Shown here in pieces: positions 1-64,000 of a stretch of 64,000 nt of DNA. The notes under the pieces are model-generated. The model had not been told where the DNA came from, searched no databases, and saw only the letters and a list, made by a program, of their open reading frames with translations. How positions within the stretch are numbered: the stretch's first letter is position 1; every line of letters starts with the position of its first letter. A program made the position numbers and the translations under genes. The stretch spans positions 128,001 to 192,000 of the forward strand of contig JAHLWP010000001.1 of assembly GCA_019057865.1 (NCBI GenBank). The letters are read 5' to 3'. This DNA is from Promethearchaeota archaeon (GTDB taxonomy: Archaea > Asgardarchaeota > Lokiarchaeia > Sigyniarchaeales > SOKP01).

Positions 1-1
1 T

Positions 2-418
2 AGCCATATATCCCCAATAACATGTTGCATTTTGTGCATGACCTGATGGGAATCCATATGATGGTTCAATAAAGCCATAGTCTTCAGCAGGATCAATATT
101 TGTATCTGGTCTTGTGTCTTTGGGTATTTCTTTTACCAAATGGTTAAAATAATATGAGAATAATATAGGTAAGATAGTCCTTTTAGCTAATTTCTTATCA
201 TAACCTATAAATATGATTGCAGTTAAAATTACAAAAGTAATGGCCTCACCAAGATAGGTAATAGCTCCGAATATTGTCTGGATAGTAGAACTTTCACTAT
301 AAAATTCTTCATTAAATCCTAAAGCATAAAGTACTAATCCTACAAGGAGAATAATTAGAGCTATAGCTCCAATGATGATTAATCCATTTCTAGATAAATA
401 TTTTTCTTTTTCAGACAT
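2..418 (-). CDS. PAP2-family membrane phosphatase (runs off the window edge)
   Basis: Not in the ORF track. Manual minus-strand translation from ATG 418: MSEKEKYLSRNG...VKEIPKDTRP...SYGFPSGHAQNATCYWGYMA, with PAP2 motifs KxxxxxxRP and PSGH and hydrophobic segments. Confidence 0.85.
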   Translation of the reverse strand, partial: MSEKEKYLSRNGLIIIGAIALIILLVGLVLYALGFNEEFYSESSTIQTIFGAITYLGEAITFVILTAIIFIGYDKKLAKRTILPILFSYYFNHLVKEIPKDTRPDTNIDPAEDYGFIEPSYGFPSGHAQNATCYWGYMA

Positions 419-570
419 CTTAAAGATCCAAATTTTAATTAAATTAGATTATATTTGATAAAGATGATAATATAGTTAATAAAGATTAATATCTAATTTT
501 TTCAAGTTCAATTGAACTTTATTAAAATTAAGTTCTTTCCTTAGTGTATTTTCTATTAATTATTAACTAA

Positions 571-1206
571 TTAATCAATCTTAATTTTTTTATGTTTTTC
601 ATCAACTTTTTTGAGTTCAATTTCGAGGATACCATTGCTATACCTTGCTTTGGCATAATCTGAATTAATTGTTGATGGTAATTCAACTTCTTTATAATAA
701 TGTCTATTAGCATTTTCTTTAGTAGAAATTGTTATACTATGAATTGTTGCTTTAAGTTCAATATCTTCTCGATCAACTCCTGGCATTTCAGCTATTACGA
801 TAATAATGTCTTCTTCTTCATTGACTTCTACTAAAGGCTCTCTTTTTGATTTTACAACTGGTTTCCCAGAAGATGAGGTTGGTTCAAGATTTCCAAAAGA
901 ATCAATCGTTGGTTTGCCATCAGGACCGATATTTATGTTAAAACCGTACATTATTGGAAAACCAAATTTTGATTTATTTTTCATAAATTCTTTTACAATA
1001 TCTTCTGGAGATAGATTCTGAAACTCTGGTGGGAAGCTTTTTGAAATTTTATTATAAATATCTCGAATTATATTTTTGAAATCCTTATGCTTAAACAATT
1101 TATTTGGGTCAATCATGAATCTACTTGGATCTTCAAAAAATTTGAAAAAATCAAAGGGTTCTTCTTCTTCTTCATTTTCGTCATCATCTTCATTTTTTTT
1201 AGGCAC
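571..1206 (-). CDS. hsp20: Archaeal small heat-shock protein Hsp20
   Basis: YGFNINIGPDGKP..FGN, REPLVEV, AEMPGV and ARYSNGILEI match the alpha-crystallin domain; C-terminal IKI motif. Confidence 0.92.
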   Translation of the reverse strand: MPKKNEDDDENEEEEEPFDFFKFFEDPSRFMIDPNKLFKHKDFKNIIRDIYNKISKSFPPEFQNLSPEDIVKEFMKNKSKFGFPIMYGFNINIGPDGKPTIDSFGNLEPTSSSGKPVVKSKREPLVEVNEEEDIIIVIAEMPGVDREDIELKATIHSITISTKENANRHYYKEVELPSTINSDYAKARYSNGILEIELKKVDEKHKKIKID

Positions 1207-1400
1207 TCTTTATCATCTCCTTAGTATTTTTGATTATCTTATTATCAAATAAATTTAATAGGTAAAATTATTAATTAAATATTATAATAGCTAGAAACTA
1301 AATAGATTATATGCTATTAAAAATTGTTTATGTTAATAAATTTAATTTATATCAAATAAAAATTAGATAATATCATAAAATCAAGAGGAAATCGAAACCT

Positions 1401-3233
1401 ATGTATAGTGAGCTGTCAGATGACGATAAAAATATGTATCTCGACGTCCTCCGAGAAGCACCAATCCTTCCCTTCTCAAATTTCGTCAGTAGGGGCAATA
1501 TCCCAGACCGTATTGATATAGCTAGACCTAGGAGCTATATAGACAGAGAAGTATATAGATTAGTGCGCCAGACTTACCGAGATCGAAGTAGCAGGTTAAT
1601 CCCTATCCTAGGATCAGCTGGAACTGGAAAGACCCACGCATATCATTCTTTCAAGGACAAGGAAAGAGAAAACAAAAAAAAAATGGAAAGTGCTATAGAA
1701 TCACAAGAGATAGAAGTAGGTCAATTAGAACCTGTAAATTGGACTATTGTTTATGTTCCAAGTCCTCCAGCAAGTATACGTGTCCTCCTTCATGTTTATA
1801 CTTGTATAATTGAAGAATGCGGACCTGAACTCTTAGACATTGTTTCTGAAAAATTAATTGAAAAATGGGGGGGTAAAAAAGCTGGATTGTTCCAAAAACC
1901 TAAAATTGATGAAGTAATACAAAAAGGAATTAGAGAATTTCCAGGTGTTTTTGCTGATTGTGTAAAAACATTAGTTACATATCAACTCGATAAGAACAAA
2001 AAAGCATTAGCAGAGAGATGGCTTCTTGGAGAAGATTTGCAAGATGAGGATTTAAGCGAACTTGGTATTAATTCTGTACTAGAGGAGGATGACACCTGTT
2101 TATCGATGATTAAAATTATCACGGAGAATTTAGATAGGGTTCTTATTCTCTATTTTGATGAAATTGAATCCCCATATAGAATGCTCGGAGAAGTAGCAGA
2201 GCGCAAATTCCTAGAAATATTAAAGAGATTATATAATGAAGTTAAAGGTCTTGTAATTACAATTGCAGTATTAAAAGAGATTTGGCCAAGAATTATTGAA
2301 ATTGCTGATGCTCCACTAAGATCACGAATGGAACCTGAACAAGATTTAAAACCATTTAGTTTAAACGATTTAAAAATATTTTTCTCAAAATCCATGGAAG
2401 CATTTTGGGAGGAAAATAACTTGAATCCTCCTTTATATCCATTATTTCCATTAAACGAGAAATTATTAGAAATGATATATGACAAAACGCAAGGTAATCC
2501 AAGAAATTCTATAAAACTATGTAGAAGATTTATAGATAAAGTGGTTATGGATGAAATGACTGTAGATGAACTTCTGAAGGTCGGTGCGGAAATTGTTGCA
2601 ACAGCTAGACCTCCAACTGAAGTTGAAGAAGAAGCAATAGACTTTTCAAAACCGAGAGAAATTATTAAAAAAACAATTGAAGACATTTTAGCTGAGGAGG
2701 AATATTCCATAGATGTAAATCCTCAATCTATTGCTGGTGCTACTTTAAAATGCATAAATATGATAGGAGAAGAAAAAGGAAAGAAATTCAAGACGCAAAT
2801 GGAATTTAAATTCAAGCTTGGAAAAAGAGCACAAACTTTAGCAGCTTTAATTCAAGCTGAAGGTAGAAAATGGGGTATAGAGATACCATCTATTAAAACC
2901 TTCGATCGAAGTGCGGGAGTAGCGGGATATTATGCAGCAAAACGATTAAAAGATGCAATTGATCAAAAAGCAATTGATGAAGCTTTATTAATTGTACCAA
3001 CTGGCAGTAGTGGAGTAAAATTTGAAAGTATTTTACAAAACAACCCCGCTATTCATAAAATTGAGTTAAACAATGAACTTGGGGAGAGGTTAATAGAAAA
3101 TGCATTGAAGTTCCCTACAGAAGAAGGTTGGAATATCGTAAAAATAATTTTTCCAGATATTGGTGAATATTCACCTCCCGCAGTTGAAGAATCATCCACA
3201 GAGGAGAATTCTTCTGACTCGGGAAATGACTAA
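1401..3233 (+). CDS. AAA+/P-loop NTPase of unknown function with an extra C-terminal domain
   Basis: Walker A GSAGTGKT, Walker B LILYFDEIE, LRSR arginine-finger-like motif, GNPR sensor/lid motif. Confidence 0.75.
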   Translation: MYSELSDDDKNMYLDVLREAPILPFSNFVSRGNIPDRIDIARPRSYIDREVYRLVRQTYRDRSSRLIPILGSAGTGKTHAYHSFKDKERENKKKMESAIESQEIEVGQLEPVNWTIVYVPSPPASIRVLLHVYTCIIEECGPELLDIVSEKLIEKWGGKKAGLFQKPKIDEVIQKGIREFPGVFADCVKTLVTYQLDKNKKALAERWLLGEDLQDEDLSELGINSVLEEDDTCLSMIKIITENLDRVLILYFDEIESPYRMLGEVAERKFLEILKRLYNEVKGLVITIAVLKEIWPRIIEIADAPLRSRMEPEQDLKPFSLNDLKIFFSKSMEAFWEENNLNPPLYPLFPLNEKLLEMIYDKTQGNPRNSIKLCRRFIDKVVMDEMTVDELLKVGAEIVATARPPTEVEEEAIDFSKPREIIKKTIEDILAEEEYSIDVNPQSIAGATLKCINMIGEEKGKKFKTQMEFKFKLGKRAQTLAALIQAEGRKWGIEIPSIKTFDRSAGVAGYYAAKRLKDAIDQKAIDEALLIVPTGSSGVKFESILQNNPAIHKIELNNELGERLIENALKFPTEEGWNIVKIIFPDIGEYSPPAVEESSTEENSSDSGND

Positions 3234-4153
3234 ACTTTATTAAAGAGTTCTTTTATTTTTTTATCTAATCTATATAATTCTTTTGCTAATTGAGTTGCAT
3301 TATGAGTACTTTTTTTTAATTCTGTTAAAGTTTTGATTAATTCATCTTCTTCAAAAGTATTAGAAAGATATAGTAATCTATCAATTGGTTCTGCTAAATC
3401 ACCATAAAGGTACAATCGATTACTTTCTAAATCGTTAAATACTTGTTCTAAAACTTTATAGAGATCCTCACGTTCTTTTATTAAATCAGGAAAATTGCCA
3501 ACTTGTTCTGCTTTATTTTTTAAAAATGAAACGATTTCCTCTTCTTGAATCTTTGCGGCAAGTTCAGCTGCTTTAAGGAAACTCCTTTTAGCCTTCTTAT
3601 AAAACTTTTCTGTTAGGAATCGTTCTCCAAGTCTTACTTCAGCAGATAATCTTTCAGGAATTTCTTCCCCCAAATCGATTAATTCTCTAGCTTCTTGAAG
3701 TTTTTCCTCATCTAATAATTGTTTAGTTTTCTCATTAATAGTTTCTTTCACGATTGTTGGTTCTTTTAATTTCTCCATTAGACTCAAAGCAGAATTTAAT
3801 GTTTTTTTAAGTACCTCGCTCATATTTTTTTTATCACTAGTGTAATTTTGAATAACTGATTCTTCGATTTTTTGAAATAAACTTTTTAATGAAATTAGGT
3901 CTTCTCCTTCTCTTAAAATAAAGCCTAAATAAATGTTGTCCTTTTGTAGAGATTCTGCATTTACCTTGCGGAAATAATAACGAATGTTTTCTTTTCTAGC
4001 AGTAGCATCCAAAAACTCTTTAACTTTATGCTTTTCAGAGAATTCCTTTAAAATATTGGGAGGGACTTTATCGTCTATGTCTAAGTAGTATTCAGCTAAT
4101 ATATTAGGACCAAAAGATGGGTCAATTTCATATAAAAAAATTGCACTTGGCAT
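3230..4153 (-). CDS. uDENN/longin-like domain protein with helical C-terminus
   Basis: N-terminus AIFLYEIDPSFGPNILAEY resembles the hhhhxxF(D/H)xxxGP start of uDENN/NPRL2-type longin domains; helical repeat region follows. Confidence 0.55.
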   Translation of the reverse strand: MPSAIFLYEIDPSFGPNILAEYYLDIDDKVPPNILKEFSEKHKVKEFLDATARKENIRYYFRKVNAESLQKDNIYLGFILREGEDLISLKSLFQKIEESVIQNYTSDKKNMSEVLKKTLNSALSLMEKLKEPTIVKETINEKTKQLLDEEKLQEARELIDLGEEIPERLSAEVRLGERFLTEKFYKKAKRSFLKAAELAAKIQEEEIVSFLKNKAEQVGNFPDLIKEREDLYKVLEQVFNDLESNRLYLYGDLAEPIDRLLYLSNTFEEDELIKTLTELKKSTHNATQLAKELYRLDKKIKELFNKV

Positions 4154-4284
4154 TTTTCTTATTCTTCCTTCATTTTGTTTTCGTAATTAATTTAATATTA
4201 TAGAGTTAATATGCTTTTGATTTTAAATTTTTATTTGATCTAAATAATTTAGGTAATATCTAAAATAAACATAGGTGGTAAATA

Positions 4285-5202
4285 ATGGCAACTGTTGAAG
4301 ATATTTATTGTGAAGCTTTTGAAGGCTTAGTAGTACAATTACAAATCACAGCTCAAGATCGAGAATTTTTAAACAGAGCAGCAAATGCATTTACTGCTCT
4401 TCCTTCCACGGTTTTTGGAGATGCTGAAGGTGGAATAGTTAGATGGCTTACAGAAAAAGAAACTATTGATGGTAGACCAGGAGCAATTGTACAATTATGG
4501 GTTACTGGTACTGGCAAAAGATCTCATGCAAAATTTTATGATCAATTAGGAAGAAGGATAAGGCAAGGTATTCTTGTTGTTCCTACCACCGCAGTTTTCG
4601 ATTACTTTCCTAAGGATGTTGATACTAAATTCAATATGATGAGTAATGTAGGACACTGTGGTGATGGATATGAATGGATTGTAGAAGAGTATAATCGTAA
4701 ACTAATTAATGTCCCTATTATGATGGGATATGACTTTCTAATTGAAGAGGAACTTTCATATGCGAAGGGTGTTATGGGAGGCAATTTGTGGCTCTTCTGT
4801 GATTCTGTAGATTCTAGTGTAAAAGTAGGACGAGAAGCAGTAAAAATTATTACAGAAATTGACGATGTTTGCACTACATTTGATATATGTTCTGCTGGTT
4901 CTAAACCTGAAACAAATTTCCCCGAAATTGGACCATCAACAAATCATCCTTATTGTCCAACTTTAAGAAATAAATTACGATCAGAAGAATTTAAAGTTCC
5001 TAAGGGAGTAGAATCAATTCCAGAAATAGTCTTCAATGCTCTTAATATTGATATTGTGAAGGAAACAATGTTAAAAGTAATTCAAGGGATAATAGATATG
5101 GATGGTTTAATAAAAATCTCATCTGGAAATTATGGAGGTAAGTTAGGTAAATATAAAATCCATTTACGAGAATTAGAATTAAATAATAAATATTTCTATT
5201 AA
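4285..5202 (+). CDS. ftr: Formylmethanofuran--tetrahydromethanopterin N-formyltransferase
   Basis: TIDGRPG, GDGYE, GVMGGN, SAGSK, STNHPYCPTLR, GNYGGKLGKYKIHL motifs. Confidence 0.93.
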   Translation: MATVEDIYCEAFEGLVVQLQITAQDREFLNRAANAFTALPSTVFGDAEGGIVRWLTEKETIDGRPGAIVQLWVTGTGKRSHAKFYDQLGRRIRQGILVVPTTAVFDYFPKDVDTKFNMMSNVGHCGDGYEWIVEEYNRKLINVPIMMGYDFLIEEELSYAKGVMGGNLWLFCDSVDSSVKVGREAVKIITEIDDVCTTFDICSAGSKPETNFPEIGPSTNHPYCPTLRNKLRSEEFKVPKGVESIPEIVFNALNIDIVKETMLKVIQGIIDMDGLIKISSGNYGGKLGKYKIHLRELELNNKYFY

Positions 5203-5210
5203 AGAGATCT

Positions 5211-5879
5211 TTATATTAAATCTTTATAATTTTCTACTTTTTGAAAGCCTGCGAGATGTTTCCTATACATTTCATATTTTTCTTCGAATACTTTATCAAT
5301 ATCATTAAGTGGTAGATCAGCATGAGTCCCTCTATCTCCGACATATTCTCCAAATTTGTTTCCATTGGCATCATAGGGAGGAAAAACAGCATCATTCTCA
5401 CCATCAAATTCAACCATTGGAAGAAATCCTCCTCTTATAGCAGTTTGTTGATCAAATGAAGGTGTTAATTTTACCCACTTATTGTCTAAATAAAATTCAC
5501 TATATCCATGGTAGTACATGACGTTGTGGCCCATATAATCAATAACTTTTTGGGAAACAAGGTGATTGATAAGGTCACATAAATGAATCCGTGCAGGTAT
5601 CCCGACTGCTCTAGCCAATGTTGATAATAATATAGATTTTGAAACACAAAAACCTTCTCGTCGGTGTATTGTCTTGCTAGCCATAAAATAATTTTTCACT
5701 TTCGGGACAAACAATGCCATGTTATATTTTATTTCATCTCTTACCCAATAGAATAAAGCAATGGCTTTTTCCTTTTGACTCTCTAAACCATTAGTAATTT
5801 CAATTGCTTTATTCATGACAGATTTTTTATTAAAATCAAAAAATTCACTAGGCAGTAGATAAATACTTAAATCCTCCAT
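5211..5879 (-). CDS. Transglutaminase-like (Cys-His-Asp) protein
   Basis: VRDEIKY, GFCVSKS..LARAVGIPAR, HGYSEFY, WVKLTPSFD. Confidence 0.88.
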   Translation of the reverse strand: MEDLSIYLLPSEFFDFNKKSVMNKAIEITNGLESQKEKAIALFYWVRDEIKYNMALFVPKVKNYFMASKTIHRREGFCVSKSILLSTLARAVGIPARIHLCDLINHLVSQKVIDYMGHNVMYYHGYSEFYLDNKWVKLTPSFDQQTAIRGGFLPMVEFDGENDAVFPPYDANGNKFGEYVGDRGTHADLPLNDIDKVFEEKYEMYRKHLAGFQKVENYKDLI

Positions 5880-5937
5880 ATATAGTAAAAAAAAGGGTGG
5901 TTCTTAAAGATTTTTTTAATTAAAAATAATGTATTTT

Positions 5938-6588
5938 TTACTTTCTATTAAGAGTTTTAATCCCTTTTTCAAATACATATTTGTAATATTTCTTTCTTAT
6001 AACTCGATCCATCTCATCATAAGGAAGTTCAGCATATACTCCTCTATCTTTGATGTATTCAATGAAGAGTTTCCCTTCAGGAGTGTATTTAGAGAGAATT
6101 CCATCATGCACCCCATCAAATTCTACAAGTGGTAAGAAACCTGCTCTTTGGGCGGTATTTTTATCAAATACAGGGGTTGCTTTTACCCATTTATTATTAA
6201 TATATATCTCACTATATCCATGATATAAAAGAATGTTCGTTCCTAAAAGATCGATTGTTTGTTGAGGTACTTTATTATTCCTAATATCTGCTAAATGAAC
6301 TTTTGCGGGAATTCCAACTGCTCTTGCAAATGAAGATAATAAAACTGCTTTTGAAACACAGAATCCATAACCTCTGCGTAAAGTTACACTTGCTTTGAAA
6401 TTTGATTTAATCATATAAAATGCACTCATCATATACCTAATTTCGTCTCTTACCCAGTAAAATAACGCTATAGCCTTTTCTTTATCGGTTTTTAAACCTT
6501 CAATAATCTCAAAGGCTTTATCACTTACTCTCTTTTTATCAAAATCGAGAAATTCAGTAGGTTGTAAATAGTTAGTTAGATCTTCCAT
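5938..6588 (-). CDS. Transglutaminase-like protein, tandem paralog
   Basis: Same motifs (GFCVSKA, HGYSEIY, WVKATPVFD); colinear with 5211-5879. Confidence 0.88.
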   Translation of the reverse strand: MEDLTNYLQPTEFLDFDKKRVSDKAFEIIEGLKTDKEKAIALFYWVRDEIRYMMSAFYMIKSNFKASVTLRRGYGFCVSKAVLLSSFARAVGIPAKVHLADIRNNKVPQQTIDLLGTNILLYHGYSEIYINNKWVKATPVFDKNTAQRAGFLPLVEFDGVHDGILSKYTPEGKLFIEYIKDRGVYAELPYDEMDRVIRKKYYKYVFEKGIKTLNRK

Positions 6589-6640
6589 GATTATTAAAAA
6601 TTAAGATCATTTTAGAAAGTTTTTAAATATAAGTAAAAAC

Positions 6641-7789
6641 CTATTTCCTCCCGTTACCCCAAAAATTATATTTACCACGGCTTAAGATATGTTTCGGATC
6701 AATTGTATCTTTAATCTTTTTCATTAGTTCATAATAACCTTTCTGATAGCCTTGAATATTTACCATATGTCTACTCAGAATATCGCCAAACATATAGAAC
6801 ATTGCTCCATGCTTAATTAGTCTTTCTAAAAGGGATTTCCAAAGCTTAAGATTAATTTCTTTAATATTTTCATGCTTTTCACCATTATAATAGCTTGGAA
6901 AACTAGTAAATCCACAAGTTAACTCAATATTGCTACCTTCAGTTAATATAATTGGACCTGTGCCTGTAATTGGTCGCATTCCAGTTATCTCTAAAATTTT
7001 TTGCATGTCTTCAGAGTGTTCAATATCCCATTGATCTAAATCTTTCATGATCTTAGGATATGCATTAATAGGTACATGACATTCTGCATCTACAGGATCA
7101 AATCCAGGTATTAATCCCCATAAGTTGTGCGCTATTAACCAGTGTCCCTGTTCTTCATAATGCCATTTAGCTATATTTCCATCCGAGATTTCTGGGCCAA
7201 ATTCTTCTGCTTTTTTACCTAATATTATTTTATCTAGTTGTGTAACTTTTGCTTTTAGTTCTGTTTCCGAGTTTGCTTCAACTGTATAAAAAATTACAAC
7301 CCTTTTTCTTTTTAAATGTTCCCACATAGGAAACATTCCATATTGAATCCCAATAGATACAATTAAATCCATGAAATACATAGTATCATAAACATCAATT
7401 CCATTTTGCCTAATTTCAGTCATAATTTGAGCTGCTGTTTCAGCAGGTTTACAAGGCATTAAGAATGTTTTGTACTCTGCAAATTCTGGTTTAGGAAATA
7501 CTTGTAGAGAAACTTTTGTTTTTACGCCAAAGATTCCATTATCCCCACAAAAAAAACCTGCTAAATCAGGACCATTTCCAAATCTATTGAATGGTAATTT
7601 TGAATATTTATTAGCCTGAGAACCAGTTTCAATTATTTCTCCTGTTGGTAAAACTACTTCTAAAGAAACTAATTGGTTAGTACAAGGTCCATACTTGGCG
7701 CATCCACCACCTCCTACAGAATGATGAGAGAGTCCTCCTCCTACTGATGAAGTTAATCCAGATCCTGGACCCATGCATCCTATATAGAG
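6641..7789 (-). pseudogene. FAD-binding oxidoreductase (GlcD/D-2-hydroxyacid dehydrogenase-like, VAO superfamily), copy 3, 5'-truncated
   Basis: Homology to copies 1 and 2 begins abruptly at LYIGCMGPG (about 7789). The roughly 125 N-terminal residues with the PRGGG FAD loop are missing. Confidence 0.8.
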
Positions 7790-8034
7790 TAATGTAATAA
7801 TGGTTTTATATCTTCAATAATATGATGTGGTAGTACCTCTGGTTTGTGTTCTGCGATCACACTAATAATATAAGAGCTGGGAATGATGAATTCTTGATCA
7901 CTAAGTAATATCATTAAATTATCTAATAGCCTAGATGCATTTAGAAAACGATCTTTAGAAGAAAGTAACTTATTACATTTTGAAACAAGCGGCAACAAGG
8001 AAGGGTAATTTTTGAAATGATCAGTATTTAACAT
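7780..8034 (-). pseudogene. Short N-terminal fragment of an unrelated helical protein joined to the truncated oxidoreductase
   Basis: 84-aa ORF whose last codons lie inside oxidoreductase-homologous sequence; helical, HEAT-like composition (inference). Confidence 0.4.
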
Positions 8035-8407
8035 CTTAATTACAATGAATGTGAATTCATTATAAAAAGCGCTATAAATAATATAAGTGCTAAACCATTC
8101 TCGATTTTTTGTGGCAGTGAATTAGAAATTCATTTCTTTCAGGCTGAGTATCTGAGAGACGTTTGGTTTTAAGCGCGTCTTGTAATTTTGCTTGACATGA
8201 TAATTCTTTAACTGCATTTTCTTTACTAGTAGCGTTACCTACAAATCGTAATATTTAAAAGATATGAGGGCGAACATTTATATTATAAAGCAACAATTAT
8301 ATCAGTATACCTTAATTTTTTTAAGTAGCGTATAACAATTAATTCTATATAAATTATTATTCTAACTGTATCTAATGGAATCATAGATCACTCACATAAG
8401 GTGACAT

Positions 8408-10093
8408 ATGAATAAAAGAAATGTTGTAGTATGGATTCTTGTAGCGGCATTGGTTATATCTGGAATCAGTAATATTATTCTAGTTATAAACTATCCTCAA
8501 CCTTCCACTTCACGGGATCCTGACACACTTGTAGTGGGAATTGCATATAATCCATACACACTAGAAATTGTAAATACAAGATTCGGTCGGGATCACGTAT
8601 CAAATAATATACTTGGACAAATAGTGGAAACTCTATTTACAAATGATTTAACGGATCCGAAATTACCACGAATTAATCTATTAGCTGAATCTCATTGTTG
8701 GGAAAACACCACCACGCTTCACATCAAGCTACGTGAGGGTATTTTGTTCCAAGATGGGACTCCTTTCAATGCTACTGCGGTAAAATGGAATTTCGACCGG
8801 CTTCAATATCTTATCAATGCCACAGGAACAAATGCTGGAGAAGTTGCAGATACTCGTTCTTTATGGATGCGCCCCAATGAGAAAACTCCTATAATAAACA
8901 ACACGGCTATTACAGGTAACTATAATATCACACTCACCCTAAATGGCGCCTATGGTCCTTTTCTAAGTATGTTAACGAATATTAACACTGGAATGATTTC
9001 CCCAACCACACATATGAATGATACTTCCAGATTTATCAGTTTAAATACAGAAAATCTGGTGGGGACGGGTCCGTTTATCTATGGACATTACATTCCAAAT
9101 GTGGAAGTCGTCTTATCGAGATGGGAAGGGTATTGGAGTCATATAGCATACTTTAACAGACTACAATTCGCTATTTTTAGACCTGTTTCGGTGCTAAGAG
9201 ATGCAATGCTTCATCATCAAATCGACTACCTTATGCATTTTGAAGATGAATTCATCCCTGCTTTTGAAGCGGATGAGAGTATAATTCTAAAGAGATTTAC
9301 TGATGATACAGGCTTGCCCGGCTTAAATTACGGTTTATTGGAGTTTAATACCATTCATCTCAACGAAACATGGAGAAAAGCATTGAGCTATGCGATTAAT
9401 TATAGTTATATATTTAATGAAATGAAAGAGGGATGGGATCGAGGCACATCTCCAATTTCTCCATCGTTTGGAGCTTTATACAACACTTCCGTGAAAACTC
9501 CAGAATACAATATTACAAAAGCACGGGAAGTCATGGTATCAATGGGGTTTGGTGATATGGGATGGTCTGATGAACAATGGATCACTTCTATATTTGCTGA
9601 ACTTGGATACTATCCTTATTATTATAGCTATTTTGAGCATGAACTCAAAGAAAAGTTATTAGAATGGTATAGATTAATAGGCGTTTCTTTCTGTGGTTGG
9701 TGGGCTGTTTATCCTTTTGAAGCGTTTGAAGCATTAGATTTTTACTGGATGGGAGACGCACCAGATTTTTTTGACCCCTTTTCTATGTTATATCGGTTGA
9801 ATAACTATGAATATCTAATTTTCAGTTTTGATTGTGTGACTTATTATGTTCCTCCATTAAATGATACTTGGATTAATATCAAATTGGAACTCGTCTTAGA
9901 AACCATTGATGATGAAGCAAGAGATGAGATATATAAGGATGTTCAATGGTATTTTGCTGAGAAGCTATATCCTCATGCATTTGCATGGCATCCAAAAATA
10001 TTCTTTGTGCATTCTGCCGACCTTAGAGGTGTTCCATATAATGCAATGGAAAAATTTCAAGGAAATGTTCTATGGAGAGCAGATAATCTATAG
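8408..10093 (+). CDS. ABC transporter substrate-binding protein, family 5 (peptide/nickel type), orphan
   Basis: N-terminal TM anchor; LREGILFQDGTPFNATAVKWNFDR, VGTGPF and RKALSYAINY motifs. No permease genes adjacent. Confidence 0.9.
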   Translation: MNKRNVVVWILVAALVISGISNIILVINYPQPSTSRDPDTLVVGIAYNPYTLEIVNTRFGRDHVSNNILGQIVETLFTNDLTDPKLPRINLLAESHCWENTTTLHIKLREGILFQDGTPFNATAVKWNFDRLQYLINATGTNAGEVADTRSLWMRPNEKTPIINNTAITGNYNITLTLNGAYGPFLSMLTNINTGMISPTTHMNDTSRFISLNTENLVGTGPFIYGHYIPNVEVVLSRWEGYWSHIAYFNRLQFAIFRPVSVLRDAMLHHQIDYLMHFEDEFIPAFEADESIILKRFTDDTGLPGLNYGLLEFNTIHLNETWRKALSYAINYSYIFNEMKEGWDRGTSPISPSFGALYNTSVKTPEYNITKAREVMVSMGFGDMGWSDEQWITSIFAELGYYPYYYSYFEHELKEKLLEWYRLIGVSFCGWWAVYPFEAFEALDFYWMGDAPDFFDPFSMLYRLNNYEYLIFSFDCVTYYVPPLNDTWINIKLELVLETIDDEARDEIYKDVQWYFAEKLYPHAFAWHPKIFFVHSADLRGVPYNAMEKFQGNVLWRADNL

Positions 10094-10266
10094 AAATCTT
10101 TTTCAAATGTTATAAGAACTCTCCTTTTAGTATAGTTTGGTACTTTGGATCTCGTTTATGAAAAGATATTTTCGTTATATAACTTAACTTTTTTTTTATT
10201 CATTTTTCCATATTGATCGATGAGTCATAATAATATATATCATAATATGATTATCATCATAAATCT

Positions 10267-10296
10267 TTCTGCAGTTATGGATAATTTCCAAAACCT
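10267..10296 (-). other. Predicted 30-nt BHB intron in the Fe-S gene remnant
   Basis: CUGU-[AU^A]-GGUUUUGGA(AAUUA)UCCAUAACU-GCAG-[AA^A]-GA. Same position and length as the intron at 13068-13097. Confidence 0.72.
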
Positions 10297-10349
10297 ATAC
10301 AGGAGAATATGGCTTGCCATTCTTTTTTTAAATGTTTCAATTCAGTCAT
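10267..10349 (-). pseudogene. Remnant (exon 1 plus intron) of a second HdrD/GlpC-type Fe-S gene
   Basis: ATG 10349 gives MTELKHLKKEWQAIFSCI, nearly identical to MSELKHLKKEWKAVMSC at 13150, and sits in the same position after the FAD gene. No recognisable exon 2. Confidence 0.8.
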
Positions 10350-10350
10350 T

Positions 10351-11868
10351 TTATTTTTCACCCCAAAAATTAAATTTTCCTCTACTTAATATCATTTTTG
10401 GATCTAAAGTTTTTTTATTTGATTTCATTACATTATAATACTCTTCTGAATATGCTCCGATATCAACCATAACACGAGACATATAATCTCCCATCATGTA
10501 CCATTGTACACCATGCTCAGTAACTCTTTTCAACAGAGATTTCCATAGTTTTATATTTATTTCATCGATAATTTTATGGGCTTCTCCATTATAGAAACTC
10601 CAGAAACTAGTAAACCCACAAGTAATTTCTACATTAGTTCCATCTATTAATAGAATTGGACCACTTCCTGCAATACATCTTATTTTAGTAATTTCAAAGA
10701 TTTTTTGCATATCTTCTTGATGCTCAAAATCCCATTGATCAATATCATCTAAGATACTAGGATATTGTATTATAGGACTAAAACATTCGGCTGTGAGAGG
10801 TTGTATAGTAGGAAAGATTCCCCATAAATTATGATAGAATTGCCAATGTCCTTGTTCAGTATAATGCCATTTAGCGATATTCCCATCTGATATTTCAGGT
10901 CCTAGTTCTTCACTTTTATTTTCCACCATAATCTTATCTAATTGCCTTATCTTTTCGTCTAGCTCTTTTTCAGAATTTGCTTCTATGGTATAAAAGATCA
11001 TACCTCTCTTTTTTTTTAGATCATCCCATAATGGCAAAAATTTTTCTTGCGTCCCAAATCTCACAAGCAGATCCATAATATACATTAAATCATAAACATC
11101 AATTCCTTTTTGTCTAATCTCACTCATCATCTGAGCAGAAATTTCAAGTGAGTTTCGAGGCATTAAAAATGTTTTATAACCAGCATATTCAGGTTTAGGA
11201 AAAACTTGCAGTGAAACTTTTGTTTTTACTCCAAAAATTCCATTATCACCACAAAAAAGTGCAGCTAAATCAGGACCATTTCCAAATCTATTAAATGGGA
11301 ATTTTGAATGTATATTTGCTTGAGATCCTGTTTCAATGATTTCACCAGTTGGCAAAACAACTTCCAATGAAACTAGTTGATTAGTACAGGCACCATACTT
11401 AGCACATCCACCACCACCTACTGAATGATGAGAAGGTCCTCCTCCTATTGATGATGTCAATCCAGATCCTGGACCCATACACCCTGTGTAAAGCCCAAAA
11501 TGACATAAATATTCATTTAGTTTACTTCAAGAGATACCAGCTTCCACAGTAACTATTAAATTATCTATATCCAAATTCAATACTTTATCCATACTTTTTA
11601 GATCTAAGACAATTCCAGTATCTCCAATAGGTTTACTCCCTCCAAACTCACAGTCTCCACCACCTCGAGGGATAACTGGTACATTCTTTTCATTGGCAAT
11701 TTTGAGAATATATGAAATTTCTTCTGTAGTTTTAGGACGTATAACAATATCAGGAACACCTTGAAGATTGGAAGTAACATTCCGGGAATAAGCGTGTCGA
11801 ACATATAAGTCATTAGATATCCTATTTTTGGACACTATTCTTTCTAATTTCTGGTACAATCCTGACAT
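10351..11868 (-). pseudogene. FAD-binding oxidoreductase copy 2, with in-frame TGA (11527-11529) at a Trp position
   Basis: ORFs 11527-11868 and 10351-11478 share one frame: EAGIS*SKLNEYLCHFGLYTGCM versus EAGISWGKLNEYLCRFGLYTGCM in copy 1. Span is 1518 nt, the same as copy 1. Confidence 0.82.
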
Positions 11869-11887
11869 TTTAAATCTCTAAAATAAT

Positions 11888-13150
11888 TTATAGTTTAGAT
11901 GCAATTAGGTCAATTATATCAATAACTTTAATTTTTTCTTTGATTTCTGGCTCCATTTCTTCATAAGCATTGCTTAGATTTCCGATGCAAAAAGGACAGC
12001 TAGTAGTTAAGATTTGTGCGCCTGATTCAACAGCTTCTTTTATCCTTTCTTGTGAGATTTTAAGAGCTAATTCAGAGAATTGACTCTTCATACCTCCCCC
12101 CGCTCCACAACACCAAGCATTATTTTTATTTCTTTTCATTTCGACTAATTCAATTCCAGGTATTTTAGAAAGAACTTCTCGAGGGATTTCATAAAGATTC
12201 ATATGACGTCCTAAATGGCAGGGATCATGATAAGTGACTTTAACTCTTTCCATCTCTTCTTTAAAAGATATTTTATTGTTATTGATTAATTCCACCAATA
12301 TTTCTGTTATGTGTTTCACTTCAAATGGTAATTCATAGCCTAGTAATTCAGGATAATCTTTTTTCCAAGTTCTATAACATCCTGCGCAAGCTGTAAATAA
12401 GGTTTTAGCACTTTTATTTTTGAATTCATCAATATTGTGCTTAATCATTTCAGTTATAGATTTTTCATCACCAATCCTTATAGCAATAGAACCACAGCAC
12501 CACTCATCTTTAGACATTGCAATTTCTATTCCTGCTGCTTTCAATATTTTCATCATGCTTTTTAGCGTTTCTACTTGTCTTAAGGGCATGGTACACCCTC
12601 CAAAAAACATTAAGTCTCCCTTTTCCTTAATCTCAGGAAATTCCTTTATCCAATCAAATTTTTTATCTTTATCTTCTCCATAAGGATTCTTCATATTATC
12701 ATCGTTCATATACTCGATTAGATCACCATGTCCATCCAGAGGAGCAAAACCAGCCTCAACTAGATCCTTTCTTAATGCTTCCCATACTTTTACATGATCG
12801 ATCCAATTGCTTGTGGGAAGAACAATATATGGATTCTGAGACATATGGCAAACCTCAGTACAATTCCCACATTCGCTGCATTGGTAAACCCATTCAGCAA
12901 GTTCTCTACTCAAAGGAATTTGACCTTCTAAAATGCTCTTGAGAACATTCATTCTTCCCCTTGCAAAATATATTTCAAAACCTTCCTCTTCCTTAGCTTC
13001 CAATACAGGACATGTTAAATATCTACCAACAACAGGTCGAATGGCATACCCACAATCTCCGCAGCCCAAATATAGATTCCAGGAGCTCTAGAACCTTATA
13101 CACGACATGACCGCTTTCCATTCTTTCTTTAAATGTTTCAATTCACTCAT
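11888..13150 (-). CDS. HdrD/GlpC-type (Fe-S)-binding oxidoreductase subunit, intron-containing (exons 13150-13098 and 13067-11888; 410 aa spliced)
   Basis: Spliced N-terminus MSELKHLKKEWKAVMSCMGCGDCGY restores CxxCxxC. Also CSECGNCTEVC, EWCCGS, YHDPCHLGR, CCGAGGG and SCPFC (CCG domains). Confidence 0.88.
13068..13097 (-). other. 30-nt bulge-helix-bulge mRNA intron containing an in-frame UAG
   Basis: GUC-GUGU-[AU^A]-AGGUUCUAG(AGCUC)CUGGAAUCU-AUAU-[UU^G]-GGC. Removal gives UGU AUG GGC UGC (C-M-G-C). Confidence 0.85.
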
Positions 13151-13151
13151 T

Positions 13152-14669
13152 TTATTTTTCACCCCAAAAATTAAATTTACCTCTACTTAAAATCATATTT
13201 GGGTCAACAGTTTTTTTGATTGATTTCATTAAATTATAAAATTCTTCTGAATAAGCTCCAATATCTACCATGAAGCGAGACAAAAAATCACCCATCATAT
13301 ACCATTGTACTCCATGTTTTATTACCCTTTCTAAGAGAGATTTCCATAATTTTATATTTATTTCTTTGATGATTTCATGGATTTCTTCATTATAATATCT
13401 CCAAAAGCTGACAAAACCAGTTGTTATCTCAACATTATTACCGTCTACTAGAGGAACGGGACCACTACCTGATATAGGACGAGTTTTCGTAATATCAAAT
13501 ATTTTTCGCATATCTGCTTCATTTTCTATATCCCATTGATCAACATCTTGCAAAATTTTGGGGAATGCACTAATTGGGCAAAAACATTCAGCTGATAAAG
13601 CTTGCATTGAAGGAAACATTCCCCATAGATTATGATACAATTGCCAATGTCCTTTTTCAACATAATGTCATTTAGCAATATTTCCATCAGATATTTCTGG
13701 ACCTAAATTTTCAGATTTTTTATTCAAAATCATATCATCTAATTTCTTAACATTTTCATTTAATTCAACTTCAGAATTTGCTTCTATAGTATAGAAAAAC
13801 ATTCCTCGCCTACGTTTTAAATGTTCCCATAACGGAAAGAATCCTTGGTCTGATCCTATAGCAACCACAACATCTGGAATAAACATCGCATCATAAACAT
13901 CAATTCCCTTTTGTCTAATTTCATTCATAATCTGTGCTGCTGTTACAGCAGATTTACGAGGCATTAAAAAAGTTTTATATTCTGCAAATTCCGGTTTAGG
14001 AAATACTTGTAAAGAAATTTTTGTTTTTACACCAAAGATTCCATTATCCCCACAAAAAAGACCTGCTAAATCAGGCCCATTTCCAAATCTATTGAATGGT
14101 AATTTCGAATATTTATTGGCCTGAGAACCGGTTTCTATTATTTCTCCTGTTGGTAAAACTACTTCCAGAGAAATTAATTGGTTAGTGCAAGCACCATATT
14201 TAGCACATCCTCCTCCACCAACAGAATGATGAGAAATACCCCCACCTACTGATGCACTCATCCCAGAACCAGGTCCCATACACCCTGTATAGAGTCCAAA
14301 ACGGCACAAATATTCATTTAGTTTTCCCCAAGAAATTCCTGCTTCAACTGTTGTTATGAGATTATCTTCATCTAAATTAATAATGTTATTCATTCTTTTC
14401 ATATCTAAAACTATACCCCCATCTCCAATAGGTTTGCTTCCACCAAATTCGCAAATACCAGCTCCACGAGGGATAACAGCTATATTCTCTTCATTGGCAA
14501 TTTTAAGGATTTCTGAGATTTCTTTTGCATCTATTGGTCTTATAATAATATCAGGTACTCCTTGTAAAACAAGATCAACATTTCTGGAATAAGCATGGCG
14601 CACATAAATATCATTTGAGAGAAACTCTTTTGATACTACTTTTTCTAACTTTTTGTAGACTTCTGACAT
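13152..14669 (-). pseudogene. FAD-binding oxidoreductase copy 1, with in-frame TGA (13668-13670) at a Trp position
   Basis: DGNIAK*HYVEKGHWQLYHNLWG versus DGNIAKWHY in both paralogs; otherwise full length (PRGAG, GPDL..F.GDNGIFGV, DPNMILSRG). Confidence 0.8.
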
Positions 14670-14893
14670 TTTTGTATTTCCTCAATTATTTTTAATTAAA
14701 ACAATTTATGATAGAAACGATAGATTACTTAAATATAATCCAAATTAAAATAAGTTGATTTTTTATGTTTGTTCATTTTCTGCATTTGGTTTTCAAGTTT
14801 AAAAACAAATAAAACATTAAAAAACTAAAAAAATTAATACTAAGTTAGGAAGTTAAGTCAAATATAAAACTGTAAAAATTAATTTAATAATAA

Positions 14894-15199
14894 TTGAAAA
14901 ATGTTGGTGAGTTTGAAATTTACTATAGAGGTTATATATTAATTCGATTAAAAACTATTGGAACCGAATGGAAAGTTGTTGAAAAACTAATTGGTTTAGA
15001 ATCAAGTGAACCAAATGAAGAATGGAAAATAACGTATGCTACGCCTGTATATGGTGGATGGGATGTAATTGTAGAATGCTCATTCAGTAAGCTTAAGGAT
15101 TTAGACAAAATAGTAACCTTCTGCAGGGTAGATAAGGATTTATCGCAGTGGATTGAGGAAACAACTACGCTCATGGGGTCCCGAAATGATCATCCTTAA
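14894..15199 (+). CDS. Lrp/AsnC ligand-binding (RAM) domain protein
   Basis: GYILIRL...VYGGWDVIVE...IEETTTLM pattern; start codon uncertain. Confidence 0.75.
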   Translation: MKNVGEFEIYYRGYILIRLKTIGTEWKVVEKLIGLESSEPNEEWKITYATPVYGGWDVIVECSFSKLKDLDKIVTFCRVDKDLSQWIEETTTLMGSRNDHP

Positions 15200-15252
15200 G
15201 ATTTTTCATTTAAATAAATTGGTTATAAACAAATAGTTGGATAAGAAAAACA

Positions 15253-15846
15253 TTGGATAAAATAAGGAAATATACTCTTATAATAATTATTTTTATCATA
15301 CTAATTATTCCAACGTTTTTAGGATATTATTGGGAATATTTTTTCATAAGAGAATTTGATGTGTATGTTGTTTTAATTTTAATTTTTGGCTTTATCATTT
15401 TCTTCATTATGGGTAAATTGATAGAAATTTATGTTTATAATGATAATAGAATTGAAGTGTTAAAAAAAAATGATATTATAAATGCCTTCATCTCAAAAAA
15501 GAATCGAATTGTTATATGGATTTTTTTTCCGATAATCATGATAATTGAAGAACTTATTTTCAGGTTCTACACCCTTACCTTTCTTGTTAACCAAATAGAG
15601 TTAAAAGCTTTAGTAGCTGTATTTATCTCAAGTTTGGTTTTTTCACTATTTCACATACATACTTGGTTTTCATATAGAAGTTTGAGGATATTGCTAGTAA
15701 ATCTTATATTTCCTTTTTTATTGGGATTATACAATGGCTATATCTTTTTAACAATAGGCATTATCCCCTGTTTTATAATCCATTACATAATAGTTCTAAA
15801 TTTATATTACAATCTCTATAAGAGATATTTCAAAAACGACACATAA
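15253..15846 (+). CDS. CPBP/CAAX-family intramembrane metalloprotease
   Basis: EELIFR, FSLFH and IIHY motifs; multiple TM segments. Confidence 0.85.
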   Translation: MDKIRKYTLIIIIFIILIIPTFLGYYWEYFFIREFDVYVVLILIFGFIIFFIMGKLIEIYVYNDNRIEVLKKNDIINAFISKKNRIVIWIFFPIIMIIEELIFRFYTLTFLVNQIELKALVAVFISSLVFSLFHIHTWFSYRSLRILLVNLIFPFLLGLYNGYIFLTIGIIPCFIIHYIIVLNLYYNLYKRYFKNDT

Positions 15847-15867
15847 AAAATTAATTAAAAAAAGTTA

Positions 15868-17601
15868 TTACTTCTTCCTTAATACCTTCTTATCCACTTT
15901 CCCAACAGATGTTAATGGCATCTCTTCAAGAATTTCGATCATTCTAGGAACTTTGTATTTTGCTAAATTATCTTGGGCGAACTTTAAAATATCCTCTTTA
16001 ATTTCTTCTGAAGATTCATATCCCTTTTTTAATAAAACATATAGTTTTACTATTTCAGAACCAGGACGATCAGGATCAGAAATTCCGACACATGAACAAA
16101 GCTCAATTGCAGGGTGTTTATTCATTTTATCATCGACTTCCACACTGAAAACTTTAAAACCACTAACATTTATCATATCTTTTGTGCGGTCGACGATAGT
16201 AATATACCCTTCCTCATCCATAATACCAACATCACCGGAGTAAAACCAACCCTTTTTGAGAGCATATTCAGTTTCTTCTGGTTTATTCCAATAACCCTTA
16301 AAGATCTGGGGACCTTTTATTACAATCTCACCCGGTTCACCAATAGGAACCTCTGTTTCCCGATCAACTACATCTACAATTTTAACTTCAGTTGATGAAA
16401 CTGGAATTCCAACGGTTCCAATCTTTTTAGTGCCTAGATAAGGGTTCATTGTAACTATCGGTGATGCTTCAGTCATTCCATAAACTTCTAATACTTTATC
16501 CTTTCCCACAACTTCTTCAAACTCATTTATACTTTCTGAAGGAAAAGGAGCTGCTCCCGAAATAAATATATCAATAGAACTAAAATCTAATTTTTTAAAT
16601 TTTCGATTACTTAAAAGTAATAAATAGAGTGTTGGAACGTTTACCATTAATCTAATTTTTCCTTGATAGTCTTTTGCTTTATTAGTCAAATATGTAGTAT
16701 CTCTTGGATTGGGAATAAGAATTTGTCCTGCGGCACTATGTACTGATGAGAGATTAAATGCCATTCCAGCAAGATGGAAAAAGGGAAATCCAGAAATATA
16801 AACCTCTTTGCCTGGATTTGCGCCTGGTTCCAACCAATGATAAATTTGTTTAATATTATATATTAAATTCTCATGAGTTAATATAGCCCCCTTTGGAGGA
16901 CCTGTAGTACCACCTGTATATTGTAGAAAAGCAATATCTTTTTTTGGGTCTATATCCACTTTCGGGGCTTTATCACTGGAGTAATTTTCTAATATCTCGT
17001 TATAAGTAAAGTATTTAATACCTTCCACAGGTATGACTTCACCATATGGCAATTTACCTATTTTTATTAACTGTTCTTTCATCTGTGGATCTAAATCTAA
17101 AACGTCCGCCACATTAGTAGTTATAACAGTTTTAACATTGGTCTCTCCTGATTGTAATGCATTTTGAACCTTTTCCTCGTAAAATGAATCAAGTGTAAAC
17201 AAAACCACTGCTCCACTATCTTTTAATTGATAGATAATCTCTGGTGTTTGCATCAGAAAATTCATACCTGTTGAAGTACAACCGGTATAAAAAGTAGCCC
17301 AAACAGCTACAAAATACTGGGGAGTATTAGGTAACATAATAGCTACTCTATCACCTTTTTGCACTCCCATTTCTATAAAAAAATTAGCTAAGCTGATAAT
17401 ATCTCTTTCTACTTCTTGGTATGTAGCACAATTCCCTTGAAAATCATAACAAAGACTATCAGGGAATTCCTCTACAGTCGTTTTCATCATTTCAGCTAAT
17501 GATATAACTTTAACATCTATTTCAGGCTTCACATGGTTAACATATGATTTTAACCATATTTTTTCTGAATATGGACTTCCGTCGATTTGCTTTTTAGTCA
17601 T
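15868..17601 (-). CDS. Long-chain fatty-acid--CoA ligase (AMP-binding)
   Basis: YTGGTTGPPKG, YGMTE, SGDVG, DRTKDMI, GKVDKK. Confidence 0.93.
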   Translation of the reverse strand: MTKKQIDGSPYSEKIWLKSYVNHVKPEIDVKVISLAEMMKTTVEEFPDSLCYDFQGNCATYQEVERDIISLANFFIEMGVQKGDRVAIMLPNTPQYFVAVWATFYTGCTSTGMNFLMQTPEIIYQLKDSGAVVLFTLDSFYEEKVQNALQSGETNVKTVITTNVADVLDLDPQMKEQLIKIGKLPYGEVIPVEGIKYFTYNEILENYSSDKAPKVDIDPKKDIAFLQYTGGTTGPPKGAILTHENLIYNIKQIYHWLEPGANPGKEVYISGFPFFHLAGMAFNLSSVHSAAGQILIPNPRDTTYLTNKAKDYQGKIRLMVNVPTLYLLLLSNRKFKKLDFSSIDIFISGAAPFPSESINEFEEVVGKDKVLEVYGMTEASPIVTMNPYLGTKKIGTVGIPVSSTEVKIVDVVDRETEVPIGEPGEIVIKGPQIFKGYWNKPEETEYALKKGWFYSGDVGIMDEEGYITIVDRTKDMINVSGFKVFSVEVDDKMNKHPAIELCSCVGISDPDRPGSEIVKLYVLLKKGYESSEEIKEDILKFAQDNLAKYKVPRMIEILEEMPLTSVGKVDKKVLRKK

Positions 17602-17769
17602 ATTATTATCACTTCAGGCAAATTTTTTGTAAAATATGATAAAATTTAGTAAATATCATTTATGATAATTTGATATTTAATATTATCCTTTAAATATCAT
17701 CTATTTGAGAATTGAATCTAAATATACGATAGAGTTGTCAAATTCAACAATTTTTCAAAGAGGAATTTT

Positions 17770-18639
17770 ATGAAAGTTTATTTTAGAAAACTAATACATG
17801 ATGATATTCCTGCTATAAGAGAAATATGTAAAGACATATGGGAAGGATATGATTATGTGCCGCATGTTATAGAAGAATGGTTAAATGATAAAGTTTCTTT
17901 AAATTTTGGTGTTTTTAAAAATGAAACCAAAGAAATGGTAGGATTTAGCCGCATAAAATTATATAATAATGAATTAGCATGGTTGGAAGGAGGAAGGGTT
18001 AAGATACCATATCAAAAGCAAGGTATTGGTAAAGCAATTACGAATTATAGTATTGATTATGCATATAAAGCAAATATAAAAGTTGCACAATATGCTACGT
18101 CCTCAAAAAATTTAGGATCAATTTCAATTGCTAAGTATTTTGGATTTAAAAACAAGAAGAGTATGAATGTTCTTGATGCAGAAAGAAATGATATTAGATT
18201 AAGGGGAGATTCATATCTTAAAGTTGAAAAAATATCTGCTAAAGAAGCTAGGAAACAATATAATAACTTTAATATTGGGCTTGGAGATGAAGTATGTATG
18301 GGGTGGTCATTTGTCCCATTAAACTACATTTCTGATGAGGATGGTGAATGGTATGTATATAATTCAGCTGCTATTCTTCAAAAAGTAAAATTTAAAAGAA
18401 TCCAGATTAAGGAAGGCCCTGGAGAATATGAAATTTGGTTGATAGTCTATGGAAAACCAAAAATAGCAGTTAGGTTGATTCAATATATCCTTAACGAAGA
18501 GTTAAATTCAATAAAGAGTAAATATTTTGAAATTTTTTGTCACCCTCATATTGCTAAAAAAGTTGAAAAGATGGGATTTTCATATTATGAGGGTGAGCCA
18601 TTTGGAGTTGTATTATTTGAAAAAATCTTAAGTGAATAG
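17770..18639 (+). CDS. GNAT-family N-acetyltransferase
   Basis: WLEGGRV..YQKQGIG acetyl-CoA motif; N..S...AKYFGF. Confidence 0.85.
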   Translation: MKVYFRKLIHDDIPAIREICKDIWEGYDYVPHVIEEWLNDKVSLNFGVFKNETKEMVGFSRIKLYNNELAWLEGGRVKIPYQKQGIGKAITNYSIDYAYKANIKVAQYATSSKNLGSISIAKYFGFKNKKSMNVLDAERNDIRLRGDSYLKVEKISAKEARKQYNNFNIGLGDEVCMGWSFVPLNYISDEDGEWYVYNSAAILQKVKFKRIQIKEGPGEYEIWLIVYGKPKIAVRLIQYILNEELNSIKSKYFEIFCHPHIAKKVEKMGFSYYEGEPFGVVLFEKILSE

Positions 18640-18653
18640 AGAAAGTAGAGTGT

Positions 18654-19029
18654 CTATTTTCTGCATCTTATGATTAAAAACCATGCTATTACACGTGTAG
18701 CTGCTAAACGTGGATAATTTTTGATGGTTTCATCATTGGCAAATGGTTCACTAAAATATTCTAAGGTGAAACCTGAATTTATTAAGGTATTTAACCAATA
18801 ACTTAAGGTACGTCTAAACCTTGGAACACGAAATTTTTTCATATTTTTTGTTAATTCTTTGGGAGCTGCACTAAAAATCCATTCTTCAAATTCTCCATCA
18901 AAATTTTTGAAATAATCCCGACATATTAAACCCGTTCTTCTACCTTTATCATCATATATCCATTCGAGCTAGTTTAGTCCAGTTTTCAGCATTTTCATCC
19001 CAGAATTTCCCTACGTCTTTATCATCCAT
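18654..19029 (-). pseudogene. Class I SAM-methyltransferase remnant with a large internal deletion
   Basis: N-terminus MDDKDVGKFWDENAENWTKLARM is joined out of frame to EWIYDDKG...RDYF...RRTLSYWLNTLINSGFTLEYFSEP, a typical MTase C-terminus. The SAM-binding core is absent. Confidence 0.7.
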
Positions 19030-19051
19030 TGATATTCTCCATTTTCATATT

Positions 19052-19933
19052 TTATTTCATTATCTTTTGTTGATATTCTTTTAATAAGTCATTGGGATGG
19101 ATATATCCATTAATAGTTTTAGGTCCCTTAAAGTATTTCGCTTTTGGTAATAATTTGAAATAGAGGGCATTATTAGGACAATTTCTTAAACATCGAAAAC
19201 ACAAAATACATTTTTCATGATTAATTACAGGTTTATTATCAAATTTGATTGCGTCTGTGGGACAATTTTCACATGCTTTACAACTAATACACTCCTTATG
19301 ATTATATCCAATTAATTTGCTAGTATATTTATAGAATGGCTTTTTGAGAACACGAAAGTATGCTCTAATTATTGATCCAAATAATGTTGGATTAGACCAA
19401 TCCAAGACACCTTTTCCAGTTTTAATTACCTTCCCGAGATTTATACCAAATTGAAATACTTTTTCAATTTTTTTTCTTGACCATTTAACATGTGTAAAAA
19501 ATTTTGAGTCAAATACAGAATCTCTGGTTGGAGTAACAATTTCAATTGCCCCGATAAATTCAAAATTTTTCTTTTCAAGTATTTTTCTCACATGCTTAAT
19601 TGAGGAGCCTGGTAATCCAGCATTTGTATCAAATAAAAAAAATTTAACCTTTTTTTTTACTTTAGGTAGATTCTGAACCCATTCTAAAATATTTGGAGTA
19701 AAAGCTAGAGCATAAATGGGAGCACCGATACCAAAAACCTGTATTTCTTCAAAATTTAAATTTCTCTTTTTTATGGTGTTATATGGAATTAATTCCGTTT
19801 CAAGTTTAGCTAAAATCAATCCGTTTCTAATTAATTTTGCTATATATTTCGTATTTCCTGAGGATGAAAAGTAAATTATAGGGATTTTCAACTCAATCAA
19901 ATTCAATAAATTGATGTAAATATGTATTAGCAT
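19052..19933 (-). CDS. EFR1-type flavodoxin-ferredoxin fusion
   Basis: YFSSSGNT flavodoxin motif and two Cys clusters (CISCKACENCP, CILCFRCLRNCP). True start is probably near 19891. Confidence 0.88.
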   Translation of the reverse strand: MLIHIYINLLNLIELKIPIIYFSSSGNTKYIAKLIRNGLILAKLETELIPYNTIKKRNLNFEEIQVFGIGAPIYALAFTPNILEWVQNLPKVKKKVKFFLFDTNAGLPGSSIKHVRKILEKKNFEFIGAIEIVTPTRDSVFDSKFFTHVKWSRKKIEKVFQFGINLGKVIKTGKGVLDWSNPTLFGSIIRAYFRVLKKPFYKYTSKLIGYNHKECISCKACENCPTDAIKFDNKPVINHEKCILCFRCLRNCPNNALYFKLLPKAKYFKGPKTINGYIHPNDLLKEYQQKIMK

Positions 19934-20128
19934 ATAATATTAATTTCCTCTAAAATCTTAGCTTTTATCAGTTGTTTTAATTAATTAAGAAAAAGTTAGA
20001 TTTAGAAATTAAAAATTCAATAGCATCTTTTTTATTATGATATTTTAAAAAGCTCAAATAATAGTAGGCGGGACTTATATGGGGAAAGATTTTAAAAGGA
20101 TTAAATGGTTCAAGTATAATTAGAAATC

Positions 20129-21472
20129 ATGCTAGTTAAAAAAAATAACTCAAAGATAATAAGCCCAATGATATCAAGGCTTCAAGGTGAAATTAAAGTT
20201 AATAAGAAAGAAGCAGTATTAAAATTCTGGAAAGAGATTGAAAAAATAGGGACACCTATCTTTGAAGAAATTGAAGGAGATGATAAGGATAACCTCATCA
20301 CTCTTCTGGTTAGGGAAGATGAAGAGGTAGAAAATATTATTTGTTATGATATATTTGTAAATGAAGATATAAAAGAGGGGTTACTTGAAAGAATTGAAGA
20401 TACAAACGTATATTTCAAATCATATAAAATTCTCAAAGGTGTGCGAGAAACATATAGTTTAAGCAAAAACGTTCCGCTTGAACCAAAAGATCCTATCGAA
20501 AATTTAGTTAAGTATAAAGATTTGGTTTTTTCAGACCCTTTTAACTCCAAAGAAACCTTATGGTTCTCCTTACCATACCCGTTCTCCACAAAAGGAGAGA
20601 AAATTCGTATCCCATGTAATGTACTTGAATCTCCTGATGCTCTTCCCCAACCTTGGTATGGTGAAAGAACCAATATTGATCATGGTAAAGTAGAAGAATT
20701 TACATCTTACAGTGAAATATTAAATGATAAACGCAATATTTTAGTTTATTCTCCTCCAAATTACAATAAGAATCATTCTCCTTATCATTTTCTTTTATTA
20801 TTTGATGGAATTATCTTTGAAGAATTAGCTAAAGTATCCTCTACTCTTGACAATCTCATTGCGGATGAAAAAATTCCACCTATTATTGCTATTATGGTAC
20901 AAAATTTTATGAATATAGATCTTACTCATAGAGCTAGGGAATTACCTCCTAACCCAAAATTTGTGAAATATATCATTAAAGAATTGTTGCCATGGGGTCA
21001 TGAAAATTTTAATATCACTACAAATCCAATTCAATCTGTTGTTGCTGGAGCTAGTTATGGAGGGATTGCATCTGCATTTATCGCATTTAAACATCCAGAG
21101 ATCTTTGGTAATGTTTTATCCATGTCAGGAGGGTATTTTTGGTATCCAGGATCTGAAATTTGGCTAAAAAGGATTAAAGATTTTAAAAATTTCGAGCACT
21201 GGTGGTCAAAAGAGGATGAAAAAGAGGGAGAATGGCTCGCCCGTCAATTTGCTCAAAGCGAAAGATTACCCTTAAAATTTTATCTTGATGTAGGCATACT
21301 TGAGGAAACCGATCCTACACAATTGTTTATTTCAAACCGTCATTTTCGTACTGTTTTACAAGCTAAAGAATATCCCATTCATTATGTGGAATTTCTAGGC
21401 GGTCATGATTTTGTTTGTTGGCGAGGTTCAATCGCGGATGGGCTCATTTACCTTATAGGAAAAAAGAAATAA
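20129..21472 (+). CDS. Enterochelin-esterase (Fes)-like alpha/beta hydrolase
   Basis: GASYGG nucleophile elbow, DVGILE, GGHD..CWRG. Confidence 0.87.
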   Translation: MLVKKNNSKIISPMISRLQGEIKVNKKEAVLKFWKEIEKIGTPIFEEIEGDDKDNLITLLVREDEEVENIICYDIFVNEDIKEGLLERIEDTNVYFKSYKILKGVRETYSLSKNVPLEPKDPIENLVKYKDLVFSDPFNSKETLWFSLPYPFSTKGEKIRIPCNVLESPDALPQPWYGERTNIDHGKVEEFTSYSEILNDKRNILVYSPPNYNKNHSPYHFLLLFDGIIFEELAKVSSTLDNLIADEKIPPIIAIMVQNFMNIDLTHRARELPPNPKFVKYIIKELLPWGHENFNITTNPIQSVVAGASYGGIASAFIAFKHPEIFGNVLSMSGGYFWYPGSEIWLKRIKDFKNFEHWWSKEDEKEGEWLARQFAQSERLPLKFYLDVGILEETDPTQLFISNRHFRTVLQAKEYPIHYVEFLGGHDFVCWRGSIADGLIYLIGKKK

Positions 21473-21560
21473 TAAGAAAAAATTAATACTTTAAAACGAC
21501 TGCATAAATACACGAAGAGAAAAACTCTTATATAATTAAAAAAAAGGAAAAAGAAAAAAA

Positions 21561-22067
21561 TTATTGAACTTCAATTTGCATGAAGTTAGATTTAAATCCT
21601 TTACCACAGTTTATACAGTAAACAAATCCTTTCTCATGTAATTGTTGAGCCATTGCTTGTGAAAATTCATTTCCGCATTCAGTACAAAAAGCTGCGTCAT
21701 GATCGACAAATTGCACAACTTTTTGAGGTTGTAGTTGAGGTACCTGTTGAACTGGTTTCTGCATTACTTCAACTCCTTGTTGTTCCTGTATATTAGCATT
21801 AGGTTTTTCCTTTCCAGAAATGGCATAATATAATGCTTCACAGAGCTTATAAAAGAGAAGCCCTATACCTTTTAAGAGATAATAAATCCCTTTAAGGAGG
21901 TAATATATTAAATAGGCAACTCCTTTTATTACATAATAAGCTATGACTACAGCAAGTGCTAAAACAGCAATAACACCTATTAATACTAAGATTTGACCAT
22001 ATAATGGTTGTACTAAGAACCAATCGACAATCTCTTGCAAAGGGACACCAAAAATATTAACATCCAT
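21561..22067 (-). CDS. Membrane protein with C-terminal zinc ribbon
   Basis: Hydrophobic N-half with Y-rich amphipathic repeats, Q-rich linker, CTECG...CINCG. Confidence 0.7.
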   Translation of the reverse strand: MDVNIFGVPLQEIVDWFLVQPLYGQILVLIGVIAVLALAVVIAYYVIKGVAYLIYYLLKGIYYLLKGIGLLFYKLCEALYYAISGKEKPNANIQEQQGVEVMQKPVQQVPQLQPQKVVQFVDHDAAFCTECGNEFSQAMAQQLHEKGFVYCINCGKGFKSNFMQIEVQ

Positions 22068-22224
22068 TCTTTATCACTCCATATTTTCAATTTATTTTTA
22101 CTTAATTAGAAAGTGTAAAAAATGAATTAAAAAAAATTCGGAGTCCAATTTTTAGAAATAGTAATCCCAATATCTTTCTAAAAATAAAGTTAAATTATTA
22201 AAAATCTTGATAAATAAGATTATT

Positions 22225-23625
22225 TTAACTAGTAAAATTAGAGGTTAAATGCTGATTAAATTCATACATCATTTTAAAAGCTTTAATTGCATGTTTTATA
22301 CGTGTCATAATTGGAATTTTTATTTCTGATTGGGGAGAAAGCGCTGTTTTTTTAAGAAATTCAAATGTCCATCGAGAACCAAAGCACACACAAATTATTG
22401 GTTTATTATACTCCTTAGAAAGTTGTTTCATGTGATCAAAAAATAGTGCTGCTGAAATATTGAACATTTGTAGTGGCCAACGAGGTACTGAAAATATGAA
22501 CAGAACACTATGTACGTTTTCATCTTTAAAAACAGCATTAAGTGAAGGTATCAAAGTCTGAAATAAAGAAGGTCCTAAATCAATTGTGGCATTTATCGAA
22601 ACCCAGTTTGGGATCACTTTTTTAATTTGATTAATAGTATCTTTACTTAAATTTGCTAAAGTTAAGCCCTGTTTTTCAATCTCATCACAGGCTAAAGCTC
22701 CCAGACTTCCTGAACCTGTGATTATAGCGACATTTTTTCCTTTCGGTAGTGGTTGTGTGGCAAAAACTTGAGCAATATTGAACATTTCATAAAAATTGCT
22801 AACTCGAAAAACTGTTGGAAATTGTTTAAAAATTCCATCATATATTTGATCATTTCCAGCCAAAGAACCAGTATGACTTTTAACGGCATTTGAGCCTATT
22901 TCACTTCTCCCATTTTTTAGAATTAAAATCGGTTTTTCTGACTTTTTAAGAGTATTCATTAGAGCTTTACCTCGTTTTGTGCCTTCAAGATAAAGTGTGA
23001 TGACTTTAGTTTCAGGGTCTTCATTTAGATATTCTAACATATCAACTTCATCAACATCAACTTTATTTCCAATCGTAATTGCTTTAGACAAACCAATTCC
23101 TTGATCAGTTGCCCAATCAATAAAAATGTTTCCTAATACTCCCGATTGTGCCACAATAGATACGCTACCTTTTATTGCTTGGTCAAATGCCATATCAGCA
23201 GTCGTAAATTCATTATAGAAATTTGTAACTCCTATACAATTTGGTCCTATAACTCTAATTTGTGATTCTTTTGCTAATTTTGTTATTTCATTTTGTATAG
23301 TAATATATTTTTCTATTCCTGTCTCAGCAAACCCTGCAGATTCTATAATTATCCCTTTAACTCCTTTTTCTATGCAATCTTTTACAGATTCTAAGACATA
23401 ATCATTTCCTATTAATATAATTGCTAGATCTATCTCATCAGGAATATCTTTAATATTCTTATAAGCTTTATGCCCGAGAATTTCATCTTTTTTTATATTG
23501 ACTGGATATGTCTTGAATTTTGAGTTTAATAAATAATTTGTAGTTGCATAGCCAAATCTAAATTGATCTGAAGCTCCAATTATCGCTACTGTTTTAGGTT
23601 CAAAAAAAACGTTAAGTTCTTTCAT
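22225..23625 (-). CDS. ADP-forming acyl-CoA synthetase, alpha subunit
   Basis: FFEPKTVAIIGAS, GPNCIG, QSG, GNKVDVDE, SHTGSLAG (phospho-His). Confidence 0.9.
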   Translation of the reverse strand: MKELNVFFEPKTVAIIGASDQFRFGYATTNYLLNSKFKTYPVNIKKDEILGHKAYKNIKDIPDEIDLAIILIGNDYVLESVKDCIEKGVKGIIIESAGFAETGIEKYITIQNEITKLAKESQIRVIGPNCIGVTNFYNEFTTADMAFDQAIKGSVSIVAQSGVLGNIFIDWATDQGIGLSKAITIGNKVDVDEVDMLEYLNEDPETKVITLYLEGTKRGKALMNTLKKSEKPILILKNGRSEIGSNAVKSHTGSLAGNDQIYDGIFKQFPTVFRVSNFYEMFNIAQVFATQPLPKGKNVAIITGSGSLGALACDEIEKQGLTLANLSKDTINQIKKVIPNWVSINATIDLGPSLFQTLIPSLNAVFKDENVHSVLFIFSVPRWPLQMFNISAALFFDHMKQLSKEYNKPIICVCFGSRWTFEFLKKTALSPQSEIKIPIMTRIKHAIKAFKMMYEFNQHLTSNFTS

Positions 23626-23912
23626 ATTAATGTTTGGTTGATGATATTAAATAAAAAAAAGATACATAATAACATTGTTCATTGAAATTAAAGATTAAGA
23701 TTATTTAATCAGAATAGAATAATAAATTCTAAAGAAATATGATAAGTAAAAGATTATGAAATTTTGTCAGTTTTGAGAATAAATTTTTAATATGAAGATC
23801 TTATTAATTTTTAATATAAATGAAAATTTTACTTTTAAAGGCAAATTCGTTATATTAATTTGATTTATTTAATCTAAACAATTATAGAACAAATCCTTAA
23901 AATCCTTATATA

Positions 23913-25067
23913 ATGTATTTAGGCGGATTAGTTAGAAAAGAATTTGGTAGAATTAGATCAGATAAAAGGACATTATTTTTGTTGTTTGTAATTCCTATAA
24001 TATTAATTGTTGTATTTGGTCTAACTACCGGAGTAGGCCTTACAAAATTTTTTACATCTGCTATTATAACCTGTGATGATATGCCAACATATGACGATTT
24101 TCCTAATAATTCCTCTAAATATGATGATACTTTTATATCGATAATGCAATATAATACCTCATCTTGGGACCTTTATAGATATTATAATGCAACCAATTCA
24201 GAAGAATATGATAATGCATATCATAATTGTTATAACTTCCTAAAAAATGGCGATATAGACATAATTATAATTCTACCAGCAAATTTTTCAGAATCAGTTG
24301 AAAATAAAATTAATCCAGTTCTAATTTATTATATTGATGGATCTGATCTCGCAGCAATAATTGCAATTGAAGTTGCCATTCAAGAACCTATTGCTTTATT
24401 TAGGGCAGAAACAGATATGATTGCCAACTTTACGATTATGGTGCCCTATCTAGAATTTGATGTTCCATTTTGGGAATCAGCAATTTTAAATTACGCAATC
24501 CCAATAATTTTACCCATTATAATTCTTGGAACTACCATGAACTTAACCTCGCTCTCAATTGTTGCTGAGGGTCCACTTCCACGAATGCTTGTAACTCCAA
24601 CAGCTAAGAGAGAGATAATCCTGAGTAAATTAATTGCGAATGCGGCTATTATGTTGCTTCAATCAACTGAGATTTTTATTATGATATCATTCTTTGGATT
24701 ATATAGTTTAGGTTCCTTATTTTATTTCTTTTTAGTTCTAATTATGATTGGTTTTTGCGGTATTTGTATTGGGTTATTTATTTCAACTTTAAGCCCAACA
24801 GAGCAAAGTGCAAATCAAATGTACATAATTATGTTTATAGTGATAATTCTTTTTTCTGGAAGTATCCTTCCTTTAAATGCTGATTTGCAAGGGGTACAAA
24901 TTTTTATAAATTTACTCCCGTTATCAAATGCTGTTCCACTGATAACCGATATAACATTAAAAGGATTATTTCCAAATTTAGAAAATCTTTTTTGGCTTAA
25001 TTTAAGTTCTTTGATTTACATTATATTAGCTTATATCATCTACATGTTTAAGAAATTAGAGGTGTAA
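23913..25067 (+). CDS. ABC-2 type transporter permease
   Basis: KEF..I..DKRTL, large extracellular loop, RMLVTP...EIILSK, FSG.I.P. Confidence 0.9.
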   Translation: MYLGGLVRKEFGRIRSDKRTLFLLFVIPIILIVVFGLTTGVGLTKFFTSAIITCDDMPTYDDFPNNSSKYDDTFISIMQYNTSSWDLYRYYNATNSEEYDNAYHNCYNFLKNGDIDIIIILPANFSESVENKINPVLIYYIDGSDLAAIIAIEVAIQEPIALFRAETDMIANFTIMVPYLEFDVPFWESAILNYAIPIILPIIILGTTMNLTSLSIVAEGPLPRMLVTPTAKREIILSKLIANAAIMLLQSTEIFIMISFFGLYSLGSLFYFFLVLIMIGFCGICIGLFISTLSPTEQSANQMYIIMFIVIILFSGSILPLNADLQGVQIFINLLPLSNAVPLITDITLKGLFPNLENLFWLNLSSLIYIILAYIIYMFKKLEV

Positions 25068-25068
25068 T

Positions 25069-26304
25069 ATGATGATGTTTAAGAAGAAATCTTTACGATT
25101 AAATTTCAAAAAATTCATTACTGAAATTACAAATTTAAAAATGAGTATTCTTAGAATCGTAAAACAAGTTAAAAAAGAATTTCAACTTTTGTGGGCTGAT
25201 AAATTCAATATAATATTAGCTATAGTGATGCCTCCTTTAATAATAGTTATGTTAGGTTTTACAATGACCGATGATTCAAATCAAATACAATCTATTCCCT
25301 GTATGGTAGTCTCATATGATTCTAATACATTTATTAATGAAAATGATCTTGTAGAGTCAAAATTAGATCACTATGCAATACCCTATTTAAATGCTGTGAA
25401 TAAATCAAATTTACTTGATTTAGTTCGGTTTTATAATGCAACAGAAGAAATTTATGCTATGGAACAAGCAAGAAATGCTTTAATATCTGGATCCATTAAA
25501 GTTATTTTATCATTACCTGTTGGTTTTTCTGAAATGTTAGAATGGGGCTTTCCCGGATTAATCGATTGTATTCTTGATGCCTCAAATATTCTATATATTC
25601 AACAGAGCCTAAATGCTGTTTATGATTCAATTAAAATATTTATAAATGATAATAATCTAACTCCTCAATTTGAGGTCCAGGGATTTGAAGAATTTACTAT
25701 TCCGGAGGGTTATAGCAGTTCATTCAATTCTAGTATAGTTATGGCTCTATCTTTTATGGTTTTTGGTATAGCATTTGTGTTATCTATTTTAGTAATCGTT
25801 CAAGAGAAACCAATCGCACGACTTTTACTTACTCCTCTAAAAAGATCAGAAATTCTAATATCAAAATATATAGCATATATGCTAGTATTATTACTTCAAG
25901 TCGCTTTATTGGTAACTACCAGTTTATCTATGGGCTTATATCTGGCTGGTAGCATATTAGATTTCTTTATAGCATTGTTCATCATTGGATTTTCTGGATT
26001 AGCACTGGGTGTTTTTATTAGCTCACAGAGTAAGACAAAAACACAGGCTAATCAATTATTTCTCGCTTTTTATCTTGTTATAATCTTATTAAGTGGTATA
26101 TTCATTCCTATTGAAAATATGCCTTCCTTTTTACAATTTTTTGCATATATTCTACCTTTATCTCATGGAGATCCTTTGATTAGGGGAATTATTACAAAAG
26201 GTCAGCATATATTTGGAATACATTTCTTTTGGTTATTTATAATTAGTCTAATATTAATAATAATTTCTTTTTTAATCTTCAGAAGAAGAAAATATGAGGT
26301 GTAA
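25069..26304 (+). CDS. ABC-2 type transporter permease
   Basis: Paralog of the previous gene; RLLLTPLKRSEILISK, LSGIFIPIENMP. Confidence 0.9.
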   Translation: MMMFKKKSLRLNFKKFITEITNLKMSILRIVKQVKKEFQLLWADKFNIILAIVMPPLIIVMLGFTMTDDSNQIQSIPCMVVSYDSNTFINENDLVESKLDHYAIPYLNAVNKSNLLDLVRFYNATEEIYAMEQARNALISGSIKVILSLPVGFSEMLEWGFPGLIDCILDASNILYIQQSLNAVYDSIKIFINDNNLTPQFEVQGFEEFTIPEGYSSSFNSSIVMALSFMVFGIAFVLSILVIVQEKPIARLLLTPLKRSEILISKYIAYMLVLLLQVALLVTTSLSMGLYLAGSILDFFIALFIIGFSGLALGVFISSQSKTKTQANQLFLAFYLVIILLSGIFIPIENMPSFLQFFAYILPLSHGDPLIRGIITKGQHIFGIHFFWLFIISLILIIISFLIFRRRKYEV

Positions 26305-26316
26305 AAAATAAATTCA

Positions 26317-27327
26317 TTGAAATCAAAGAAAACAATGGTGAATGTCAACGATTTAAATGTAAAATTTGGTGAAAACCATGTTATTCATGATGTTAACTTT
26401 GATGTAAATCAGGGAGAGATCATTGGATTATTCGGAATCTCAGGAGCAGGAAAGACAACGATAGTTAGAGTATTAACATGTCAAATCGAAAAAAAGCATT
26501 GGACTGGTAATGTGAAGGTAACTGATTTATCTCCAGCAAAGAAAACTAATCATTCATTAATATTAACTAATATTGGTTATGTACCTCAATTAGAATTACT
26601 AAATTTATATTTTGATTTAAGTCCAATTGATAATGTTGAAGTTTTTACTTCTACTTATGGCAAGAATAAAAAAGAAGCAATAAAGATTGCCAAAAGTTTA
26701 TTTAAGATTCTTGATCTCCCTGAAGATACATGGAATAAGCGAGTTAAACACATGAGCGGAGGTGAAAAGAAACGTCTTTCAATGGCAATTGGACTAATTC
26801 ATAGGCCAAGTGTTTTATTCCTTGATGAACCAACTACAGGTGTAGATGCAAGTAAACGATACGATATTCTAACTTACTTAAAAAAATTAAACCAAACATT
26901 GAATACTACTATGTTTATTATAACTCATGATCTTGAAACAGCATTGATATGTGATAAAGCTGCGATTTTAAGGGAAGGAAAATTATTAGAGTTTGATACA
27001 CCTCAAAAGTTAATATCATCATTACCGAGTAAAGGATTAGTCGCAAGATTTACTGTTGAACATTTAAATGAAAAATTAATTGAATATGTAAAAAAATTTT
27101 CAGCAATTAAGACATTATTAAGGGTTGGAAATGAAGAAATTGAAGTTCTAATGGATGATTTTGAGGAAAATCTACCAAAATTAATTCAATATATGATTGA
27201 TAATAATATAAAAATTAATTCAATGAGTAAAGATATTGCTTCTTTTAGGAGATATTTTCAAATGAGGATTCAAGAGGAGGAAGAAAAAGAAAAAAATTTA
27301 AAGACAGTGAAGGTGATTAAAAAATAA
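26317..27327 (+). CDS. ABC transporter ATP-binding protein
   Basis: GISGAGKTT, MSGGEKKR, FLDEPTTGVD, ITHD. Confidence 0.95.
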   Translation: MKSKKTMVNVNDLNVKFGENHVIHDVNFDVNQGEIIGLFGISGAGKTTIVRVLTCQIEKKHWTGNVKVTDLSPAKKTNHSLILTNIGYVPQLELLNLYFDLSPIDNVEVFTSTYGKNKKEAIKIAKSLFKILDLPEDTWNKRVKHMSGGEKKRLSMAIGLIHRPSVLFLDEPTTGVDASKRYDILTYLKKLNQTLNTTMFIITHDLETALICDKAAILREGKLLEFDTPQKLISSLPSKGLVARFTVEHLNEKLIEYVKKFSAIKTLLRVGNEEIEVLMDDFEENLPKLIQYMIDNNIKINSMSKDIASFRRYFQMRIQEEEEKEKNLKTVKVIKK

Positions 27328-27356
27328 TCAATTTAAGTCGTAAAAGCAAGCGAACG

Positions 27357-30300
27357 TTGAAAAATTTATTATTATTGAGCATTCTTGTTGTTGTTACTAG
27401 TATTTCTTTAGTTCTAGTGAATATTCGTTATATTTCATACATAGATGATGATGAGGTTCAATTCATTAAAGACAATGCTGTTTTTTTTACATGGACTCAT
27501 CAAAATGAGCAGGGTTTATTTATCGAACCTAATTTAGATTCAAATTACAGAGCAATTGATTCAATAAATTTTTCTTTTGCTAGTATATTTTCTTCCAATT
27601 TGATAAATCCAAATAATATTTCAAATATATACATAAAACTGTATAAACCTAATATATTTTTTGATTACATATTTGAAAAACAAAACATAGACGGGTCATA
27701 TTCAGATGTAGCTGGACTTGGTAATATGATTTCCACATATCACGCTATAAAAACTCTAGAGATTGCAAATAAATCTTATTTAACTCGTAAAATACAACAA
27801 GGGGAGACAGACAATATTATAAATTATTTAAATGTTTCATCGAAAGATAATGGAGAAGGATTCATGGCATTACCCTTTCTAAATGAATCTGATATAATTT
27901 CTACATCATGTGCTATTGATTTAGCAAATATGCTAAATGCTGATTTTATTATTGATAATGATAACATCTCAAAATTCATCAATTCAACTTGGCTTGCTGG
28001 TAGTTACAAATTAACAGATAGTGTTTTAAGTATAGCAACAGCAGAAACAACGTATTATGGAATCAATGCATTTTTAGGATTGAATATGACATATACTGCT
28101 ATTGACCAAACAGCTATATGGGGATACTTTAATTCACTCTATAACCTCATAGATGGAGGATTTGCAAACATTTTAGGTGGATTTTCCGATGTCCAATCGA
28201 CATATTATGCCCTCTCCTCATTAAAAACACTAGGACTACCAAAACCTACATTTTTTAACGAAACAAAGACTTTATATTATATACTTAATTGTACAAACTC
28301 AGATGGAGGTTTTGGCTTACGTCCAGAGGGTAATTATAATTCAGGCTTTAAATCTGGATGGGCTGCAATAAAAGCAATCAATATTCTCAAACAAGACAAT
28401 TTAACGAATATTTCTGGTATTAATGATGCAATTTTAAGATATTATGATTGGCTGCATTTTTTTCAAGGTAAAAATTCTTTATTTGGTCGCACTACAATTG
28501 AAGCTAATTATTTTGGAGTTTTAGCCCTTTATAGTTATAATCCTAAAATTTTTTATGAATTAATTAATGAAGAAATCATTAATGAGGATATACTAAATAA
28601 TATTATATTATTCGTTAATCAATGTTATAATCAATATAATGGAGGATTTGCATCTAATCCTGGGGAAAATGCGACTCTTTTTGCAACTTATTGCGGATTG
28701 AATATCTATAAAATGCTTTATCCTTTTACTAATGAATGGCTTGATACATCTAAAATTAGAAATATAAGAAGTTATTTAGTTAATCTCCAAAATCCTGATG
28801 GTGGTTTTAGTATAGGTGGAGATGTCGAAATAATTTTATCTATGTTTGGACCATTGTATAAAATTTTCTTGTATTTAATTAATCCAAATATATCAACCGT
28901 TGAAAGCACATATTGGGCTTTAATTTCACTAAATATACTTGGCGGATTAAATGATATCGATTATAATAATCTTACTCATTGGATGAGATCATGTCAAAAT
29001 CCTGATGGTGGATTTTCGCTATATGTTGGATTTTATAGTGATGTAATATCAACATACTATGGACTTGAAGTATTTACTGAATTATTACATTCCGAACCAA
29101 TGTCTAAAATATCCGCAATCGAATTTCTAAAAAATGCACAAACTCCTGATGGTTCTTTTTCAGTTCTACCTGCCCTAGAGAGTTATTTATCCTTCCCATC
29201 AACATTTTTAGTAACTTATATTGGAGCAAAAGCTCTTTATGATTATAGGTTTCAACCAGAAAATATTGAAAATACTTTAAATTGGTTTATTCAATGCATT
29301 AGTTTAAATACTGGAGGAATTGGAGATAATCCTGGATTTGGAGGAGATTTAAGAAATATAGCTTATGGTATTATTATTGTGGATGAATTACAGTATGACC
29401 AGAGTTTTGATTCTAAACCTTGGAGTCAATTATTAACATATATTTTAATAGCAGAAATTGCTGGAATTGGTTTATTCATTTTGTTAAAATTATATCAAAG
29501 ACTTTCAATACCGCAAAGGATAAAATTAACATTGGGAATTGGAGGAAAACTTAACGTATCTTATTTACAAAAGTTTCCAGCCATTAATTGTGAAAACTTA
29601 AGTATTTATGCAGGAGGAAAATTAATTGTTGATTCTGTTTCTATGAATGTAAAACATGGTAAAATATTAGGAATTCTAGGAGAGAGTGGTGCTGGTAAAT
29701 CTACGTTCGTTAAAGGTTTACTTGGTATGAGAAAAATTACAGGATTTTGTCAAATTTATGGAATGGATATGAATAAAAGATCGTCAAGAAGAATTAGACC
29801 TATATATGGTTATGTGCCACAAGATTTAGGAAAAATTTATCATAATTTTACAACTTTGGAGAATTTATTATATTTTGGAAATCGTTATGGTCTTTCAGAA
29901 AAAGAAATCATTAGTAAATCTAAGAGAATTTTGCGTAGCCTAGAAATAGAAGATAAGATGAATGAATTAGTCAAAAACCTTTCTGGTGGGCAAAAAAGAC
30001 GTGTTAGCATTGCAATTGGGCTAATACATTCACCAACGTTTCTTATATTAGATGAGCCTACATCAGGTTTAGACCCAGTAATTAGAGAGAACATATGGTT
30101 AGTTTTAACCAAAATCAATGAGCAATTCAAAACTACATTAGTGGTGATTACTCACTATCCTGAAGAATCCCGATTTTGTAATCTTGTTGCAATATTTGGT
30201 AGAAAACGTGGAATGATAGATTTTGGACAACCAAAAAACCTTTTAGCTAGTTTACCTGGAAAAGGTAGATCAATTGAAATTACTTTTAGGGAGTCAAAAG

Positions 30301-30530
30301 AGAATGTAATTGCTAGACTTGAACTGATTGAAGGTATAGAAAAAGTTTTAGAAAATAAAGCAAACATCAAGTTTTCAATATTTTCTAATCTAAATATAGA
30401 TAAACTGATTGAAAAAATTGAAGTAGAAATGGGTAAGGATTCAATTCAAGAATTAAAACAAAGGGATTCTAAAATGGAACAATATTTTCGTTATAAAGCA
30501 ATGGAGGTGCCTAAAGTTGAAGAACTCTAG
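27357..30530 (+). CDS. Prenyltransferase/squalene-oxidase-repeat ectodomain, TM helix and ABC ATPase fusion
   Basis: N-terminal TM; repeated QNxDGGF...STYYA motifs; TM near aa 690-712; C-terminal GESGAGKST, LSGGQ, LDEP, ITH. Confidence 0.85.
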   Translation: MKNLLLLSILVVVTSISLVLVNIRYISYIDDDEVQFIKDNAVFFTWTHQNEQGLFIEPNLDSNYRAIDSINFSFASIFSSNLINPNNISNIYIKLYKPNIFFDYIFEKQNIDGSYSDVAGLGNMISTYHAIKTLEIANKSYLTRKIQQGETDNIINYLNVSSKDNGEGFMALPFLNESDIISTSCAIDLANMLNADFIIDNDNISKFINSTWLAGSYKLTDSVLSIATAETTYYGINAFLGLNMTYTAIDQTAIWGYFNSLYNLIDGGFANILGGFSDVQSTYYALSSLKTLGLPKPTFFNETKTLYYILNCTNSDGGFGLRPEGNYNSGFKSGWAAIKAINILKQDNLTNISGINDAILRYYDWLHFFQGKNSLFGRTTIEANYFGVLALYSYNPKIFYELINEEIINEDILNNIILFVNQCYNQYNGGFASNPGENATLFATYCGLNIYKMLYPFTNEWLDTSKIRNIRSYLVNLQNPDGGFSIGGDVEIILSMFGPLYKIFLYLINPNISTVESTYWALISLNILGGLNDIDYNNLTHWMRSCQNPDGGFSLYVGFYSDVISTYYGLEVFTELLHSEPMSKISAIEFLKNAQTPDGSFSVLPALESYLSFPSTFLVTYIGAKALYDYRFQPENIENTLNWFIQCISLNTGGIGDNPGFGGDLRNIAYGIIIVDELQYDQSFDSKPWSQLLTYILIAEIAGIGLFILLKLYQRLSIPQRIKLTLGIGGKLNVSYLQKFPAINCENLSIYAGGKLIVDSVSMNVKHGKILGILGESGAGKSTFVKGLLGMRKITGFCQIYGMDMNKRSSRRIRPIYGYVPQDLGKIYHNFTTLENLLYFGNRYGLSEKEIISKSKRILRSLEIEDKMNELVKNLSGGQKRRVSIAIGLIHSPTFLILDEPTSGLDPVIRENIWLVLTKINEQFKTTLVVITHYPEESRFCNLVAIFGRKRGMIDFGQPKNLLASLPGKGRSIEITFRESKENVIARLELIEGIEKVLENKANIKFSIFSNLNIDKLIEKIEVEMGKDSIQELKQRDSKMEQYFRYKAMEVPKVEEL

Positions 30531-32223
30531 AAATGTTGAATTAGAGCGTCTAAAATTAAAAATCTTAGAAGCAATTAGATATTCGAAGCGCTTTTGGATG
30601 ACATATAGAGAAAATACGTTTGGAATTGCATCAATTCTAAATTTAATTTATAAAAAGTCCTTTATCGAAGTATTATTTTTTACAAACAAAGACGTTATGG
30701 AAAAAGGAGTCCCTTTATTAAAAATCTATACGCCAATAGAAGAAGAAATTGATTTTAATGAAATTATTGTAGAACCCGATTTTGATGAGGATGGTCTTGT
30801 CAGTCCTAGGAAAATTATTGAACGTATGAGGAAACTTATTAGAAAAGAATTTCAAAAGCGTTTAACATTATTAGATATAGAAGTGGAATTAATAGATAAA
30901 AAGTTCGAAAATGATCCAGTCGAGAATAATCCTTACTTTAGAGAGATTAGAATTTTTTTCCCATATTTTATAATAGGGTTAAAGGTAAATTTTGAAAAAT
31001 ACCCTCTCTTACCATCATTTTTCTTTTCGAAAACACTTTTAAAAATTATAAATGAAAGAGAATTTAATGAAGAAAATATTATTAAAAACTGGAATGACGA
31101 AAAGCCCCCTCACATTTATCAACTAATCGAGAAAGTGTGTGAAATTGTTACAGACCGTCTAAAATTGGATCATTTAAATGAAAATTCTCAACATTTAATT
31201 CTTAATGATGTATCTATTAAGAATGGAATAAAAAATGTCTCATTCAATATTCATAGGGGAAAATCAATAGGGATACTCTATGAGGAACAACAACTCTATG
31301 ATAAAGATCATAAATATGATTTATTTTATTTATTTTGGGCTATTTCGGGAAATTATTCTGATTTTTCTGGGACAATTGAGATTTTTGGAAATCAGATTCA
31401 ACAATTAAATGAAACAGATTTAGAAAAAATAGTAATTCTACCCCAAGCGTATGATTCAAAAATAAAAAACATGAAAATTAAGAAAGCAATCAAATATGAT
31501 ATTAATCTTAATGAAATCCTTAAAAGTAGAAAAACTACATTGAACACAATATTGAAAGATGCTGGTTTTGTACCAAAGATTGATGAGATAATGGAAGAGA
31601 TTTTTTTTGCTGCTTCAAAGAGAATTCTTCTTAAAAATATATATATTAAAAATGCTTTAGAAGTCACTGGATTATTACATAAGAAAAAAAAAAGAATTTC
31701 TAAATTAAATCAATTAGAATACCTCTTATTTTCGATTGCAAGGGCTTTACTGCAATTTCCTTCAATAATTATGTTCTTTATTCCTTTTGAAATATTAGAC
31801 CGATTAGAATATGATAAATTTAATAATTACATGAAAAAAATTAAAGAAAAGTTTCATGTGATTTTAATCTTTTATGCTCCTGAAGGAATAATATCCAATT
31901 GTGATCAAATCATAACTATTAGCAATTTGGAATCTAAAACAGGGACATTCAGCAATTTAATTGAAGAATTACCTCAATCAGGTGAAATAATTATAATTGA
32001 ATTAGATAATCCGGGTGAAGACTTAATAAAAAAGTTATACGAATTTGATGAAATAGCTAAAATCATAGAAGAAAGAAAAAATGAGAGATTTAAAATATTT
32101 TTAAAAGATCAGCCTGATCAAATGTTAATTCGATTAATAGATTTATTTAGTCAAAATCTTTTCAGTTTTAAAAGATATAAAGCATCTTTAGAAGATTATT
32201 CAGAATTTTTTGAAAGTACTTAA
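30517..32223 (+). CDS. Degenerate ABC ATPase with N-terminal UEV/RWD-like region
   Basis: NVSFNIHRGKSIGI and SIARALLQFPSII retain the ABC fold, but Walker A, signature and Walker B are lost. N-terminal FEKYPLLP...KNW...PPHIYQLIEK is E2/UEV-like (inference). Confidence 0.6.
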   Translation: MKNSRNVELERLKLKILEAIRYSKRFWMTYRENTFGIASILNLIYKKSFIEVLFFTNKDVMEKGVPLLKIYTPIEEEIDFNEIIVEPDFDEDGLVSPRKIIERMRKLIRKEFQKRLTLLDIEVELIDKKFENDPVENNPYFREIRIFFPYFIIGLKVNFEKYPLLPSFFFSKTLLKIINEREFNEENIIKNWNDEKPPHIYQLIEKVCEIVTDRLKLDHLNENSQHLILNDVSIKNGIKNVSFNIHRGKSIGILYEEQQLYDKDHKYDLFYLFWAISGNYSDFSGTIEIFGNQIQQLNETDLEKIVILPQAYDSKIKNMKIKKAIKYDINLNEILKSRKTTLNTILKDAGFVPKIDEIMEEIFFAASKRILLKNIYIKNALEVTGLLHKKKKRISKLNQLEYLLFSIARALLQFPSIIMFFIPFEILDRLEYDKFNNYMKKIKEKFHVILIFYAPEGIISNCDQIITISNLESKTGTFSNLIEELPQSGEIIIIELDNPGEDLIKKLYEFDEIAKIIEERKNERFKIFLKDQPDQMLIRLIDLFSQNLFSFKRYKASLEDYSEFFEST

Positions 32224-32253
32224 AAATATAATATTAAGAATTGTCAAAAAAAG

Positions 32254-33066
32254 TTGTATTATATGATAAAAAGTATATATTTCTTGGACGAGAATGGATT
32301 TTTGTTATATTCCAAAAATTTTATGAAAGAAAAATATGATGAAAATATCTTAATAGGATTTTTTTCATCAATCGCTAACTTTAGTAGAGAAGCTTTAGGA
32401 GGTTTAGTTAAAAATGTTGATCTCGGGGAAAATAATAAGCTTATTTTACTACCGAATTCAGAAGAAAGAATTCTCGTAGCTACTGTTGTAAGTACTAATG
32501 ACAATAACGATTTAGTTACATTAATTGTTAAAAATATAATGCAAGATTTCATTGATTCTTATTCACCTGATTATGATCTTGAAACAATTTACCCTGATGA
32601 TATGGAAAGAATAATTAACAATAATTTAAGAGGGAAAATTATGCCTTCTCCAAGGATAAAATTATTATTGTCATGGCTAATCGTAGGATTTTTATGCTAT
32701 TTTCTAATTCTCCTGAGCATAAACGTAACTTCTTTTATGTATACATCTTTTAATTTGAACCGATTCTTTACTCCAGAACAATTATTTACAAGATTTATGC
32801 CTATTTTAATATTATTGTCTACAATAAATATAATTATTTTATTTTTGCTCCCTAATTTAATTCTAGGGTTTTTGTCTCTAAATTGGAAAATTGCTACTTT
32901 AAACTCTTTCATATATCTAGGGATAACTATTACACTATATTTCTATTCAACAGAACCTAATTTCGCCTATATTATTGTAGGGCATTTACCATTGTCTTTA
33001 ATCTTCTCTCTGTTTTTCCTCTTTATTGGTGCAAGATATTCATCAAAAATGTTTTTAAAAAGATAA
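32254..33066 (+). CDS. Longin-like domain fused to four TM helices
   Basis: IKSIYFLDENGFLLYSKNF...LIGFFSSIANFSRE longin pattern; hydrophobic C-terminal half. Confidence 0.65.
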   Translation: MYYMIKSIYFLDENGFLLYSKNFMKEKYDENILIGFFSSIANFSREALGGLVKNVDLGENNKLILLPNSEERILVATVVSTNDNNDLVTLIVKNIMQDFIDSYSPDYDLETIYPDDMERIINNNLRGKIMPSPRIKLLLSWLIVGFLCYFLILLSINVTSFMYTSFNLNRFFTPEQLFTRFMPILILLSTINIIILFLLPNLILGFLSLNWKIATLNSFIYLGITITLYFYSTEPNFAYIIVGHLPLSLIFSLFFLFIGARYSSKMFLKR

Positions 33067-33196
33067 TTTTTAATATTTCTTTTTATGTAAAAGCTAACTG
33101 GTTTGCCAATTTTTTATTTAGTAATTTATAAGAATAGAGGAGGTTTAAATATAAGATTATAGATATGGTATTAATAGCAAGATTTTGTTTTAGAAT

Positions 33197-33784
33197 GTGA
33201 GAGTCCTTATGATTATCCCTAAAGTAACGAAGAAGATCCAAGTAATATGTCCAATCTGTAAATCTAAGGATATAGTTGGCATACCAGAATCAAAGATGAA
33301 AACAAAATCTCAATTAATAACAGTTTCAATTCATAAGGGGTTAATCTGCCCTCATCATTTTCAAATTTTTATTGATAAAGATTTTCATGTTCGCGGGTAT
33401 CAGAAAGTAGATCTTGAATTGGAACAAAATAATGTTAAGAACTTAAGAAATGGGGTAAAAGCGTTTATTCCGCATGAAGAGGACGACGAAGAATTGTTTG
33501 AAAATATTATTATGGAGGGCAATTCTTTAAAATACCGCCCTTTAAATTATGCCGATAATGAAAAAACAACCTGCAGAAAGAATGAAAATGTCCCAAGAAA
33601 AAAAGACATGACTTTAAAAGAAATTTATGAGGAATTTTGGGAATTTATTGATGAAGAAAATGAAGAATTTCGAGATTTCATTATTAATGATAAAAGAAGG
33701 AAAAAATTTCCCATGGATTGTGAATATATTGAAGTTTTTAACCATTTGAATTTAGAATCAAAAAATTCAATAGAGAATTTCTAA
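33197..33784 (+). CDS. Hypothetical zinc-binding protein
   Basis: CPICK...ICPHHFQIFIDKDFHVRGYQKVD. Confidence 0.6.
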   Translation: MRVLMIIPKVTKKIQVICPICKSKDIVGIPESKMKTKSQLITVSIHKGLICPHHFQIFIDKDFHVRGYQKVDLELEQNNVKNLRNGVKAFIPHEEDDEELFENIIMEGNSLKYRPLNYADNEKTTCRKNENVPRKKDMTLKEIYEEFWEFIDEENEEFRDFIINDKRRKKFPMDCEYIEVFNHLNLESKNSIENF

Positions 33785-33982
33785 CTAATTTCTGCTTTTT
33801 CTCTTCATTTACAATAATTTACAATAATGTAATGTTATGATTCGGAATTCTACAAAACTTCCATAAGAAAAAGTTATCTTTTGCTTGAAAAAGATATAAG
33901 AAAATTTAAAATTTAGTAGTTAATTTTCCAAGATATTATATTATATTAATAAAAAAATCAAAAAATATGAAGAAAGATTAAA

Positions 33983-35502
33983 ATGTCATATAAATTACCA
34001 GACGAGAAAGATTTAGAAGCTATGATAGGCATTGTGGGAAAAGAATATGCTACAAATAATAAAGCTATTACTGCGTCTTACCTGTCGAAATCAGTAATGG
34101 GTTTAGAAATCTATTATCCAAAATCGGATAATGACTAAAGAGCCAAATCCCTGATATCGTCGTTCGACCGAAATTTGTTGAAGAAATCCGTAAAATCTTA
34201 ATATATTGCTCTGCAGAAAAAATTGCAGTGAGTCCCGTTTCAGCAGGATTATCTGGTGGCTTTGCTTGCCCAACAATTAAGCCCGGTGGAGTACTTCTCG
34301 ATTTAGGAAGAATGAACAGGATTATTGAAATTGATACAGAGAATCGGTATGTCGTTGTCGAACCGGGGGTAACAATTGGTGAACTTTGGGCTTATATGCA
34401 TAAGAATACTCCAGATTGGGCGCCCCCTATACCAGATGGTGCTCCACCAGCCTCAACTGTTATGGGCGACGCTATTGATAGAGGTTTTTCTCTCTATACT
34501 TCAAGCGTTGGACCACAAGGAGATAATTTTATGTGCGGAGAAGTTGTATTTCCAAATGGTGATATTGTACGAACTGGCTCTTGGGCTCTTCCTTTTGCTA
34601 AACCTTTTTATAAATATGGGTTAGGACCTGATATTTGGTCAACTATTATGGGTAGTCAAGGAGCTTTAGGAGTGGTTACGAAAGTCGCAGTTAAGATTTT
34701 TCCACATCCTGAATTTAAGACAGTAGTTGTATGGGGTATGTCCAACCCTCATGATATGCAAGATTTAACGTTAGAAATTGGGAAACAAGAATTTGGAATT
34801 GCCCATAACACTGTTATGGTTCAAGGCGGAAATTATCATTTAGTCATGGCTCGATGGCCTAAAGATAAAGTACCCCATGATTATGAATTCTATAAAGAAC
34901 TAGGAATTAGTAAATGGTGGATGAATTGGGAGTGCTGGGCACAAACTCAAGAAGAGTTGGACTATGTAACTAATAGAATTAATAAAATGGCCGAAGATTT
35001 CAAGAAGAATAGAGCTAAAGATCCTGATGCATTAAAACCTCAGGAACTTCATCCGAAACAAATTGCAAGCAGGTTAAAAAAACCTAATAAAATTGCTATA
35101 CCCTATAGTTTCTGGGAAGCGGGATTTTTATTTATTACTTGGTACACTCCATGGAATGAATGTGCCCATTTTGCTGAAATGTATACAAAGGCAATGGAGA
35201 AATATGGATTCCCACCAGTTATGTGGATCGCGAGTATCGAACGCTGCCGACAAGCAATTTGTATGCCCATTATTTGTTTCGATTCGACTAACACCTCAGA
35301 ATTTGAAAGAGTTCAAGATATGAATAGAGAAACAACTGAATACGGGCTTAAACAAGGATGGTTGAATTATAGACCAGACCCATACATTCACGCTCCTCTT
35401 ACATATAGTCAAGCTGGAATGTACTGGAAATACTTAAGAAAGATAAAGAAGATGTTTGATCCTAATATGATAATGCATCCTGGGAGGCTTGCCCTTCCAT
35501 AA
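33983..35502 (+). CDS. FAD-binding oxidoreductase, intron-containing (exons 33983-34108 and 34141-35502; 495 aa spliced)
   Basis: Exon 1 MSYKLPDEKDLEAMIGIVGKEYAT...SVMGLE plus exon 2 SQIPDIVVRPKFVEEI...VEPGVT...GPD...GSQGALGVVTK...DPNMIMHPG. The ORF track shows only 34228-35502. Confidence 0.88.
34109..34140 (+). other. 32-nt canonical bulge-helix-bulge mRNA intron
   Basis: GGU-UUAG-[AA^A]-UC(U)AUUAUCC(AAAAUC)GGAUAAU-GA-CUAA-[AG^A]-GCC. Excision removes a UAA stop and the frameshift. Confidence 0.9.
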
Positions 35503-35523
35503 CTAAGTAAGGAGGTAAAAAAA

Positions 35524-36927
35524 ATGACAAAAACAGGTATGGAAAGACTCCAAGAGCTAAAAAAAGAAATTTTTAAATGTATTCATTGTAAGGCATGTAA
35601 GTTCGCTTATTCTGGTGAACCTGATAGGGAAGGAATAGGAGAGTATGCTGGAAAGCAAGGTACAGTACTTTATGAAGGAATGGTCGATGCTTGCCCCGCT
35701 GGTATAGAGTATGGTTGGGAAGCGTTCTGGAATGCAGGTAAGATTTGGATTGCTAGGTCAATATTAACGGGTGATTTAGAATTTACTGAAGAAGTCAGGG
35801 ATGTAATTTTGCCATGCATAACATGTGGTCAATGTTCAGCCCAGTGTGATAATAAGATTCCAACAGTTGATATTATAGAATCTTTACGGGCTGCGTGTAT
35901 AGAATCAGGAGTGCCTATGATCGAAAAACATGAATTAGTTGACAGATTGGTTAAAGAATTGAACAATCCATATGGAGGTAAAGCAGAAGAACGATTTAAA
36001 TGGGCAAAAGATGCTGGTTTAGAAAAATATATAGATAATAAAGAGGCCAAAATTGCATATTATGTAGGATGTACTGCAAGTTATCGACAAATAGAGGTTG
36101 CTGTTACAACTGCAAAACTATTTGAACAATTAGGAATGAATTTCACTATAATCGGAGATGAAGTTTGCTGTGGAAGTCCTTTCTTTAGGATTGGAGCTGT
36201 TGATACTGCCCAAGAATTAATGAATAAAAATTTAGAAGCTTTTAAGAATCTAGAAATGTTATATTTCAGTTGCGCGGGTTGTTATAGAACTTTTACCATT
36301 GATTATCCAAAATGGATGCCTGAAGGTGAAGAACTTCCTTTTAAAACACAGCACGCCTTTGAACTGGTGGCGAGATTAATTCAAAAAGAGAAAATCAAAT
36401 TCAAACCAAACAAAGAATTAAAGGGAAAAGTTGTCACTTATCATGATCCCTGCCATACAGGAAGACATTTCGCAGTAGATTTTGAACAAGAAATGATCAG
36501 AGAATCTAAGAATCTTATGTTCGATTCGCGAAAGATTAAGAAAAAAATCGAGGAATGGTATGAAATTCCACGTATAATTCTTAGAAAACTTGCAGAGGAT
36601 GTCGGTATTGTCTTTAAAGAGATGTATCGTATTAAACTTGATAGTATGTGTTGTGGTGCTGGTGGAGGGGTGAGGGCTGGATATCCCGATTTTTCGCTCA
36701 GAACCGCCAGTTTGCGATGTGATGAAGCGAATGCTGTTAGTGCAGATATCTTAACAACTGAATGCCCCTTTTGTTGGAGGAATTTATCCGATGCCAATGA
36801 TATGTACAATCACGGCATGAAAGTTATGGGAATTCTTCAGATGATAACTGAATATAATCTTTTAGACATGGCAGAAAAACCTAAAGAAGAAGATTTCTTA
36901 ACGCCATCTATTAGAGAGATTGAGTGA
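35524..36927 (+). CDS. HdrD/GlpC-type (Fe-S)-binding oxidoreductase subunit
   Basis: CIHCKAC, CITCGQCSAQC, EVCCGSP, YHDPCHTGRH, CCGAGGG, ECPFC; GGAGGT ribosome-binding site upstream. Confidence 0.92.
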   Translation: MTKTGMERLQELKKEIFKCIHCKACKFAYSGEPDREGIGEYAGKQGTVLYEGMVDACPAGIEYGWEAFWNAGKIWIARSILTGDLEFTEEVRDVILPCITCGQCSAQCDNKIPTVDIIESLRAACIESGVPMIEKHELVDRLVKELNNPYGGKAEERFKWAKDAGLEKYIDNKEAKIAYYVGCTASYRQIEVAVTTAKLFEQLGMNFTIIGDEVCCGSPFFRIGAVDTAQELMNKNLEAFKNLEMLYFSCAGCYRTFTIDYPKWMPEGEELPFKTQHAFELVARLIQKEKIKFKPNKELKGKVVTYHDPCHTGRHFAVDFEQEMIRESKNLMFDSRKIKKKIEEWYEIPRIILRKLAEDVGIVFKEMYRIKLDSMCCGAGGGVRAGYPDFSLRTASLRCDEANAVSADILTTECPFCWRNLSDANDMYNHGMKVMGILQMITEYNLLDMAEKPKEEDFLTPSIREIE

Positions 36928-36942
36928 AGAGGAACTAAAAGT

Positions 36943-37000
36943 ATGAGCGAATAGCTCATTTAAACTTATTTCTTTTTTTATGTTTTTTTTTAATTTTTTT
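36943..37000 (+). terminator. Hairpin plus T-tracts after the oxidoreductase operon
   Basis: ATGAGC-gaata-GCTCAT followed by long T runs. Confidence 0.45.
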
Positions 37001-37141
37001 TCATTTAAGATTATATTAAGCGATTCATATTTCATTTCATTGAAATATTAAAAAAATAATTTTGATGTAGAGGATAAATTTAAAAATTCGATGAAACAAT
37101 AGTTTTAATAAAGAATATATTTTTCAATTTAGTGAAATCTT

Positions 37142-38638
37142 ATGAGTAAGAAAAAATTAATCCCGACTATTGTAATTGTTATTACTTTAGTATTGATTGT
37201 AGGTTTAGTTACATTATTAATTCCTCTCGAAGAAAAACCAACTGAAGAAGGAACGAGAAAAGCGATAATAGTTTGTAGCGCCAATGATTTTTATTGGAAG
37301 GAAGGTGAACCTGATTTTACAGAAGGAGAATTTGATGAAGAAACTACTAACTGGATAGGAAGTTCCAATCCTAATGGGCAAGCTGTAATAGATAATACCC
37401 TACCAGGTCATAATACTCCTGGAGTTGTTCAATTAATTGCTAAATCAAATTTTAGCAATGCCTATGTTAATATGGAGTTTGTATACAATTGGACTAAATT
37501 TTATCCATTATTAAAATTTGGAGCTTATAATCTTTCTGCATGGGTTAATATCACAACCAATGCATGGACACCTGCAGTGATAATCCCCCTCACAGGAGCA
37601 GGGGCAAGAGTGGGATTACGATGGTTAAATTCTAGCAATGATGTAGTAAGAACAGATTGGTCAAAAGGTATATTTGAAACCTTTGCAGGGTGGACATTTC
37701 TAAATGCAACAGGTATTGCTGATAATTCTACTCTAAACGAAATAACCCAATTACATTTGGTTTTAGCGGTTGATGGTAATATGAATGGTACTGACATGGT
37801 GCTTTTTGATGGTGTTAAAGTAGAATATTGGTTCCCACCTCCAATCCCTAGCCCTCCTCCAAGTAATAGAGATGCAGATGGTTTTCCTGCTCAAGCTCTT
37901 CAAGTTTACTGGATATTAAAGAATCATGGATACACCGATGATAATATTTTTTTAATGCTCTATCACACGAATGACGATATAATAGATATATATTCAAACG
38001 ATGGAATCCCGAATGATTTAAATAGAACTGGAATTGTAGCCAAAATTGATGTAGAAAATGATGATGTGAATTAAAGTAGATTTAAACAGGAACTAAACAT
38101 TTCAATCTCAGGAAGCTTTGCTTCTAATATTACACAAAGTGATCAATTAATCATTTACATTGTAGACCATGGTTCAAATAATATACTTAGCGACGGTAAT
38201 GCAACTTTTCATTTTGAAGCAGATGATAGTTATATCACAGAATTGGAATTTTTCAATTTAGTCAAGCAAATTAATTGTAAACGTATATTGATTAATATTG
38301 ATATATGTTTTAGTGGAAATTTTTTGAATGAAAATTCAAACATTGGGCAAAGTTGGTATGATATTTCCAATTCCATATTAATCACTTCAACAACTAATGT
38401 TTTTTCATGGTATTGGCGAGATAACTCAAATGCAAATGGTTTTGCTGGATCATGGTTCTTTCATTCATTTTGGGAAGAATTAAACCAAAATGAGACAATA
38501 GGAACCGCCTTCAATTCTGCTAAAAATTTAACACTTTCAGGACAAACACAATCAATAGATGATATTCAAGCGCCTTTAATCCAAGATAATTTAGGTATAA
38601 AAGATGTTTGGAGTTTTAACAACGATCCAAGTTTATAA
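37142..38638 (+). pseudogene. Membrane-anchored legumain/C13 (caspase-hemoglobinase fold) peptidase with one in-frame TAA (38072-38074)
   Basis: Both ORFs share one frame: ...ENDDVN*SRFKQEL...IYIVDHG...NIDICFSGNF (His-Gly and Cys catalytic motifs); ILKNHGYTDDNIFLM. Confidence 0.75.
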
Positions 38639-38775
38639 ATGAATTTTTTTTATCTTTATTTATATTCTCCTAAAATCTTAAATTTTTCAATTTCCAGAAA
38701 TGGCTCTTTTCTTTTACTCAAAATTTATATTAAAATTAGAATTATTTCTAAATTAAATATTTCAATCAAGTTTCT

Positions 38776-39381
38776 GTGACAAGGATGCAAAAAAGGAATA
38801 ATAAAGTCAAATTTCCATTCATTATGGTATGTTTGATCTTTTCTACAGTAATATTTATGGCACTAAATTCAAATATAGATTTTATTTTGAACAATAACAT
38901 TGAAAATAGAGAGGTATATCAGGATGAGTTCTCAATATATCTCAATCAGCTTGATTTAACTGGTCCAAATATCACTTTTATTCAACCTAATTTAAATTAT
39001 ACTATAATAGAAACGAAATCTTATGAGATAATTGTAAATATAACAGATGAACATCCTCTTTTATCTGGAAATGTTCGAGTCCAAATTTCGAATTTTACAA
39101 ATTTATTAATAAATGCTTCAATGACCTCATCTGAAGGTGATTCATGGACTTATAAATGGGAGAATTTAAGTACTTATGTAAATAGGATTTTTTACACTAT
39201 ACGGGTTTGGGCAAAAGATTCTTCGCCAAATGGGACTTCAAGTTTATCCGAAGCTTGGTATGTTTATTTAAATCTCCCTAGAAGAATAAATCTATTTGTA
39301 TTAAGGAATATATTATATATTATTGCAGTTTCATTCATTTTTGCTGCAATTTGTCTCTATATTAACAAAAAAACTAGGTAA
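38776..39381 (+). CDS. Membrane protein with one extracellular Ig-like domain
   Basis: Two TM segments flank DLTGPNITF...YTIRVWAKD...N. Confidence 0.6.
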   Translation: MTRMQKRNNKVKFPFIMVCLIFSTVIFMALNSNIDFILNNNIENREVYQDEFSIYLNQLDLTGPNITFIQPNLNYTIIETKSYEIIVNITDEHPLLSGNVRVQISNFTNLLINASMTSSEGDSWTYKWENLSTYVNRIFYTIRVWAKDSSPNGTSSLSEAWYVYLNLPRRINLFVLRNILYIIAVSFIFAAICLYINKKTR

Positions 39382-39641
39382 AAAATTATCTAGCAAACAA
39401 AAATAGGGATTAGAAGGGTTTTTTGAAATGAATAAGTTGTATCCCATCTCTTTTTAACTTTAACAAGTTATTAATATTTAGTGATATTTTACAAAAGAGG
39501 TTAAGTTTTATGTCTTTTTAGTGGATTGAAAAATCAAATATAAAAATATTCCCAAAAAAATAAAAGCTCATATTATTATATTTGATCCTAAAAGAAAATA
39601 TTAATATTTTAGAATTATTATTTTAGGGGTTTTATTTATAT

Positions 39642-42600
39642 TTGACAGTAATTGAACAAAAAACAGCTTATCCTTATATTACGGAATTTAAAAAGGAACC
39701 ATTTAAATCATTTGTGCTCAAAAAAGGAAGAGAAATAGGGACTTATTATCTTAGTGGTTATGATAAAGTTGTAGAATTCTATCAAAACTTTAATAAAACT
39801 TTACTTGCTAATGAGTCATTAAACATTAAAATGATTTATTGGTTTCTCTTATTAAGGAAATATCTTAAAGAAGATAAGTATGAATTTAGAAATGAAATAT
39901 TTGAATATATTAAAAAATGTGAAATTCATAAAAATAATCAAATAGGTTTTAAATTTAAACCTGATTCCCCAAATATACCTGATATTTGGTCAACTTATTT
40001 TGCTCTTTCCAGTTTGAAACTCTTAGGACTTTTGGATGAATACTTTGCCATATCAGATCAGAACCAATTTAGAGAAGAAATTATAAATTTTATTTTAACT
40101 CACAGGAAAGGAAATGGATTTTTACATTGTCTGGAAAAAAGTTGTGAAATTGATAAAAAGCCTTTAGCAGTAAAGACATTATATTACGTAATAGAAATAT
40201 ATACTATTCTAGGAATTGATATACGTCTAAAAAAGGATAAATTTAGTTCATATATTGGTGATAGAAAAAGAAATCCTTCTTTAATTTTTAAGTTATTATG
40301 TTTGAAATTTTTAGATCTAAATTCTGAAGTTAGTGAAAAGGATATTCAATACTTCCACCAATTTCAAAGGGAAAATGGTGGATTTAGTTTTAGACAAATT
40401 GGAGAAATTGATACTACCTTTTGGATAGTATATGGCCTTGAGAATTTTTCATGGTTATTAGATTATAATCCTGCTGGTATATTTTCTTTTATTAATATTA
40501 AAATTGTTGAAATATTAAACGATCAGGCAGGTTGGAATTTAAATAAATTAATTGATATTTCAAAATTAATCATTCTTCTGTCATTGATATGGAAAAAATT
40601 TATCAATGAAATTGAAAGGTTAATATTTAGACAATTAGAAAAAGAGAAATACATTGATTTAAATCAAATTAAAAGCAGATTTGGTTTATCAAATGTGATT
40701 GAAGAGATAATCTCTTATATAAATCTGAGCTATAATTTCAATTTAAAAATCTTGATTAATAAGATTGAATTTAAAAATTTTATTCGTAACCTAAGTCAAG
40801 GGAAAAGAATTGTTGCTCAAGAGATATATAATCAACTTTCAAATAAGAGTATAATATCCCTTAAAAAAATATTTAAGGATTGTAAATCCAAATACTCTTT
40901 TAAATCCTTAAAATTAAAAGATGATATCATTCCCTTAGTAGATCAATTAATTCAACGTAATTTTTTTAAGGGTAAAATAGTGAAAAAGAGGTTCTATATG
41001 GATTTCTTTCTTGAAAGAATAATAGTTTGCGATACAGAGATAAATTTAGAGCAATTATTACATGAAAAAGAGAAATTGAAGGATATAAAGAACGACATTT
41101 ATAATATGACTTTAAAATTAAAAAATATTACATCACAAATAAAGGATGAAATTGAATCTTATTTAATCTTAGATGAGATTGATTATGCAAAAGAGAGATT
41201 AAAATTTATTGTAAGAAATGCATTAATGGATGCTGATTTTCTTAATGAAAATATTGAAAATTCATTTAATGAAGAACTATATTATCTCAACATTCAGACA
41301 TTATTAAAGTCTGATATTACTCAATGGAATAAATTGTATTCTGTAATACAAAAAAGATTAAGCGAAATTGATTCATATTTAAAAGAGAAAATTTCAGAAA
41401 AAGAAAATTTAAGGGATATAAGTAACCTACTAGAAAAATTAAAAGAAAAAATTGGTAGTATTACTGAGGAAACTACTAAAAAAATTGATGATTTTAGAAA
41501 TTTGTTTAGGGAAACTCTTGAACAAGGTTATAGTAAAGAAAAATTCGATCTTATTGTTCAAGAATTTGATAAAATTTCACAGAGTGTCAGTAAATATGAT
41601 AATATAATTTACAATGTCTCTCAACAGGTTACTACAAAAGAAAAAAAGGTTCTAAATAAACATAAAAAAGTTATTGGTGATTGGTTAAGTTTTAAAGAAA
41701 ATTTTGAATCTATTTTTAGCTATTATACCTCAGGTTTTCAATTCTTTAATACTAATATGAAAAAGATTGATGATATTAAAGAAAGAGTTAAAATTGAGAT
41801 ATTGGAAATAAGTGAAAAAGCTAAGAATATAACTGATAATAATCTATTTCAAGAAGCATTTAATGTTATTAAACAAGAATCTGATGTACTTCTTGATAAT
41901 AAAACAAAAGAAATTAAAGAAATCCAATCAAAAGTCAAAAAAGATATTAAATCCAAACAAAAACTTTATCTTCTCTATGGGTATTTATTGGAAGCATTAG
42001 ATAATTTGGAAGTGAATATCATTGAACTAATAGCAGAAAGGGTCCAATCTTTAAAGAATAAAGTGGTTATTGAGAGGAATCGTACTCAAATTGAAGATTT
42101 TGATAATTTTGTATCACAAGAAGTTGGTAAATTTAAAACAGAATTAAATAACTTTAAAAGTCAATTAGATCAAATGAATAATCTCAAAATCAATTACGTT
42201 ATTAAAGGTTTTGATGATATTATAGCCATATTTGAAGCTGCTAATAATATATATTTAAAAAAATTAACTAAATGTAAAAAAACTATTGATGATTTCGAAG
42301 AAAAATCGAAAGTAACCATAATACAATGGGAAAAATTTAAGGAATTTCTAAGTAATGAGATACCAGCCTTAAAAGATAAATATATAAATGATATTATTTC
42401 AAAAAGAATCAATTTATTTGCTTATGAGAAAAAATCAAATTATATTAAATTAAGCGATTTAAAAAATGATTTAAACCTAAGTTGTAAAGTTTTAATTAAT
42501 AAGATCAAAGATATGATTGATATCTCTAAAATAAATGCAGAACTTAATGAAGATGATAAATATCTACTTGTTTATACAAATAATTATTATTTGAATAAAG

Positions 42601-44024
42601 AACTTAGAAACTACATTGACAATCAACTATTAAAATTAAATCGAGAAAGAATTGGAAAAATTTTGGCGCTTTATGATTCTAGTATAAGAAAAAGAACTTT
42701 AAATGTAAATATGCTTGAACTTCAAAATCGAATTAATGATTTGAAAATTTTTGAAAATGTTATCCCAAACCAATTCTATAATAAAGTAAATGAGCTTCAG
42801 ATTGATCAAGAAAGAGAAGAATTTGTTGAAACCAAGGGTTATTTCGAATCTGTTATAGAAAATGATAAATTAGCAATTAGAAAAATAAAGGCTGGTCTAA
42901 TTCTCTTTAATGAAATGATAAGTGTCATCGATAAACAATATAACAATTTAAAAATTGAATTTATGCAACATTTTACAACTATACTCAAAAAAACCGAACA
43001 AATTCATTCTCATGAAGAGATCCAAGAAGATTTTGAATCTAAAAAGAAAATAAATGAAGAAAAGTTAAACCAAACTCAACATAAAATTGAAGAAAAATTA
43101 AAAAATCTTTGGAATAAAACTGAGGATTCAAATAAATTAGTTCCTGAAATTAGGGAATTATTTGTTAAGAAAAAAAACAATTTGTTAAATGAATATGAGG
43201 AGAAAATTAAAGAAGTCAATGATCAGATAACCATGATGAAACACGAATCATTCCGAGAAAAATTAATGAGCTTTATTAATGATGACAAAATTTTTTTAAG
43301 CCAATTACTCGGTAATTTAGAAAGAAAAGTTGAAGATAATATTGAAATTAAAGAATTTAAAAGAATAAATTTAATAGTTCAAAAGAGAGCAAAGAATATT
43401 GAAATGAAGATTAAAGAAATCAATAAAAATGTTAATCATAAAATAAGAGAATTTAATAGGCAATCAAAGAATTTCGGTCAAATATCAAAATACATTTTAG
43501 AAGATTATAATAAATTCATTAATGAATATAACGAAATCCTAAGTGAAAAAGTTAAATCATTAGAACGATTAGTACTGAAATCTTATATAGATATGACAAT
43601 TAAGGCTGTAGCAAATGAATATTTGACAATTGGTTTTTTAAATAATGAATTGAAAATAAAAAAACAAAATCTACAAGATTATTTGTTATTTCTTATAAGC
43701 GCAGGAGAATTAGGAGGAAAATATGATCCTAGGTTTGGAGTTTACTACGAAAACCCAGAAATTATGAATGACTTAGATGAAAATGAACTTGAGGTAATAA
43801 AAAATACAAATTTTCGCGTTTATATGTTCCTTAATCATTTAAAGAACTTTACAAGTCAGTATGGAAGTGTTATAGCTTTCTTTGCTTCGATCCTCACGAT
43901 TTCATACTATTTATTCATGTTCACCGGTGGCAATCTAGCAACTATTATTGTTCCAGTTATATTAACTACATTTGTAATAAGTTATATATTCATGAGAAGG
44001 AAAAAAGATCAAAAAATCAAATAA
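39642..44024 (+). CDS. 1460-aa multidomain protein: prenyltransferase-like repeats, long coiled coil, PCI/winged-helix-like segments, two C-terminal TM helices
   Basis: PDIWSTYFAL and QRENGGF repeats; heptad-rich centre; LLFLISAGELGGKYD; hydrophobic C-terminus. Confidence 0.65.
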   Translation: MTVIEQKTAYPYITEFKKEPFKSFVLKKGREIGTYYLSGYDKVVEFYQNFNKTLLANESLNIKMIYWFLLLRKYLKEDKYEFRNEIFEYIKKCEIHKNNQIGFKFKPDSPNIPDIWSTYFALSSLKLLGLLDEYFAISDQNQFREEIINFILTHRKGNGFLHCLEKSCEIDKKPLAVKTLYYVIEIYTILGIDIRLKKDKFSSYIGDRKRNPSLIFKLLCLKFLDLNSEVSEKDIQYFHQFQRENGGFSFRQIGEIDTTFWIVYGLENFSWLLDYNPAGIFSFINIKIVEILNDQAGWNLNKLIDISKLIILLSLIWKKFINEIERLIFRQLEKEKYIDLNQIKSRFGLSNVIEEIISYINLSYNFNLKILINKIEFKNFIRNLSQGKRIVAQEIYNQLSNKSIISLKKIFKDCKSKYSFKSLKLKDDIIPLVDQLIQRNFFKGKIVKKRFYMDFFLERIIVCDTEINLEQLLHEKEKLKDIKNDIYNMTLKLKNITSQIKDEIESYLILDEIDYAKERLKFIVRNALMDADFLNENIENSFNEELYYLNIQTLLKSDITQWNKLYSVIQKRLSEIDSYLKEKISEKENLRDISNLLEKLKEKIGSITEETTKKIDDFRNLFRETLEQGYSKEKFDLIVQEFDKISQSVSKYDNIIYNVSQQVTTKEKKVLNKHKKVIGDWLSFKENFESIFSYYTSGFQFFNTNMKKIDDIKERVKIEILEISEKAKNITDNNLFQEAFNVIKQESDVLLDNKTKEIKEIQSKVKKDIKSKQKLYLLYGYLLEALDNLEVNIIELIAERVQSLKNKVVIERNRTQIEDFDNFVSQEVGKFKTELNNFKSQLDQMNNLKINYVIKGFDDIIAIFEAANNIYLKKLTKCKKTIDDFEEKSKVTIIQWEKFKEFLSNEIPALKDKYINDIISKRINLFAYEKKSNYIKLSDLKNDLNLSCKVLINKIKDMIDISKINAELNEDDKYLLVYTNNYYLNKELRNYIDNQLLKLNRERIGKILALYDSSIRKRTLNVNMLELQNRINDLKIFENVIPNQFYNKVNELQIDQEREEFVETKGYFESVIENDKLAIRKIKAGLILFNEMISVIDKQYNNLKIEFMQHFTTILKKTEQIHSHEEIQEDFESKKKINEEKLNQTQHKIEEKLKNLWNKTEDSNKLVPEIRELFVKKKNNLLNEYEEKIKEVNDQITMMKHESFREKLMSFINDDKIFLSQLLGNLERKVEDNIEIKEFKRINLIVQKRAKNIEMKIKEINKNVNHKIREFNRQSKNFGQISKYILEDYNKFINEYNEILSEKVKSLERLVLKSYIDMTIKAVANEYLTIGFLNNELKIKKQNLQDYLLFLISAGELGGKYDPRFGVYYENPEIMNDLDENELEVIKNTNFRVYMFLNHLKNFTSQYGSVIAFFASILTISYYLFMFTGGNLATIIVPVILTTFVISYIFMRRKKDQKIK

Positions 44025-44060
44025 CATCTTTTTTATTTAGCTACCATTATTTCCATAATT

Positions 44061-46214
44061 TTAATCATAATCCATAACAAAATGTACAAAATCATTTTGC
44101 TTTTTTAAGTATCCTAGATAACAAGCTTGATTAAAATGAATATAAAATTTCTTATTTTCAATATCTTCATTTCGAGCGAGTTCTTCAAACTTTTTAAAAT
44201 TTATTTTTCCACTTTTACTATAAGTTTTAGCTAAATTAATCAAACATTTTACATTCTTATTTAAATAAGCTTTATGCTCTTTTTGCATTTTGGGGGTCTT
44301 CCTTTTTATTTTTAAAATTTTATTTTTTAAATTAATATTATCCATTTTTATTAAATCAGAAAAAAAGGTTATACCACATTCTTTGAATGATTTATACTCT
44401 GCACTTCTATAGTATTTGTCTAATTGAGAAATGATATCTTCTATTGAACGGTTCGCTAAAAGTTCTATTTCTCTTTCTTTCCTTTCTCTAAAATTATAGA
44501 TTAAATCCATTTCTGAAAATTCTTTTTTAGGAGAAAGGAATGTAATTTTTTTTCTTTTTAAATTCTTCTGTAATTTTAACTGTTTTTTATTTAATAATAC
44601 TAAATTCATTGATTTTTCTTTTCTTCGGGCAACAATATGGAAAGGAATATCAACAGTTCCTTCAGTTAACATAATATAACATCTACCAGGATTATTTCTT
44701 CCTGTTCTACCGCGCCTTTGAATTAATCTGATTTCTGAAGGAACAGATTCATAAAAAATTATAGCATCAACATTTGGAATATCCAGACCTTCTTCAGCTA
44801 CACTTGTTGCGATTAATACATTGATTTCATTATTTCGAAATTTTTCAAGTATTTCTATTTGGATTCTTTGTGAATAACCAATATCATCGTGTTTAGTTGT
44901 CTGTCCAATGAATTTCTCTATAGTAAGTTCATTCCTGAATTCATTTTTTAACTTTTTCTTCAAATATTCCGCTAATTCTCTATATTGTGTGAAAAGGATG
45001 ATTTTTCTATTTTGAAATTCTTCAATTTCTTCTTTAATAATTTCAATTGCTTTATTTATCTTTGGATGAGATAATTTAGATAAACCTTCTTTTTCAATAA
45101 TAGAATATGTAAGTTTAAATTGTTCAGAATTAACAATTCTTTTAGCAGATAATACATCTCGTTCTACTTTAGATATTATTTTATCTAAAAATGATTTAAA
45201 AAGAGAAATTTCTTGAGTTTCTAATAGATCTTTCGCATGAAGTATAGAAATACAGGTTGAACAATATGAGAAAATTGAATGGATATCAAAATGGTTTTCT
45301 TTAACAATATCAATAAGTTTAGGATCTTGAAAAAATAAATGATTTAGAAATTCCTCATCAAATATTTCAGATTCAACACAATCTAGATATTTCAAGGATA
45401 AAGTTAAATCATGAGAAATTCTTAAAAAATCTAATTTTGAATAATATCGTTTATTTGGATTTATTAGTTTTCTCTCTATAAAGAATTTTAGAAATTTTTT
45501 AAATAAATTATCCCAAATTTGGCTTATTTCAAAAAGCTCTAGTGGTAAATCTACCAAATTAATATATGTGTCAATGTCATGAATATAATCTTTAACATCC
45601 TTGTCCTCATAATTTTTAAACACAATATTTTCAATGCACAAATTATCACAAATTTCTTGGATATGTTCAAAATCCTTTCCTGGGGAAGCTGTTAATCCTA
45701 AAATTAAAGGATCATTACAAGTGTTAATATATTCTTTTGATATAAAATTGTATGAATAATTTCCTTTTGTTTTATGTGCTTCATCAAAAATTACCAGTGA
45801 AACTTGAGTGAGATCATATCTTCCCCTTATTAAATCATTTTTAATTACTTGGGGAGTAGAAATAATTATTCTAGAATAGTTAAATAATAAAGTTCGTTTC
45901 TCTGGAGGTATTTTTCCGGTAAGCAATACAATTTTTTCGGCATTTATGTCTAGAAATTTTTGACAGGATGACCTATGTTGTGAAACTAAAGGTCGTGTTG
46001 GAGCAAGTATAATAATTTTTGACTTGGAATATTTAATTAGGGTATTTGCTATTATTAAAATGCCAATAATTGTCTTTCCTAACCCAGTTGGCAATATAAC
46101 TAAGGAATTTTTATTTTTACAACGATTAACTATATTGCTTTGATAATGTCGATAAAGAACTTCATCCTTTTTCAAATAAAGTCCGTTATAATACTCCTGA
46201 GAACCTAATTTCAT
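44061..46214 (-). CDS. Hef/FANCM-type SF2 helicase lacking the ERCC4 nuclease domain
   Basis: LPTGLGKT, DEAH, LTASPG, ATSVAEEGLDIP, QRRGRTGR. Confidence 0.9.
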   Translation of the reverse strand: MKLGSQEYYNGLYLKKDEVLYRHYQSNIVNRCKNKNSLVILPTGLGKTIIGILIIANTLIKYSKSKIIILAPTRPLVSQHRSSCQKFLDINAEKIVLLTGKIPPEKRTLLFNYSRIIISTPQVIKNDLIRGRYDLTQVSLVIFDEAHKTKGNYSYNFISKEYINTCNDPLILGLTASPGKDFEHIQEICDNLCIENIVFKNYEDKDVKDYIHDIDTYINLVDLPLELFEISQIWDNLFKKFLKFFIERKLINPNKRYYSKLDFLRISHDLTLSLKYLDCVESEIFDEEFLNHLFFQDPKLIDIVKENHFDIHSIFSYCSTCISILHAKDLLETQEISLFKSFLDKIISKVERDVLSAKRIVNSEQFKLTYSIIEKEGLSKLSHPKINKAIEIIKEEIEEFQNRKIILFTQYRELAEYLKKKLKNEFRNELTIEKFIGQTTKHDDIGYSQRIQIEILEKFRNNEINVLIATSVAEEGLDIPNVDAIIFYESVPSEIRLIQRRGRTGRNNPGRCYIMLTEGTVDIPFHIVARRKEKSMNLVLLNKKQLKLQKNLKRKKITFLSPKKEFSEMDLIYNFRERKEREIELLANRSIEDIISQLDKYYRSAEYKSFKECGITFFSDLIKMDNINLKNKILKIKRKTPKMQKEHKAYLNKNVKCLINLAKTYSKSGKINFKKFEELARNEDIENKKFYIHFNQACYLGYLKKQNDFVHFVMDYD

Positions 46215-46304
46215 ATATTTTTTATTAGTTTAATTAATATAATTAAAATAAGAGACAGTAGTGATTTACTATAATTATTCTTATTAATTTTTTAAAAAAA
46301 TTCC

Positions 46305-46349
46305 ATAACTGTGATGTTATGATTAACGCATAACTATAATCACAGTTAT
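46305..46349. repeat. Long inverted repeat upstream of the Hef-type helicase
   Basis: ATAACTGTGAT-GTTATG-attaacg-CATAAC-tata-ATCACAGTTAT (11 + 6 bp perfect arms). Confidence 0.8.
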
Positions 46350-46542
46350 AGGTAAAAATATGAAAAAAAAATGCATCCATTACAATATTAATGACTTCTT
46401 ATTATAAATCTTAAGATTAAAATTCTTAAGAGATTAGAGAGTAAAGGTTATAAAAAATAATAATAATAAAAAAAAGAAATTAAGTGATTTGGTTAGTATT
46501 TAACTAAAATCTTCTTATTTTTGCTTTAGAGAAGCCTATTAT

Positions 46543-46758
46543 TTAGCCTTTAAAGTATTTAATGGCTAAAAGAATGTCGTCCTTTGTTACTTTCTTTCTT
46601 TTGGAGTGTTTGGTCAAGTTTAAGGCTACTTTTGTAATTTTTTCAGCGCTTTGACCCATCCAATCAACTAATTCATTAACAGCATCACGAGCTACGATAA
46701 CTGCCCCATTGTGCTTCATTAATCTTCTAATAGGACTCCAACTAATGTATTCACTCAT
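46543..46758 (-). CDS. Archaeal histone (HMf-like histone fold)
   Basis: PIRRLMKHNGA..VARDAV...HSKRKKVTKDDILLA; GGAGG ribosome-binding site upstream. Confidence 0.92.
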   Translation of the reverse strand: MSEYISWSPIRRLMKHNGAVIVARDAVNELVDWMGQSAEKITKVALNLTKHSKRKKVTKDDILLAIKYFKG

Positions 46759-47377
46759 TTTTATTCCTCCACTTTTTAATTAATTATATAATAAATTTTA
46801 TGAATTTTAGTTATTTTTTAATAGTTAGTTAAATAGTTATACATCTTTTAGATATTTAAAGATTTTGATTCATACTTAATTTTATGAAGAAAAAAATGAA
46901 AAAAATTAAACGACAAAATTCAAATTAATGAAAGTGATCAATCTCGTGAAAGTTAGAGTTTTTTTATGGAAACATAATTTCTGTTAATGATTAGTATTCT
47001 AGTATCATATATATTCTTCAATATCTACATATTAGAATAATGGATAACTTTTTTAAAAGAAATGAAAAATCCGATCAAATTCTGAGATGCTAAATCAAGC
47101 ATTTTTGTGTTTCATATAAGTTAAAAAAATTAAGTTTATTTTAAAGAATTTACGAGGATTAACCAAATGAAATAAAATTTCCAATATCTTTAGGAATTTG
47201 ATTGATTTAGAGAAAGATTTAATTGATTAGGAATTATTCAAGGGAAGATTTTAAAAGAAATTCATTATGTAAACTTTTTCCTCCTAATTTAGTAATAGAA
47301 AAGCCACAGATAACCGTAATTATTAAATATTTGAATGGAAATTATTATTATAAAAATAAATTTTTAAATCCAATATT

Positions 47378-48112
47378 ATGAAAGCAAAAAAAATATTTTT
47401 AGCACTATTGGTAATGTTTAGTTTAATAATCCCGTTTACACTAACCTCTTTTGCCTTAGGGGATTTGCAACTTGGGGATCCTGATATTGAATGGGGAGTT
47501 AAAGAAGGAAAAACATACACATGGGTTGTTAAGGAATCTAATGAAAGTCTTGGTTTTCTGCCAGTTAAATCTAAATATGAAATAACAATAACATCCATTA
47601 GATCGATGTTAGGGGGGGATGCTACTGAATTAAATGCTACAATTACAGCATATAATAGCCAGACTGAATCTACAACTACTCTTTTGGATAATCAAACGTT
47701 TATCTACTTTGATTCAGGGACGAATATAACAACACTTTATACTATACTCACTGAACACGGTTTTTTCATCCCTCCAGATTATGTTGATGGTTTTGCTGTA
47801 GGTTTGTTTGGTTTCTACGGATCCTTCTTTAATCATAAGGGTACTATGACTGAATATGGAGTATTTGCTTTTTATGGATATAGGAGTTCAACTGATTTAG
47901 TATATATGTGGATGTTTAATAAAAATTTGATATGTGATAATTTAGTTATCGCTTTTTCAGGCGATGATTCTGAAAATTATCAGTATTGGTTGGTATTAAA
48001 GACTGATTCTGGTCCAACTATATCTTTCGGAAATTACTTTTTGATTATTAGTGGATTTGCAATTCTTTCATTGATTTATATTTATATGAAGAAATTAGAA
48101 AAGAAATTCTAA
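47378..48112 (+). CDS. Secreted or surface hypothetical protein with C-terminal TM anchor
   Basis: Signal peptide; WGVKEG..YTW; C-terminal ISFGNY, TM and basic tail. Confidence 0.7.
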   Translation: MKAKKIFLALLVMFSLIIPFTLTSFALGDLQLGDPDIEWGVKEGKTYTWVVKESNESLGFLPVKSKYEITITSIRSMLGGDATELNATITAYNSQTESTTTLLDNQTFIYFDSGTNITTLYTILTEHGFFIPPDYVDGFAVGLFGFYGSFFNHKGTMTEYGVFAFYGYRSSTDLVYMWMFNKNLICDNLVIAFSGDDSENYQYWLVLKTDSGPTISFGNYFLIISGFAILSLIYIYMKKLEKKF

Positions 48113-48171
48113 TCTTTTTTTTTATTTTTTGCAAGGATAGTTAGTTTTTATCCTAGTTGGTAATATTCTTC

Positions 48172-49155
48172 TTACCATACTATATGTTCATATTTACATT
48201 TTTCACATTCTATACTTTCTCCTTTTTTAGGAAAGTAAGGCAGAACAGCGCCGCAATATTTACATTCTAGTTCATAGATATGATCTATGGAACTTACAAT
48301 TCCTCTTCTTAAAATACGTTCTTTAAAATCATTTGAAATTTGGGTTAAAATTGAGATGATAATTTGGTGATTTTGAGAAACAGCAATAACTTCTACTTTA
48401 TTTGATACTATCTGACTAATTATTAATATATCTTCTTCTGACTCCAAATCAGTTCCTAAATACCAAATTATCTTGTTATCGAGATCCTTAGCAATTAATT
48501 GAAAATTATGAGCTCTAAGGATTTGTTCAACAATATTGAAAAATATATCTAAATCAATATTTATTCCTACTCCGAAACTTTTAATTGCTTTTTTAATACC
48601 AGGTATTTGTAGAATCTTTTTTAGTTGAAAACTTGGTATTATCTTAGGTGTTATATTTAATTTATCAATTCTGATTTCTACTGGTTCTGAATTAAGAACC
48701 CTTACGAAATCTTTATTATTGACATAGGTAATAATTGTTCTTAACTCCCCTACATTTTTTAGTGATAAAGCTTTGAAGTGTAAATTAATTTGTTTTCTAC
48801 TATTTTCATTAAATTCATCAAATTCTAAATTTAGTTGTTTTGAACCTCTTTGCTCAACAGAAGGAGGTATGATTATTGTTGGAGGTGTACACCTAGTAAG
48901 AGATAAAAATTCAGGATATTTAATTTTAATCTTAACGTCGGTTATAGGGGCTAAACTCTGGTTACTTAATAGAATTGCATAAAGATAATGACCACTAAAA
49001 GGTCTAAAATCATATTCTAATTTAATTTTATCTTCTTGGTCAATTGTTTCAAATAGATATTTGTCTTTTTCCTCTCTTTTATATTCAATCTTAGTTTTAA
49101 AAATAACAAGATCTTGCACTTGGTCTGGGCTTGCTTCTTTCTCTTTATTATTCAT
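48172..49155 (-). CDS. Hypothetical protein: beta-sandwich, alpha/beta platform-like domain, zinc ribbon
   Basis: NQSLAPITDVKIKIKYP beta-sandwich pattern; C-terminal CKYCG...CEKCK. Confidence 0.55.
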   Translation of the reverse strand: MNNKEKEASPDQVQDLVIFKTKIEYKREEKDKYLFETIDQEDKIKLEYDFRPFSGHYLYAILLSNQSLAPITDVKIKIKYPEFLSLTRCTPPTIIIPPSVEQRGSKQLNLEFDEFNENSRKQINLHFKALSLKNVGELRTIITYVNNKDFVRVLNSEPVEIRIDKLNITPKIIPSFQLKKILQIPGIKKAIKSFGVGINIDLDIFFNIVEQILRAHNFQLIAKDLDNKIIWYLGTDLESEEDILIISQIVSNKVEVIAVSQNHQIIISILTQISNDFKERILRRGIVSSIDHIYELECKYCGAVLPYFPKKGESIECEKCKYEHIVW

Positions 49156-49259
49156 GTCTTATAATACTAATTTGTAATTGTGGAATTCTGAACTGATTTT
49201 TAATTTACTAGATAATTAATGTAATTATATTTTAAATTTTATTTTTTTCATTGTAATTA

Positions 49260-51049
49260 AACTATACTCACCCGACAAAAAAAGTCTTTAGGTCTGTATT
49301 CTTTATTTTTATTAAATCGAAACCTTTATCTTCGTGGCTACTTTCGTTAATATATGACCGTAAAACCACCTGAAATAGAAAAAGATACAGTATATACCTA
49401 TTGGGAATCGGATGAGGGAATGACTTGTCCGTTATGTGGCAATTCTCTTACTCATGAATTTAATGATGGAGGACGGGAAGTTATAACATTAAAAGGCTCA
49501 CTTTGGGTTGTTACCAATTATTATAGATGTGTAAATTTAGATTGTGAACTTCACAATGCATTTCCCGTGACGTATAACTCTTGTATCAAACGAAAAAGAC
49601 ATTCCGTGGAAGTATGGGCGAAAGTAATTCAACACCATTTTAAATACCATCTCAATTATCGTCAAGTCGCCGAACTCATATGGGACGATTGGGAGATCTC
49701 AATTTCCGAAAGCACAGTAAGAAATGTTTGTCAATATTTCGAGATGGCAGGTTTGCAATATAAGAACACAGAAGTTAGGAGAGAAATTGCTGAATCAGGA
49801 AGAATCTACCTCTCATTAGATGGTGCTCAACCAATCGAAGGTGAGCCTGCTTTATGGATTTTCACGGATCGCCTAACCGATAATGTGTTGCTTGCACGAC
49901 TCCTGGAAAGCGCTCCTGCTGAGGTATTGCACGACATATATCAAGAAATAGAAGAAAAATTTGGTGTGTCCATAGCAGCTGTAATTTCCGATAAACAAAA
50001 GAATATCTTGAACTCAGTGAAAATGCTTAATCCGGACATCCCTCACGTGTATTGCCAATATCATTTTTTAAATCACGTTATTGCACCAATCGCCGCCAAG
50101 GATTCTCATCTCCAAACTACTCTTCAAAAGAAAATACGTTCACTTTCTCTCGTTCAAAAAGAGCCCGTAGGAGAAAATACTGAGAAAATTACTAAAAAAT
50201 CGCCAGTTGCCGAGATTTTTTCACCTATTACCAAGGAGCTTAAATGTGCGATTGCTGCAAGAGGAAACCGTTTTGATACGTTTCCAGGAAAAGAAATATA
50301 TTTAAACTTGGAGTTCGTGCGATCTCGCTTAAAGATCTTCCAAAAAAAAGGACTCCCTCAGAAAGTCGTGCGATCTCTTCAGTCATTAATTAATTCCTTA
50401 GAAAAGATATTAGATTCCACTGGCCACTTATATTCTGAGCTTTGTTCTTTATTACATGATTTCCAATGGTTAAGAGCAATTTTAAGCCATCGGGAGTGGT
50501 CAGGAAAGCGAATTAAAAAATGGGTGTATAGGTGGCTTTTCGAGCTTCAGAAAAGGCTTGAGCAACGATCCATGGAGCATAACGCTAATAATTTAAAATG
50601 GCAATATCCTTCCCGCGCTATAACGCAAGAAGAAGCGTGGCAACAATGGATTCGCTTAGAACATTCCTATAGCGACGGATTATACTGTGCTTACGATGAT
50701 CCCGACTTGGATTTTACCAATAACGCCAAAGAACTGTTATTTCACCGTTCGAAAGCCCATTTTAAAGCTCTTTTAGGACGCCAGAATATTGCCCGCGCCT
50801 ACCAATCTAAAGGCGGGATTTACGCCCAATTAATAGATTTTGATTACTCTGATGAGAATATTTCGAGCGTGCTCTTAGCAAGCGAAACTCCGCTACTTGA
50901 AGCAAATCGTCAAGAACATAACGCTCAATATATGGTGACTCGGCGCAGATGGCGAATCCGAGAAGAGGAAACGGGAAACTTTAAACAATTTGAATATAAT
51001 TTGCAAGCATTAAAAAACCAAGAGTGATTTTTGTCGAGTGAGTATAGTT
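49260..51049 (+). mobile_element. Complete insertion sequence with terminal inverted repeats
   Basis: Left AACTATACTCACCCGACAAAAA and right TTTTTGTCGAGTGAGTATAGTT (22 bp, 1 mismatch), flanked by TAATTA on both sides; visibly more GC-rich than the flanks. Confidence 0.88.
49354..51027 (+). CDS. DDE transposase (Mutator/IS256/ISL3-like, CxxH type)
   Basis: N-terminal zinc finger CPLCG...C...C, HTH, LSLDG, ISDKQ, CQYH, TNNAKE. Confidence 0.88.
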   Translation: MTVKPPEIEKDTVYTYWESDEGMTCPLCGNSLTHEFNDGGREVITLKGSLWVVTNYYRCVNLDCELHNAFPVTYNSCIKRKRHSVEVWAKVIQHHFKYHLNYRQVAELIWDDWEISISESTVRNVCQYFEMAGLQYKNTEVRREIAESGRIYLSLDGAQPIEGEPALWIFTDRLTDNVLLARLLESAPAEVLHDIYQEIEEKFGVSIAAVISDKQKNILNSVKMLNPDIPHVYCQYHFLNHVIAPIAAKDSHLQTTLQKKIRSLSLVQKEPVGENTEKITKKSPVAEIFSPITKELKCAIAARGNRFDTFPGKEIYLNLEFVRSRLKIFQKKGLPQKVVRSLQSLINSLEKILDSTGHLYSELCSLLHDFQWLRAILSHREWSGKRIKKWVYRWLFELQKRLEQRSMEHNANNLKWQYPSRAITQEEAWQQWIRLEHSYSDGLYCAYDDPDLDFTNNAKELLFHRSKAHFKALLGRQNIARAYQSKGGIYAQLIDFDYSDENISSVLLASETPLLEANRQEHNAQYMVTRRRWRIREEETGNFKQFEYNLQALKNQE

Positions 51050-51106
51050 TAATTATAATGTTTTTTTTAAACATCATTTTTTTTTATCTTTATTAATTAA
51101 TTATAC

Positions 51107-51820
51107 TTGAATGTAATAATGTTTCAAGAATTAAACGAGTTATTCGAAAGCACAACAATAAAACCAACATTTGAGAAAGTTCATATTATTCTAGCTTTAT
51201 TTATTTTTGGAGAAAATATGGAAGGAATTGGAAGATATCGATTACAAAAAGAATTACTAATTGGCTCGGGGACATCAAGATCTCTAATTAAGAAATTAAA
51301 ACAAAGGGGGGGTTTTATAACAGTTGCAAATGGAGATATTAAAAGTAAATCTGAAAGCCAAAGGAAAGGTCATATTCTCACGGAAAAAGGATTAGACTAT
51401 TTAAATAAAATTAAAATACATATTCCAATTCTAATAGAAGGCAATTTAGAAATATTAAAGGATATAATCATTGAAACTTATGAAGCAAATCCGTATATTT
51501 GTCAAGTGAAAAATAGAGGTGATAGGATCACTAATGGAGTTGCTCAAAGAGATGCTGCAATTAAAGTTGATGGTATTGGTGCCACATGTTTAATTTATAA
51601 TGGTGATAGATTAGTATTTCCTTTAGGATCTTTATCAGATGATGATAAAAACCAGGCCCAAATAAAAGAGACTGTTCAAAATTATTTTAAAGAAATGAGA
51701 AATAAAATTACTGCTGAAAAGTTAATTTTAGAAAAAAATGATGTTATAATTATTGGATTAGGTGATAATCCTGAAAAAGCAAGGTTAGTAGCGTTGAATG
51801 CTGCTTTAACCTTAATCTGA
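51107..51820 (+). CDS. Winged-helix protein, DUF4443-like
   Basis: IGRYRLQKELLIGSGTSRSLI...GHILTEKG; GVAQRDAAIKVDGIGAT. Confidence 0.75.
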   Translation: MNVIMFQELNELFESTTIKPTFEKVHIILALFIFGENMEGIGRYRLQKELLIGSGTSRSLIKKLKQRGGFITVANGDIKSKSESQRKGHILTEKGLDYLNKIKIHIPILIEGNLEILKDIIIETYEANPYICQVKNRGDRITNGVAQRDAAIKVDGIGATCLIYNGDRLVFPLGSLSDDDKNQAQIKETVQNYFKEMRNKITAEKLILEKNDVIIIGLGDNPEKARLVALNAALTLI

Positions 51821-51871
51821 AAATAAGAGTGAAAAGAGATGTAGACCATAAAATTCGAAAAAGATATAAAA

Positions 51872-52333
51872 TTGATTTTGAATCATATACTTTTTAATCA
51901 ACTGATTGAATGTGTGAAAAGTGCTAGTCCTAATGAAGCATGTGGATTACTTTTCGGAGATGTTAAAGAAATAGATTATAAAGGGGAATACCAATACCAA
52001 TATGTTGGAAAAAAGTTTAATTGTATAGAATCCAATCAAAAAAGTCCGGTTGCTTTTCTCATGAGCAATCTTGAGGAATTAAACCGAATTTTTCACGATG
52101 CATTCCAAAAAGATAAATTACGTTTAATTAGTATTTTTCATTCTCATCCTGGTGGTACATATCCTAGCGAAATTGATTTTTCTAATATGAGATTTTTAGA
52201 TAATTGCGGTAATAAAGCATTTAAAAATCAAATCTGGGCAATAATGAATGCAAGAAATATGAAATTAAATGGATATATTCTTTATAATAATGAATTCATG
52301 CAAATAAAAATTCAAAAACTTAAGCATTATTGA
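51872..52333 (+). CDS. JAMM/MPN+ metallo-isopeptidase
   Basis: PNEACGLLFG and FHSHP....PSEID. Confidence 0.9.
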   Translation: MILNHILFNQLIECVKSASPNEACGLLFGDVKEIDYKGEYQYQYVGKKFNCIESNQKSPVAFLMSNLEELNRIFHDAFQKDKLRLISIFHSHPGGTYPSEIDFSNMRFLDNCGNKAFKNQIWAIMNARNMKLNGYILYNNEFMQIKIQKLKHY

Positions 52334-52968
52334 ATTTGCTTAAAACCTTCTTTATCTATAGTACATAATTGAATTTTAAATCCAGATGCGGCATCCCTTT
52401 CTCGAGAACTTGAGATTGCTGTTTTTACAAGCTCTGTACCATCTTCTTTTGTCATATTGAGTTTCCAATCAGCTTCTAAAACACCTAGAGAAAATGGAGA
52501 TCCAGACCCAAATGATATAAATTTATCTTCTTCATAAAGAGTACCTAAGAGATCGATACCATAAAGTTTTCCAGCATTTTCTTTTAGAGAATATCCCCCT
52601 ACAATCATCATAGAAACAAAAAATGATCTGCCTGAAAAGAGAATATTTCTTGTAATGCTTGCTATATATTTTGGTTCGGGGACTTTCTCTTCTTCAACTT
52701 CTTTTAATCGGGATAAAGCATAAAGTTGATTAATGACATATTGGCAATCAGCAACACCACCAGATATAGTCGCTGCGGTATATTTATTTATTTCAAATAA
52801 TTTCTTTGCCTGTTTAGTAGCTACTGTGAAACCGGCAGTTGCTTGAGATTCAGTACCCATAATAACTCCATCACTAACAATAATGCCAACTGTAGTAGTC
52901 CCGGATTGCAATGCTTTATTTATCGACTCTTGATCTAAATTGTGGGGATTTAAATTGTTTTCAGTCAT
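52327..52968 (-). CDS. psmB: 20S proteasome beta subunit
   Basis: Propeptide then G^TTTVG; GSGS; RDAASG. Confidence 0.95.
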   Translation of the reverse strand: MTENNLNPHNLDQESINKALQSGTTTVGIIVSDGVIMGTESQATAGFTVATKQAKKLFEINKYTAATISGGVADCQYVINQLYALSRLKEVEEEKVPEPKYIASITRNILFSGRSFFVSMMIVGGYSLKENAGKLYGIDLLGTLYEEDKFISFGSGSPFSLGVLEADWKLNMTKEDGTELVKTAISSSRERDAASGFKIQLCTIDKEGFKQIQ

Positions 52969-53148
52969 TTTAAAGTAAGATTATTCTATTATTATCAATA
53001 ATAAATTAAGTGGTTTAATTTAAATAAAAATTGTTTCTATATTTATTTTACTTTAATAAATCATAATTAATGTAGATTTTTAAAAAAATTTTAAAGATAT
53101 CCTTTCTTATCAAAAATAATAAATTGGACTAATTTTGGTTAACCTTTC

Positions 53149-53526
53149 ATGGCAAGAAGCCAAGCTCGAAGTAAAAGGAAATTTACTGGAAAAAAATACA
53201 AGCATTTCAAGAAAAAAAGGAAAAGAGAACTCGAACGCCCAAGAATTGATACTACAATAGGTGAGAAGAAGAATAAGAAACAACGGGTTATGGGGGGAAA
53301 TACAAAATTAAAACTATTCTCCTCTCAGTATATAAATGTAACAGACCCTAATACAAATAAAACATCTAGGGTGAGAATTTTAGACTTTGAGAGTAATGAT
53401 GCTTCAAAAGACTTGAATCGTAGGCATATCTTAACCAAAGGAGCTGTTGTTGAAACAGAATTAGGAAATGCAAAAATTTCTTCACGCCCCGGTCAGGATG
53501 GAATTTTAAATGGAGTTTTAGTTTAA
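53149..53526 (+). CDS. rps8e: 30S ribosomal protein S8e
   Basis: RVMGGNTK, ILTKGAVVETELG, SRPGQDG. Confidence 0.97.
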   Translation: MARSQARSKRKFTGKKYKHFKKKRKRELERPRIDTTIGEKKNKKQRVMGGNTKLKLFSSQYINVTDPNTNKTSRVRILDFESNDASKDLNRRHILTKGAVVETELGNAKISSRPGQDGILNGVLV

Positions 53527-53534
53527 AATTTAGC

Positions 53535-53906
53535 TTATTCTTGAATTTTAATGTTCTTAACGTTTGCTTTTTTACCTTCGATAATCTCAGTATTATTACT
53601 TCCACAATGTTTACATCTAAAAAGTTGAAGTCCAGTTAACTGAGCCTCTCTTGTTAGTGATACTTCCGAATTTTTATTACATTCTCGACATTTAACTTTT
53701 CCCGGAAGAATTTTAATATTTAGTGTTGCTCCTTCTGCTATTGAACCTTTAGTAGCCATTTCAAATGATCGTCGAAGAAGGTCAGGAACAATTAAAGTCA
53801 ATTCTCCAATTTCAAGAAGAACTTCCGAGATCTTTTTTGCATTGTATTTCAATGCTGTAGCTTCAGCTACTTTAAAAATATTATAGGCAAAAGCAAATTC
53901 GTGCAT
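53535..53906 (-). CDS. hypA: Hydrogenase nickel metallochaperone HypA
   Basis: MHE start, IGELT, two CxxC motifs. Confidence 0.95.
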   Translation of the reverse strand: MHEFAFAYNIFKVAEATALKYNAKKISEVLLEIGELTLIVPDLLRRSFEMATKGSIAEGATLNIKILPGKVKCRECNKNSEVSLTREAQLTGLQLFRCKHCGSNNTEIIEGKKANVKNIKIQE

Positions 53907-53915
53907 TTATGGAAT

Positions 53916-54212
53916 TTAATTTTTTGTTTGCATTTTTCTAATTTCTTTTGCTATTTCTAGCATCACTTTTGATTTTTTCTTTCCCTTAATATCTATTAAA
54001 ACTCTCCCTGGATCCTCCCACCATGTTCTTGGATAGTTATAACCTTCCTCAAGTTGAGCATTGTATCCCAATCGTTTTGCAGCTTTAAGTAGAGACTCGG
54101 TGCTCATTCTTTCAATTGCGAATGTTTTAGAAATACGCCTTCCTTCGGCTCTGCTTTTTTTTGCATCGAAATAAGCAGGCCAAAAAATTATAAATGGTTT
54201 ACGTGAACGCAT
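53916..54212 (-). CDS. srp19: Signal recognition particle 19 kDa protein
   Basis: WPAYFDAKKSRAEGRRI, YPRTWW..GRV. Confidence 0.95.
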   Translation of the reverse strand: MRSRKPFIIFWPAYFDAKKSRAEGRRISKTFAIERMSTESLLKAAKRLGYNAQLEEGYNYPRTWWEDPGRVLIDIKGKKKSKVMLEIAKEIRKMQTKN

Positions 54213-54370
54213 TTAAATCATTAAGTGAAAAATTTTGAAAAAATATAAGATAAAAAACTCTCTAAGAAATATAAAAATTATTGGTTTAAAATATAAAAAT
54301 TCTCAAAAATAAATTTTATTTAAGAGCATTTACTATTCTTATCATAACTTTTAAAACCCTTTTTTACCCG

Positions 54371-54503
54371 GGGAGGGTAGTCTAGATTGGTATGATACTC
54401 GGCTGGGGTAATCTCTGCATTTGCTGAGTTTTCAGAAGCCGAGTGGTCGGGGGTTCAACGAATTTCCCGTTTCGGGCATCCCGAACAAATCCCCCCTCTC
54501 CCA
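54371..54503 (+). tRNA. tRNA-Pro(GGG) with two introns (54409-54437 at 37/38; 54459-54488 at 58/59)
   Basis: Acceptor GGGAGGG/CTCTCCC, anticodon stem CTCGG/CCGAG around CT-GGG-G^G, T arm GGGGG-TTCAA^AT-CCCCC after removing both inserts; BHB motifs at both junctions. Confidence 0.92.
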
Positions 54504-54629
54504 TTTTACTAACTTTTTATATTATTAATAAAAAATAGAAATTGTATTCTTAAAAATTGTTAAATTTGGTATAGATTTTTAAGTAGGTAAAAGCTATTTC
54601 TTTATAAAATTAAATCATTTTGTGATCAT

Positions 54630-54935
54630 ATGTTTAGTGCAATTCAAGAAGCAGATAAAACCATGCGTGGTTTAGCTATTTTTGGGGGAATAGTGGGAGT
54701 GATTGAAGCGTTTATAGATTTAGCTGGCTTTGGATTATTTAAATGGGGACTGTTGGGTATAGCTGGAACAATAATTGCTCTCATAATTGCTATAATAGCT
54801 ATTTTTTTAGGATTTAGACCGATTCATTATATTCCTGCTATTTTAGGAGTAATAGGACTTTTTTTAATAATTTTTGGAATATTAATTGGAGGAATAATTG
54901 TACTCCTTGCGGCTTTTTTAGGAGCCCTTAGTTAA
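54630..54935 (+). CDS. Small Gly/Ile-rich membrane protein
   Basis: 3-4 hydrophobic helices. Confidence 0.65.
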   Translation: MFSAIQEADKTMRGLAIFGGIVGVIEAFIDLAGFGLFKWGLLGIAGTIIALIIAIIAIFLGFRPIHYIPAILGVIGLFLIIFGILIGGIIVLLAAFLGALS

Positions 54936-54972
54936 TTTTTAAACATTTTTTTTTCTTTTTCTTTTGAAAGTA

Positions 54973-54992
54973 CGTGAAACCTAAATTTCACG
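54973..54992. promoter_or_regulatory. Palindromic operator candidate upstream of the GH3 gene
   Basis: CGTGAAA-N6-TTTCACG, about 95 bp before the ATG. Confidence 0.4.
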
Positions 54993-55087
54993 AACAATAA
55001 TTCTATTTATTAATTTTTAAAGTAAAGTCATATTTACTAATATTAATGGAATTTAGGGAATTAATTATACATTAATGTTGAAACGAT

Positions 55088-57550
55088 ATGAATTTAGATA
55101 AGAAAAATGATAGAACGCTCTATTTAGATTCTTCTCAACCTATTAAAAAAAGAGTTGAGGATCTCCTCTCAAGAATGACTATCGAAGAAAAAGTAGCTCA
55201 ACTTGGTTCTCAGTACCCAAAGGCTGTATTAGAGGCCAAGGAGTTATCAGTTGAAAAAATGGAAAAACATTTTAGGTATGGTATTGGTCAAATTTCTCGA
55301 ATTGGAGGACTTATGAATATAGCCCCTGAAAAATCTGCAAAAATTGCTAATAAAATACAGAAATTTTTAAAGGAAAAAACAAGGTTAGGAATACCAGCAA
55401 TAATTCATGAAGAATGTTTATGTGGCTTTACGTCAAGAGAAGGAACAGTTTTTCCACAAATCATTGGAGTCGCTTCTACATGGGATCCAGAGATTGTTGA
55501 AGCTATGACAAGTATAATTGGAAAACAGATGCGTATTGTTGGTGCTCATCAAGCTCTTTCTCCCGTTCTTGATATAGCTCGTGATCCAAGATGGGGTAGA
55601 ACGGAAGAAACATTTGGTGAGGACCCGTATCTAGTATCTCGTATGGGTGTTGCATATGTAAAGGGGTTACAAGGTGATTCACTTAAGACTGGAATTATTG
55701 CAACAGGGAAACATTTTTTGGGGTATGGGTTACCACAGGGAGGGAGAAATTGGGGACCCGCATTTATCCCTAAAAGAGAGTTATTGGAAGTATATGCAAA
55801 ACCATTTGAAGCAGCAATAGTGGAATCTAATATCGGTTCAATTATGAATGCTTATCATGAAATTGATGGAATTCCTTGTGGTATATCACATGAATTATTG
55901 ACAGATTTGTTAAGGGATAAATTAGGTTTTACTGGTATGGTTGTTTCAGATTATGTTACACTTGAACTTGCATGTTTATTACACCGAATAGCTAAGGATC
56001 CGACTGAAGCGGCAATTCTAGCAATAAAAGCGGGTCTTGATGTAGAACTTCCCAGAACCACAGGCTATGGGAGGGGTTTTATTAGAGCTGTTAAAAATGG
56101 AGAAGTAGATGAAAAATTTGTAAATAGATCTGTTGCTCGAGTTTTGAAGAAGAAATTTGAACTCGGTTTATTCGAAAATCCATATATTGATGATAACCCA
56201 GAAAAAATTGCGGAAACAGTTTTAAATCCAGACTCTAAGGCTCTGGCTAAAAAAATAGCTCTTAAATCTATGATCTTACTAAAAAATGAGAATGAACTTT
56301 TGCCTCTAAAGAAAAATGTAAAATCTATTGCTATTATTGGTCCAAATGCAGATAGTATACGAAATCTTTTTGGTGATTACACTTTTGTAAGTCAATTTGA
56401 AGCTTCTTTTGCTGATGTAAGTACTATAGGTGATCTTGATGAAGATACAGTATCTCTTTATAGAGATTTACTAGAAAATGATGATAAAGATGCATTTACT
56501 CGCAGTATTTATAATATTAAGAGCATCTTAGAAGCTATAAAACAGAAGGTTTCTAAAAATACTAAAGTATATTATACTATAGGGTCTGAAATTCTTGATT
56601 ATGATAAGAAAGGGTTTAGTAAAGCAATTGAAATTGCCAAAAAAGCTGAGGTTGCAATTCTAGTTATGGGAGGAAAATCAGGAATGATAAAAGATTGCAC
56701 AAGTGGTGAGTTTCGTGATCGTACTAGACTTACATTACCAGGTGTGCAAGAGGATTTAGTCCGAGAAATCTATGCTACAGGTACTCCAATTGTATTACTA
56801 TTAATCAATGGTCGTCCATTATCAATTCCGTGGGAAAAGGAACATATTCCTGCTATTTTGGAAGCTTGGGTACCTGGTGAAAAAGGAGCTGATGCTGTTG
56901 CCGATGTGTTATTTGGTGATTATAATCCAGGAGGAAAATTACCAATATCTATTCCTCGTAATGTAGGACAGATTCCAGTTTTTCATAATCACAAACCTAC
57001 TGGAAATTTATCAGTTACAACGTGGAATTACGTTGAAGAGAATACAGAACCTCTATTTCCTTTTGGATATGGTTTAAGTTATACTCAATTTGAATATAGT
57101 GATTTAAGGATCAATAAAGCTCAAGTTGATATTAATGAAGAAGTTGAAATTTCATTGAAAGTTAAAAATATTGGCAAGCTTCGTGGCGATGAGATAATTC
57201 AGCTGTATTTTCATGATCGAGAGGCAACTATTACTCGCCCCATTGAAGAATTAATTGGATTTAAACGGATAACTTTAGAGCCTAGAGAAATTGCAACAAT
57301 AAGATTTGTTATTTCAATGAAGCAACTGGGATTTTATAATGAAAATATGGAATATGTTGTAGAACCGGGTAATATTGATGTCTATGTCGGTAGCATCCAT
57401 TCACTCCATAGTTCAAAACAGTTAGATCTTATGAATGACTTACTTTCGCATAGAGATGTGAAATTAAAAAGTCAATTCAAAATTATTGGTGAAGCAATAA
57501 AATTAGATAAGAATAAAGTGTTTTTCTCAAAAGTTTTAGTTAAAAAATAA
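55088..57550 (+). CDS. Glycoside hydrolase family 3 (beta-glucosidase/xylosidase)
   Basis: RDPRWGRTEETFGEDP, KHF, VVSDY nucleophile, PLFPFGYGLSYT, Fn3-like C-terminus. Confidence 0.95.
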   Translation: MNLDKKNDRTLYLDSSQPIKKRVEDLLSRMTIEEKVAQLGSQYPKAVLEAKELSVEKMEKHFRYGIGQISRIGGLMNIAPEKSAKIANKIQKFLKEKTRLGIPAIIHEECLCGFTSREGTVFPQIIGVASTWDPEIVEAMTSIIGKQMRIVGAHQALSPVLDIARDPRWGRTEETFGEDPYLVSRMGVAYVKGLQGDSLKTGIIATGKHFLGYGLPQGGRNWGPAFIPKRELLEVYAKPFEAAIVESNIGSIMNAYHEIDGIPCGISHELLTDLLRDKLGFTGMVVSDYVTLELACLLHRIAKDPTEAAILAIKAGLDVELPRTTGYGRGFIRAVKNGEVDEKFVNRSVARVLKKKFELGLFENPYIDDNPEKIAETVLNPDSKALAKKIALKSMILLKNENELLPLKKNVKSIAIIGPNADSIRNLFGDYTFVSQFEASFADVSTIGDLDEDTVSLYRDLLENDDKDAFTRSIYNIKSILEAIKQKVSKNTKVYYTIGSEILDYDKKGFSKAIEIAKKAEVAILVMGGKSGMIKDCTSGEFRDRTRLTLPGVQEDLVREIYATGTPIVLLLINGRPLSIPWEKEHIPAILEAWVPGEKGADAVADVLFGDYNPGGKLPISIPRNVGQIPVFHNHKPTGNLSVTTWNYVEENTEPLFPFGYGLSYTQFEYSDLRINKAQVDINEEVEISLKVKNIGKLRGDEIIQLYFHDREATITRPIEELIGFKRITLEPREIATIRFVISMKQLGFYNENMEYVVEPGNIDVYVGSIHSLHSSKQLDLMNDLLSHRDVKLKSQFKIIGEAIKLDKNKVFFSKVLVKK

Positions 57551-57564
57551 TACAATTGACAAGT

Positions 57565-58425
57565 CTATTTTGATAATGCTAACGCTAAGATTAATGCCCC
57601 TTGAATTTCAGAAATGTTTCCCACTCTTGAAGTATCTATTATAGTATTATTTAATCCCATATAAATTGCTCCATGCGCTTTTCCTCCGCCCAGGTGAACT
57701 AGCGTCCGATAGATCAAGTTACCGGAGATCCCGTTTGGTGCAATAATTAAATTCGATCTTTTCTCAATAGCTTTTTCTATTAGAATTTCATCGTGAGCAA
57801 TTTTTATATCTGGATACTCTTCTTGTATAAATTTAACTACATCATTAGCAATATCAATTGTTTTATCTACACTTTCATCTCTGCCAAAATCGCTTTTTCT
57901 TCCACCACTTAAAATACTAATTTTTGGTTCAATTTTTAAGTAAATAAACTCATTTATAGCTTTTCTTATATAACTAATTTTCTTTTCTAAGGTATTGCAC
58001 TCATCTATACCAACTGGTCCAAAAAAAAATTGAATTCCATTAGATGTCTCTAATAATGCTAACCGATTTAATTCCTTTATGTTTAAATAATTTTTAACTA
58101 TATTAAGAAATTTGTGAGAATCTAGAGAACCACGAATAATTCCATTTATTTTTTTGTTAATAAGACACTCCATCATTTCTTTCTCTGGTTCATTTGTTTT
58201 GATTAACGAAATCCTAGATTTGTATTCATTATATAATTCTGTATTTCTAATTTGCTCAATTGAGTCTTTTATTCCAAAATAATAAATTTTTGAATTATTC
58301 TCATTAAGAAATTTAATCGTAGCATTGAATACTTTATTGTTATGAAACTGTGAGGTTCCTAAGCCTATTCCTATTTTAGCCGTCTTTCCTTTTGCTTTTG
58401 ATTTGAATTTATTTAAGATGCTCAT
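57565..58425 (-). CDS. mtxX: MtxX / methanogenesis marker protein 4
   Basis: IRGSL, GPVGIDE, LSGGRKSDFGR, APNGISGNLIYRTL, DTSR. Confidence 0.88.
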   Translation of the reverse strand: MSILNKFKSKAKGKTAKIGIGLGTSQFHNNKVFNATIKFLNENNSKIYYFGIKDSIEQIRNTELYNEYKSRISLIKTNEPEKEMMECLINKKINGIIRGSLDSHKFLNIVKNYLNIKELNRLALLETSNGIQFFFGPVGIDECNTLEKKISYIRKAINEFIYLKIEPKISILSGGRKSDFGRDESVDKTIDIANDVVKFIQEEYPDIKIAHDEILIEKAIEKRSNLIIAPNGISGNLIYRTLVHLGGGKAHGAIYMGLNNTIIDTSRVGNISEIQGALILALALSK

Positions 58426-58445
58426 CTTTCAAGTTGGTTAAAATT

Positions 58446-59576
58446 TTAAACCATTCCATAAACTATAAACGCTAAAGTTATTGTTATAGCATCATATACT
58501 CCATGAGTTATAACCACTGTAATTAAATTTTCATTTCTCCAGTAATAAAGCCATCCTATCATTAAGGAAATGGAGAAATAAGGAATAAATGACAATAAAA
58601 ATGAAACTACAAAAGCTAATGGAGATTCTGAGGCAATAAAAAAAAATCCAATTAAATGAAACAATGAAAATATTAATGCTGAAATTATAATGCCCCAAAT
58701 ATTTCCTAAATTCCGCACTAGTCCTTTTTGCATAAATCCTCTAAATATTATTTCCTCAGATGTCCCTATGATTAAAATCATTACGATGGCGAAGATAATT
58801 AAACTGAAAATATCTAATGATGAGACTATTATTTCGACATCAGTTGTAGTACCACTAGTATCACGTATAATATCAACTCCAAAAATTATTTCTAAAATAA
58901 TTTCTATAAATATTGAAGATACAACTACTACTATTATTCCAATTGCTGCAAAAGCTAAGCCAATTAACACTTCTTTATAAATTCCTTTTCTCTCATATCC
59001 TCGGGAAGTAAATCCTAACAAAATTAATCGATTTTCAAAAGAAGGTGTTTGGAGATACTTTCCAACATATAGTACAGGTACAAGAATAAAGACTAGTTCA
59101 AAAAAAGATGAAAAAATTATAAAGTATGGATTGTACATTAAATCAGTTAAACTTTCCAAATCAGTAGTAAAAAACGCTAACATCGCAAGAAATCCTGCTA
59201 CTAAGAAACTCATGAGTATATATGCTCCTATTGGTAAACCAAGAGAAGTCATTATCCCCCATAATTTTAAATCTTTTGTATTAGTGATACTGTCATCAGA
59301 AATCTTTTCAATTCCATAATAAATTTTAGAAGGGTAGTATTGGGGATACGATATGGTTCTAATATGCTGACTAGGTGGAAATTTTTTATGTTCCTTAATA
59401 TATGTAATATTTGTCCGACATTTTATACAAAATTTAAGATTTTTGATTTTTGGAAGTTTATTTCCACATATTGGACAATATAACCAATCTAATTTGCTTT
59501 CATTACTATCTACATTCTCTTGAGACTTAATAAGATCTTCTTCTTTATATTGATCTTTTAGTTCTTTATCACTCAT
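58446..59576 (-). CDS. CPBP/CAAX intramembrane protease with N-terminal zinc ribbon
   Basis: CPICG...CIKC; EEIIFRG, FSLFH, HGVYD. Confidence 0.88.
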   Translation of the reverse strand: MSDKELKDQYKEEDLIKSQENVDSNESKLDWLYCPICGNKLPKIKNLKFCIKCRTNITYIKEHKKFPPSQHIRTISYPQYYPSKIYYGIEKISDDSITNTKDLKLWGIMTSLGLPIGAYILMSFLVAGFLAMLAFFTTDLESLTDLMYNPYFIIFSSFFELVFILVPVLYVGKYLQTPSFENRLILLGFTSRGYERKGIYKEVLIGLAFAAIGIIVVVVSSIFIEIILEIIFGVDIIRDTSGTTTDVEIIVSSLDIFSLIIFAIVMILIIGTSEEIIFRGFMQKGLVRNLGNIWGIIISALIFSLFHLIGFFFIASESPLAFVVSFLLSFIPYFSISLMIGWLYYWRNENLITVVITHGVYDAITITLAFIVYGMV

Positions 59577-59667
59577 TGTTAAGTTATAAGAATAAATTCA
59601 TTTACAAAAAATTTTATATTTCAAATTATAAAAAGTTCAGTTAAAAAGTTAGTTTAAAATAATAGAA

Positions 59668-61635
59668 TTAATATAAACTTCTCATTAATCTAAATAATTG
59701 CATAACTTCATCTGTCTTAAGAAAATCATGATAGAGATCTTTACCTAGCAATTTAGGATTCTCAATTTTTATAATTTCTTCTACTTCTAATTTAAGTTTA
59801 ATTGATGGCATCCAAAAAGTCTTATTTGAATGTTGATATTCAATCATTACCATAAAAGGAAAAATTCCTTTTTCCTTAGGGACAATTTTTATTTTTAATT
59901 TTCTCCTTTCATTTGCTTTTAACTTATTTAAACTTAAAAATTTTAATTTTGATTGAAAAGAGTTAGGCATAAAGAAATATATCTTTATATTTTTTATATC
60001 AGTTAGATTAGGATTTTCGATTATGAGGGTTATAATATCGGGATTATTTACCTTAAAACTATGATTTTGAATATCAATATCTATAAAAAGGGGATATGGT
60101 ACATATTCTTCATTTAAAGTAAAGCTCATATCAACAAGTTTTTGAAGATTAGGCTTTAATTTTGAGCTAAACTGATTTCTCTGTTCTTCAATTGAAAGGA
60201 TATTCTTACTTCTAAAATCTTCAAAATCTTTTAATAAACGGTTGATGTATTTCGAGATATAATTATCAAATTCTGTATGTTTACCTGAAATAAATGACAT
60301 CAATTTTTTATAATATCCAGATTCAAGGTTTCTAAGAAGAGGTTTCTTAAACAGATTATCAATAAAATTCTTTAATAATTCATCTAATTTCATTAGATCT
60401 TCACGTTCAATTTCAAATTTCTGGATAATTTTATCGTTATAAATATCAATCCGTATAAAATCGCTTAGTGTATCTAAAACTTCAATTGCTTCTAAGTTAT
60501 AATTTTCAAACGCTTTACTTATCATATCATCTAATAAATCATCAAATTTTTGAATATTCTTATTTTTGTAATCGATAAATTCAGTACGATATGATTCTAA
60601 ATAATCAATTAATTGCCCAGAATGTAATTTTAAGAGCTTCCTTTGATATTTCTGGTATTTTTTTGAAACATCATTAATTAAATTTTTAAAATCATGTAGC
60701 TTATTAAGATTTTTTTCTGTATTAAAGATTAAATTCTCTTTAAAAGGTTCAATCGAAACAATTGGATCGATGACTTTTACCTTTTCTAAAACAAGGCAAG
60801 TATCTCTTTCTAATTGATATATTTGTTCAATTTGTGAATATAAATTAAATATCTGAATATTCTTTTCTTCAATTTGATTTAATTCTTTTAGGAGATCTTT
60901 AAGTTTTTCTGAGAAGTATCGAGGATTTTCAGTTAAAACATTTCTTAAAATAATAACAAAATTAACAAGTACAGAGTATAATTTTTCCTCCTTAGCTAAA
61001 TTAAAGTTATGGTCCTCAAATTGCGTAATTTTACAATAATCAACAATATTCTGATAACTTCTCTCAGTAAGTTGATAGTGCTTATGACAGTCTTTTAATC
61101 TTATTGATTTTTTAGCTAAATAGCTATAATATAAGCCCAATAATGATTTATTTATTATATATGTAAGATCTCTTATTCTTTGAAATTTACTTCTAGTATT
61201 TTCCTCTTTAATATAGATTAATAAGTAATTTTCTATTATTATTTCTAAATTACCAGCAGCGCGTATCAATTTAAATAGTTTTGCTGGATTAATATCAAGA
61301 TCATTTAACTTTGTTATGATTAAATGTCTATATTCATTAAAATTAAAATTTAACTTCCGAAAATAAGACTCAATTAAGGATTTTCTTCTTTCTATTTCAT
61401 TAGTATTAATTTTTCTCTTATTTTTAATTGATGTGATATTTAAAATTTCTGTTATATAATTCTTGTGCACGTAGACCGATTCCATATATAAATTATTTGT
61501 TTTACAATAAAAACACTGGACAATGGAACCTTTTACAACCGCCAGACCATTTCCACATCGCTTACACGGAAGAAATAACACTTTAAATATCACAATTAAA
61601 ATTGAGTTACTATTCTTAAAATATACATTTGACAA
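59668..61635 (-). CDS. Hypothetical protein: zinc ribbon, helical region, C-terminal Ig-like domain
   Basis: CKRCG...CFYC; C-terminal beta pattern ENPNLTDIKNIKIYF...PKEKGIFPFMVMIEY. Confidence 0.6.
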   Translation of the reverse strand: MSNVYFKNSNSILIVIFKVLFLPCKRCGNGLAVVKGSIVQCFYCKTNNLYMESVYVHKNYITEILNITSIKNKRKINTNEIERRKSLIESYFRKLNFNFNEYRHLIITKLNDLDINPAKLFKLIRAAGNLEIIIENYLLIYIKEENTRSKFQRIRDLTYIINKSLLGLYYSYLAKKSIRLKDCHKHYQLTERSYQNIVDYCKITQFEDHNFNLAKEEKLYSVLVNFVIILRNVLTENPRYFSEKLKDLLKELNQIEEKNIQIFNLYSQIEQIYQLERDTCLVLEKVKVIDPIVSIEPFKENLIFNTEKNLNKLHDFKNLINDVSKKYQKYQRKLLKLHSGQLIDYLESYRTEFIDYKNKNIQKFDDLLDDMISKAFENYNLEAIEVLDTLSDFIRIDIYNDKIIQKFEIEREDLMKLDELLKNFIDNLFKKPLLRNLESGYYKKLMSFISGKHTEFDNYISKYINRLLKDFEDFRSKNILSIEEQRNQFSSKLKPNLQKLVDMSFTLNEEYVPYPLFIDIDIQNHSFKVNNPDIITLIIENPNLTDIKNIKIYFFMPNSFQSKLKFLSLNKLKANERRKLKIKIVPKEKGIFPFMVMIEYQHSNKTFWMPSIKLKLEVEEIIKIENPKLLGKDLYHDFLKTDEVMQLFRLMRSLY

Positions 61636-61719
61636 TCAAATATTAAAATATTTGTATTGAATTTATCATATCAAGATATTTTGAAGTATTCCTAAAAAGT
61701 AACTTAATATTTTTTAGCT

Positions 61720-63486
61720 CTAATGAGTAAAATAACAAAATAAAGTGTCATTCTCTATTTTTATGGGATTTACAAAAGCATATCTTTCGAACTGGATGGG
61801 TATATTCATAGGAATTTTTAAGAGATTTATTTCTCCATAACCATGAGATAGAGAACCATCAGGATTAATTATAGAAACATTTATATTATCTTCTTTAGGA
61901 ACCCATTGTATTATAGGAAAGCCCTGTTCTCTGTCCAATTGAGTGCTATAATATTTCGCATTTATAATCCTATTATTTAAATCAATTGAATTAATATGTA
62001 CATTAATTAAATTTTTTAGACGTATTGTATCACCAATTTTGATTTTATCTGCATCTGATTGTGAAATATATAATCCTATTTTATTATTTTTGGAAATAAC
62101 TTTAATTTTTCTTTTACCTTTATCAGGCTTTGTTGGTAGAAGAAGTGGTTCTGCAGTATATTCTGAGAAAGGAACGTCGTCAATAAGAATTGAAATAGGA
62201 TCCTCAACAAAGAAATATCTATTTGAAATCTCATCAATAATATCTTTATTTTTAGCATATAACCAATTTACTGAAAAAGTTATCCCTGTTGTAGACATTC
62301 CAAGATCCAATAATGTGTCTCTCAATGCTTCCGGTTTAATACCACGCTTTTTTAAAGATTGTAAGCTCCAAGTTCTTGGATCTTCCCATCCTTGATAAAT
62401 TCCTTTCTGAATGTTATTTCGTGCTTCGGTTTTACTTAATTTTAAACTAGGGAATTTCATTCTGCCATAATAAAGTAATTTGGCTTTTTTCCAACCAAAA
62501 TGATCCCATATAAACTCTTCAATAATACCTTCTTTTACTAAATCTATCCCTCTAAGAATGTGTGTAGCACCGATAAGATAGTCATCGATAGACCAACTAA
62601 ACTCTAACATTGGCCATACTATGTATTTTGTCCCTACTTTAGGATGTTCTGCTTCAGAGATTCTCATAATTATTTGATCTCTTAACGCAGGATCTTTTTG
62701 ATCCATTCCAGTTTTCAATCTTACAACTGCTTCAGTTTCTCTATACTTACCATTTAACATGTTTTGCCATTCTTGCATGTTTCGTTCTACTGATTGATTT
62801 CTATGGGGGCAACTCTTTTTCAACTTTTTATATTTTTCTCTAAATTCACTAGCATCACAGAAACAAACATATGCTATCTTATCCTTAATTAATTTTTCAC
62901 AATATTCATAAAAAACCTCAAGCCTATCGCTTTTATAATAAATCTTATGTATCTTAACTCCTAACCATTCAAGTCCTTCTTTTATTAAGTCATAAGCTTC
63001 TGGCAATACATATTTTGCCTTAGGGCTATCTCTTAATGATTTAGGACTCCCGATAGTATCATCGTAAAATAAGATAAGTTCTCCCTTATATTTTTTTACA
63101 TATTCATCATTTAAAACAACCATTCTAGCATTTCCAATATGCAATGCTCCGCTCGGATATGGTGCTAAGCGCATTACAACTTTAGAATATTTATCAATTT
63201 CAGGTAAATCTGGCAATTCTTTCCTTTCTTCCCTTGATTCTTCTTTATCTAAGGCATGGGGATCCAATTTCAATAATTTTCTTTTCTGTTCCTCAAAACT
63301 TAGGTTTGAAATTTTCGCTATGATCTCATCTAATATAGGATTAACTTTTTTCACGTGGGATCTAAGTTCAGTCATTTGAGCCATAAGTTTTCCCATTATA
63401 GCTCTTTTATTTGGAATTCCATTAAATTTTAGTGCATTTTTCAAACCTGCAATCCAAAGGATTTTTTTTATTTCTTCCTCATCCAT
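61720..63486 (-). CDS. gltX: Glutamate--tRNA ligase (archaeal)
   Basis: RLAPYPSGALHIGN, THILRG, LSKT, GWEDPR, QFERY. Confidence 0.96.
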   Translation of the reverse strand: MDEEEIKKILWIAGLKNALKFNGIPNKRAIMGKLMAQMTELRSHVKKVNPILDEIIAKISNLSFEEQKRKLLKLDPHALDKEESREERKELPDLPEIDKYSKVVMRLAPYPSGALHIGNARMVVLNDEYVKKYKGELILFYDDTIGSPKSLRDSPKAKYVLPEAYDLIKEGLEWLGVKIHKIYYKSDRLEVFYEYCEKLIKDKIAYVCFCDASEFREKYKKLKKSCPHRNQSVERNMQEWQNMLNGKYRETEAVVRLKTGMDQKDPALRDQIIMRISEAEHPKVGTKYIVWPMLEFSWSIDDYLIGATHILRGIDLVKEGIIEEFIWDHFGWKKAKLLYYGRMKFPSLKLSKTEARNNIQKGIYQGWEDPRTWSLQSLKKRGIKPEALRDTLLDLGMSTTGITFSVNWLYAKNKDIIDEISNRYFFVEDPISILIDDVPFSEYTAEPLLLPTKPDKGKRKIKVISKNNKIGLYISQSDADKIKIGDTIRLKNLINVHINSIDLNNRIINAKYYSTQLDREQGFPIIQWVPKEDNINVSIINPDGSLSHGYGEINLLKIPMNIPIQFERYAFVNPIKIENDTLFCYFTH

Positions 63487-63544
63487 AATAAAGAATCATC
63501 ATATTTCACTTCATGTACGATTTAACTTTTTACAATTTAACTAT

Positions 63545-64000
63545 TTAAACCTTTCTCTTGCTTAAATTTTCAAGAATATCTTTAATTTCATTTGCTCCAT
63601 TATTAAAAATATTGAATGAAATGAAAGAAGTTTCTTGATGAGCTTTCTTTTTTAGAATTTTTAACTTTAATTTATATACATTTATAAGATTATCAGAATA
63701 ATCTGAATCGCTTCCTTTAATTATAACCTCAAGAATATGTAAAGCTAATTGCAATTTCCCTTCTTCATAGAGTTTCATTGCATGTTCAAGATATTGTCCT
63801 TCAGAATTAATTTTTAGAAATTCTTGTGCTATTTCAGTTGATTTTGCAGGGAATAGATCTGTTGGATTTCCAGTATTATACCAACCATGGTAAAGTCTAT
63901 ATACCGCATGGATAGCATATTGATAAGAACCATACACAGGTCTTAAAATGTAATGTTTTTTAAATTTCTCAGGGTAGATTTCTAACATTTCATGATAAAT
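63545..64000 (-). CDS. C-terminal part of an alkyl-sulfatase/MBL-fold protein (5' end outside the window)
   Basis: LRPVYG...AIHAVYRLYHGWY..GNPTDLFPA resembles the alkyl sulfatase dimerisation domain. Confidence 0.7.
   Translation of the reverse strand: MYHEMLEIYPEKFKKHYILRPVYGSYQYAIHAVYRLYHGWYNTGNPTDLFPAKSTEIAQEFLKINSEGQYLEHAMKLYEEGKLQLALHILEVIIKGSDSDYSDNLINVYKLKLKILKKKAHQETSFISFNIFNNGANEIKDILENLSKRKV

Follow-up and report, generated by a model that had tools for sequence, protein, structure and literature searches.

A probable 5' relic of an intron-bearing Fe-S oxidoreductase gene, with part of a nested second intron, in a Promethearchaeota genome

Why does a Promethearchaeota genome carry, close to an intact Fe-S oxidoreductase gene, a second copy of that gene's start that runs into a short hairpin at the very codon at which the intact gene is interrupted? 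The window analysed here is the whole 64,000-nt stretch from position 128,001 to 192,000 of contig JAHLWP010000001.1 (assembly GCA_019057865.1), and a first-pass annotation of it had described the second copy as a paralogous remnant with a same-site intron. We consider it very likely that 10246-10349 on the minus strand is what remains of the 5' end of a GlpC/HdrD-like Fe-S oxidoreductase gene (domains Fer4_8 and two CCG), a non-functional stub with exon 1, a complete bulge-helix-bulge (BHB) intron and part of a second BHB intron nested in it. The features on which this reading draws are as follows.

6641..7774, minus strand: FAD-oxidase copy A, a 5'-truncated FAD2 (codons ~129-505), at the far end of the rearranged segment
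8408-10093, plus strand: solute-binding-protein gene, convergent with the stub
10094..10245, minus strand: DNA past the breakpoint, not exon 2, with stops in all frames; 3' flank of the convergent solute-binding-protein gene
10246..10266, minus strand: first 21 nt of the second, nested intron, comprising the hairpin's 5' arm and loop plus 6 nt of its 3' arm, identical to L117:218-238 and aligned with G055 and G063
10267..10296, minus strand: intron 1 relic, 30 nt, scoring 55.9 bits with model R1; its fold and pair counts are given below
10299..10349, minus strand: exon 1 relic, 17 codons, MTELKHLKKEWQAIFSC, differing from exon 1 of L117 at 4 of 51 nt
10351..11868, minus strand: FAD-oxidase copy B, a chimera, FAD2-type over nt 1-~800 and FAD1-type over ~810-1518
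11888-13150, minus strand: intact Fe-S gene with Fer4_8 and CCG domains and the same 17-codon start as the stub
13068..13097, minus strand: 30-nt intron of this intact neighbour, with central helix GUGU/AUAU and bulges AUA and UUG

The reading frame of the stub runs from ATG at 10349 to TGT at 10299, and the last four nucleotides of the exon 1 relic, CUGU (10302-10299), form the 5' strand of a central 4-bp helix, CUGU/GCAG, whose 3' strand lies at 10272-10269. Both bulges measure 3 nt, AUA at 10298-10296 and AAA at 10268-10266, and between them stands a 9-bp inner stem with one U-U mismatch, built from the arms GGUUUUGGA (10295-10287) and UCCAUAACU (10281-10273) around the 5-nt loop AAUUA (10286-10282). 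The stub has, in other words, the central helix and the two 3-nt bulges that define the archaeal BHB intron as a substrate of EndA, and every part of the 30-nt element that the first-pass annotation had placed at this codon, of other sequence and the same geometry as that of the neighbour, can be read at 10302-10266 (-). The outer helix consists, as had also been noted, of only 2 bp (C:G and U:A); it has 2-3 bp in the intact genes, with 81.5% of cells paired. Such an outer helix, which would here be used for splicing, is a relaxed form of the BHB motif, and PMC5829648 describes relaxed forms as accepted by (alpha-beta)2 and epsilon2 enzymes. By the rule that cuts fall between bulge bases 2 and 3 (PMC2738675), cleavage of the stub is predicted at 10297/10296 in AUA and at 10267/10266 in AAA. 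Joined at these positions the stub reads ...SC-I-D-L-stop, without exon 2, which gives no functional product. Its similarity to intact genes extends to 10246 and then stops, and in-frame stops follow; an abrupt end of homology with no open frame beyond it is the mark of a pseudogene fragment. Exon 2 had been called unrecognisable, and indeed none follows; it is absent rather than decayed, since the AAA bulge leads into the second, nested intron and homology ends within that intron at 10246, so that the breakpoint of the rearrangement lies inside an intron.

Intact intron-bearing copies were sought in related genomes and were found. The Fe-S gene has an ortholog in 35 of the 54 genomes of the genus, and an insert at the same codon, of 29, 30, 31, 59, 60 or 61 nt, interrupts 12 intact genes, eight of them in the genus, three in further MAGs (31, 30 and 29 nt) and one on the metagenome contig L117. 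These inserts are distributed as follows.

30 nt: G000 (the genome of the window), G002, G045, L238
31 nt: G007, G041, the second copy in G067, L236
29 nt: L244
double insert: G055 (60 nt), G063 (59 nt), L117 (61 nt)

All of these inserts occupy the identical phosphodiester bond; they are mostly out of frame or contain stops, and exon 2 is open in every one of the 12 genes. Insert-free orthologs number about 27 and mostly read ...SC-M-(G or N)-CGDC. The junction was read in 26 of them, 25 of which have TGY-ATG-(GGN or AAT)-TGY, the remaining one, the distant G027, having TGC-ATC. Cuts between bulge bases 2 and 3 (AU/A ... NN/G) give AU/G in all 12 intact genes, which is the ATG of the insert-free genes, so the TGY-ATG junction is exactly what such a cut predicts. 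In a 16-mer metagenome scan, from which 80 loci were listed out of 120 matching stretches that were mostly chance matches, model R1 kept among the listed loci L117 (clear) and L175 (weak, 23.6 bits, E 0.015). Over 104 nt the stub (10349-10246) is 92.3% identical to L117:135-238, a gene that continues past its inserts into an open 392-codon exon 2, and it is 87-89% identical to the genes of G055 and G063; in all three the element of the stub precedes an intact GCGDC exon. The intron of the stub differs from the L117 insert at 4 of 30 positions.

The 30-nt insert of the intact neighbour is in frame, carries a TAG and is followed directly by GCGDCGY. Between this element and that of the stub, a gap-free alignment (A3) showed seven pairs that are changed on both sides and still paired, one in the central helix and six in the inner stem, which bears out the earlier observation that both helices covary. 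MAFFT put the apical stem of nine sequences of 29-31 nt out of register, and a gap-free five-sequence alignment and one fitted to the model were therefore used instead. In the former, comprising four Fe-S elements and a tRNA-His intron that is described below, 88.8% of cells are paired and 12 of 16 pairs are changed on both sides, a level reached by none of 500 shuffles. In the latter (A6), nine Fe-S elements, fitted to the structure of model R1 and mutually related in sequence, have 93.7% of cells paired; shuffling lowers this to 72%, and sliding the partners to 40-45%. Changes on both sides occur in every one of the nine inner-stem pairs, and the central 4-bp helix is paired in 100% of cells while the Ser-Cys codons that form it vary. 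This covariation points to selection on the fold in the intact genes.

A different reading of the same inserts, that they are inactivating insertions, either small mobile hairpins or local duplications, and that all insert-bearing genes are unspliced pseudogenes, is in our view distinctly improbable. It could appeal to nonsense codons in the nearby FAD genes of this genome, since an in-frame TGA stands at one conserved Trp codon in each full-length FAD-oxidase copy, the two sites (11527-11529 and 13668-13670, minus strand) being different ones. Both sites are TGG in all orthologs read, from about 25 related genomes, and the two TGA therefore look like genome-specific nonsense mutations or errors. 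With such TGG-to-TGA changes in both adjoining FAD genes, decay may be affecting the entire cluster here. In addition, over 15 nt the 5' end of the insert agrees with the beginning of exon 2 at about 10 positions, a resemblance that allows an origin of the insert by local duplication. Inactivation is nevertheless hard to reconcile with 12 genes in different genomes in which exon 2 is still fully open and exon 1, Cys codon included, is conserved, with a site that is always the same phosphodiester bond, and with a 4-bp helix that covaries with synonymous changes of the Ser-Cys codons while the bulges remain 3 nt.

We return to the reading in which the introns would be spliced in the intact genes, for which L117, G055 and G063 are informative. 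Their inserts are double, with intron 1 (29-30 nt) followed by intron 2 (30-31 nt). Intron 1 has the central helix UUGU/GCRG and the bulges AUA and AAA, and its GCRG strand is used again for the central helix of intron 2, together with CUGC, CCGC or CUGA: this second helix is GCGG/CUGC in G055, GCGG/CCGC in G063 and GCAG/CUGA in L117 (3 of 4 bp), and one of its pairs is G:U, G:C and A:U across the three genes. Intron 2, the hairpin of which is weak in G055 and G063, ends in the bulge AAG or UUG directly before G-GGN-TGY. Excision of intron 2 first turns AAA into AAG and leaves a motif like that of G007 or G041; the inner intron would have to go first, because this very change creates the final splice site. 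Were the first motif cut first, a dead-end product would result, which we counted against the nested model. A single BHB across the whole insert of 59-61 nt was considered and rejected, as UUGU can pair with the terminal CUGC/CCGC at just 2 of 4 positions; if the introns are read as nested, both helices pair at 4 of 4. The idea that the neighbour's 30-nt intron descends from a fusion of the two nested introns was likewise dropped, the match of about 8 of 13 nt at its 3' end being too weak.

In the mechanism that we propose, the tRNA splicing endonuclease EndA would remove the inserts of the intact relatives from the pre-mRNA by a cut after the second base of every 3-nt bulge, and the RNA ligase RtcB would rejoin the exons, which would restore C-M-G-C-G-D-C, the first cysteine motif of the Fe-S cluster. 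The genome encodes two EndA paralogs (PF01974; C71:81890-82114 and C69:38574-38822) and one RtcB (C75). At the present locus, a rearrangement would have severed the gene within the second intron, so that the stub now follows a chimeric FAD-oxidase pseudogene; if transcribed, the stub would release at most a 30-nt circle.

The surroundings of the stub bear on its origin. It directly follows the stop codon of FAD-linked oxidase copy B, of which nt 1-~800 are 83-97% identical to the FAD2 gene of G012, and for the 2.5 kb between the stub and copy A no counterpart was found in the five nearest genomes, initial weak matches not being upheld. A tree built from the 440 nt upstream places the stub together with a similar one in G041 (SH-aLRT 93, 84% identity). 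The earlier statement that the intron predates the duplication can be kept in the form that it predates the event that formed the stub, but the stub is no simple duplicate of the neighbouring gene, its nearest relatives being alleles of other lineages. It is best read as a fragment of another FAD1-Fe-S allele that was caught in the rearrangement. The sister stub (L058, G041:C32:1-545) consists of a FAD1-like 3' end, an exon 1 relic and a degenerate hairpin, and lies about 10.5 kb upstream of the intact, intron-bearing Fe-S gene of G041. In this sister, TCT replaces the Cys codon, no proper bulge remains, the central helix is lost and 16 nt have been inserted. Because it has decayed, the selection on the fold that had been claimed from the two copies of the window holds for the intact genes and not for the stub, which is probably drifting.

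That the stub is instead kept for a function, as an EndA-processed small circular RNA or as a leader peptide of 20-24 residues, is very improbable. In favour of a function, the motif is no less regular than that of working genes, and pairing survives all four differences from L117 in the 3' arm; however, these differences may all have arisen on the functional L117 lineage, and pairing is preserved by any transition because the opposite 5' arm contains G and U only. The decay of the G041 sister also speaks against a function, and an intact stub of this kind was found in none of the other genomes searched. The stub lacks exon 2 and has no function for the cell.

Somewhat less probable still is a coincidental hairpin, in which case the stretch after TGT would be decayed coding sequence of an intronless CIGCGDC gene (C-I-G-F-G-N-Y), a resemblance to which the first-pass annotation had itself drawn attention. 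The match of ata-ggt-ttt-gga-aat-tat to at?-ggc-tgc-gga-gat-tgt at about 12-13 of 18 nt favours this, as does the modest folding-energy z-score of only -1.9. The minimum-energy structure of the stub does recover the inner hairpin, the AUA bulge and the central helix, but with such a z-score the fold alone is weak evidence. A scan of the whole genome for the bare geometry (4 bp / 3 nt / >=8 of 9 bp / 5-nt loop / 4 bp) gave 969 matches in 8.5 million positions against 913 in a first-order Markov control; at about 1e-4 per position, the geometry is common genome-wide, yet unlikely to arise by chance at a single pre-specified codon. Moreover, the 30 nt are far closer to the inserts of L117, G055 and G063 than to coding sequence, the true GCGDC exon of these genes lies 29-31 nt further on, and over the following 21 nt the stub agrees with intron sequence of L117 at every position. 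With 87-92% identity to inserts that precede an intact GCGDC exon, the resemblance to CIGCGDC loses its force as an explanation, and the related genomes yielded no intronless version of this copy in which the stretch aligns codon by codon to CIGCGDC. Model R1, applied to the genome of the window, recovered only its three training members, so the intron family that it describes is not widespread in that genome.

Least credible of all is that the gap is skipped in translation, by ribosome hopping of the phage T4 gene 60 type, or that its TAG is read as pyrrolysine, for although hopping would suit a coding gap this short, with its hairpin and a stop soon past the take-off point, and the in-frame TAG of the neighbour's insert would suit read-through, reading the 12 inserts gave no matched take-off and landing codons, the inserts, 29-61 nt long, represent each of the three phases and their stops include TAA, TAG and TGA, read-through would disrupt the CxxCxxC motif, and a conserved 4-bp helix with two 3-nt bulges is a requirement of EndA and not of hopping.

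A BHB intron in the cbf5 pre-mRNA of Crenarchaeota was reportedly described in 2002 by Watanabe. In this pre-mRNA the predicted cuts lie between bulge bases 2 and 3 (Yokobori 2009, PMC2738675), and for BHB introns in archaeal protein-coding sequence the literature searched documents cbf5 only (PMC2738675); the recent Asgard papers in that literature treat tRNA introns only. The introns of the Fe-S gene resemble that of cbf5 in being short BHB introns of a protein-coding gene with predicted cuts at bulge bases 2/3, and in their patchy presence with lineage-specific loss among close relatives. They differ in their host, a GlpC/HdrD-like Fe-S oxidoreductase gene of Asgard archaea (Promethearchaeota), in their lengths of 29-31 nt, and in that three genes have another intron inside the 3' bulge of the first, and the case studied here is a truncated relic that lacks exon 2; in addition, the splicing of cbf5 was shown by cDNA, whereas that of the Fe-S introns is predicted from sequence. 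With the non-canonical BHB introns of archaeal tRNAs, including the multi-intron tRNAs of Asgard archaea (bioRxiv 10.64898/2026.10.13.758758; PMC11291895), they have the motif and the enzymes in common. The host of the Fe-S intron is, in contrast, an mRNA, so that its excision must preserve the reading frame. Introns within introns are known as twintrons from Euglena plastids, and there, as in nested or multiple tRNA BHB introns, the inner intron is likewise removed before the outer splice site exists; in the present pairs, by contrast, both members would be BHB introns spliced by protein enzymes in an mRNA, and they share one 4-nt strand (GCRG) and a bulge. The nested pair and the fossil stub are the unusual features of the system.

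BHB introns occur at a single codon of an Fe-S oxidoreductase gene in no fewer than 12 Asgard genomes or contigs; they have been lost or gained repeatedly and include a nested pair. As a dated fossil of this system, the stub shows that the intron is older than the rearrangement; it gave the lead to the intact double-intron gene of L117 and marks a genomic breakpoint within an intron. For annotation, the consequence is that gene callers overlook exon 1 and the first cluster cysteine, the called 393-aa ORF beginning at an internal TTG.

On the exon 2 protein tree, the presence of introns requires at least five changes. The gene of G000, with a 30-nt intron, is sister to that of G012, which has none and is 96% identical, and L117, with both introns, is 97.8% identical over 1335 nt to the same intronless G012 gene. 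Exactly at the exon 1/exon 2 junction, G012 (L070, G012:C70) and L117 differ at about 10 of 27 nt, and the junction of G012 resembles the AIMSC-MNCGDC alleles of other species. This pattern suggests that the intron of G012 was lost through recombination with an insert-free allele.

Another intron of the same layout lies close by. The tRNA-His(GUG) gene at G000:C23:125994-126096, about 2 kb before the start of the window and 14 kb from the stub, is interrupted between its anticodon stem and T arm by a 30-nt non-canonical intron, with central helix CCCU/GGGG and bulges AGA and AAA. Its layout, 1+9+5+9+4+2, is identical to that of the stub's intron, and it is kept across the genus with compensatory changes. 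The two introns match at 19 of 30 nt, which only four others of the 22,277 geometry-compatible 30-mers in the genome reach (about 2e-4 per comparison, or about 0.01 allowing for about 50 tRNA introns), a likeness that is suggestive of a common origin. A wider idea, which we put forward tentatively and hold to be rather unlikely, is that small BHB introns in Asgard protein genes are mobile, recombining elements that drive the exchange of gene fragments. It is raised because one intron is nested in the splice-site bulge of another, because presence differs between sequences that are 97.8% identical (none in G012, two in L117), and because rearrangement or mosaic boundaries fall inside or beside the intron: the stub breaks in intron 2, G012 has a foreign patch of 27 nt at the junction, and L117 combines a G055-like 5' part with a G012-like exon 2. 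As part of this idea, the family may have been seeded from the neighbouring tRNA-His intron. If true, the exchange of gene fragments in those archaea that are most closely related to eukaryotes would be driven by tRNA-type introns.

Some further observations concern introns elsewhere. The same tRNA-His has additional introns in many congeners, and ARAGORN reported for G000, which is 99.7% complete, only 30 tRNA genes, 18 of them with introns; many of its tRNAs were probably missed because they are heavily interrupted. Model R1 also matched a different gene at G009:C4:8465-8520 (L098), where a BHB-like 30-nt element with a 6-bp outer helix, GACCAC/GUGGUC, stands just upstream of a C-G-K-C-G-Y motif; this may be a paralog with an mRNA intron of its own at another site. 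Within the window, at 34100-34144 on the plus strand, another FAD-oxidoreductase gene is broken by what reads, from its letters only, as a BHB-like element with outer helix GGU/GCC, central helix UUAG/CUAA and bulges AAA and AGA.

What the first reader, a model, noticed from the sequence alone, without database searches (positions are those of the whole stretch)
10267..35502. Possible splicing-gated redox module: tRNA-type mRNA splicing in an Asgard archaeon
Both FAD-oxidoreductase / CCG-domain Fe-S operons in the window carry a 5'-proximal (53 and 126 nt from the ATG), stop-containing BHB intron. It lies in the Fe-S subunit in one operon and the flavoprotein in the other, at unrelated sites with unrelated sequences. 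I saw none by eye in the housekeeping genes. Sizes (30, 30, 32 nt) match the tRNA introns here (29, 30 nt). Inference: independent intron gain in one pathway may place it under EndA/RtcB post-transcriptional control, loosely analogous to eukaryotic non-spliceosomal HAC1/XBP1 splicing. Excised introns could persist as small circles. Many Asgard 'pseudogenes' may be intron-containing genes.
Basis: inference. Interest (0 to 1): 0.9.

Follow-up and report, generated by a model that had tools for sequence, protein, structure and literature searches.

The report
tRNA-type mini-introns in Asgard redox genes
Two enzyme genes of this uncultured Asgard archaeon are each broken by a roughly 30-base hairpin insert of the kind normally cut out of tRNAs. 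Comparison with relatives indicates the inserts are spliced out of the mRNA, but they belong to a genome-wide set of such introns and are not a switch specific to this redox pathway.

Summary
The three inserts exist exactly as described.
- 13068-13097 (-), 30 nt, in the CCG Fe-S gene.
- 34109-34140 (+), 32 nt, in the second operon's flavoprotein gene.
- 10267-10296 (-), 30 nt, which lies in a truncated duplicate of the Fe-S gene start, not in a working gene.

Each has bulge-helix-bulge geometry. Cutting at the predicted sites gives what intronless orthologs encode (SC-M-GCGDCG; GLE-SQIPDIV; 495 = 42 + 453 residues).

Orthologs in other genomes carry inserts at the same sites. In these:
- the helices covary (93.8% of cells paired, 9 of 16 pairs changed on both sides);
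- the reading frames are intact, with dN/dS about 0.07-0.12.

The genome encodes a two-subunit EndA and one RtcB. No RNA run holds the locus, so splicing is inferred, not shown.

The pathway-gating idea is not supported.
- I verified similar inserts in an EF-2-family GTPase, LeuRS pieces, dnaG, thiolases, an acyl-CoA dehydrogenase, an epimerase and small GTPases.
- Relatives at 94-96% protein identity lack both introns.
- Both introns sit in short mosaic tracts that match more distant intron-bearing alleles, which suggests spread by recombination.
- No tRNA lies in this window.

This scan has noted such mRNA introns before, in this genome and in other Asgard genomes.

The parts
13098..13150 (-). 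Exon 1 (53 nt) of the CCG/Fer4_8 Fe-S subunit gene. It encodes MSELKHLKKEWKAVMSC plus two bases of the junction codon.
   Evidence: It matches the N-termini of intronless orthologs P0121 and P0125, and holds the first Cys of CxxCxxC.
13068..13097 (-). Intron 1, 30 nt, with an in-frame TAG. Central helix GUGU/AUAU, bulges AUA and UUG, outer helix GUC/GGC, 9-bp inner stem with a 5-nt loop.
   Evidence: Relatives carry an insert at the same site, the helices covary, and intronless alleles lack exactly this stretch.
11888..13067 (-). Exon 2 of the Fe-S subunit gene (two CCG domains, rest of Fer4_8). The spliced product is 410 aa.
   Evidence: dN/dS is 0.07-0.12 against other intron-bearing orthologs.
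13152..14669 (-). Flavoprotein paralog A (FAD_binding_4 / FAD-oxidase_C), interrupted by an in-frame TGA at 13668-13670 where relatives have TGG.
10351..11868 (-). Flavoprotein paralog B, interrupted by an in-frame TGA at 11527-11529 where paralog A has Trp.
10267..10349 (-). Truncated duplicate of the Fe-S gene start. Exon 1B is 10297-10349 and a 30-nt BHB insert is 10267-10296 (central helix CUGU/GCAG). No exon 2 follows.
33983..34108 (+). Exon 1 (126 nt, 42 codons) of the operon-2 flavoprotein gene.
   Evidence: It is intact in all five intron-bearing orthologs.
34109..34140 (+). Intron 2, 32 nt, holding a TAA and shifting the frame. Central helix UUAG/CUAA, bulges AAA and AGA, outer helix GGU/GCC, inner hairpin.
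34141..35502 (+). Exon 2 of the operon-2 flavoprotein gene (453 codons). FAD_binding_4 starts at its residue 4.
35524..36927 (+). Operon-2 CCG/Fer4_8 Fe-S subunit gene, uninterrupted.

Best explanation
The 30-nt and 32-nt inserts are genuine archaeal bulge-helix-bulge mini-introns inside protein-coding transcripts.

How it most likely works:
1. After transcription, the insert and four exon bases fold into the BHB.
2. The genome's two-subunit (alpha-beta)2 splicing endonuclease cuts after the second base of each bulge.
3. RtcB joins the exons.
4. Only then can the full Fe-S subunit (410 aa) and the flavoprotein (495 aa) be translated.

Steps 1-4 are inferred from sequence comparison and from established knowledge of EndA/RtcB. 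None is shown by RNA data.

The introns belong to a genome-wide population of about 30-nt BHB introns in tRNA, rRNA and many unrelated mRNAs of this lineage. They are most simply read as constitutively removed passengers. They are polymorphic between close species, and they appear to move between alleles together with short flanking tracts by homologous recombination. They do not form a control device specific to the FAD/CCG redox module.
For: 1. Exact junctions.
- Intronless orthologs read ...SVMGLE-SQIPDIV... and are 495 aa, which equals 42 + 453.
- The DNA of syntenic L001 lacks exactly 32 nt.
- Intronless Fe-S orthologs read SC-M-GCGDCG. This includes the junction codon AT|G that the BHB cut sites predict.

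2. Same-site inserts in other genomes.
- Intron 1 is present in L006, L007, L027, L028, L030 and L036.
- Intron 2 is present in three species of the same genus. L019 has an unrelated 36-nt insert at the same site, in which the exon codon TTA>CTA covaries with the intron partner.

3. Covariation.
- 93.8% of cells are paired, and the central helix is 100% paired.
- 9 of 16 pairs have changes on both sides.
- 0 of 500 shuffles reach these values.
- With the partner slid by 1-3 columns, only 34-51% of cells pair.

4. The interrupted genes are under purifying selection.
- Exon 2 is open for 392-394 codons, with dN/dS 0.07-0.12 at dS 0.9 to over 1.5.
- Exon 1 is intact in every intron-bearing flavoprotein ortholog.

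5. The intron itself is constrained. It shows 1-3 differences in 32 nt, where third codon positions are only 58% identical.

6. The machinery is present.
- There are two EndA homologs. One is most like the catalytic subunit of the A. pernix heterotetramer (E 3e-35) and aligns across the crenarchaeal loop region.
- The other has Ser where M. jannaschii EndA has the catalytic His.
- There is one RtcB.
- Asgard EndA is reported as (alpha-beta)2 with the L1 loop that gives broad specificity (PMC5829648).

7. The introns are not pathway-specific. Inserts were verified in an EF-G/EF-2-family GTPase, thiolase-like genes, LeuRS pieces, an acyl-CoA dehydrogenase, an epimerase (the Pfam profile continues across the junction), two small GTPases and dnaG.

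8. Mosaic tracts lie around both introns (Fisher p 1.8e-4 and 9.5e-6).

9. The intron-bearing sequence, with 250 nt of flank, stands in a single contig of the source run at full depth.
Against: - There is no RNA evidence. No listed sequencing run holds this stretch as RNA.
- The minimum-free-energy folds do not draw the 4-bp central helix by themselves. The z-score of the intron 1 region is only -1.07.
- Intron 2's inner helix abuts the bulge with only 2 bp before a 1-nt offset.
- Both flavoprotein genes of operon 1 carry nonsense TGA codons, so that operon may be decaying in this population.
- The covariation set has only six related sequences.
- The direction of the recombination events (import versus replacement in relatives) is inferred from identity profiles, not proven.
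- Constitutive splicing is an assumption.
Confidence: 0.75

Rival explanations
1. The introns were gained independently in one pathway and make translation of the FAD/CCG oxidoreductases depend on regulated EndA/RtcB splicing, like HAC1/XBP1.
For: - Two working genes and one remnant of this enzyme type carry introns within 25 kb.
- All three are 5'-proximal, so the unspliced mRNA would give only peptides of about 19 and 51 residues.
- Intron 2 is far more conserved than synonymous sites.
- Earlier notes report further introns inside CxxC motifs of other Fe-S genes (unchecked).
Against: - Similar introns occur in at least nine unrelated genes of this genome, including dnaG, an EF-2-family GTPase and LeuRS pieces.
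- Sister species at 94-96% protein identity lack the introns.
- All but two of the roughly 25 CCG genes here give open matches of the expected size. Of those two, the one I examined is a nonsense codon without a BHB.
- Intron positions elsewhere are also mid-gene and 3'-proximal.
- No sensor component is evident.
- The gains look like recombinational import.
- No RNA data exist.
Confidence: 0.07
2. The inserts are inactivating insertions in pseudogenes. Nothing is spliced.
For: - Operon 1 has two nonsense-interrupted flavoprotein genes and a truncated gene remnant.
- Another CCG gene has an in-frame TAA without a BHB.
Against: - Intron-bearing orthologs in at least seven genomes keep 392-394 open codons, with dN/dS 0.07-0.12 at saturated dS.
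- Exon 1 is conserved.
- The BHB covaries.
- Operon 2 is otherwise intact.
Confidence: 0.05
3. The genes are expressed without splicing, by starting translation downstream of the insert or by bypassing it.
For: - A TTG overlaps the 3' end of intron 1.
- Some orthologs have an ATG inside the intron's 3' end, and gene callers use it (MQK-GCGDCG starts).
Against: - Other orthologs have CTG or TCG at that place.
- Exon 1 is conserved at the protein level and holds the first Cys of CxxCxxC.
- For intron 2, the first downstream start (GTG at 34228) would delete the first 30 or so residues of FAD_binding_4.
Confidence: 0.04
4. The inserts are an assembly or binning artefact.
For: The source is a metagenome-assembled genome with 87 contigs and 5% contamination.
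Against: - The same inserts are seen in independent assemblies from other studies.
- A contig of the source run covers the intron plus flanks with no differences, at a depth like its neighbours.
Confidence: 0.01

Closest known systems
BHB intron in the cbf5 pre-mRNA of Crenarchaeota (Watanabe 2002; Yoshinari 2006; Yokobori 2009, PMC2738675)
   Same: - A short BHB intron inside a protein-coding gene.
- Removal attributed to a hetero-oligomeric splicing endonuclease.
- Patchy gain and loss among related species.
   Different: - Different host genes (a CCG Fe-S subunit and an FAD-linked oxidase) and a different phylum (Asgard).
- Many genes per genome rather than one.
- Here splicing is inferred from comparison, whereas cbf5 splicing was shown experimentally.
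- Here there is evidence for transfer with flanking recombinant tracts.
Non-canonical BHB introns of Asgard tRNA genes (bioRxiv 10.64898/2026.10.13.758758; Marck and Grosjean 2003 as cited there)
   Same: - The same motif and the same presumed enzymes.
- The same size class: about ten tRNA genes of this genome are about 30 nt too long.
- Repeated gains and presence/absence variation.
   Different: - The host is an mRNA, so no tRNA body helps folding or recognition.
- The outer exon-exon helix is short: 3 bp here, and 0-1 bp in several other genes of this genome.
HAC1/XBP1 unconventional cytoplasmic splicing (IRE1 cuts, tRNA ligase or RtcB joins)
   Same: - Spliceosome-independent removal of a short intron from an mRNA.
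- RtcB-type ligation in metazoans.
- Translation of the full product requires splicing.
   Different: - The nuclease there is a stress sensor (IRE1), not EndA.
- That event is restricted to one regulator mRNA and is condition-dependent.
- Here there is no sensor and no restriction to one pathway, and regulation is untested.

Membership tests
Archaeal BHB (tRNA-type, EndA-cleaved) intron | [quoted passage not shown] | tested here: met
   (strict scan) passes both introns. One search finds the central helix 4/4 paired in six of the seven orthologs scored (L022, 59 nt, gives 2/4), and one search shows the same for the window. In one search the central helix is 100% paired in six sequences.
Archaeal BHB (tRNA-type, EndA-cleaved) intron | Flanking helices: outer (exon-exon) and inner (intron) | tested here: met
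   The outer helix is 3 bp in both. The inner helix is 9 bp in intron 1, and 2 bp plus an offset 8-bp hairpin in intron 2. Covariation was counted for intron 1 only: 7 of 9 inner-stem pairs change on both sides.
Archaeal BHB (tRNA-type, EndA-cleaved) intron | Excision at the predicted bonds restores the functional sequence | tested here: met
   The junction residues and product lengths equal those of intronless orthologs.
Archaeal BHB (tRNA-type, EndA-cleaved) intron | The genome encodes a splicing endonuclease able to cut relaxed or non-tRNA BHBs, and an RtcB ligase | tested here: met
   There is a catalytic alpha-like subunit, a beta-like subunit lacking the catalytic His, and one RtcB. The substrate range is taken from the literature (PMC5829648) and was not tested.
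Archaeal BHB (tRNA-type, EndA-cleaved) intron | Spliced RNA and an excised (circular) intron are observed | not testable with these tools
   No listed run holds the stretch as RNA. Only DNA contigs could be laid.
Regulated unconventional mRNA splicing (HAC1/XBP1-like gate) | The splicing event is restricted to the mRNA(s) of one pathway or regulator | tested here: not met
   BHB-type inserts are present in at least nine unrelated genes of the same genome.
Regulated unconventional mRNA splicing (HAC1/XBP1-like gate) | The intron is conserved wherever the pathway is present | tested here: not met
   Intron 1 is absent from 7 of 12 species-level Asgard orthologs and from L002 and L003. Intron 2 is absent from 24 of the 29 orthologs examined (counting L001, L019 and the window).
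Regulated unconventional mRNA splicing (HAC1/XBP1-like gate) | The spliced fraction depends on conditions, and a dedicated sensor exists | not testable with these tools
   There is no RNA data and no culture.

The most novel reading that the evidence does not exclude
The roughly 30-nt BHB mini-introns of this Asgard lineage may be an actively spreading population. On this reading they sit in tRNA, rRNA and about 1% of mRNAs, and they move between alleles and species with about 100-150 nt of flanking exon by short-patch recombination. The same exon site can be occupied by unrelated introns (32 nt versus 36 nt at the GLE|SQ site). That would be a living example of intron gain and turnover in protein genes of the closest prokaryotic relatives of eukaryotes. 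Their frequent 5'-proximal position could in addition tie translation of some mRNAs to EndA/RtcB activity.
Probability: 0.3. Interest if true: 0.85.

Novelty: new member of a known kind. Interest (0 to 1): 0.6.

Why it matters
In the papers I could search, protein-gene introns removed by the tRNA-splicing enzymes are reported in archaea only for cbf5.

Here two metabolic genes need such splicing. The comparative evidence is strong: exact junctions, covariation, purifying selection and intron polymorphism. The same genome holds many more examples.

- For annotation, many Asgard 'truncated' or 'split' genes are probably intron-bearing genes. Several database proteins of this family start artificially at MGCGDCG or MQKGCGDCG.
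- For evolution, the mosaic tracts give a concrete and testable route for how such introns spread.
- The attractive idea of a splicing-gated redox module should not be carried forward without RNA data.

Tried and rejected
- **Genome-wide motif scans.** Scans for the BHB motif combined with an ORF-bridging test gave the same counts for real and decoy bulge geometries. This approach has no power, and I draw no count from it.
- **Motif-free paralog census.** I ran tblastn of 3652 ORFs against the genome. It gave 77 events, many of them gene boundaries, and only a modest excess of the real geometry (11 versus 2-8 events with 12 or more pairs). I used it only to pick clean cases, which I then checked one by one.
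- **TGA recoding rejected.** TGA ends 13% of long ORFs, and single in-frame stops follow the general stop-codon usage.
- **RNA evidence.** No RNA holder is listed for window 10100-14800.
- **tRNAs in the window.** None were found by four searches.
- **Second interrupted CCG gene.** The break at C3:104965 is a plain in-frame TAA without a BHB.
- **L022's 59-nt insert.** Its ends do not form a 4-bp central helix (2 of 4 pairs). I left it unexplained.
- **Enrichment in the FAD/CCG family.** This could not be tested fairly, because the census sees only genes with paralogs.


Full report
**What is in the window**

On the minus strand, 14669-10243 holds a tandem array.
- Flavoprotein A (13152-14669; FAD_binding_4 and FAD-oxidase_C).
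- A CCG/Fer4_8 Fe-S subunit gene (11888-13150).
- Flavoprotein B (10351-11868).
- A truncated second copy of the Fe-S gene start (10267-10349).

On the plus strand, 33983-36927 holds a second flavoprotein gene and an uninterrupted CCG/Fer4_8 gene. These are GlcD/GlcF-like or D-lactate dehydrogenase/HdrD-like pairs, judged from their Pfam families.

**The three inserts**

- *Fe-S gene.* It starts at ATG 13150. After 53 nt comes a 30-nt stretch (13097..13068) with an in-frame TAG. Removing it gives C-M-G-C-G-D-C, a CxxCxxC motif.
- *Operon-2 flavoprotein.* It starts at ATG 33983. After 126 nt comes a 32-nt stretch (34109-34140) with a TAA. The rest of the protein continues in another frame, which is closed upstream by a TGA inside the insert.
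- *Remnant.* A third 30-nt stretch (10296..10267) follows a diverged copy of the same 53-nt exon. Downstream of it the similarity to the Fe-S gene ends. This is a gene remnant, not a third working intron.

My strict scanner requires a 4-bp central helix, 3-nt bulges and cuts after the second bulge base. It passes intron 1 (outer helix 3 bp, inner helix 9 bp) and intron 2 (outer 3 bp, inner 2 bp followed by an offset 8-bp hairpin) at exactly these coordinates.

**Is it more than chance?**

The motif alone is not more than chance.
- A loose version occurs 3787 times in the window.
- Genome-wide, motif plus ORF-bridging gives equal counts for real and decoy geometries.

What is not chance is the coincidence with boundaries fixed independently by homology.
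- Close orthologs of the flavoprotein are 495 aa, which equals 42 + 453. They read ...SVMGLE-SQIPDIV... across the junction.
- The syntenic contig L001 lacks exactly 32 nt.
- Intronless orthologs of the Fe-S protein are 410-412 aa and read SC-M-GCGDCG. The junction codon Met is the AT|G that the BHB cut sites predict.
- With a pairing chance of about 0.4 per position in this AT-rich DNA, 9 or 16 consecutive pairs at one fixed pair of sites is expected at about 3e-4 or 4e-7. This is my own estimate.

**Conservation of intron 1**

Inserts lie at the identical site in L006, L007, L027, L030 (30 nt), L028 (31 nt) and L036 (29 nt). L022 has an odd 59-nt form. Nine relatives lack the insert.

On six ungapped sequences:
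- 93.8% of cells pair.
- The central helix pairs in all six (CG, GU, UA, UG at one position).
- 9 of 16 pairs change on both sides.
- No shuffle of 500 reaches these values.
- Sliding the partner by 1-3 columns drops pairing to 34-51%.

**Conservation of intron 2**

It is present in three other species of the same genus, with only 1-3 differences in 32 nt. Their coding sequences are 80% identical, and only 58% at third codon positions.

L019 has an unrelated 36-nt insert at the same site. Its central helix is CUAG/CUAG. The exon codon change TTA>CTA is matched by the intron partner.

**The interrupted genes are alive**

- Exon 2 of the Fe-S gene is open for 392-394 codons in every intron-bearing ortholog. 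dN/dS is 0.07-0.12 while synonymous sites are near saturation. Intronless pairs give the same ratio.
- Exon 1 of the flavoprotein is an intact 42-codon ORF in all five intron-bearing orthologs.
- Reading from an internal start is unlikely. The start-like codon at the 3' end of intron 1 is TTG, ATG, CTG or TCG in different genomes.
- Exon 1 carries the first cluster cysteine.
- The first start after intron 2 would delete the beginning of the FAD-binding domain.

**Machinery**

- The genome has two EndA homologs.
  - One is most like the catalytic subunit of the Aeropyrum pernix heterotetramer (E 3e-35). The alignment runs through the crenarchaeal-specific loop region and the Tyr/His/Lys region.
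  - The other has Ser where M. jannaschii EndA has the catalytic His, so it looks like a structural subunit.
- There is one RtcB.
- This fits the published statement that Asgard archaea have (alpha-beta)2 EndA with the L1 loop associated with broad substrate range (PMC5829648).

**Not pathway-specific**

A motif-free census used tblastn of all long ORFs against the genome, keeping short stop-bearing or frame-shifting inserts relative to paralogs. Case-by-case checks followed. They show BHB-type inserts, mostly 30 nt, in:
- an EF-G/EF-2-family GTPase (C82:40874-40903);
- two thiolase-like genes (C7:117703-117732 and 63861-63890);
- leucyl-tRNA synthetase pieces (C49, three breaks);
- an acyl-CoA dehydrogenase (C13:2735-2764);
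- an NAD-dependent epimerase, where the Pfam profile runs 1-124 in exon 1 and 135-240 in exon 2 (C75:2669-2702);
- two small GTPases (C28, C48);
- dnaG (C79:33012-33051, central helix GGCC/GGCU).

Several of these follow a 1+9+5+9+4+2 layout and have almost no outer exon helix.

The genome has about 25 CCG-domain genes. All but two give open matches of the expected size, though I did not check each N-terminus. Of those two, the one I examined (C3) is a plain nonsense codon.

Earlier notes of this scan list many more such introns, in this genome and in other Asgard genomes, some with RNA support. I treat these as leads only.

**How the introns got here**

In the flavoprotein gene tree, the intron label needs at least three changes.

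Along the gene, the window's sequence is 95-98% identical to its closest, intronless relative (L039). The exception is about 150 nt around the intron, where identity falls to 75-87%. Over the same tract, identity to the distant intron-bearing L054 and L049 rises from about 80% to 90-98%.

Informative sites confirm the mosaic.
- Intron 2: 13 versus 9 in the tract, against 61 versus 236 elsewhere (p 1.8e-4).
- Intron 1: 9 versus 5, against 20 versus 168 (p 9.5e-6).

A contig of the source run spans the intron 1 tract and 250 nt beyond it without any difference, at normal depth, so the mosaic is not an assembly chimera.

The simplest reading is that both introns came in with short flanking tracts, by homologous recombination with intron-bearing alleles. 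That is the opposite of independent de novo gain selected in one pathway.

**State of operon 1**

- Both flavoprotein genes carry an in-frame TGA where the paralog and the relatives have Trp.
- TGA is a normal stop codon in this genome.
- The TGA in paralog A (13668-13670) is TGG in three other sediment data sets, but TGA at full depth in the source run.
- A contig of an independent 2015 run shows no difference at the TGA of paralog B.
- Operon 1 may therefore be partly decaying in this population. This weakens any argument that its intron serves regulation here.

**Verdict**

The tRNA remark does not hold for this window.

'tRNA-type mRNA splicing in an Asgard archaeon' is strongly supported by comparative evidence, but is not shown by RNA.

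'Splicing-gated redox module' is not supported.

In the papers I could search, such splicing of a coding sequence is reported only for crenarchaeal cbf5. These are therefore new members of a known kind, within what appears to be an unpublished, lineage-wide phenomenon that this scan has already met repeatedly.

Noticed in passing
window 13668-13670 (-) and 11527-11529 (-): Both operon-1 flavoprotein paralogs have an in-frame TGA at a Trp position. The one in paralog A is TGG in three other sediment data sets but TGA at full depth in the source run. A contig of an independent 2015 run (X3) shows no difference at the one in paralog B. TGA is a normal stop in this genome.
   Followed up: partly
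window 10246-10296 and 13068 (tables 5 and 5c): A contig of run X3 joins Fe-S exon 2 (at 13068) through 9 other bases to 10246. That is, it joins to the B-type exon 1 and intron with about 30 extra bases. This suggests an intact second operon with a roughly 60-nt insert in that population, similar in length to the 59-nt insert of L022.
   Followed up: no
L022:941-999: A 59-nt insert lies at the intron 1 site. Its outer ends give only 2 of 4 central-helix pairs. Its first 29 nt look like a complete BHB unit, so it may be a composite or nested intron, or a degenerate one.
   Followed up: partly
G000:C3:104965 (-): Another CCG-domain gene is split by a single in-frame TAA (E*KK) with no BHB around it. 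It is probably a nonsense mutation.
   Followed up: partly
window 33197-33784 (+): A 195-aa ORF without any Pfam match lies between the 270-aa gene and the flavoprotein gene. It is absent from the otherwise syntenic contig L001.
   Followed up: no
G000 whole genome: Only 28 tRNA matches reach the Rfam cut-off, and ARAGORN finds 18, in a genome rated 99.7% complete. About ten of them are about 30 nt too long. Many tRNA genes are probably too interrupted to be detected.
   Followed up: no
G000:C82:40904-41098 (-) (L011): Exon 1 of the EF-2-family gene has its first start codon only 15 codons before the intron. Exon 2 begins at GTP_EFTU profile position 49. The G1 motif part may therefore lie in a further upstream exon behind another intron.
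   Followed up: no
database proteins P0126, P0134, P0136, P0137 and others: Many public gene calls for this Fe-S family begin at MGCGDCG or MQKGCGDCG / LQKGCGDCG. They start inside or right after the intron and so miss exon 1. This is a systematic annotation error caused by these introns.
   Followed up: partly

What the first reader, a model, noticed from the sequence alone, without database searches (positions are those of the whole stretch)
13064..13106. 30-nt BHB intron splitting the first [4Fe-4S] motif of an HdrD/GlpC-type gene
Seen: from ATG 13150 the frame reads ...VMSC-IRF*SSWNLYL-GCGDCGY, so 30 extra nt with a UAG sit inside CxxCxxC. Fold: outer GUC/GGC, central GUGU/AUAU (two G-U pairs), bulges AUA and UUG, 9-bp inner stem AGGUUCUAG/CUGGAAUCU with a 5-nt loop. 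The EndA cut rule gives UGU AU|G GGC UGC GGA GAU UGU = CMGCGDC, restoring the cluster ligands. A gene caller's TTG start at 13069 would lose the first Cys. Inference: the full enzyme is made only after splicing.
Basis: partly seen in the sequence, partly recalled or inferred. Interest (0 to 1): 0.93.

Follow-up and report, generated by a model that had tools for sequence, protein, structure and literature searches.

The report
tRNA-type mini-intron in Asgard enzyme gene
A 30-base insert that seems to break an iron-sulfur enzyme gene of an uncultured Asgard archaeon has the exact shape cut by the tRNA-splicing enzyme. Relatives keep such inserts at the same spot, so the messenger RNA is very probably spliced; the papers I could search show this for only one archaeal protein gene, cbf5.

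Summary
On the minus strand, ATG 13150 opens an HdrD/GlcF-like gene (Fer4_8 plus two CCG domains). Thirty bases (13097-13068, with in-frame TAG 13090-13088) sit inside the first CxxCxxC.

They form a canonical hBHBh' motif: 3-bp exon-exon helix, 4-bp central helix, two 3-nt bulges on opposite strands, 9-bp inner stem. Cutting after the second nucleotide of each bulge gives SCMGCGDC, as about 85 of 120 homologues read without a break.

At least 19 orthologues carry inserts of 29-63 nt at this site, mostly not multiples of three:
- The helices covary (87% of cells paired against 37-53% in slid controls).
- Exon 1 is under the same purifying selection as in intronless genes (pN/pS 0.22 against 0.21).

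The genome encodes two EndA-domain proteins and RtcB, and no PylS. My own scan found two more such introns in this genome, in AMP-binding/acetyl-CoA-synthetase-like and Zn-ADH genes.

No RNA test was possible. Two cautions apply: the BHB fold is 3 kcal/mol above the MFE, and both flanking GlcD-like genes carry a TGA at an invariant Trp.

The scan has noted this intron class before on other DNA.

The parts
13098..13150 (-). Exon 1: ATG 13150, 17 codons (MSELKHLKKEWKAVMSC) plus AU, the first two bases of the Met codon
   Evidence: The same 17 codons are conserved in 19 intron-bearing and 9 intronless orthologues, with pN/pS 0.22 and 0.21.
13068..13097 (-). 30-nt BHB intron (AAGGUUCUAGAGCUCCUGGAAUCUAUAUUU). 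13069-13098 gives the same product.
   Evidence: It is the only strict BHB in the segment and sits exactly at the orthology-defined boundaries.
11888..13067 (-). Exon 2: G completing AUG, then GCGDCGY... to stop TAA 11890-11888. Holds the rest of the Fer4_8 dicluster domain and two CCG domains.
   Evidence: It is 94-96% identical to the nearest orthologues.
13104..13106 (-). Outer exon-exon helix h, 5' strand (GUC). Pairs with GGC 13064-13066.
   Evidence: In one search two of the three pairs are invariant (U.G, C-G) and the third is GC 7, CG 1, GU 1 and unpaired 6.
13064..13066 (-). Outer helix h, 3' strand (GGC, the Gly codon)
   Evidence: The residue is always a GGN codon in intron-bearing orthologues.
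13100..13103 (-). Central 4-bp helix H, 5' strand (GUGU: third base of the Ser codon plus the Cys codon)
   Evidence: The H helix is 98.3% paired over 15 orthologues, and its first pair is UA 5, CG 4, GU 3, UG 2.
13070..13073 (-). Central helix H, 3' strand (AUAU, in the intron)
   Evidence: The nearest intron, L044, has ACAU, which makes a G-C pair.
13097..13099 (-). 5' three-nucleotide bulge AUA, predicted cut AU|A
13067..13069 (-). 3' three-nucleotide bulge UUG, predicted cut UU|G. It is also the TTG that gene callers take as the start.
13074..13096 (-). Inner intron hairpin h': 9 bp (13096-13088 with 13082-13074) and loop AGCUC 13087-13083
   Evidence: All 9 pairs show changes on both sides among orthologues.
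13088..13090 (-). In-frame TAG inside the intron. It ends translation of unspliced RNA after 20 residues.
13152..14669 (-). Upstream GlcD-like FAD-binding oxidoreductase gene of the same cluster. It has one in-frame TGA at 13668-13670.
10351..11868 (-). Downstream GlcD-like paralogue. It has one in-frame TGA at 11527-11529.

Best explanation
The 30 nt at 13097-13068 (minus strand) are an archaeal bulge-helix-bulge intron inside the coding sequence of an HdrD/GlcF-like Fe-S subunit gene of a Promethearchaeota (Loki-type Asgard) archaeon. In the pre-mRNA, the last 9 nt of exon 1 and the first 4 nt of exon 2 pair with each other and with the intron's 3' end. This forms h (3 bp), H (4 bp) and two 3-nt bulges, and the intron body forms a 9-bp hairpin. 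The host's heteromeric splicing endonuclease EndA cuts after the second nucleotide of each bulge, and RtcB joins the exons. That creates the AUG codon of ...S-C-M-G-C-G-D-C... and so restores the first Cys ligand and the CxxCxxC spacing of the first [4Fe-4S] motif. Unspliced RNA can give only a 20-residue peptide, or a protein started at UUG 13069 that lacks the first Cys. What is shown here: the geometry, the junction, the conservation and covariation in orthologues, selection on exon 1, and the presence of the enzymes. What is inferred: that cleavage and ligation happen in vivo, and how efficiently.
For: 1. The junction predicted from geometry alone equals the contiguous sequence SCM[G/N/S]CGDCG of about 85 of 120 homologues.
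2. DNA of 19 distinct orthologues from independent assemblies has an insert at the same phase-2 site. Lengths are 29, 30, 31, 34, 59, 61, 62 and 63 nt, mostly not multiples of 3, so they cannot be translated through.
3. A strict BHB lies exactly at the orthology-defined boundaries in 12 of 14 short-intron orthologues.
4. Covariation on alignment A1: 87.4% of cells are paired against 37-53% when partners are slid, and 0 of 500 shuffles reach this. 11 of 16 pairs change on both sides, and the H helix is 98% paired with four pair types at its first position.
5. Exon 1 keeps its start codon (ATG in 18 of 19; L015 reads ATT at that position) and its Cys codon. It evolves at pN/pS 0.22 in intron-bearing genes against 0.21 in intronless genes.
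6. The exon bases that build h are constrained. Ser is always UCN and the residue after Met is always Gly GGN in intron-bearing genes. Intronless genes also use AGY for Ser and AAU (Asn) at that position.
7. The genome has two EndA-domain genes (ORFs of 200 and 207 aa) and RtcB. PMC5829648 reports that Asgard archaea have the (alpha-beta)2 EndA with the L1 loop.
8. The same cut rule restores conserved domains in two other genes of this genome found by my own scan. One is an AMP-binding/acetyl-CoA-synthetase-like gene, where the Pfam profile runs 6-211 then 215-321. The other is a Zn-ADH gene, where the junction reads CG-I-CGSDVH.
Against: No RNA evidence for this gene could be obtained. In this copy the H helix is weak (two G.U and two A-U pairs). 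The BHB conformer is 3.1 kcal/mol less stable than an alternative hairpin that absorbs the 5' bulge, and the fold's z-score is only -1.35. The outer helix has only 3 bp. Both neighbouring GlcD-like genes carry a TGA at a Trp that is invariant in all orthologues, so the cluster may be decaying in this organism. The closest relative (L009, 96-97% protein identity) has no intron.
Confidence: 0.82

Rival explanations
1. Decaying gene: the insert is, or has become, an inactivating lesion in a gene cluster that this organism is losing, and it is no longer spliced.
For: Both flanking GlcD-like genes have a nonsense TGA at an invariant Trp. The H helix of this copy is weakened (AUAU instead of the ACAU of L044). 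The BHB is not the minimum-energy fold.
Against: Apart from the insert the 393-codon exon 2 is open and 94-96% identical to intact orthologues. All 16 BHB pairs are still standard pairs. The intron differs from that of L044 only by changes that keep pairing, by changes in the loop, and by one G-C to G.U change. Homologous introns are kept in 18 other orthologues whose exon 1 is under selection.
Confidence: 0.08
2. No splicing: the functional protein starts at UUG 13069 (or an equivalent codon) and lacks the first Cys, and exon 1 is a separate leader peptide or is untranslated.
For: Gene callers annotate about 24 of 120 homologues in this way. A start codon lies in or near the 3' bulge in many orthologues (UUG, AUG).
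Against: Exon 1 has the same pN/pS as in intronless genes, always ends in the Cys codon plus AU, and keeps an ATG at its start in 18 of 19 intron-bearing orthologues. The Met codon of C-M-G-C exists only after joining. Covariation of the h, H and h' helices would be unexplained. The truncated form loses a cluster ligand that all 85 contiguous homologues keep.
Confidence: 0.05
3. Translational recoding: UAG read-through or pyrrolysine, or ribosomal bypassing over the 30 nt.
For: In this one copy the insert is 30 nt and in frame with a single UAG. A stable hairpin follows the Cys codon, as in the T4 gene 60 bypass (my own knowledge).
Against: Orthologous inserts are 29, 31, 34, 59 and 61-63 nt long and contain stops. 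No PylS scores above the family cut-off in the genome. A 12-residue spacer between Cys1 and Cys2 occurs in none of the roughly 85 homologues that read through this site without a break. There are no matched take-off and landing codons, and the conserved Met could not be produced by hopping.
Confidence: 0.02

Closest known systems
BHB intron of the cbf5 (pseudouridine synthase) pre-mRNA of Crenarchaeota (Watanabe 2002; Yoshinari 2006; Yokobori 2009, PMC2738675)
   Same: Both are short introns inside a protein-coding sequence that fold with the flanking exons into a bulge-helix-bulge-like structure recognised by EndA. Both hosts have the hetero-oligomeric EndA. In both, presence or absence is patchy among related lineages (PMC2738675).
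   Different: The phylum differs (Asgard/Promethearchaeota, not Desulfurococcales or Sulfolobales) and the gene is unrelated (an HdrD/GlcF-like Fe-S subunit). This intron is a fully canonical hBHBh' of only 30 nt. It splits a codon inside a metal-binding CxxCxxC motif 17 codons from the start. Orthologues show zero, one or two tandem introns at the same site even among 96-97% identical proteins. Splicing has been shown experimentally for cbf5 but not here.
Canonical and non-canonical BHB introns of archaeal pre-tRNAs, very abundant in Asgard archaea (Marck and Grosjean 2003; bioRxiv 10.64898/2026.10.13.758758)
   Same: The motif geometry (two 3-nt bulges on opposite strands of a 4-bp helix) and the presumed enzymes (EndA, RtcB) are identical. 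[quoted passage not shown]
   Different: Here the exon is an mRNA coding region, so exon pairing has to be met through codon choice (Ser UCN, Gly GGN). The product is a protein, not a tRNA. The cited preprint treats tRNA genes only.
Unconventional HAC1/XBP1 mRNA splicing in eukaryotes (Ire1 cleavage; ligation by tRNA ligase or RtcB; cited in PMC6379350 and PMC8718801)
   Same: Both are spliceosome-independent removal of a short intron from a coding sequence, by an endonuclease that recognises RNA structure, followed by a tRNA-type ligase.
   Different: The endonuclease is Ire1 and it recognises two stem-loops, not a BHB. That splicing is a stress-regulated frame switch, and nothing here indicates regulation.

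Membership tests
Archaeal BHB (EndA-dependent) intron | [quoted passage not shown] | tested here: met
   Bulges AUA 13099-13097 and UUG 13069-13067; H is GUGU/AUAU with 4 standard pairs.
Archaeal BHB (EndA-dependent) intron | Flanking helices h (exon-exon) and h' (within the intron), which make the strict hBHBh' form | tested here: met
   h is 3 bp (GUC/GGC) and h' is 9 bp with a 5-nt loop.
Archaeal BHB (EndA-dependent) intron | Cutting after the second bulge nucleotide on each side yields a functional, conserved product | tested here: met
   The junction UGU AU|G GGC gives SCMGCGDC, equal to about 85 contiguous homologues. The cut position itself rests on my knowledge of Marck and Grosjean 2003 and Xue et al. 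2006. It is supported internally by 12 of 14 orthologues and two other genes.
Archaeal BHB (EndA-dependent) intron | The structure, not the sequence, is conserved in homologues (compensatory changes) | tested here: met
   87.4% of cells paired against 37-53% slid, 11 of 16 pairs with changes on both sides, and 0 of 500 shuffles as high.
Archaeal BHB (EndA-dependent) intron | The host encodes a splicing endonuclease and an RtcB-type ligase | tested here: met
   PF01974 hits at C71:81890 and C69:38574 (104.6 and 70.5 bits); PF01139 hit at C75:110910 (561 bits).
Archaeal BHB (EndA-dependent) intron | Spliced RNA and an excised (circular) intron observed; cleavage by EndA in vitro | not testable with these tools
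cbf5 pre-mRNA intron family | The intron lies in the cbf5/dyskerin homologue | tested here: not met
   The host gene is Fer4_8 plus 2x CCG (PF13183, PF02754), not a pseudouridine synthase. It works like the cbf5 intron but is not homologous to it.
HdrD/GlcF/GlpC-like CCG-domain Fe-S protein (the host gene) | An N-terminal dicluster ferredoxin domain with two Cys motifs, followed by two CCG domains | tested here: met
   CCG E = 4e-38 with two stretches, and Fer4_8 E = 3.5e-6. In the spliced reading the first motif is C-x2-C-x2-C-x14-CP, as in P0006.

The most novel reading that the evidence does not exclude
This intron is one of many EndA/RtcB-spliced mini-introns in protein-coding genes of Promethearchaeota and other Asgard archaea. 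On this reading, the closest prokaryotic relatives of eukaryotes routinely splice mRNAs with the tRNA machinery. The introns turn over quickly: zero, one or two tandem copies occur at one site among 96-97% identical genes. Exon codon choice is shaped by the need to build the splice motif.
Probability: 0.7. Interest if true: 0.9.

Novelty: new member of a known kind. Interest (0 to 1): 0.8.

Why it matters
In the papers I could search, endonuclease-dependent splicing of a coding sequence is documented for a single archaeal gene, cbf5 of Crenarchaeota. A canonical, covarying BHB intron in a metabolic Fe-S gene of an Asgard archaeon extends this to the lineage closest to eukaryotes, and I verified further cases in the same genome.

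It has three practical consequences:
- About a quarter of the database entries of this protein family have wrong N-termini that lack a cluster ligand.
- Gene callers and pseudogene counts for Asgard MAGs will be systematically off.
- Metabolic reconstructions may drop genes that are intact.

It also gives a directly testable system of enzymes, substrate and junction. That system can address how coding regions tolerate and acquire introns without a spliceosome.

Tried and rejected
- Genome-wide enrichment test: I took 92,705 loose BHB hits and filtered them for cases where splicing joins two open stretches of at least 60 codons that are broken without it. This gave 491 hits, against 463-526 when the 3' cut was shifted by 1-2 nt. 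There is no enrichment, because hairpins spanning gene boundaries dominate. The scan is therefore useful only as a candidate finder. Two of its candidates (C23:72193-72216 and C4:6916-6939) proved to be gene boundaries by Pfam, as did C41 (ribosomal protein genes).
- Code 4 (TGA = Trp) for the whole window: rejected. Only the two GlcD-like genes merge, and other genes use TGA as a stop.
- Hypermutation as the source of the TGG>TGA changes: rejected, because the substitution spectrum against L009 is symmetric.
- Pyrrolysine: no PylS above the cut-off.
- Rfam: nothing relevant in 12600-13500.
- Calibrating the cut rule on this genome's own tRNA introns with ARAGORN: it found only 18 tRNAs, many dubious, so I abandoned this.
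- Paralogues of the gene in this genome have no insert at this site.
- P0003 looked truncated but is an intronless gene with a mis-called start.
- I could not resolve a clean BHB register for the frame-breaking gap in the flavoprotein gene at window 33983-35502.

Full report
**What is there**

The window is G000:C23:128001-192000 of a 4.26-Mb, roughly 30% G+C genome. Its closest public relatives are MAGs labelled Promethearchaeota, which are Loki-type Asgard archaea.

On the minus strand a three-gene cluster lies at 14669-10351:
- a GlcD-like FAD-binding oxidoreductase;
- an HdrD/GlcF-like Fe-S protein (Fer4_8 plus two CCG domains);
- a second GlcD-like paralogue.

From ATG 13150 the middle gene reads MSELKHLKKEWKAVMSC IRF* SSWNLYL GCGDCGYAIRP.... 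The stop is TAG 13090-13088. The ORF finder starts the gene at TTG 13069 and so loses the first Cys.

**The fold**

- h: GUC 13106-13104 with GGC 13066-13064.
- H: GUGU 13103-13100 with AUAU 13073-13070.
- Bulges: AUA 13099-13097 and UUG 13069-13067, on opposite strands.
- h': 9 bp, 13096-13088 with 13082-13074, and loop AGCUC.

This is a strict hBHBh' motif. Cutting after the second nucleotide of each bulge removes 13097-13068. It joins UGU AU to G GGC UGC, giving C-M-G-C.

A geometric scan of the segment finds this and no other strict BHB. In the whole genome (both strands, intron lengths 16-110) only about 42 sites are as good (h>=3, h'>=9, loop<=8).

Thermodynamics alone do not single it out. 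The z-score is -1.35. The BHB conformer (-10.4 kcal/mol) lies 3.1 kcal/mol above a hairpin in which GUAU pairs with AUAU.

**Orthologues decide the case**

Of the 120 best homologues (72-94% identity), about 85 read MSELK.LK..WK.I.SCM[G/N/S]CGDCG without a break. That is exactly the predicted junction. About 24 begin at or just before GCGDCG, and 3 begin with MEIIRDRRKIYD....

I fetched DNA for 32 of these loci. Nineteen distinct orthologues have an insert at the same phase-2 position...UGY AU | insert | G GGN UGY... Their lengths are 29, 30, 31, 34, 59, 61, 62 and 63 nt. Most are not multiples of three and carry stops, so they cannot be translated through. The apparently truncated database proteins are annotation artefacts of these inserts. 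The MEIIRDRRK proteins start inside a long insert.

**Structure is conserved while sequence is not**

On an alignment of 15 short-insert orthologues (A1), the BHB structure pairs 87.4% of cells, against 37-53% when partners are slid by 1-3 columns. None of 500 shuffles reaches this.
- 11 of 16 pairs show changes on both sides.
- The central helix is 98% paired.
- Its first pair occurs as U-A, C-G, G.U and U.G.

A strict BHB sits exactly at the orthology-defined boundaries in 12 of 14 orthologues. The other two have one mismatch.

**Exon 1 is still a coding exon**

In the 19 intron-bearing genes the 17 codons upstream keep their start codon (ATG in 18 of 19; L015 reads ATT at that position) and their Cys codon. 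They evolve at pN/pS 0.22, the same as in 9 intronless genes (0.21).

The exon bases that build the outer helix are constrained. Ser16 is always UCN and the residue after Met is always Gly GGN in intron-bearing genes. Intronless genes also use AGY for Ser and Asn AAU at that position.

**Machinery**

The genome has two genes with the EndA catalytic-type domain (ORFs of 200 and 207 aa) and one RtcB. This fits the (alpha-beta)2 EndA with the L1 loop that PMC5829648 reports for Asgard archaea. No PylS is present.

**Context in the genome**

My scan for BHBs whose removal joins long open frames recovered this intron. It also gave two further convincing cases:
- A 32-nt intron in an AMP-binding/acetyl-CoA-synthetase-like gene (C82:548-579). 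The two exons match Pfam AMP-binding positions 6-211 and 215-321.
- A 29-nt intron in a Zn-dependent alcohol dehydrogenase gene (C60:11315-11343). The junction reads CG-I-CGSDVH, and exon 2 starts at ADH_N profile position 15.

As a statistical test the scan failed, because shifted controls pass equally often. It cannot give a count.

Earlier notes of this scan list more such introns in this genome and the same intron class in other Asgard genomes. One of those notes reports a metatranscriptome contig lacking an intron at the predicted cuts. I did not verify those notes. I treat them as leads that agree with my result.

**Evolution**

On a protein tree of 29 orthologues the three states (none, single, tandem) are scattered, with 11 changes, no better than shuffled. 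My sampling favoured intron-bearing genes.

The window's gene (single, 30 nt) groups at 96-97% identity with L009 (none) and L029 (61 nt). Its intron is nearly identical to that of L044, a gene only 84% identical in protein. This points to exchange of the 5' end or to rapid gain and loss.

The long inserts are two tandem BHBs sharing one cut. The 3' cut of the first is the 5' cut of the second, and the GCAG that forms H with the exon in the first motif forms H with a downstream CUGU in the second.

**Cautions for this copy**

Three points leave room for the cluster to be decaying in this organism:
- The H helix here is the weakest in the set, with two G.U pairs.
- The closest relative lacks the intron.
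- Both flanking GlcD-like genes carry a single TGA at a Trp that is invariant in every orthologue. There is no genome-wide TGA recoding and no mutational bias.

That would not change what the element is.

**Comparison and verdict**

The mechanism is that of the cbf5 pre-mRNA intron of Crenarchaeota (PMC2738675). In the library I could search, cbf5 is the only published protein-coding BHB intron. A recent preprint on Asgard introns covers tRNA genes only.

This element is a new member of that kind, in a new phylum and a new gene. It has a fully canonical motif and polymorphic single or tandem forms. I put the probability that it is a real, spliced intron at about 0.8.

Noticed in passing
window 13668-13670 and 11527-11529 (minus strand): Each of the two GlcD-like genes flanking the intron gene has exactly one in-frame TGA. 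Each sits at a Trp (TGG) that is invariant in all fetched orthologues and in the other paralogue. There is no genome-wide excess of in-frame TGA and no G>A mutational bias against L009. Two nonsense changes both hitting Trp codons is unlikely by chance. Possible causes are UGA read-through by tRNA-Trp, recent pseudogenisation or assembly error.
   Followed up: partly
L029:176-258, L032:525-609, L033:355-439, L050:329-412 (also L010:2929-3009): Orthologues with 59-63-nt inserts carry two tandem BHB introns with a zero-length exon between them. The 3' cut of the first is the 5' cut of the second. The same 4 nt (GCAG or GCGG) can form the central helix with either the exon or a downstream copy of the exon's CUGU.
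   Followed up: partly
G000:C82:548-579 (minus; locus L053): A 32-nt canonical BHB intron (h 5 bp, H CGGC/GCUG, h' 10 bp) lies in an AMP-binding/acetyl-CoA-synthetase-like gene. The exons match Pfam AMP-binding positions 6-211 and 215-321, and the junction reads CTA-D-IGWITGHSY.
   Followed up: yes
G000:C60:11315-11343 (minus; locus L054): A 29-nt BHB intron (h' 9 bp) lies in a Zn-dependent alcohol dehydrogenase gene. The junction reads VKRCG-I-CGSDVH, and exon 2 begins at ADH_N profile position 15.
   Followed up: partly
window 33983-35502 (plus strand), gap near 34105-34145: A flavoprotein (GlcD-like) gene upstream of another CCG-domain gene is broken after ...SKSVMGLE. The conserved PDIVVRP continues in another frame about 32 nt later, and a 7-bp hairpin (UUAUCC.../...GGAUAA) lies between. 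Another reader flagged it as a BHB intron. I could not find a clean 4-bp H register.
   Followed up: partly
G000: C14:+44528, C23:-162861, C23:-234910, C37:+8941 (strand-relative indices): Four long frames have an in-frame TGA in the motif (F/Y)PTDDC.I*(I/V)(L/C).(P). These look like selenocysteine codons of HdrA-type genes, so the organism probably uses Sec.
   Followed up: no
G000: C22:+67938, C23:+237036, C36:-21760, C56:+5216 (strand-relative indices): The same 30-nt BHB-shaped element, TTGA.TC|ACTATTTTTATTACTAAGAAATAGTTGGGA|A, occurs at four places in the genome. It may be an intron within a repeated gene or mobile element.
   Followed up: no
whole genome G000: ARAGORN finds only 18 tRNA genes, several of them dubious, in a genome rated 99.7% complete. 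This agrees with heavily interrupted tRNA genes in Asgard archaea (bioRxiv 10.64898/2026.10.13.758758).
   Followed up: no
proteins P0004, P0005, P0007-P0009, P0011-P0013, P0015, P0017, P0018, P0020, P0023, P0028, P0032, P0059, P0064-P0066, P0080, P0093, P0094, P0097, P0100, P0102: Public annotations of this family have N-termini that start in or after the intron (MQKGCGDC, MGCGDC, MEIIRDRRK...) and so miss the first Cys ligand. I confirmed the underlying inserts in DNA for those I fetched (P0008, P0017, P0028, P0032, P0059, P0064, P0080, P0093, P0102). For the rest it is inferred from the N-terminus.
   Followed up: partly

What the first reader, a model, noticed from the sequence alone, without database searches (positions are those of the whole stretch)
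34100..34144. Canonical BHB intron in a protein-coding (FAD oxidoreductase) gene
Seen: the gene starts at ATG 33983, runs into TAA within 34109-34140 and resumes in another frame at 34141. The junction folds as a textbook bulge-helix-bulge: outer helix GGU/GCC, perfect 4-bp central helix UUAG/CUAA, two 3-nt bulges (AAA, AGA), inner stem AUUAUCC/GGAUAAU. Established: archaeal splicing endonuclease EndA cuts after the second nucleotide of each bulge. Applying that rule removes exactly 32 nt and gives GGU UUA GAA AGC CAA AUC CCU GAU (GLESQIPD), which aligns with the intronless paralog VLQGVPDIIIRP. The archaeal mRNA introns I know well are the crenarchaeal cbf5 ones; one in an Asgard metabolic gene would normally be mis-annotated as a frameshift.
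Basis: partly seen in the sequence, partly recalled or inferred. Interest (0 to 1): 0.96.

Follow-up and report, generated by a model that had tools for sequence, protein, structure and literature searches.

The report
tRNA-type mini-intron in Asgard enzyme gene
A 32-base insert shaped exactly like an archaeal tRNA intron splits a FAD-dependent oxidoreductase gene of an Asgard (Promethearchaeota) archaeon. Comparison with about 130 relatives indicates that it is cut out of the messenger RNA, which papers I could search confirm inside an archaeal coding sequence only for cbf5.

Summary
Window 34109-34140 is a 32-nt insert flanked by a canonical bulge-helix-bulge (BHB) motif. Cutting after the second base of each bulge joins 33983-34108 to 34141-35502 into a 495-aa FAD-binding oxidoreductase.

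- **Junction:** the joined gene reads GLE|SQIPD, exactly as in 32 intronless orthologs of the same genus.
- **Distribution:** ten species of the genus and one of a sister genus carry an insert at this site. So do eight independent metagenome contigs and one NCBI MAG.
- **Variants:** the insert occurs in four forms (29, 31, 32, 36 nt). All keep the BHB, with compensatory changes in four pairs, including synonymous exon sites.
- **Selection:** exon 1 is under purifying selection (pN/pS 0.08).
- **Enzymes:** the genome encodes two EndA subunits and RtcB.
- **Gain and loss:** presence follows short recombination tracts around the site, giving two gains and two losses in the gene tree.
- **Second case:** I verified a 32-nt BHB insert in an acs gene of the same genome.
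- **Earlier notes:** this scan already noted similar mini-introns on other DNA of this genome (thiolase, iolM, leuS, acs, 5S rRNA).

Missing: RNA evidence. The public RNA runs do not cover this organism's junction. Best explanation: an EndA/RtcB-spliced mRNA intron, confidence 0.88.

The parts
33983..34108 (+). Exon 1: 42 codons, MSYKLPDEKDLEAMIGIVGKEYATNNKAITASYLSKSVMGLE
   Evidence: Translation. It is 93% identical to residues 1-42 of a 495-aa public ortholog. pN/pS is 0.084 among the 10 intron-bearing genomes.
34109..34140 (+). 32-nt BHB intron. The predicted EndA cuts lie between 34108|34109 and 34140|34141.
   Evidence: It is precisely absent from 32 same-genus orthologs. It is single-copy in the genome. 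Mean pairwise divergence is 0.10, against 0.30 at third codon positions in the rest of the gene.
34141..35502 (+). Exon 2: 453 codons plus TAA. The FAD_binding_4 domain starts at its 4th residue.
34100..34106 (+). 5' strands of the outer helix (GGU) and the central 4-bp helix (UUAG). Both lie in exon 1 (codons Gly-Leu-G of Glu).
   Evidence: 100% paired in 13 distinct sequences. U-A changes to C-G and A-U to G.U in the variants.
34107..34109 (+). Bulge 1 (AAA), holding the 5' splice site after its second base
   Evidence: Invariant in all variants.
34110..34134 (+). Inner helix h' and loop: UC/GA, a bulged U, 7 bp AUUAUCC/GGAUAAU, loop AAAAUC
   Evidence: This is the part that varies most between genomes. 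It is replaced by different hairpins in the 29-, 31- and 36-nt variants.
34135..34138 (+). 3' strand of the central helix (CUAA). It lies in the intron and contains TAA 34136-34138, the stop of the unspliced exon-1 frame.
34139..34141 (+). Bulge 2 (AGA), holding the 3' splice site after its second base
   Evidence: It reads AGA, AUA, AAA or UUA in relatives, so it is unpaired and sequence-free.
34142..34144 (+). 3' strand of the outer helix (GCC). It comes from the Ser codon AGC plus the C of CAA.
   Evidence: All 13 intron-bearing sequences use AGY for this Ser. Most intronless ones use TCN, and only 10 of 28 can form the helix.
34090..34094 (+). 5' strand of an extended exon-exon helix (AUCAG)
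   Evidence: It pairs with 34151-34155 in the MFE fold. Two of its five pairs covary at synonymous sites: AUCAG/CUGAU, AUCGG/CCGAU, GUCUG/CAGAC.
34151..34155 (+). 3' strand of the extended exon-exon helix (CUGAU)
   Evidence: It is fully paired in 10 of 10 intron-bearing orthologs and in 12 of 28 intronless ones.
35524..36927 (+). Downstream partner gene: an Fe-S protein with two CCG domains and a 4Fe-4S dicluster domain (HdrD/GlcF/TfrB-like)
   Evidence: The same neighbour is present in the NCBI record with the 36-nt variant.

Best explanation
Window 34109-34140 is an archaeal bulge-helix-bulge intron inside the coding sequence of a GlcD-like FAD-binding oxidoreductase.

Proposed mechanism:
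- The pre-mRNA folds so that exon 1 bases GGU-UUAG pair with the intron's 3' end (CUAA) and with exon 2 (GCC). This presents two 3-nt bulges either side of a 4-bp helix. An intron hairpin and a further exon-exon helix (AUCAG/CUGAU) stabilise the fold.
- The two-subunit splicing endonuclease EndA cuts after the second base of each bulge.
- RtcB joins the exons. The mRNA then encodes a 495-aa enzyme reading ...SVMGLE|SQIPDIVVRPK..., which works with the Fe-S/CCG protein encoded downstream.
- Unspliced RNA would give only a 51-aa peptide.

Population behaviour: the intron is polymorphic. It is old enough to exist as four diverged variants at one site. It is gained and lost between related species by homologous recombination of short tracts (about 100-250 nt) around the site.

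Shown: anatomy, exact absence in orthologs, covariation, purifying selection, the enzymes, and the recombination tracts. Inferred: the cleavage and ligation themselves.
For: 1. The BHB geometry is canonical, with a chance rate of about 1e-6 per placement.

2. The product of the cut rule equals the intronless orthologs. All 38 rebuilt coding sequences (10 spliced, 28 intronless) give 493-495 aa with GLESQIPD.

3. The insert is at the same site in 10 of 42 informative same-genus genomes and in G103 of another genus. It is absent from the other ~110 orthologs in the order. It is also present in 8 metagenome contigs and one NCBI MAG, so it is not an assembly artefact.

4. Four variants (29, 31, 32, 36 nt) all give a BHB with cut offsets 0/0. 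On 13 distinct sequences, 169 of 169 cells pair. Four pairs carry compensatory double changes, 0 of 500 shuffles reach this, and slid controls pair in only 13-46% of cells.

5. Exon synonymous sites covary with their partners. The helices are complete in all intron-bearing alleles but in only 36-43% of intronless alleles.

6. Exon 1 pN/pS is 0.084 in intron-bearers and 0.077 in intronless genes. Codons 21-42, next to the intron, have pS 0.31 and pN 0.015.

7. The intron evolves about 3 times more slowly than third codon positions.

8. Two EndA paralogs score above the TIGR00324 cut-off, and RtcB is present. Asgard EndA is reported as the broad-specificity (alpha-beta)2 type (PMC5829648).

9. 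A second gene of this genome has the same kind of insert. It is acs on contig C82, with a 32-nt BHB insert. The exons match AMP-binding profile positions 6-211 and 215-321, and the junction reads WYCTA|DIGWITGHSY.

10. Orthologs in sister genera carry similar 30-33-nt inserts at other positions of this gene.
Against: - No RNA evidence. The four public runs that share words with the gene hold relatives, and none bridges this organism's junction.
- The thermodynamic MFE fold pairs the core slightly differently.
- Within the 32-nt type alone there is no compensatory change, and three genomes have one mismatch in the inner stem.
- The covariation rests on three diverged variants, so on few independent events.
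- Two paralogs in the same window carry in-frame TGA codons where relatives have TGG. Some decay of this gene family in this genome is therefore possible.
Confidence: 0.88

Rival explanations
1. Pseudogene: the 32 nt are an inactivating insertion, and the BHB-like fold is irrelevant.
For: The genomic reading frame is broken. Two paralogs in the same window carry nonsense TGA codons where relatives have TGG. There is no RNA proof of splicing.
Against: The insert is kept in at least 11 species and several metagenomes with no other lesion in either exon. Exon 1 pN/pS is 0.08, the same as in intronless genes. The insert is conserved more than synonymous sites and shows compensatory changes. The chance of such a BHB at the exact boundaries is about 1e-6.
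Confidence: 0.04
2. Translational recoding: ribosomes frameshift (-1/+2) or hop over the insert, with the hairpin acting as a stimulator.
For: The two frames differ by 2 nt. A stop follows at 34136. A stable hairpin sits in between.
Against: - The exon-2 frame is closed by TGA 34132-34134, so a shift could only occur within 34135-34138 (C UAA). No slippery X XXY YYZ site is there.
- A shift would add about 11 residues, and these are not conserved as protein. Variants are 29, 31, 32 and 36 nt with unrelated sequence and different length classes mod 3.
- For hopping, the take-off codon GAA has no matching landing codon before AGC.
- The conserved feature is the BHB, not a peptide or a slippery site.
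Confidence: 0.03
3. Two separate genes: a 51-aa ORF, and an N-terminally shortened enzyme started inside exon 2. This is how gene callers annotate it.
For: A public NCBI record calls a 448-aa product from an internal GTG just after its insert. In the window the first start codon in the exon-2 frame is GTG 34228.
Against: GTG 34228 would delete the first ~29 residues of the FAD_binding_4 domain, which begins at residue 4 of exon 2. Exon 1 is homologous to the N-terminus of the 495-aa orthologs and is under selection. The junction codons are conserved up to the cut sites.
Confidence: 0.04
4. Assembly or sequencing artefact in this MAG.
For: The source is a metagenome-assembled genome, and the gene is mosaic around the insert.
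Against: An independent 1901-nt metagenome contig (L068) is 98.6% identical over window 32796-34696 without gaps. It includes the insert and the same mosaic. The insert is also present in 10 other species genomes.
Confidence: 0.01

Closest known systems
BHB intron in the cbf5 (pseudouridine synthase) pre-mRNA of Crenarchaeota (Watanabe 2002; Yoshinari 2006; Yokobori 2009, PMC2738675)
   Same: It is a short BHB-flanked insert inside a protein-coding sequence that breaks the frame unless it is removed by the tRNA-splicing endonuclease. The hosts have hetero-oligomeric EndA. Its distribution is patchy, with inferred gain and loss. It has been mis-annotated as a frameshift.
   Different: The gene differs (a metabolic FAD oxidoreductase, not an RNA-modification enzyme), and so does the phylum (Asgard/Promethearchaeota). 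Here there are four structural variants at one site, polymorphism within a genus tied to short recombination tracts, and further intron positions in orthologs. Splicing is experimentally shown for cbf5 but not here.
Archaeal tRNA and rRNA BHB introns (Marck & Grosjean 2003; Asgard tRNA introns in PMC11291895 and bioRxiv 10.64898/2026.10.13.758758)
   Same: The hBHBh' motif, the cut rule and the enzymes (EndA, RtcB) are the same, and the size is similar (about 30 nt). The host genome is rich in tRNA introns: 18 of the 30 tRNAs that ARAGORN found carry one.
   Different: The substrate is an mRNA. The exon half of the motif must also encode protein, and this is met here through synonymous codon choice (Leu UUA/UUG/CUA, Ser AGY, and Lys/Ser/Pro/Asp third positions).
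46-nt BHB intron in the 5' UTR of Haloferax volcanii HVO_1309 (PMC7714728)
   Same: EndA processes an mRNA at a BHB.
   Different: That intron lies in the untranslated leader and does not interrupt the reading frame.
HAC1/XBP1 unconventional mRNA splicing in eukaryotes (Ire1 plus tRNA ligase/RtcB; from my own knowledge; the RtcB-HAC1 link is cited in PMC5829648)
   Same: Splicing is non-spliceosomal: an endonuclease plus a tRNA-type ligase removes a short intron that changes the reading frame.
   Different: The endonuclease (Ire1) and the recognition motif (twin stem-loops) differ, and that system is stress-regulated. No regulation is shown here.

Membership tests
Archaeal BHB (hBHBh') intron, EndA/RtcB-dependent | [quoted passage not shown] | tested here: met
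   Bulges at 34107-34109 and 34139-34141, helix 34103-34106 with 34135-34138. The same holds in the 29-, 31- and 36-nt variants.
Archaeal BHB (hBHBh') intron, EndA/RtcB-dependent | Flanking helices h (exon-exon) and h' (intron) | tested here: met
   Helix h is GGU/GCC plus AUCAG/CUGAU. Helix h' is 2 + 7 bp.
Archaeal BHB (hBHBh') intron, EndA/RtcB-dependent | Cutting after the second bulge base yields the functional, ortholog-like product | tested here: met
   The spliced sequence reads GLESQIPD, identical to 28 aligned intronless orthologs.
Archaeal BHB (hBHBh') intron, EndA/RtcB-dependent | The structure is maintained by covariation | tested here: met
   169 of 169 cells pair, 4 pairs have double changes, and 0 of 500 shuffles reach this. 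Few independent events underlie it.
Archaeal BHB (hBHBh') intron, EndA/RtcB-dependent | The host encodes the splicing endonuclease and the RtcB ligase | tested here: met
   Two EndA paralogs score 92 and 68 bits against a cut-off of 59.6. RtcB matches at 1.7e-168.
Archaeal BHB (hBHBh') intron, EndA/RtcB-dependent | The intron is excised and the exons are ligated in RNA | tested here: inconclusive
   Public RNA runs hold only relatives. No contig of this organism bridges the junction.
cbf5 pre-mRNA intron family | Located in the cbf5 gene at the crenarchaeal position | tested here: not met
   The host gene is a FAD_binding_4 oxidoreductase. It works like the cbf5 intron but is not a member.
Programmed ribosomal frameshift site | A slippery heptamer inside the overlap of the two open frames | tested here: not met
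   The overlap is only 34135-34138 (C UAA), with no slippery site.
Pseudogene | Relaxed selection and additional lesions | tested here: not met
   pN/pS is 0.05-0.12 in both exons, and there are no further stops or frameshifts in 10 genomes.
Self-splicing group I/II intron or other known RNA family | A match to a curated RNA model, or an appropriate size | tested here: not met
   There is no Rfam match at E <= 1 in 33700-34500. At 32 nt it is far too small.
GlcD (glycolate oxidase subunit D) equivalog | A score above the NCBIfam equivalog cut-off | tested here: not met
   TIGR00387 scores 94.7 bits against a cut-off of 567.9. It is a FAD_binding_4/PCMH-type oxidoreductase of a GlcD-like superfamily. 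The substrate is unknown.

The most novel reading that the evidence does not exclude
This site may be one visible piece of a lineage-wide system. Promethearchaeota of this family would carry a population of about 30-nt BHB micro-introns in many protein-coding genes, spliced by the tRNA machinery. The introns would persist for long periods, since four diverged variants exist at one site. They would move between species as short recombination tracts, and they would force synonymous exon sites to co-evolve as half of the splice signal. That would be routine, enzyme-catalysed mRNA splicing in the closest prokaryotic relatives of eukaryotes.
Probability: 0.6. Interest if true: 0.9.

Novelty: new member of a known kind. 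Interest (0 to 1): 0.8.

Why it matters
In the papers I could search, splicing of an archaeal coding sequence by the tRNA endonuclease is confirmed only for cbf5 of Crenarchaeota (PMC2738675, PMC7714728). This case puts the same mechanism in a metabolic gene of an Asgard archaeon.

It also comes with unusually rich comparative material:
- intron-bearing and intronless alleles within one genus;
- four variants at one site;
- covarying synonymous codons;
- recombination tracts that explain both gain and loss.

That makes several questions directly testable: how BHB introns enter and leave protein genes, how coding sequence and splice signal are reconciled, and how far mRNA splicing extends in Asgard archaea.

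There is a practical consequence too. Such genes are annotated as truncated or frameshifted (a 448-aa 'MVRPK...' product in an NCBI MAG), so metabolic reconstructions of these genomes under-call intact genes.

Tried and rejected
- **RNA evidence.** Four runs (3 RNA) held 5% of the sampled words. The laid contigs were mostly under 90% alike, and none from this organism bridges 34100-34150. One RNA contig of run X2 leaves the window at 34107 and continues GAGTCAAATTCCGGATATTGTT. That is letter for letter the genomic junction of intronless species (G064/G060/G047), so it says nothing about splicing.
- **TGA = Trp recoding.** I considered this because two paralogs have in-frame TGA at Trp positions. 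Rejected: in-frame splits by TGA (29 of 338) are no more frequent than by TAA or TAG.
- **Repeat or MITE.** Rejected: the 32 nt occur once in the genome.
- **Known RNA family.** There is no Rfam match.
- **Covariation within the 32-nt type alone.** None was found, because there is too little variation. It appeared only after the 29-, 31- and 36-nt variants were added.
- **Genome-wide census of BHB inserts that join ORFs, and a paralog-supported version.** Counts at the true cut rule equalled those at cut sites shifted by 1-2 nt. These scans are uninformative in either direction. They did yield the acs case.
- **Two other BHB-like motifs in the window.** These are at 40655 (33 nt, in frame) and 24862 (32 nt). 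Five relatives align across them without an indel, so they are probably chance.
- **Two extra pattern hits in metagenomes (L072, L075).** They lie in other genes. L072 joins no ORFs. L075 is an in-frame 30-nt stretch inside a long ORF. Neither was followed up.

Full report
**Observation.** The sequence is as described.
- A frame opens at ATG 33983 and stops at TAA 34136-34138.
- Another frame is open from 34141 to 35502. It is closed just upstream by TGA 34132-34134.
- Bases 34100-34144 can form an hBHBh' motif. The outer helix is GGU/GCC and the central helix is UUAG/CUAA. The bulges are AAA and AGA.
- The inner helix has 2 bp, one bulged U, then 7 bp, with a 6-nt loop.
- A further exon-exon helix, AUCAG (34090-34094) with CUGAU (34151-34155), appears in the ViennaRNA fold.
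- Cutting after the second base of each bulge removes 34109-34140 (32 nt).
- Exon 2 carries a FAD_binding_4 domain that starts at its 4th residue. The next gene encodes a CCG/4Fe-4S protein.
- In this 4.26-Mb, 29% GC genome, a BHB as good as this occurs at a given position and length with frequency about 1e-6. The frequency is 2e-4 for a relaxed definition.

**Organism.** The closest public homologs are named Promethearchaeota/Promethearchaeati, that is Asgard archaea. ARAGORN finds introns in 18 of the 30 tRNAs it detects. The genome encodes two EndA paralogs, both above the TIGR00324 cut-off, and RtcB. This fits the (alpha-beta)2 EndA with the L1 insert that has been reported for Asgard archaea (PMC5829648).

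**Orthologs.**
- In 54 genomes of the genus, 43 have the ortholog. Ten of these have an open frame of only 453-455 aa, and each carries a 32-nt insert at the same site.
- The other informative orthologs (32) run through without a break and read MGLESQIPD.
- After removing the insert by the BHB rule, all 38 rebuilt coding sequences give 493-495 aa with the same junction.
- Across the order (154 genomes, 127 with the gene), one further genome, of another genus (G103), has an insert at the site. It is 31 nt long.
- A pattern scan of metagenomes found eight more contigs with the insert in this gene, one of them with a 29-nt variant.
- An NCBI MAG record has a 36-nt variant. There the gene is annotated from an internal GTG as a 448-aa product.
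- A 1901-nt metagenome contig is 98.6% identical to window 32796-34696, including the insert. The arrangement is therefore not an artefact of this assembly.

**Structure conservation.** All four variants give a BHB whose cut sites coincide exactly with the insert boundaries.
- On 13 distinct sequences, all 169 pair cells of the core and of the outer exon-exon helix are standard pairs.
- Four pairs carry changes on both sides. The first central pair goes from U-A to C-G. The first inner pair goes from U-A to C-G. Two pairs of the exon-exon helix go from A-U to G-C or U-A.
- No shuffle out of 500 reaches these values. Sliding the partners by 1-3 columns drops pairing to 13-46%.
- The exon-side changes are synonymous (Leu UUA/UUG/CUA; third positions of Lys, Ser, Pro and Asp).
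- All intron-bearing alleles use AGY for the Ser after the junction, which supplies the GCC strand. Intronless alleles mostly use TCN.
- Intronless alleles can form the outer helix in only 10 of 28 cases, and the extended helix in 12 of 28.
- The second bulge reads AGA, AUA, AAA or UUA, as expected for an unpaired element.
- Caveat: the covariation rests on three diverged variants. Within the 32-nt type alone there are only wobble-compatible changes and three single mismatches in the inner stem.

**Selection.**
- Among the ten intron-bearing genes, exon 1 has pS 0.48 and pN 0.04 (ratio 0.084). Intronless genes give 0.077, and exon 2 gives 0.12.
- The 22 codons next to the intron have pS 0.31 and pN 0.015.
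- So both exons are translated in their own frames in genomes where the DNA frame is broken.
- The intron diverges at 0.10 per site, against 0.30 at third codon positions.

**Gain and loss.** Outside the site, the window's gene is 94-99% identical to three intronless species (G063, G056, G012). It is 78-88% identical to intron-bearing ones.
- In coding nt 72-150, which bracket the junction at 126|127, it matches the intron-bearing alleles at 9 of 9 diagnostic sites.
- G003 shows the same kind of tract. It is 97-98% identical to G041 around the site and 77-87% elsewhere.
- Two intronless genes, G021 and G046, sit inside the main intron-bearing clade. They are 98-100% identical to their intron-bearing neighbours except for nt ~60-210, where identity falls to 78-88%.
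- So presence or absence follows the local tract, not the gene tree. The intron is exchanged by homologous recombination with flanking co-conversion.
- For cbf5, loss had been attributed speculatively to reverse transcription (PMC2738675). Here the replaced flanks argue for allelic recombination instead.

**Context.**
- A scan of my own picked out a 32-nt BHB insert in an acs gene on contig C82. Its exons match AMP-binding profile positions 6-211 and 215-321, and the junction restores WYCTA|DIGWITGHSY.
- Orthologs of the FAD oxidoreductase in sister genera carry 30-33-nt inserts at other positions.
- One of these, in G108, contains an in-frame TAA. By eye it has a BHB with a weak outer helix, and removing it restores LFI|TW.
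- Earlier notes of this scan describe similar mini-introns in thiolase, iolM, leuS, acs, a GTPase and 5S rRNA genes of this genome. I treated these as leads only.

**Rivals.**
- Pseudogene: contradicted by selection, by conservation of the insert and by covariation.
- Frameshifting: it would have to happen within 4 nt that hold no slippery site, and it would add unconserved residues. The variants also differ in length class.
- Two separate genes: this would delete the start of the FAD domain and leave the conserved exon 1 unexplained.
- Artefact: excluded by independent assemblies.

**What is missing.** There is no RNA evidence. The public RNA runs that share words with the gene contain relatives, and none bridges this organism's junction.

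**Literature.** Searches of the held library found BHB introns in archaeal mRNAs only for cbf5 and for the 5' UTR of HVO_1309 (PMC2738675, PMC7714728, PMC5829648). Recent work on Asgard introns concerns tRNA genes (PMC11291895; bioRxiv 10.64898/2026.10.13.758758).

**Verdict.** This is a real feature and very probably an EndA/RtcB-spliced mRNA intron. It is a new member of the known kind defined by the cbf5 intron. It sits in a new phylum and a new gene, and it has informative population genetics.

Noticed in passing
window 13668-13670 (-) and 11527-11529 (-): Two paralogous FAD oxidoreductase genes (13152-14669 and 10351-11877, minus strand), each next to a CCG/Fe-S gene, carry an in-frame TGA. 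The closest relatives have TGG (Trp) at exactly these codons. A genome-wide test shows no TGA recoding. They are therefore nonsense mutations, sequencing errors or read-through sites.
   Followed up: partly
L048:548-579 (-) = G000 contig C82: An acetyl-CoA synthetase gene of the same genome has a 32-nt BHB insert (CGGC/GCUG central helix). Removing it restores WYCTA|DIGWITGHSY and makes the AMP-binding profile coordinates contiguous.
   Followed up: yes
L077:346-381 (+), NCBI GCA_040961635.1 JBFOMZ010003552.1: A 36-nt variant of the intron lies at the same site, with a CUAG/CUAG central helix and an in-frame TAA. The public annotation starts the protein at an internal GTG (448 aa, MVRPK...).
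   Followed up: yes
L079 (G108), L080 (G148), L081 (G091), L082 (G150): Orthologs in sister genera carry 30-33-nt inserts at other positions of this gene (after coding nt ~1121, ~1199-1205, ~1273, ~1361). The G108 insert has an in-frame TAA and a BHB with a weak outer helix. The G091 insert has a BHB with one A.G mismatch. The insert shared by G148 and G150 (~1199-1205) gave no BHB hit under my rule. The second G150 insert (~1361) gave a BHB hit offset by 4 nt, with 3 of 4 central pairs.
   Followed up: partly
window 33983-35502, coding nt ~1216-1350 of the spliced gene: There is a second stretch where the window's gene drops to 82-86% identity with its three closest relatives. It may be another recombination tract unrelated to the intron.
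   Followed up: no
L075:3172-3218 (+), metagenome contig Ga0209034_10003952: A different gene contains the same exon-side BHB core (GGUUUAGAAA ... CUAAAGAGCC) around an in-frame 30-nt stretch inside a 470-aa ORF. This is either chance or a related intron in another gene.
   Followed up: no
G000 whole genome: ARAGORN detects only 30 tRNA genes in a genome estimated 99.7% complete, and 18 of them have introns, often at non-canonical positions. Many tRNA genes are probably too interrupted to be found.
   Followed up: no
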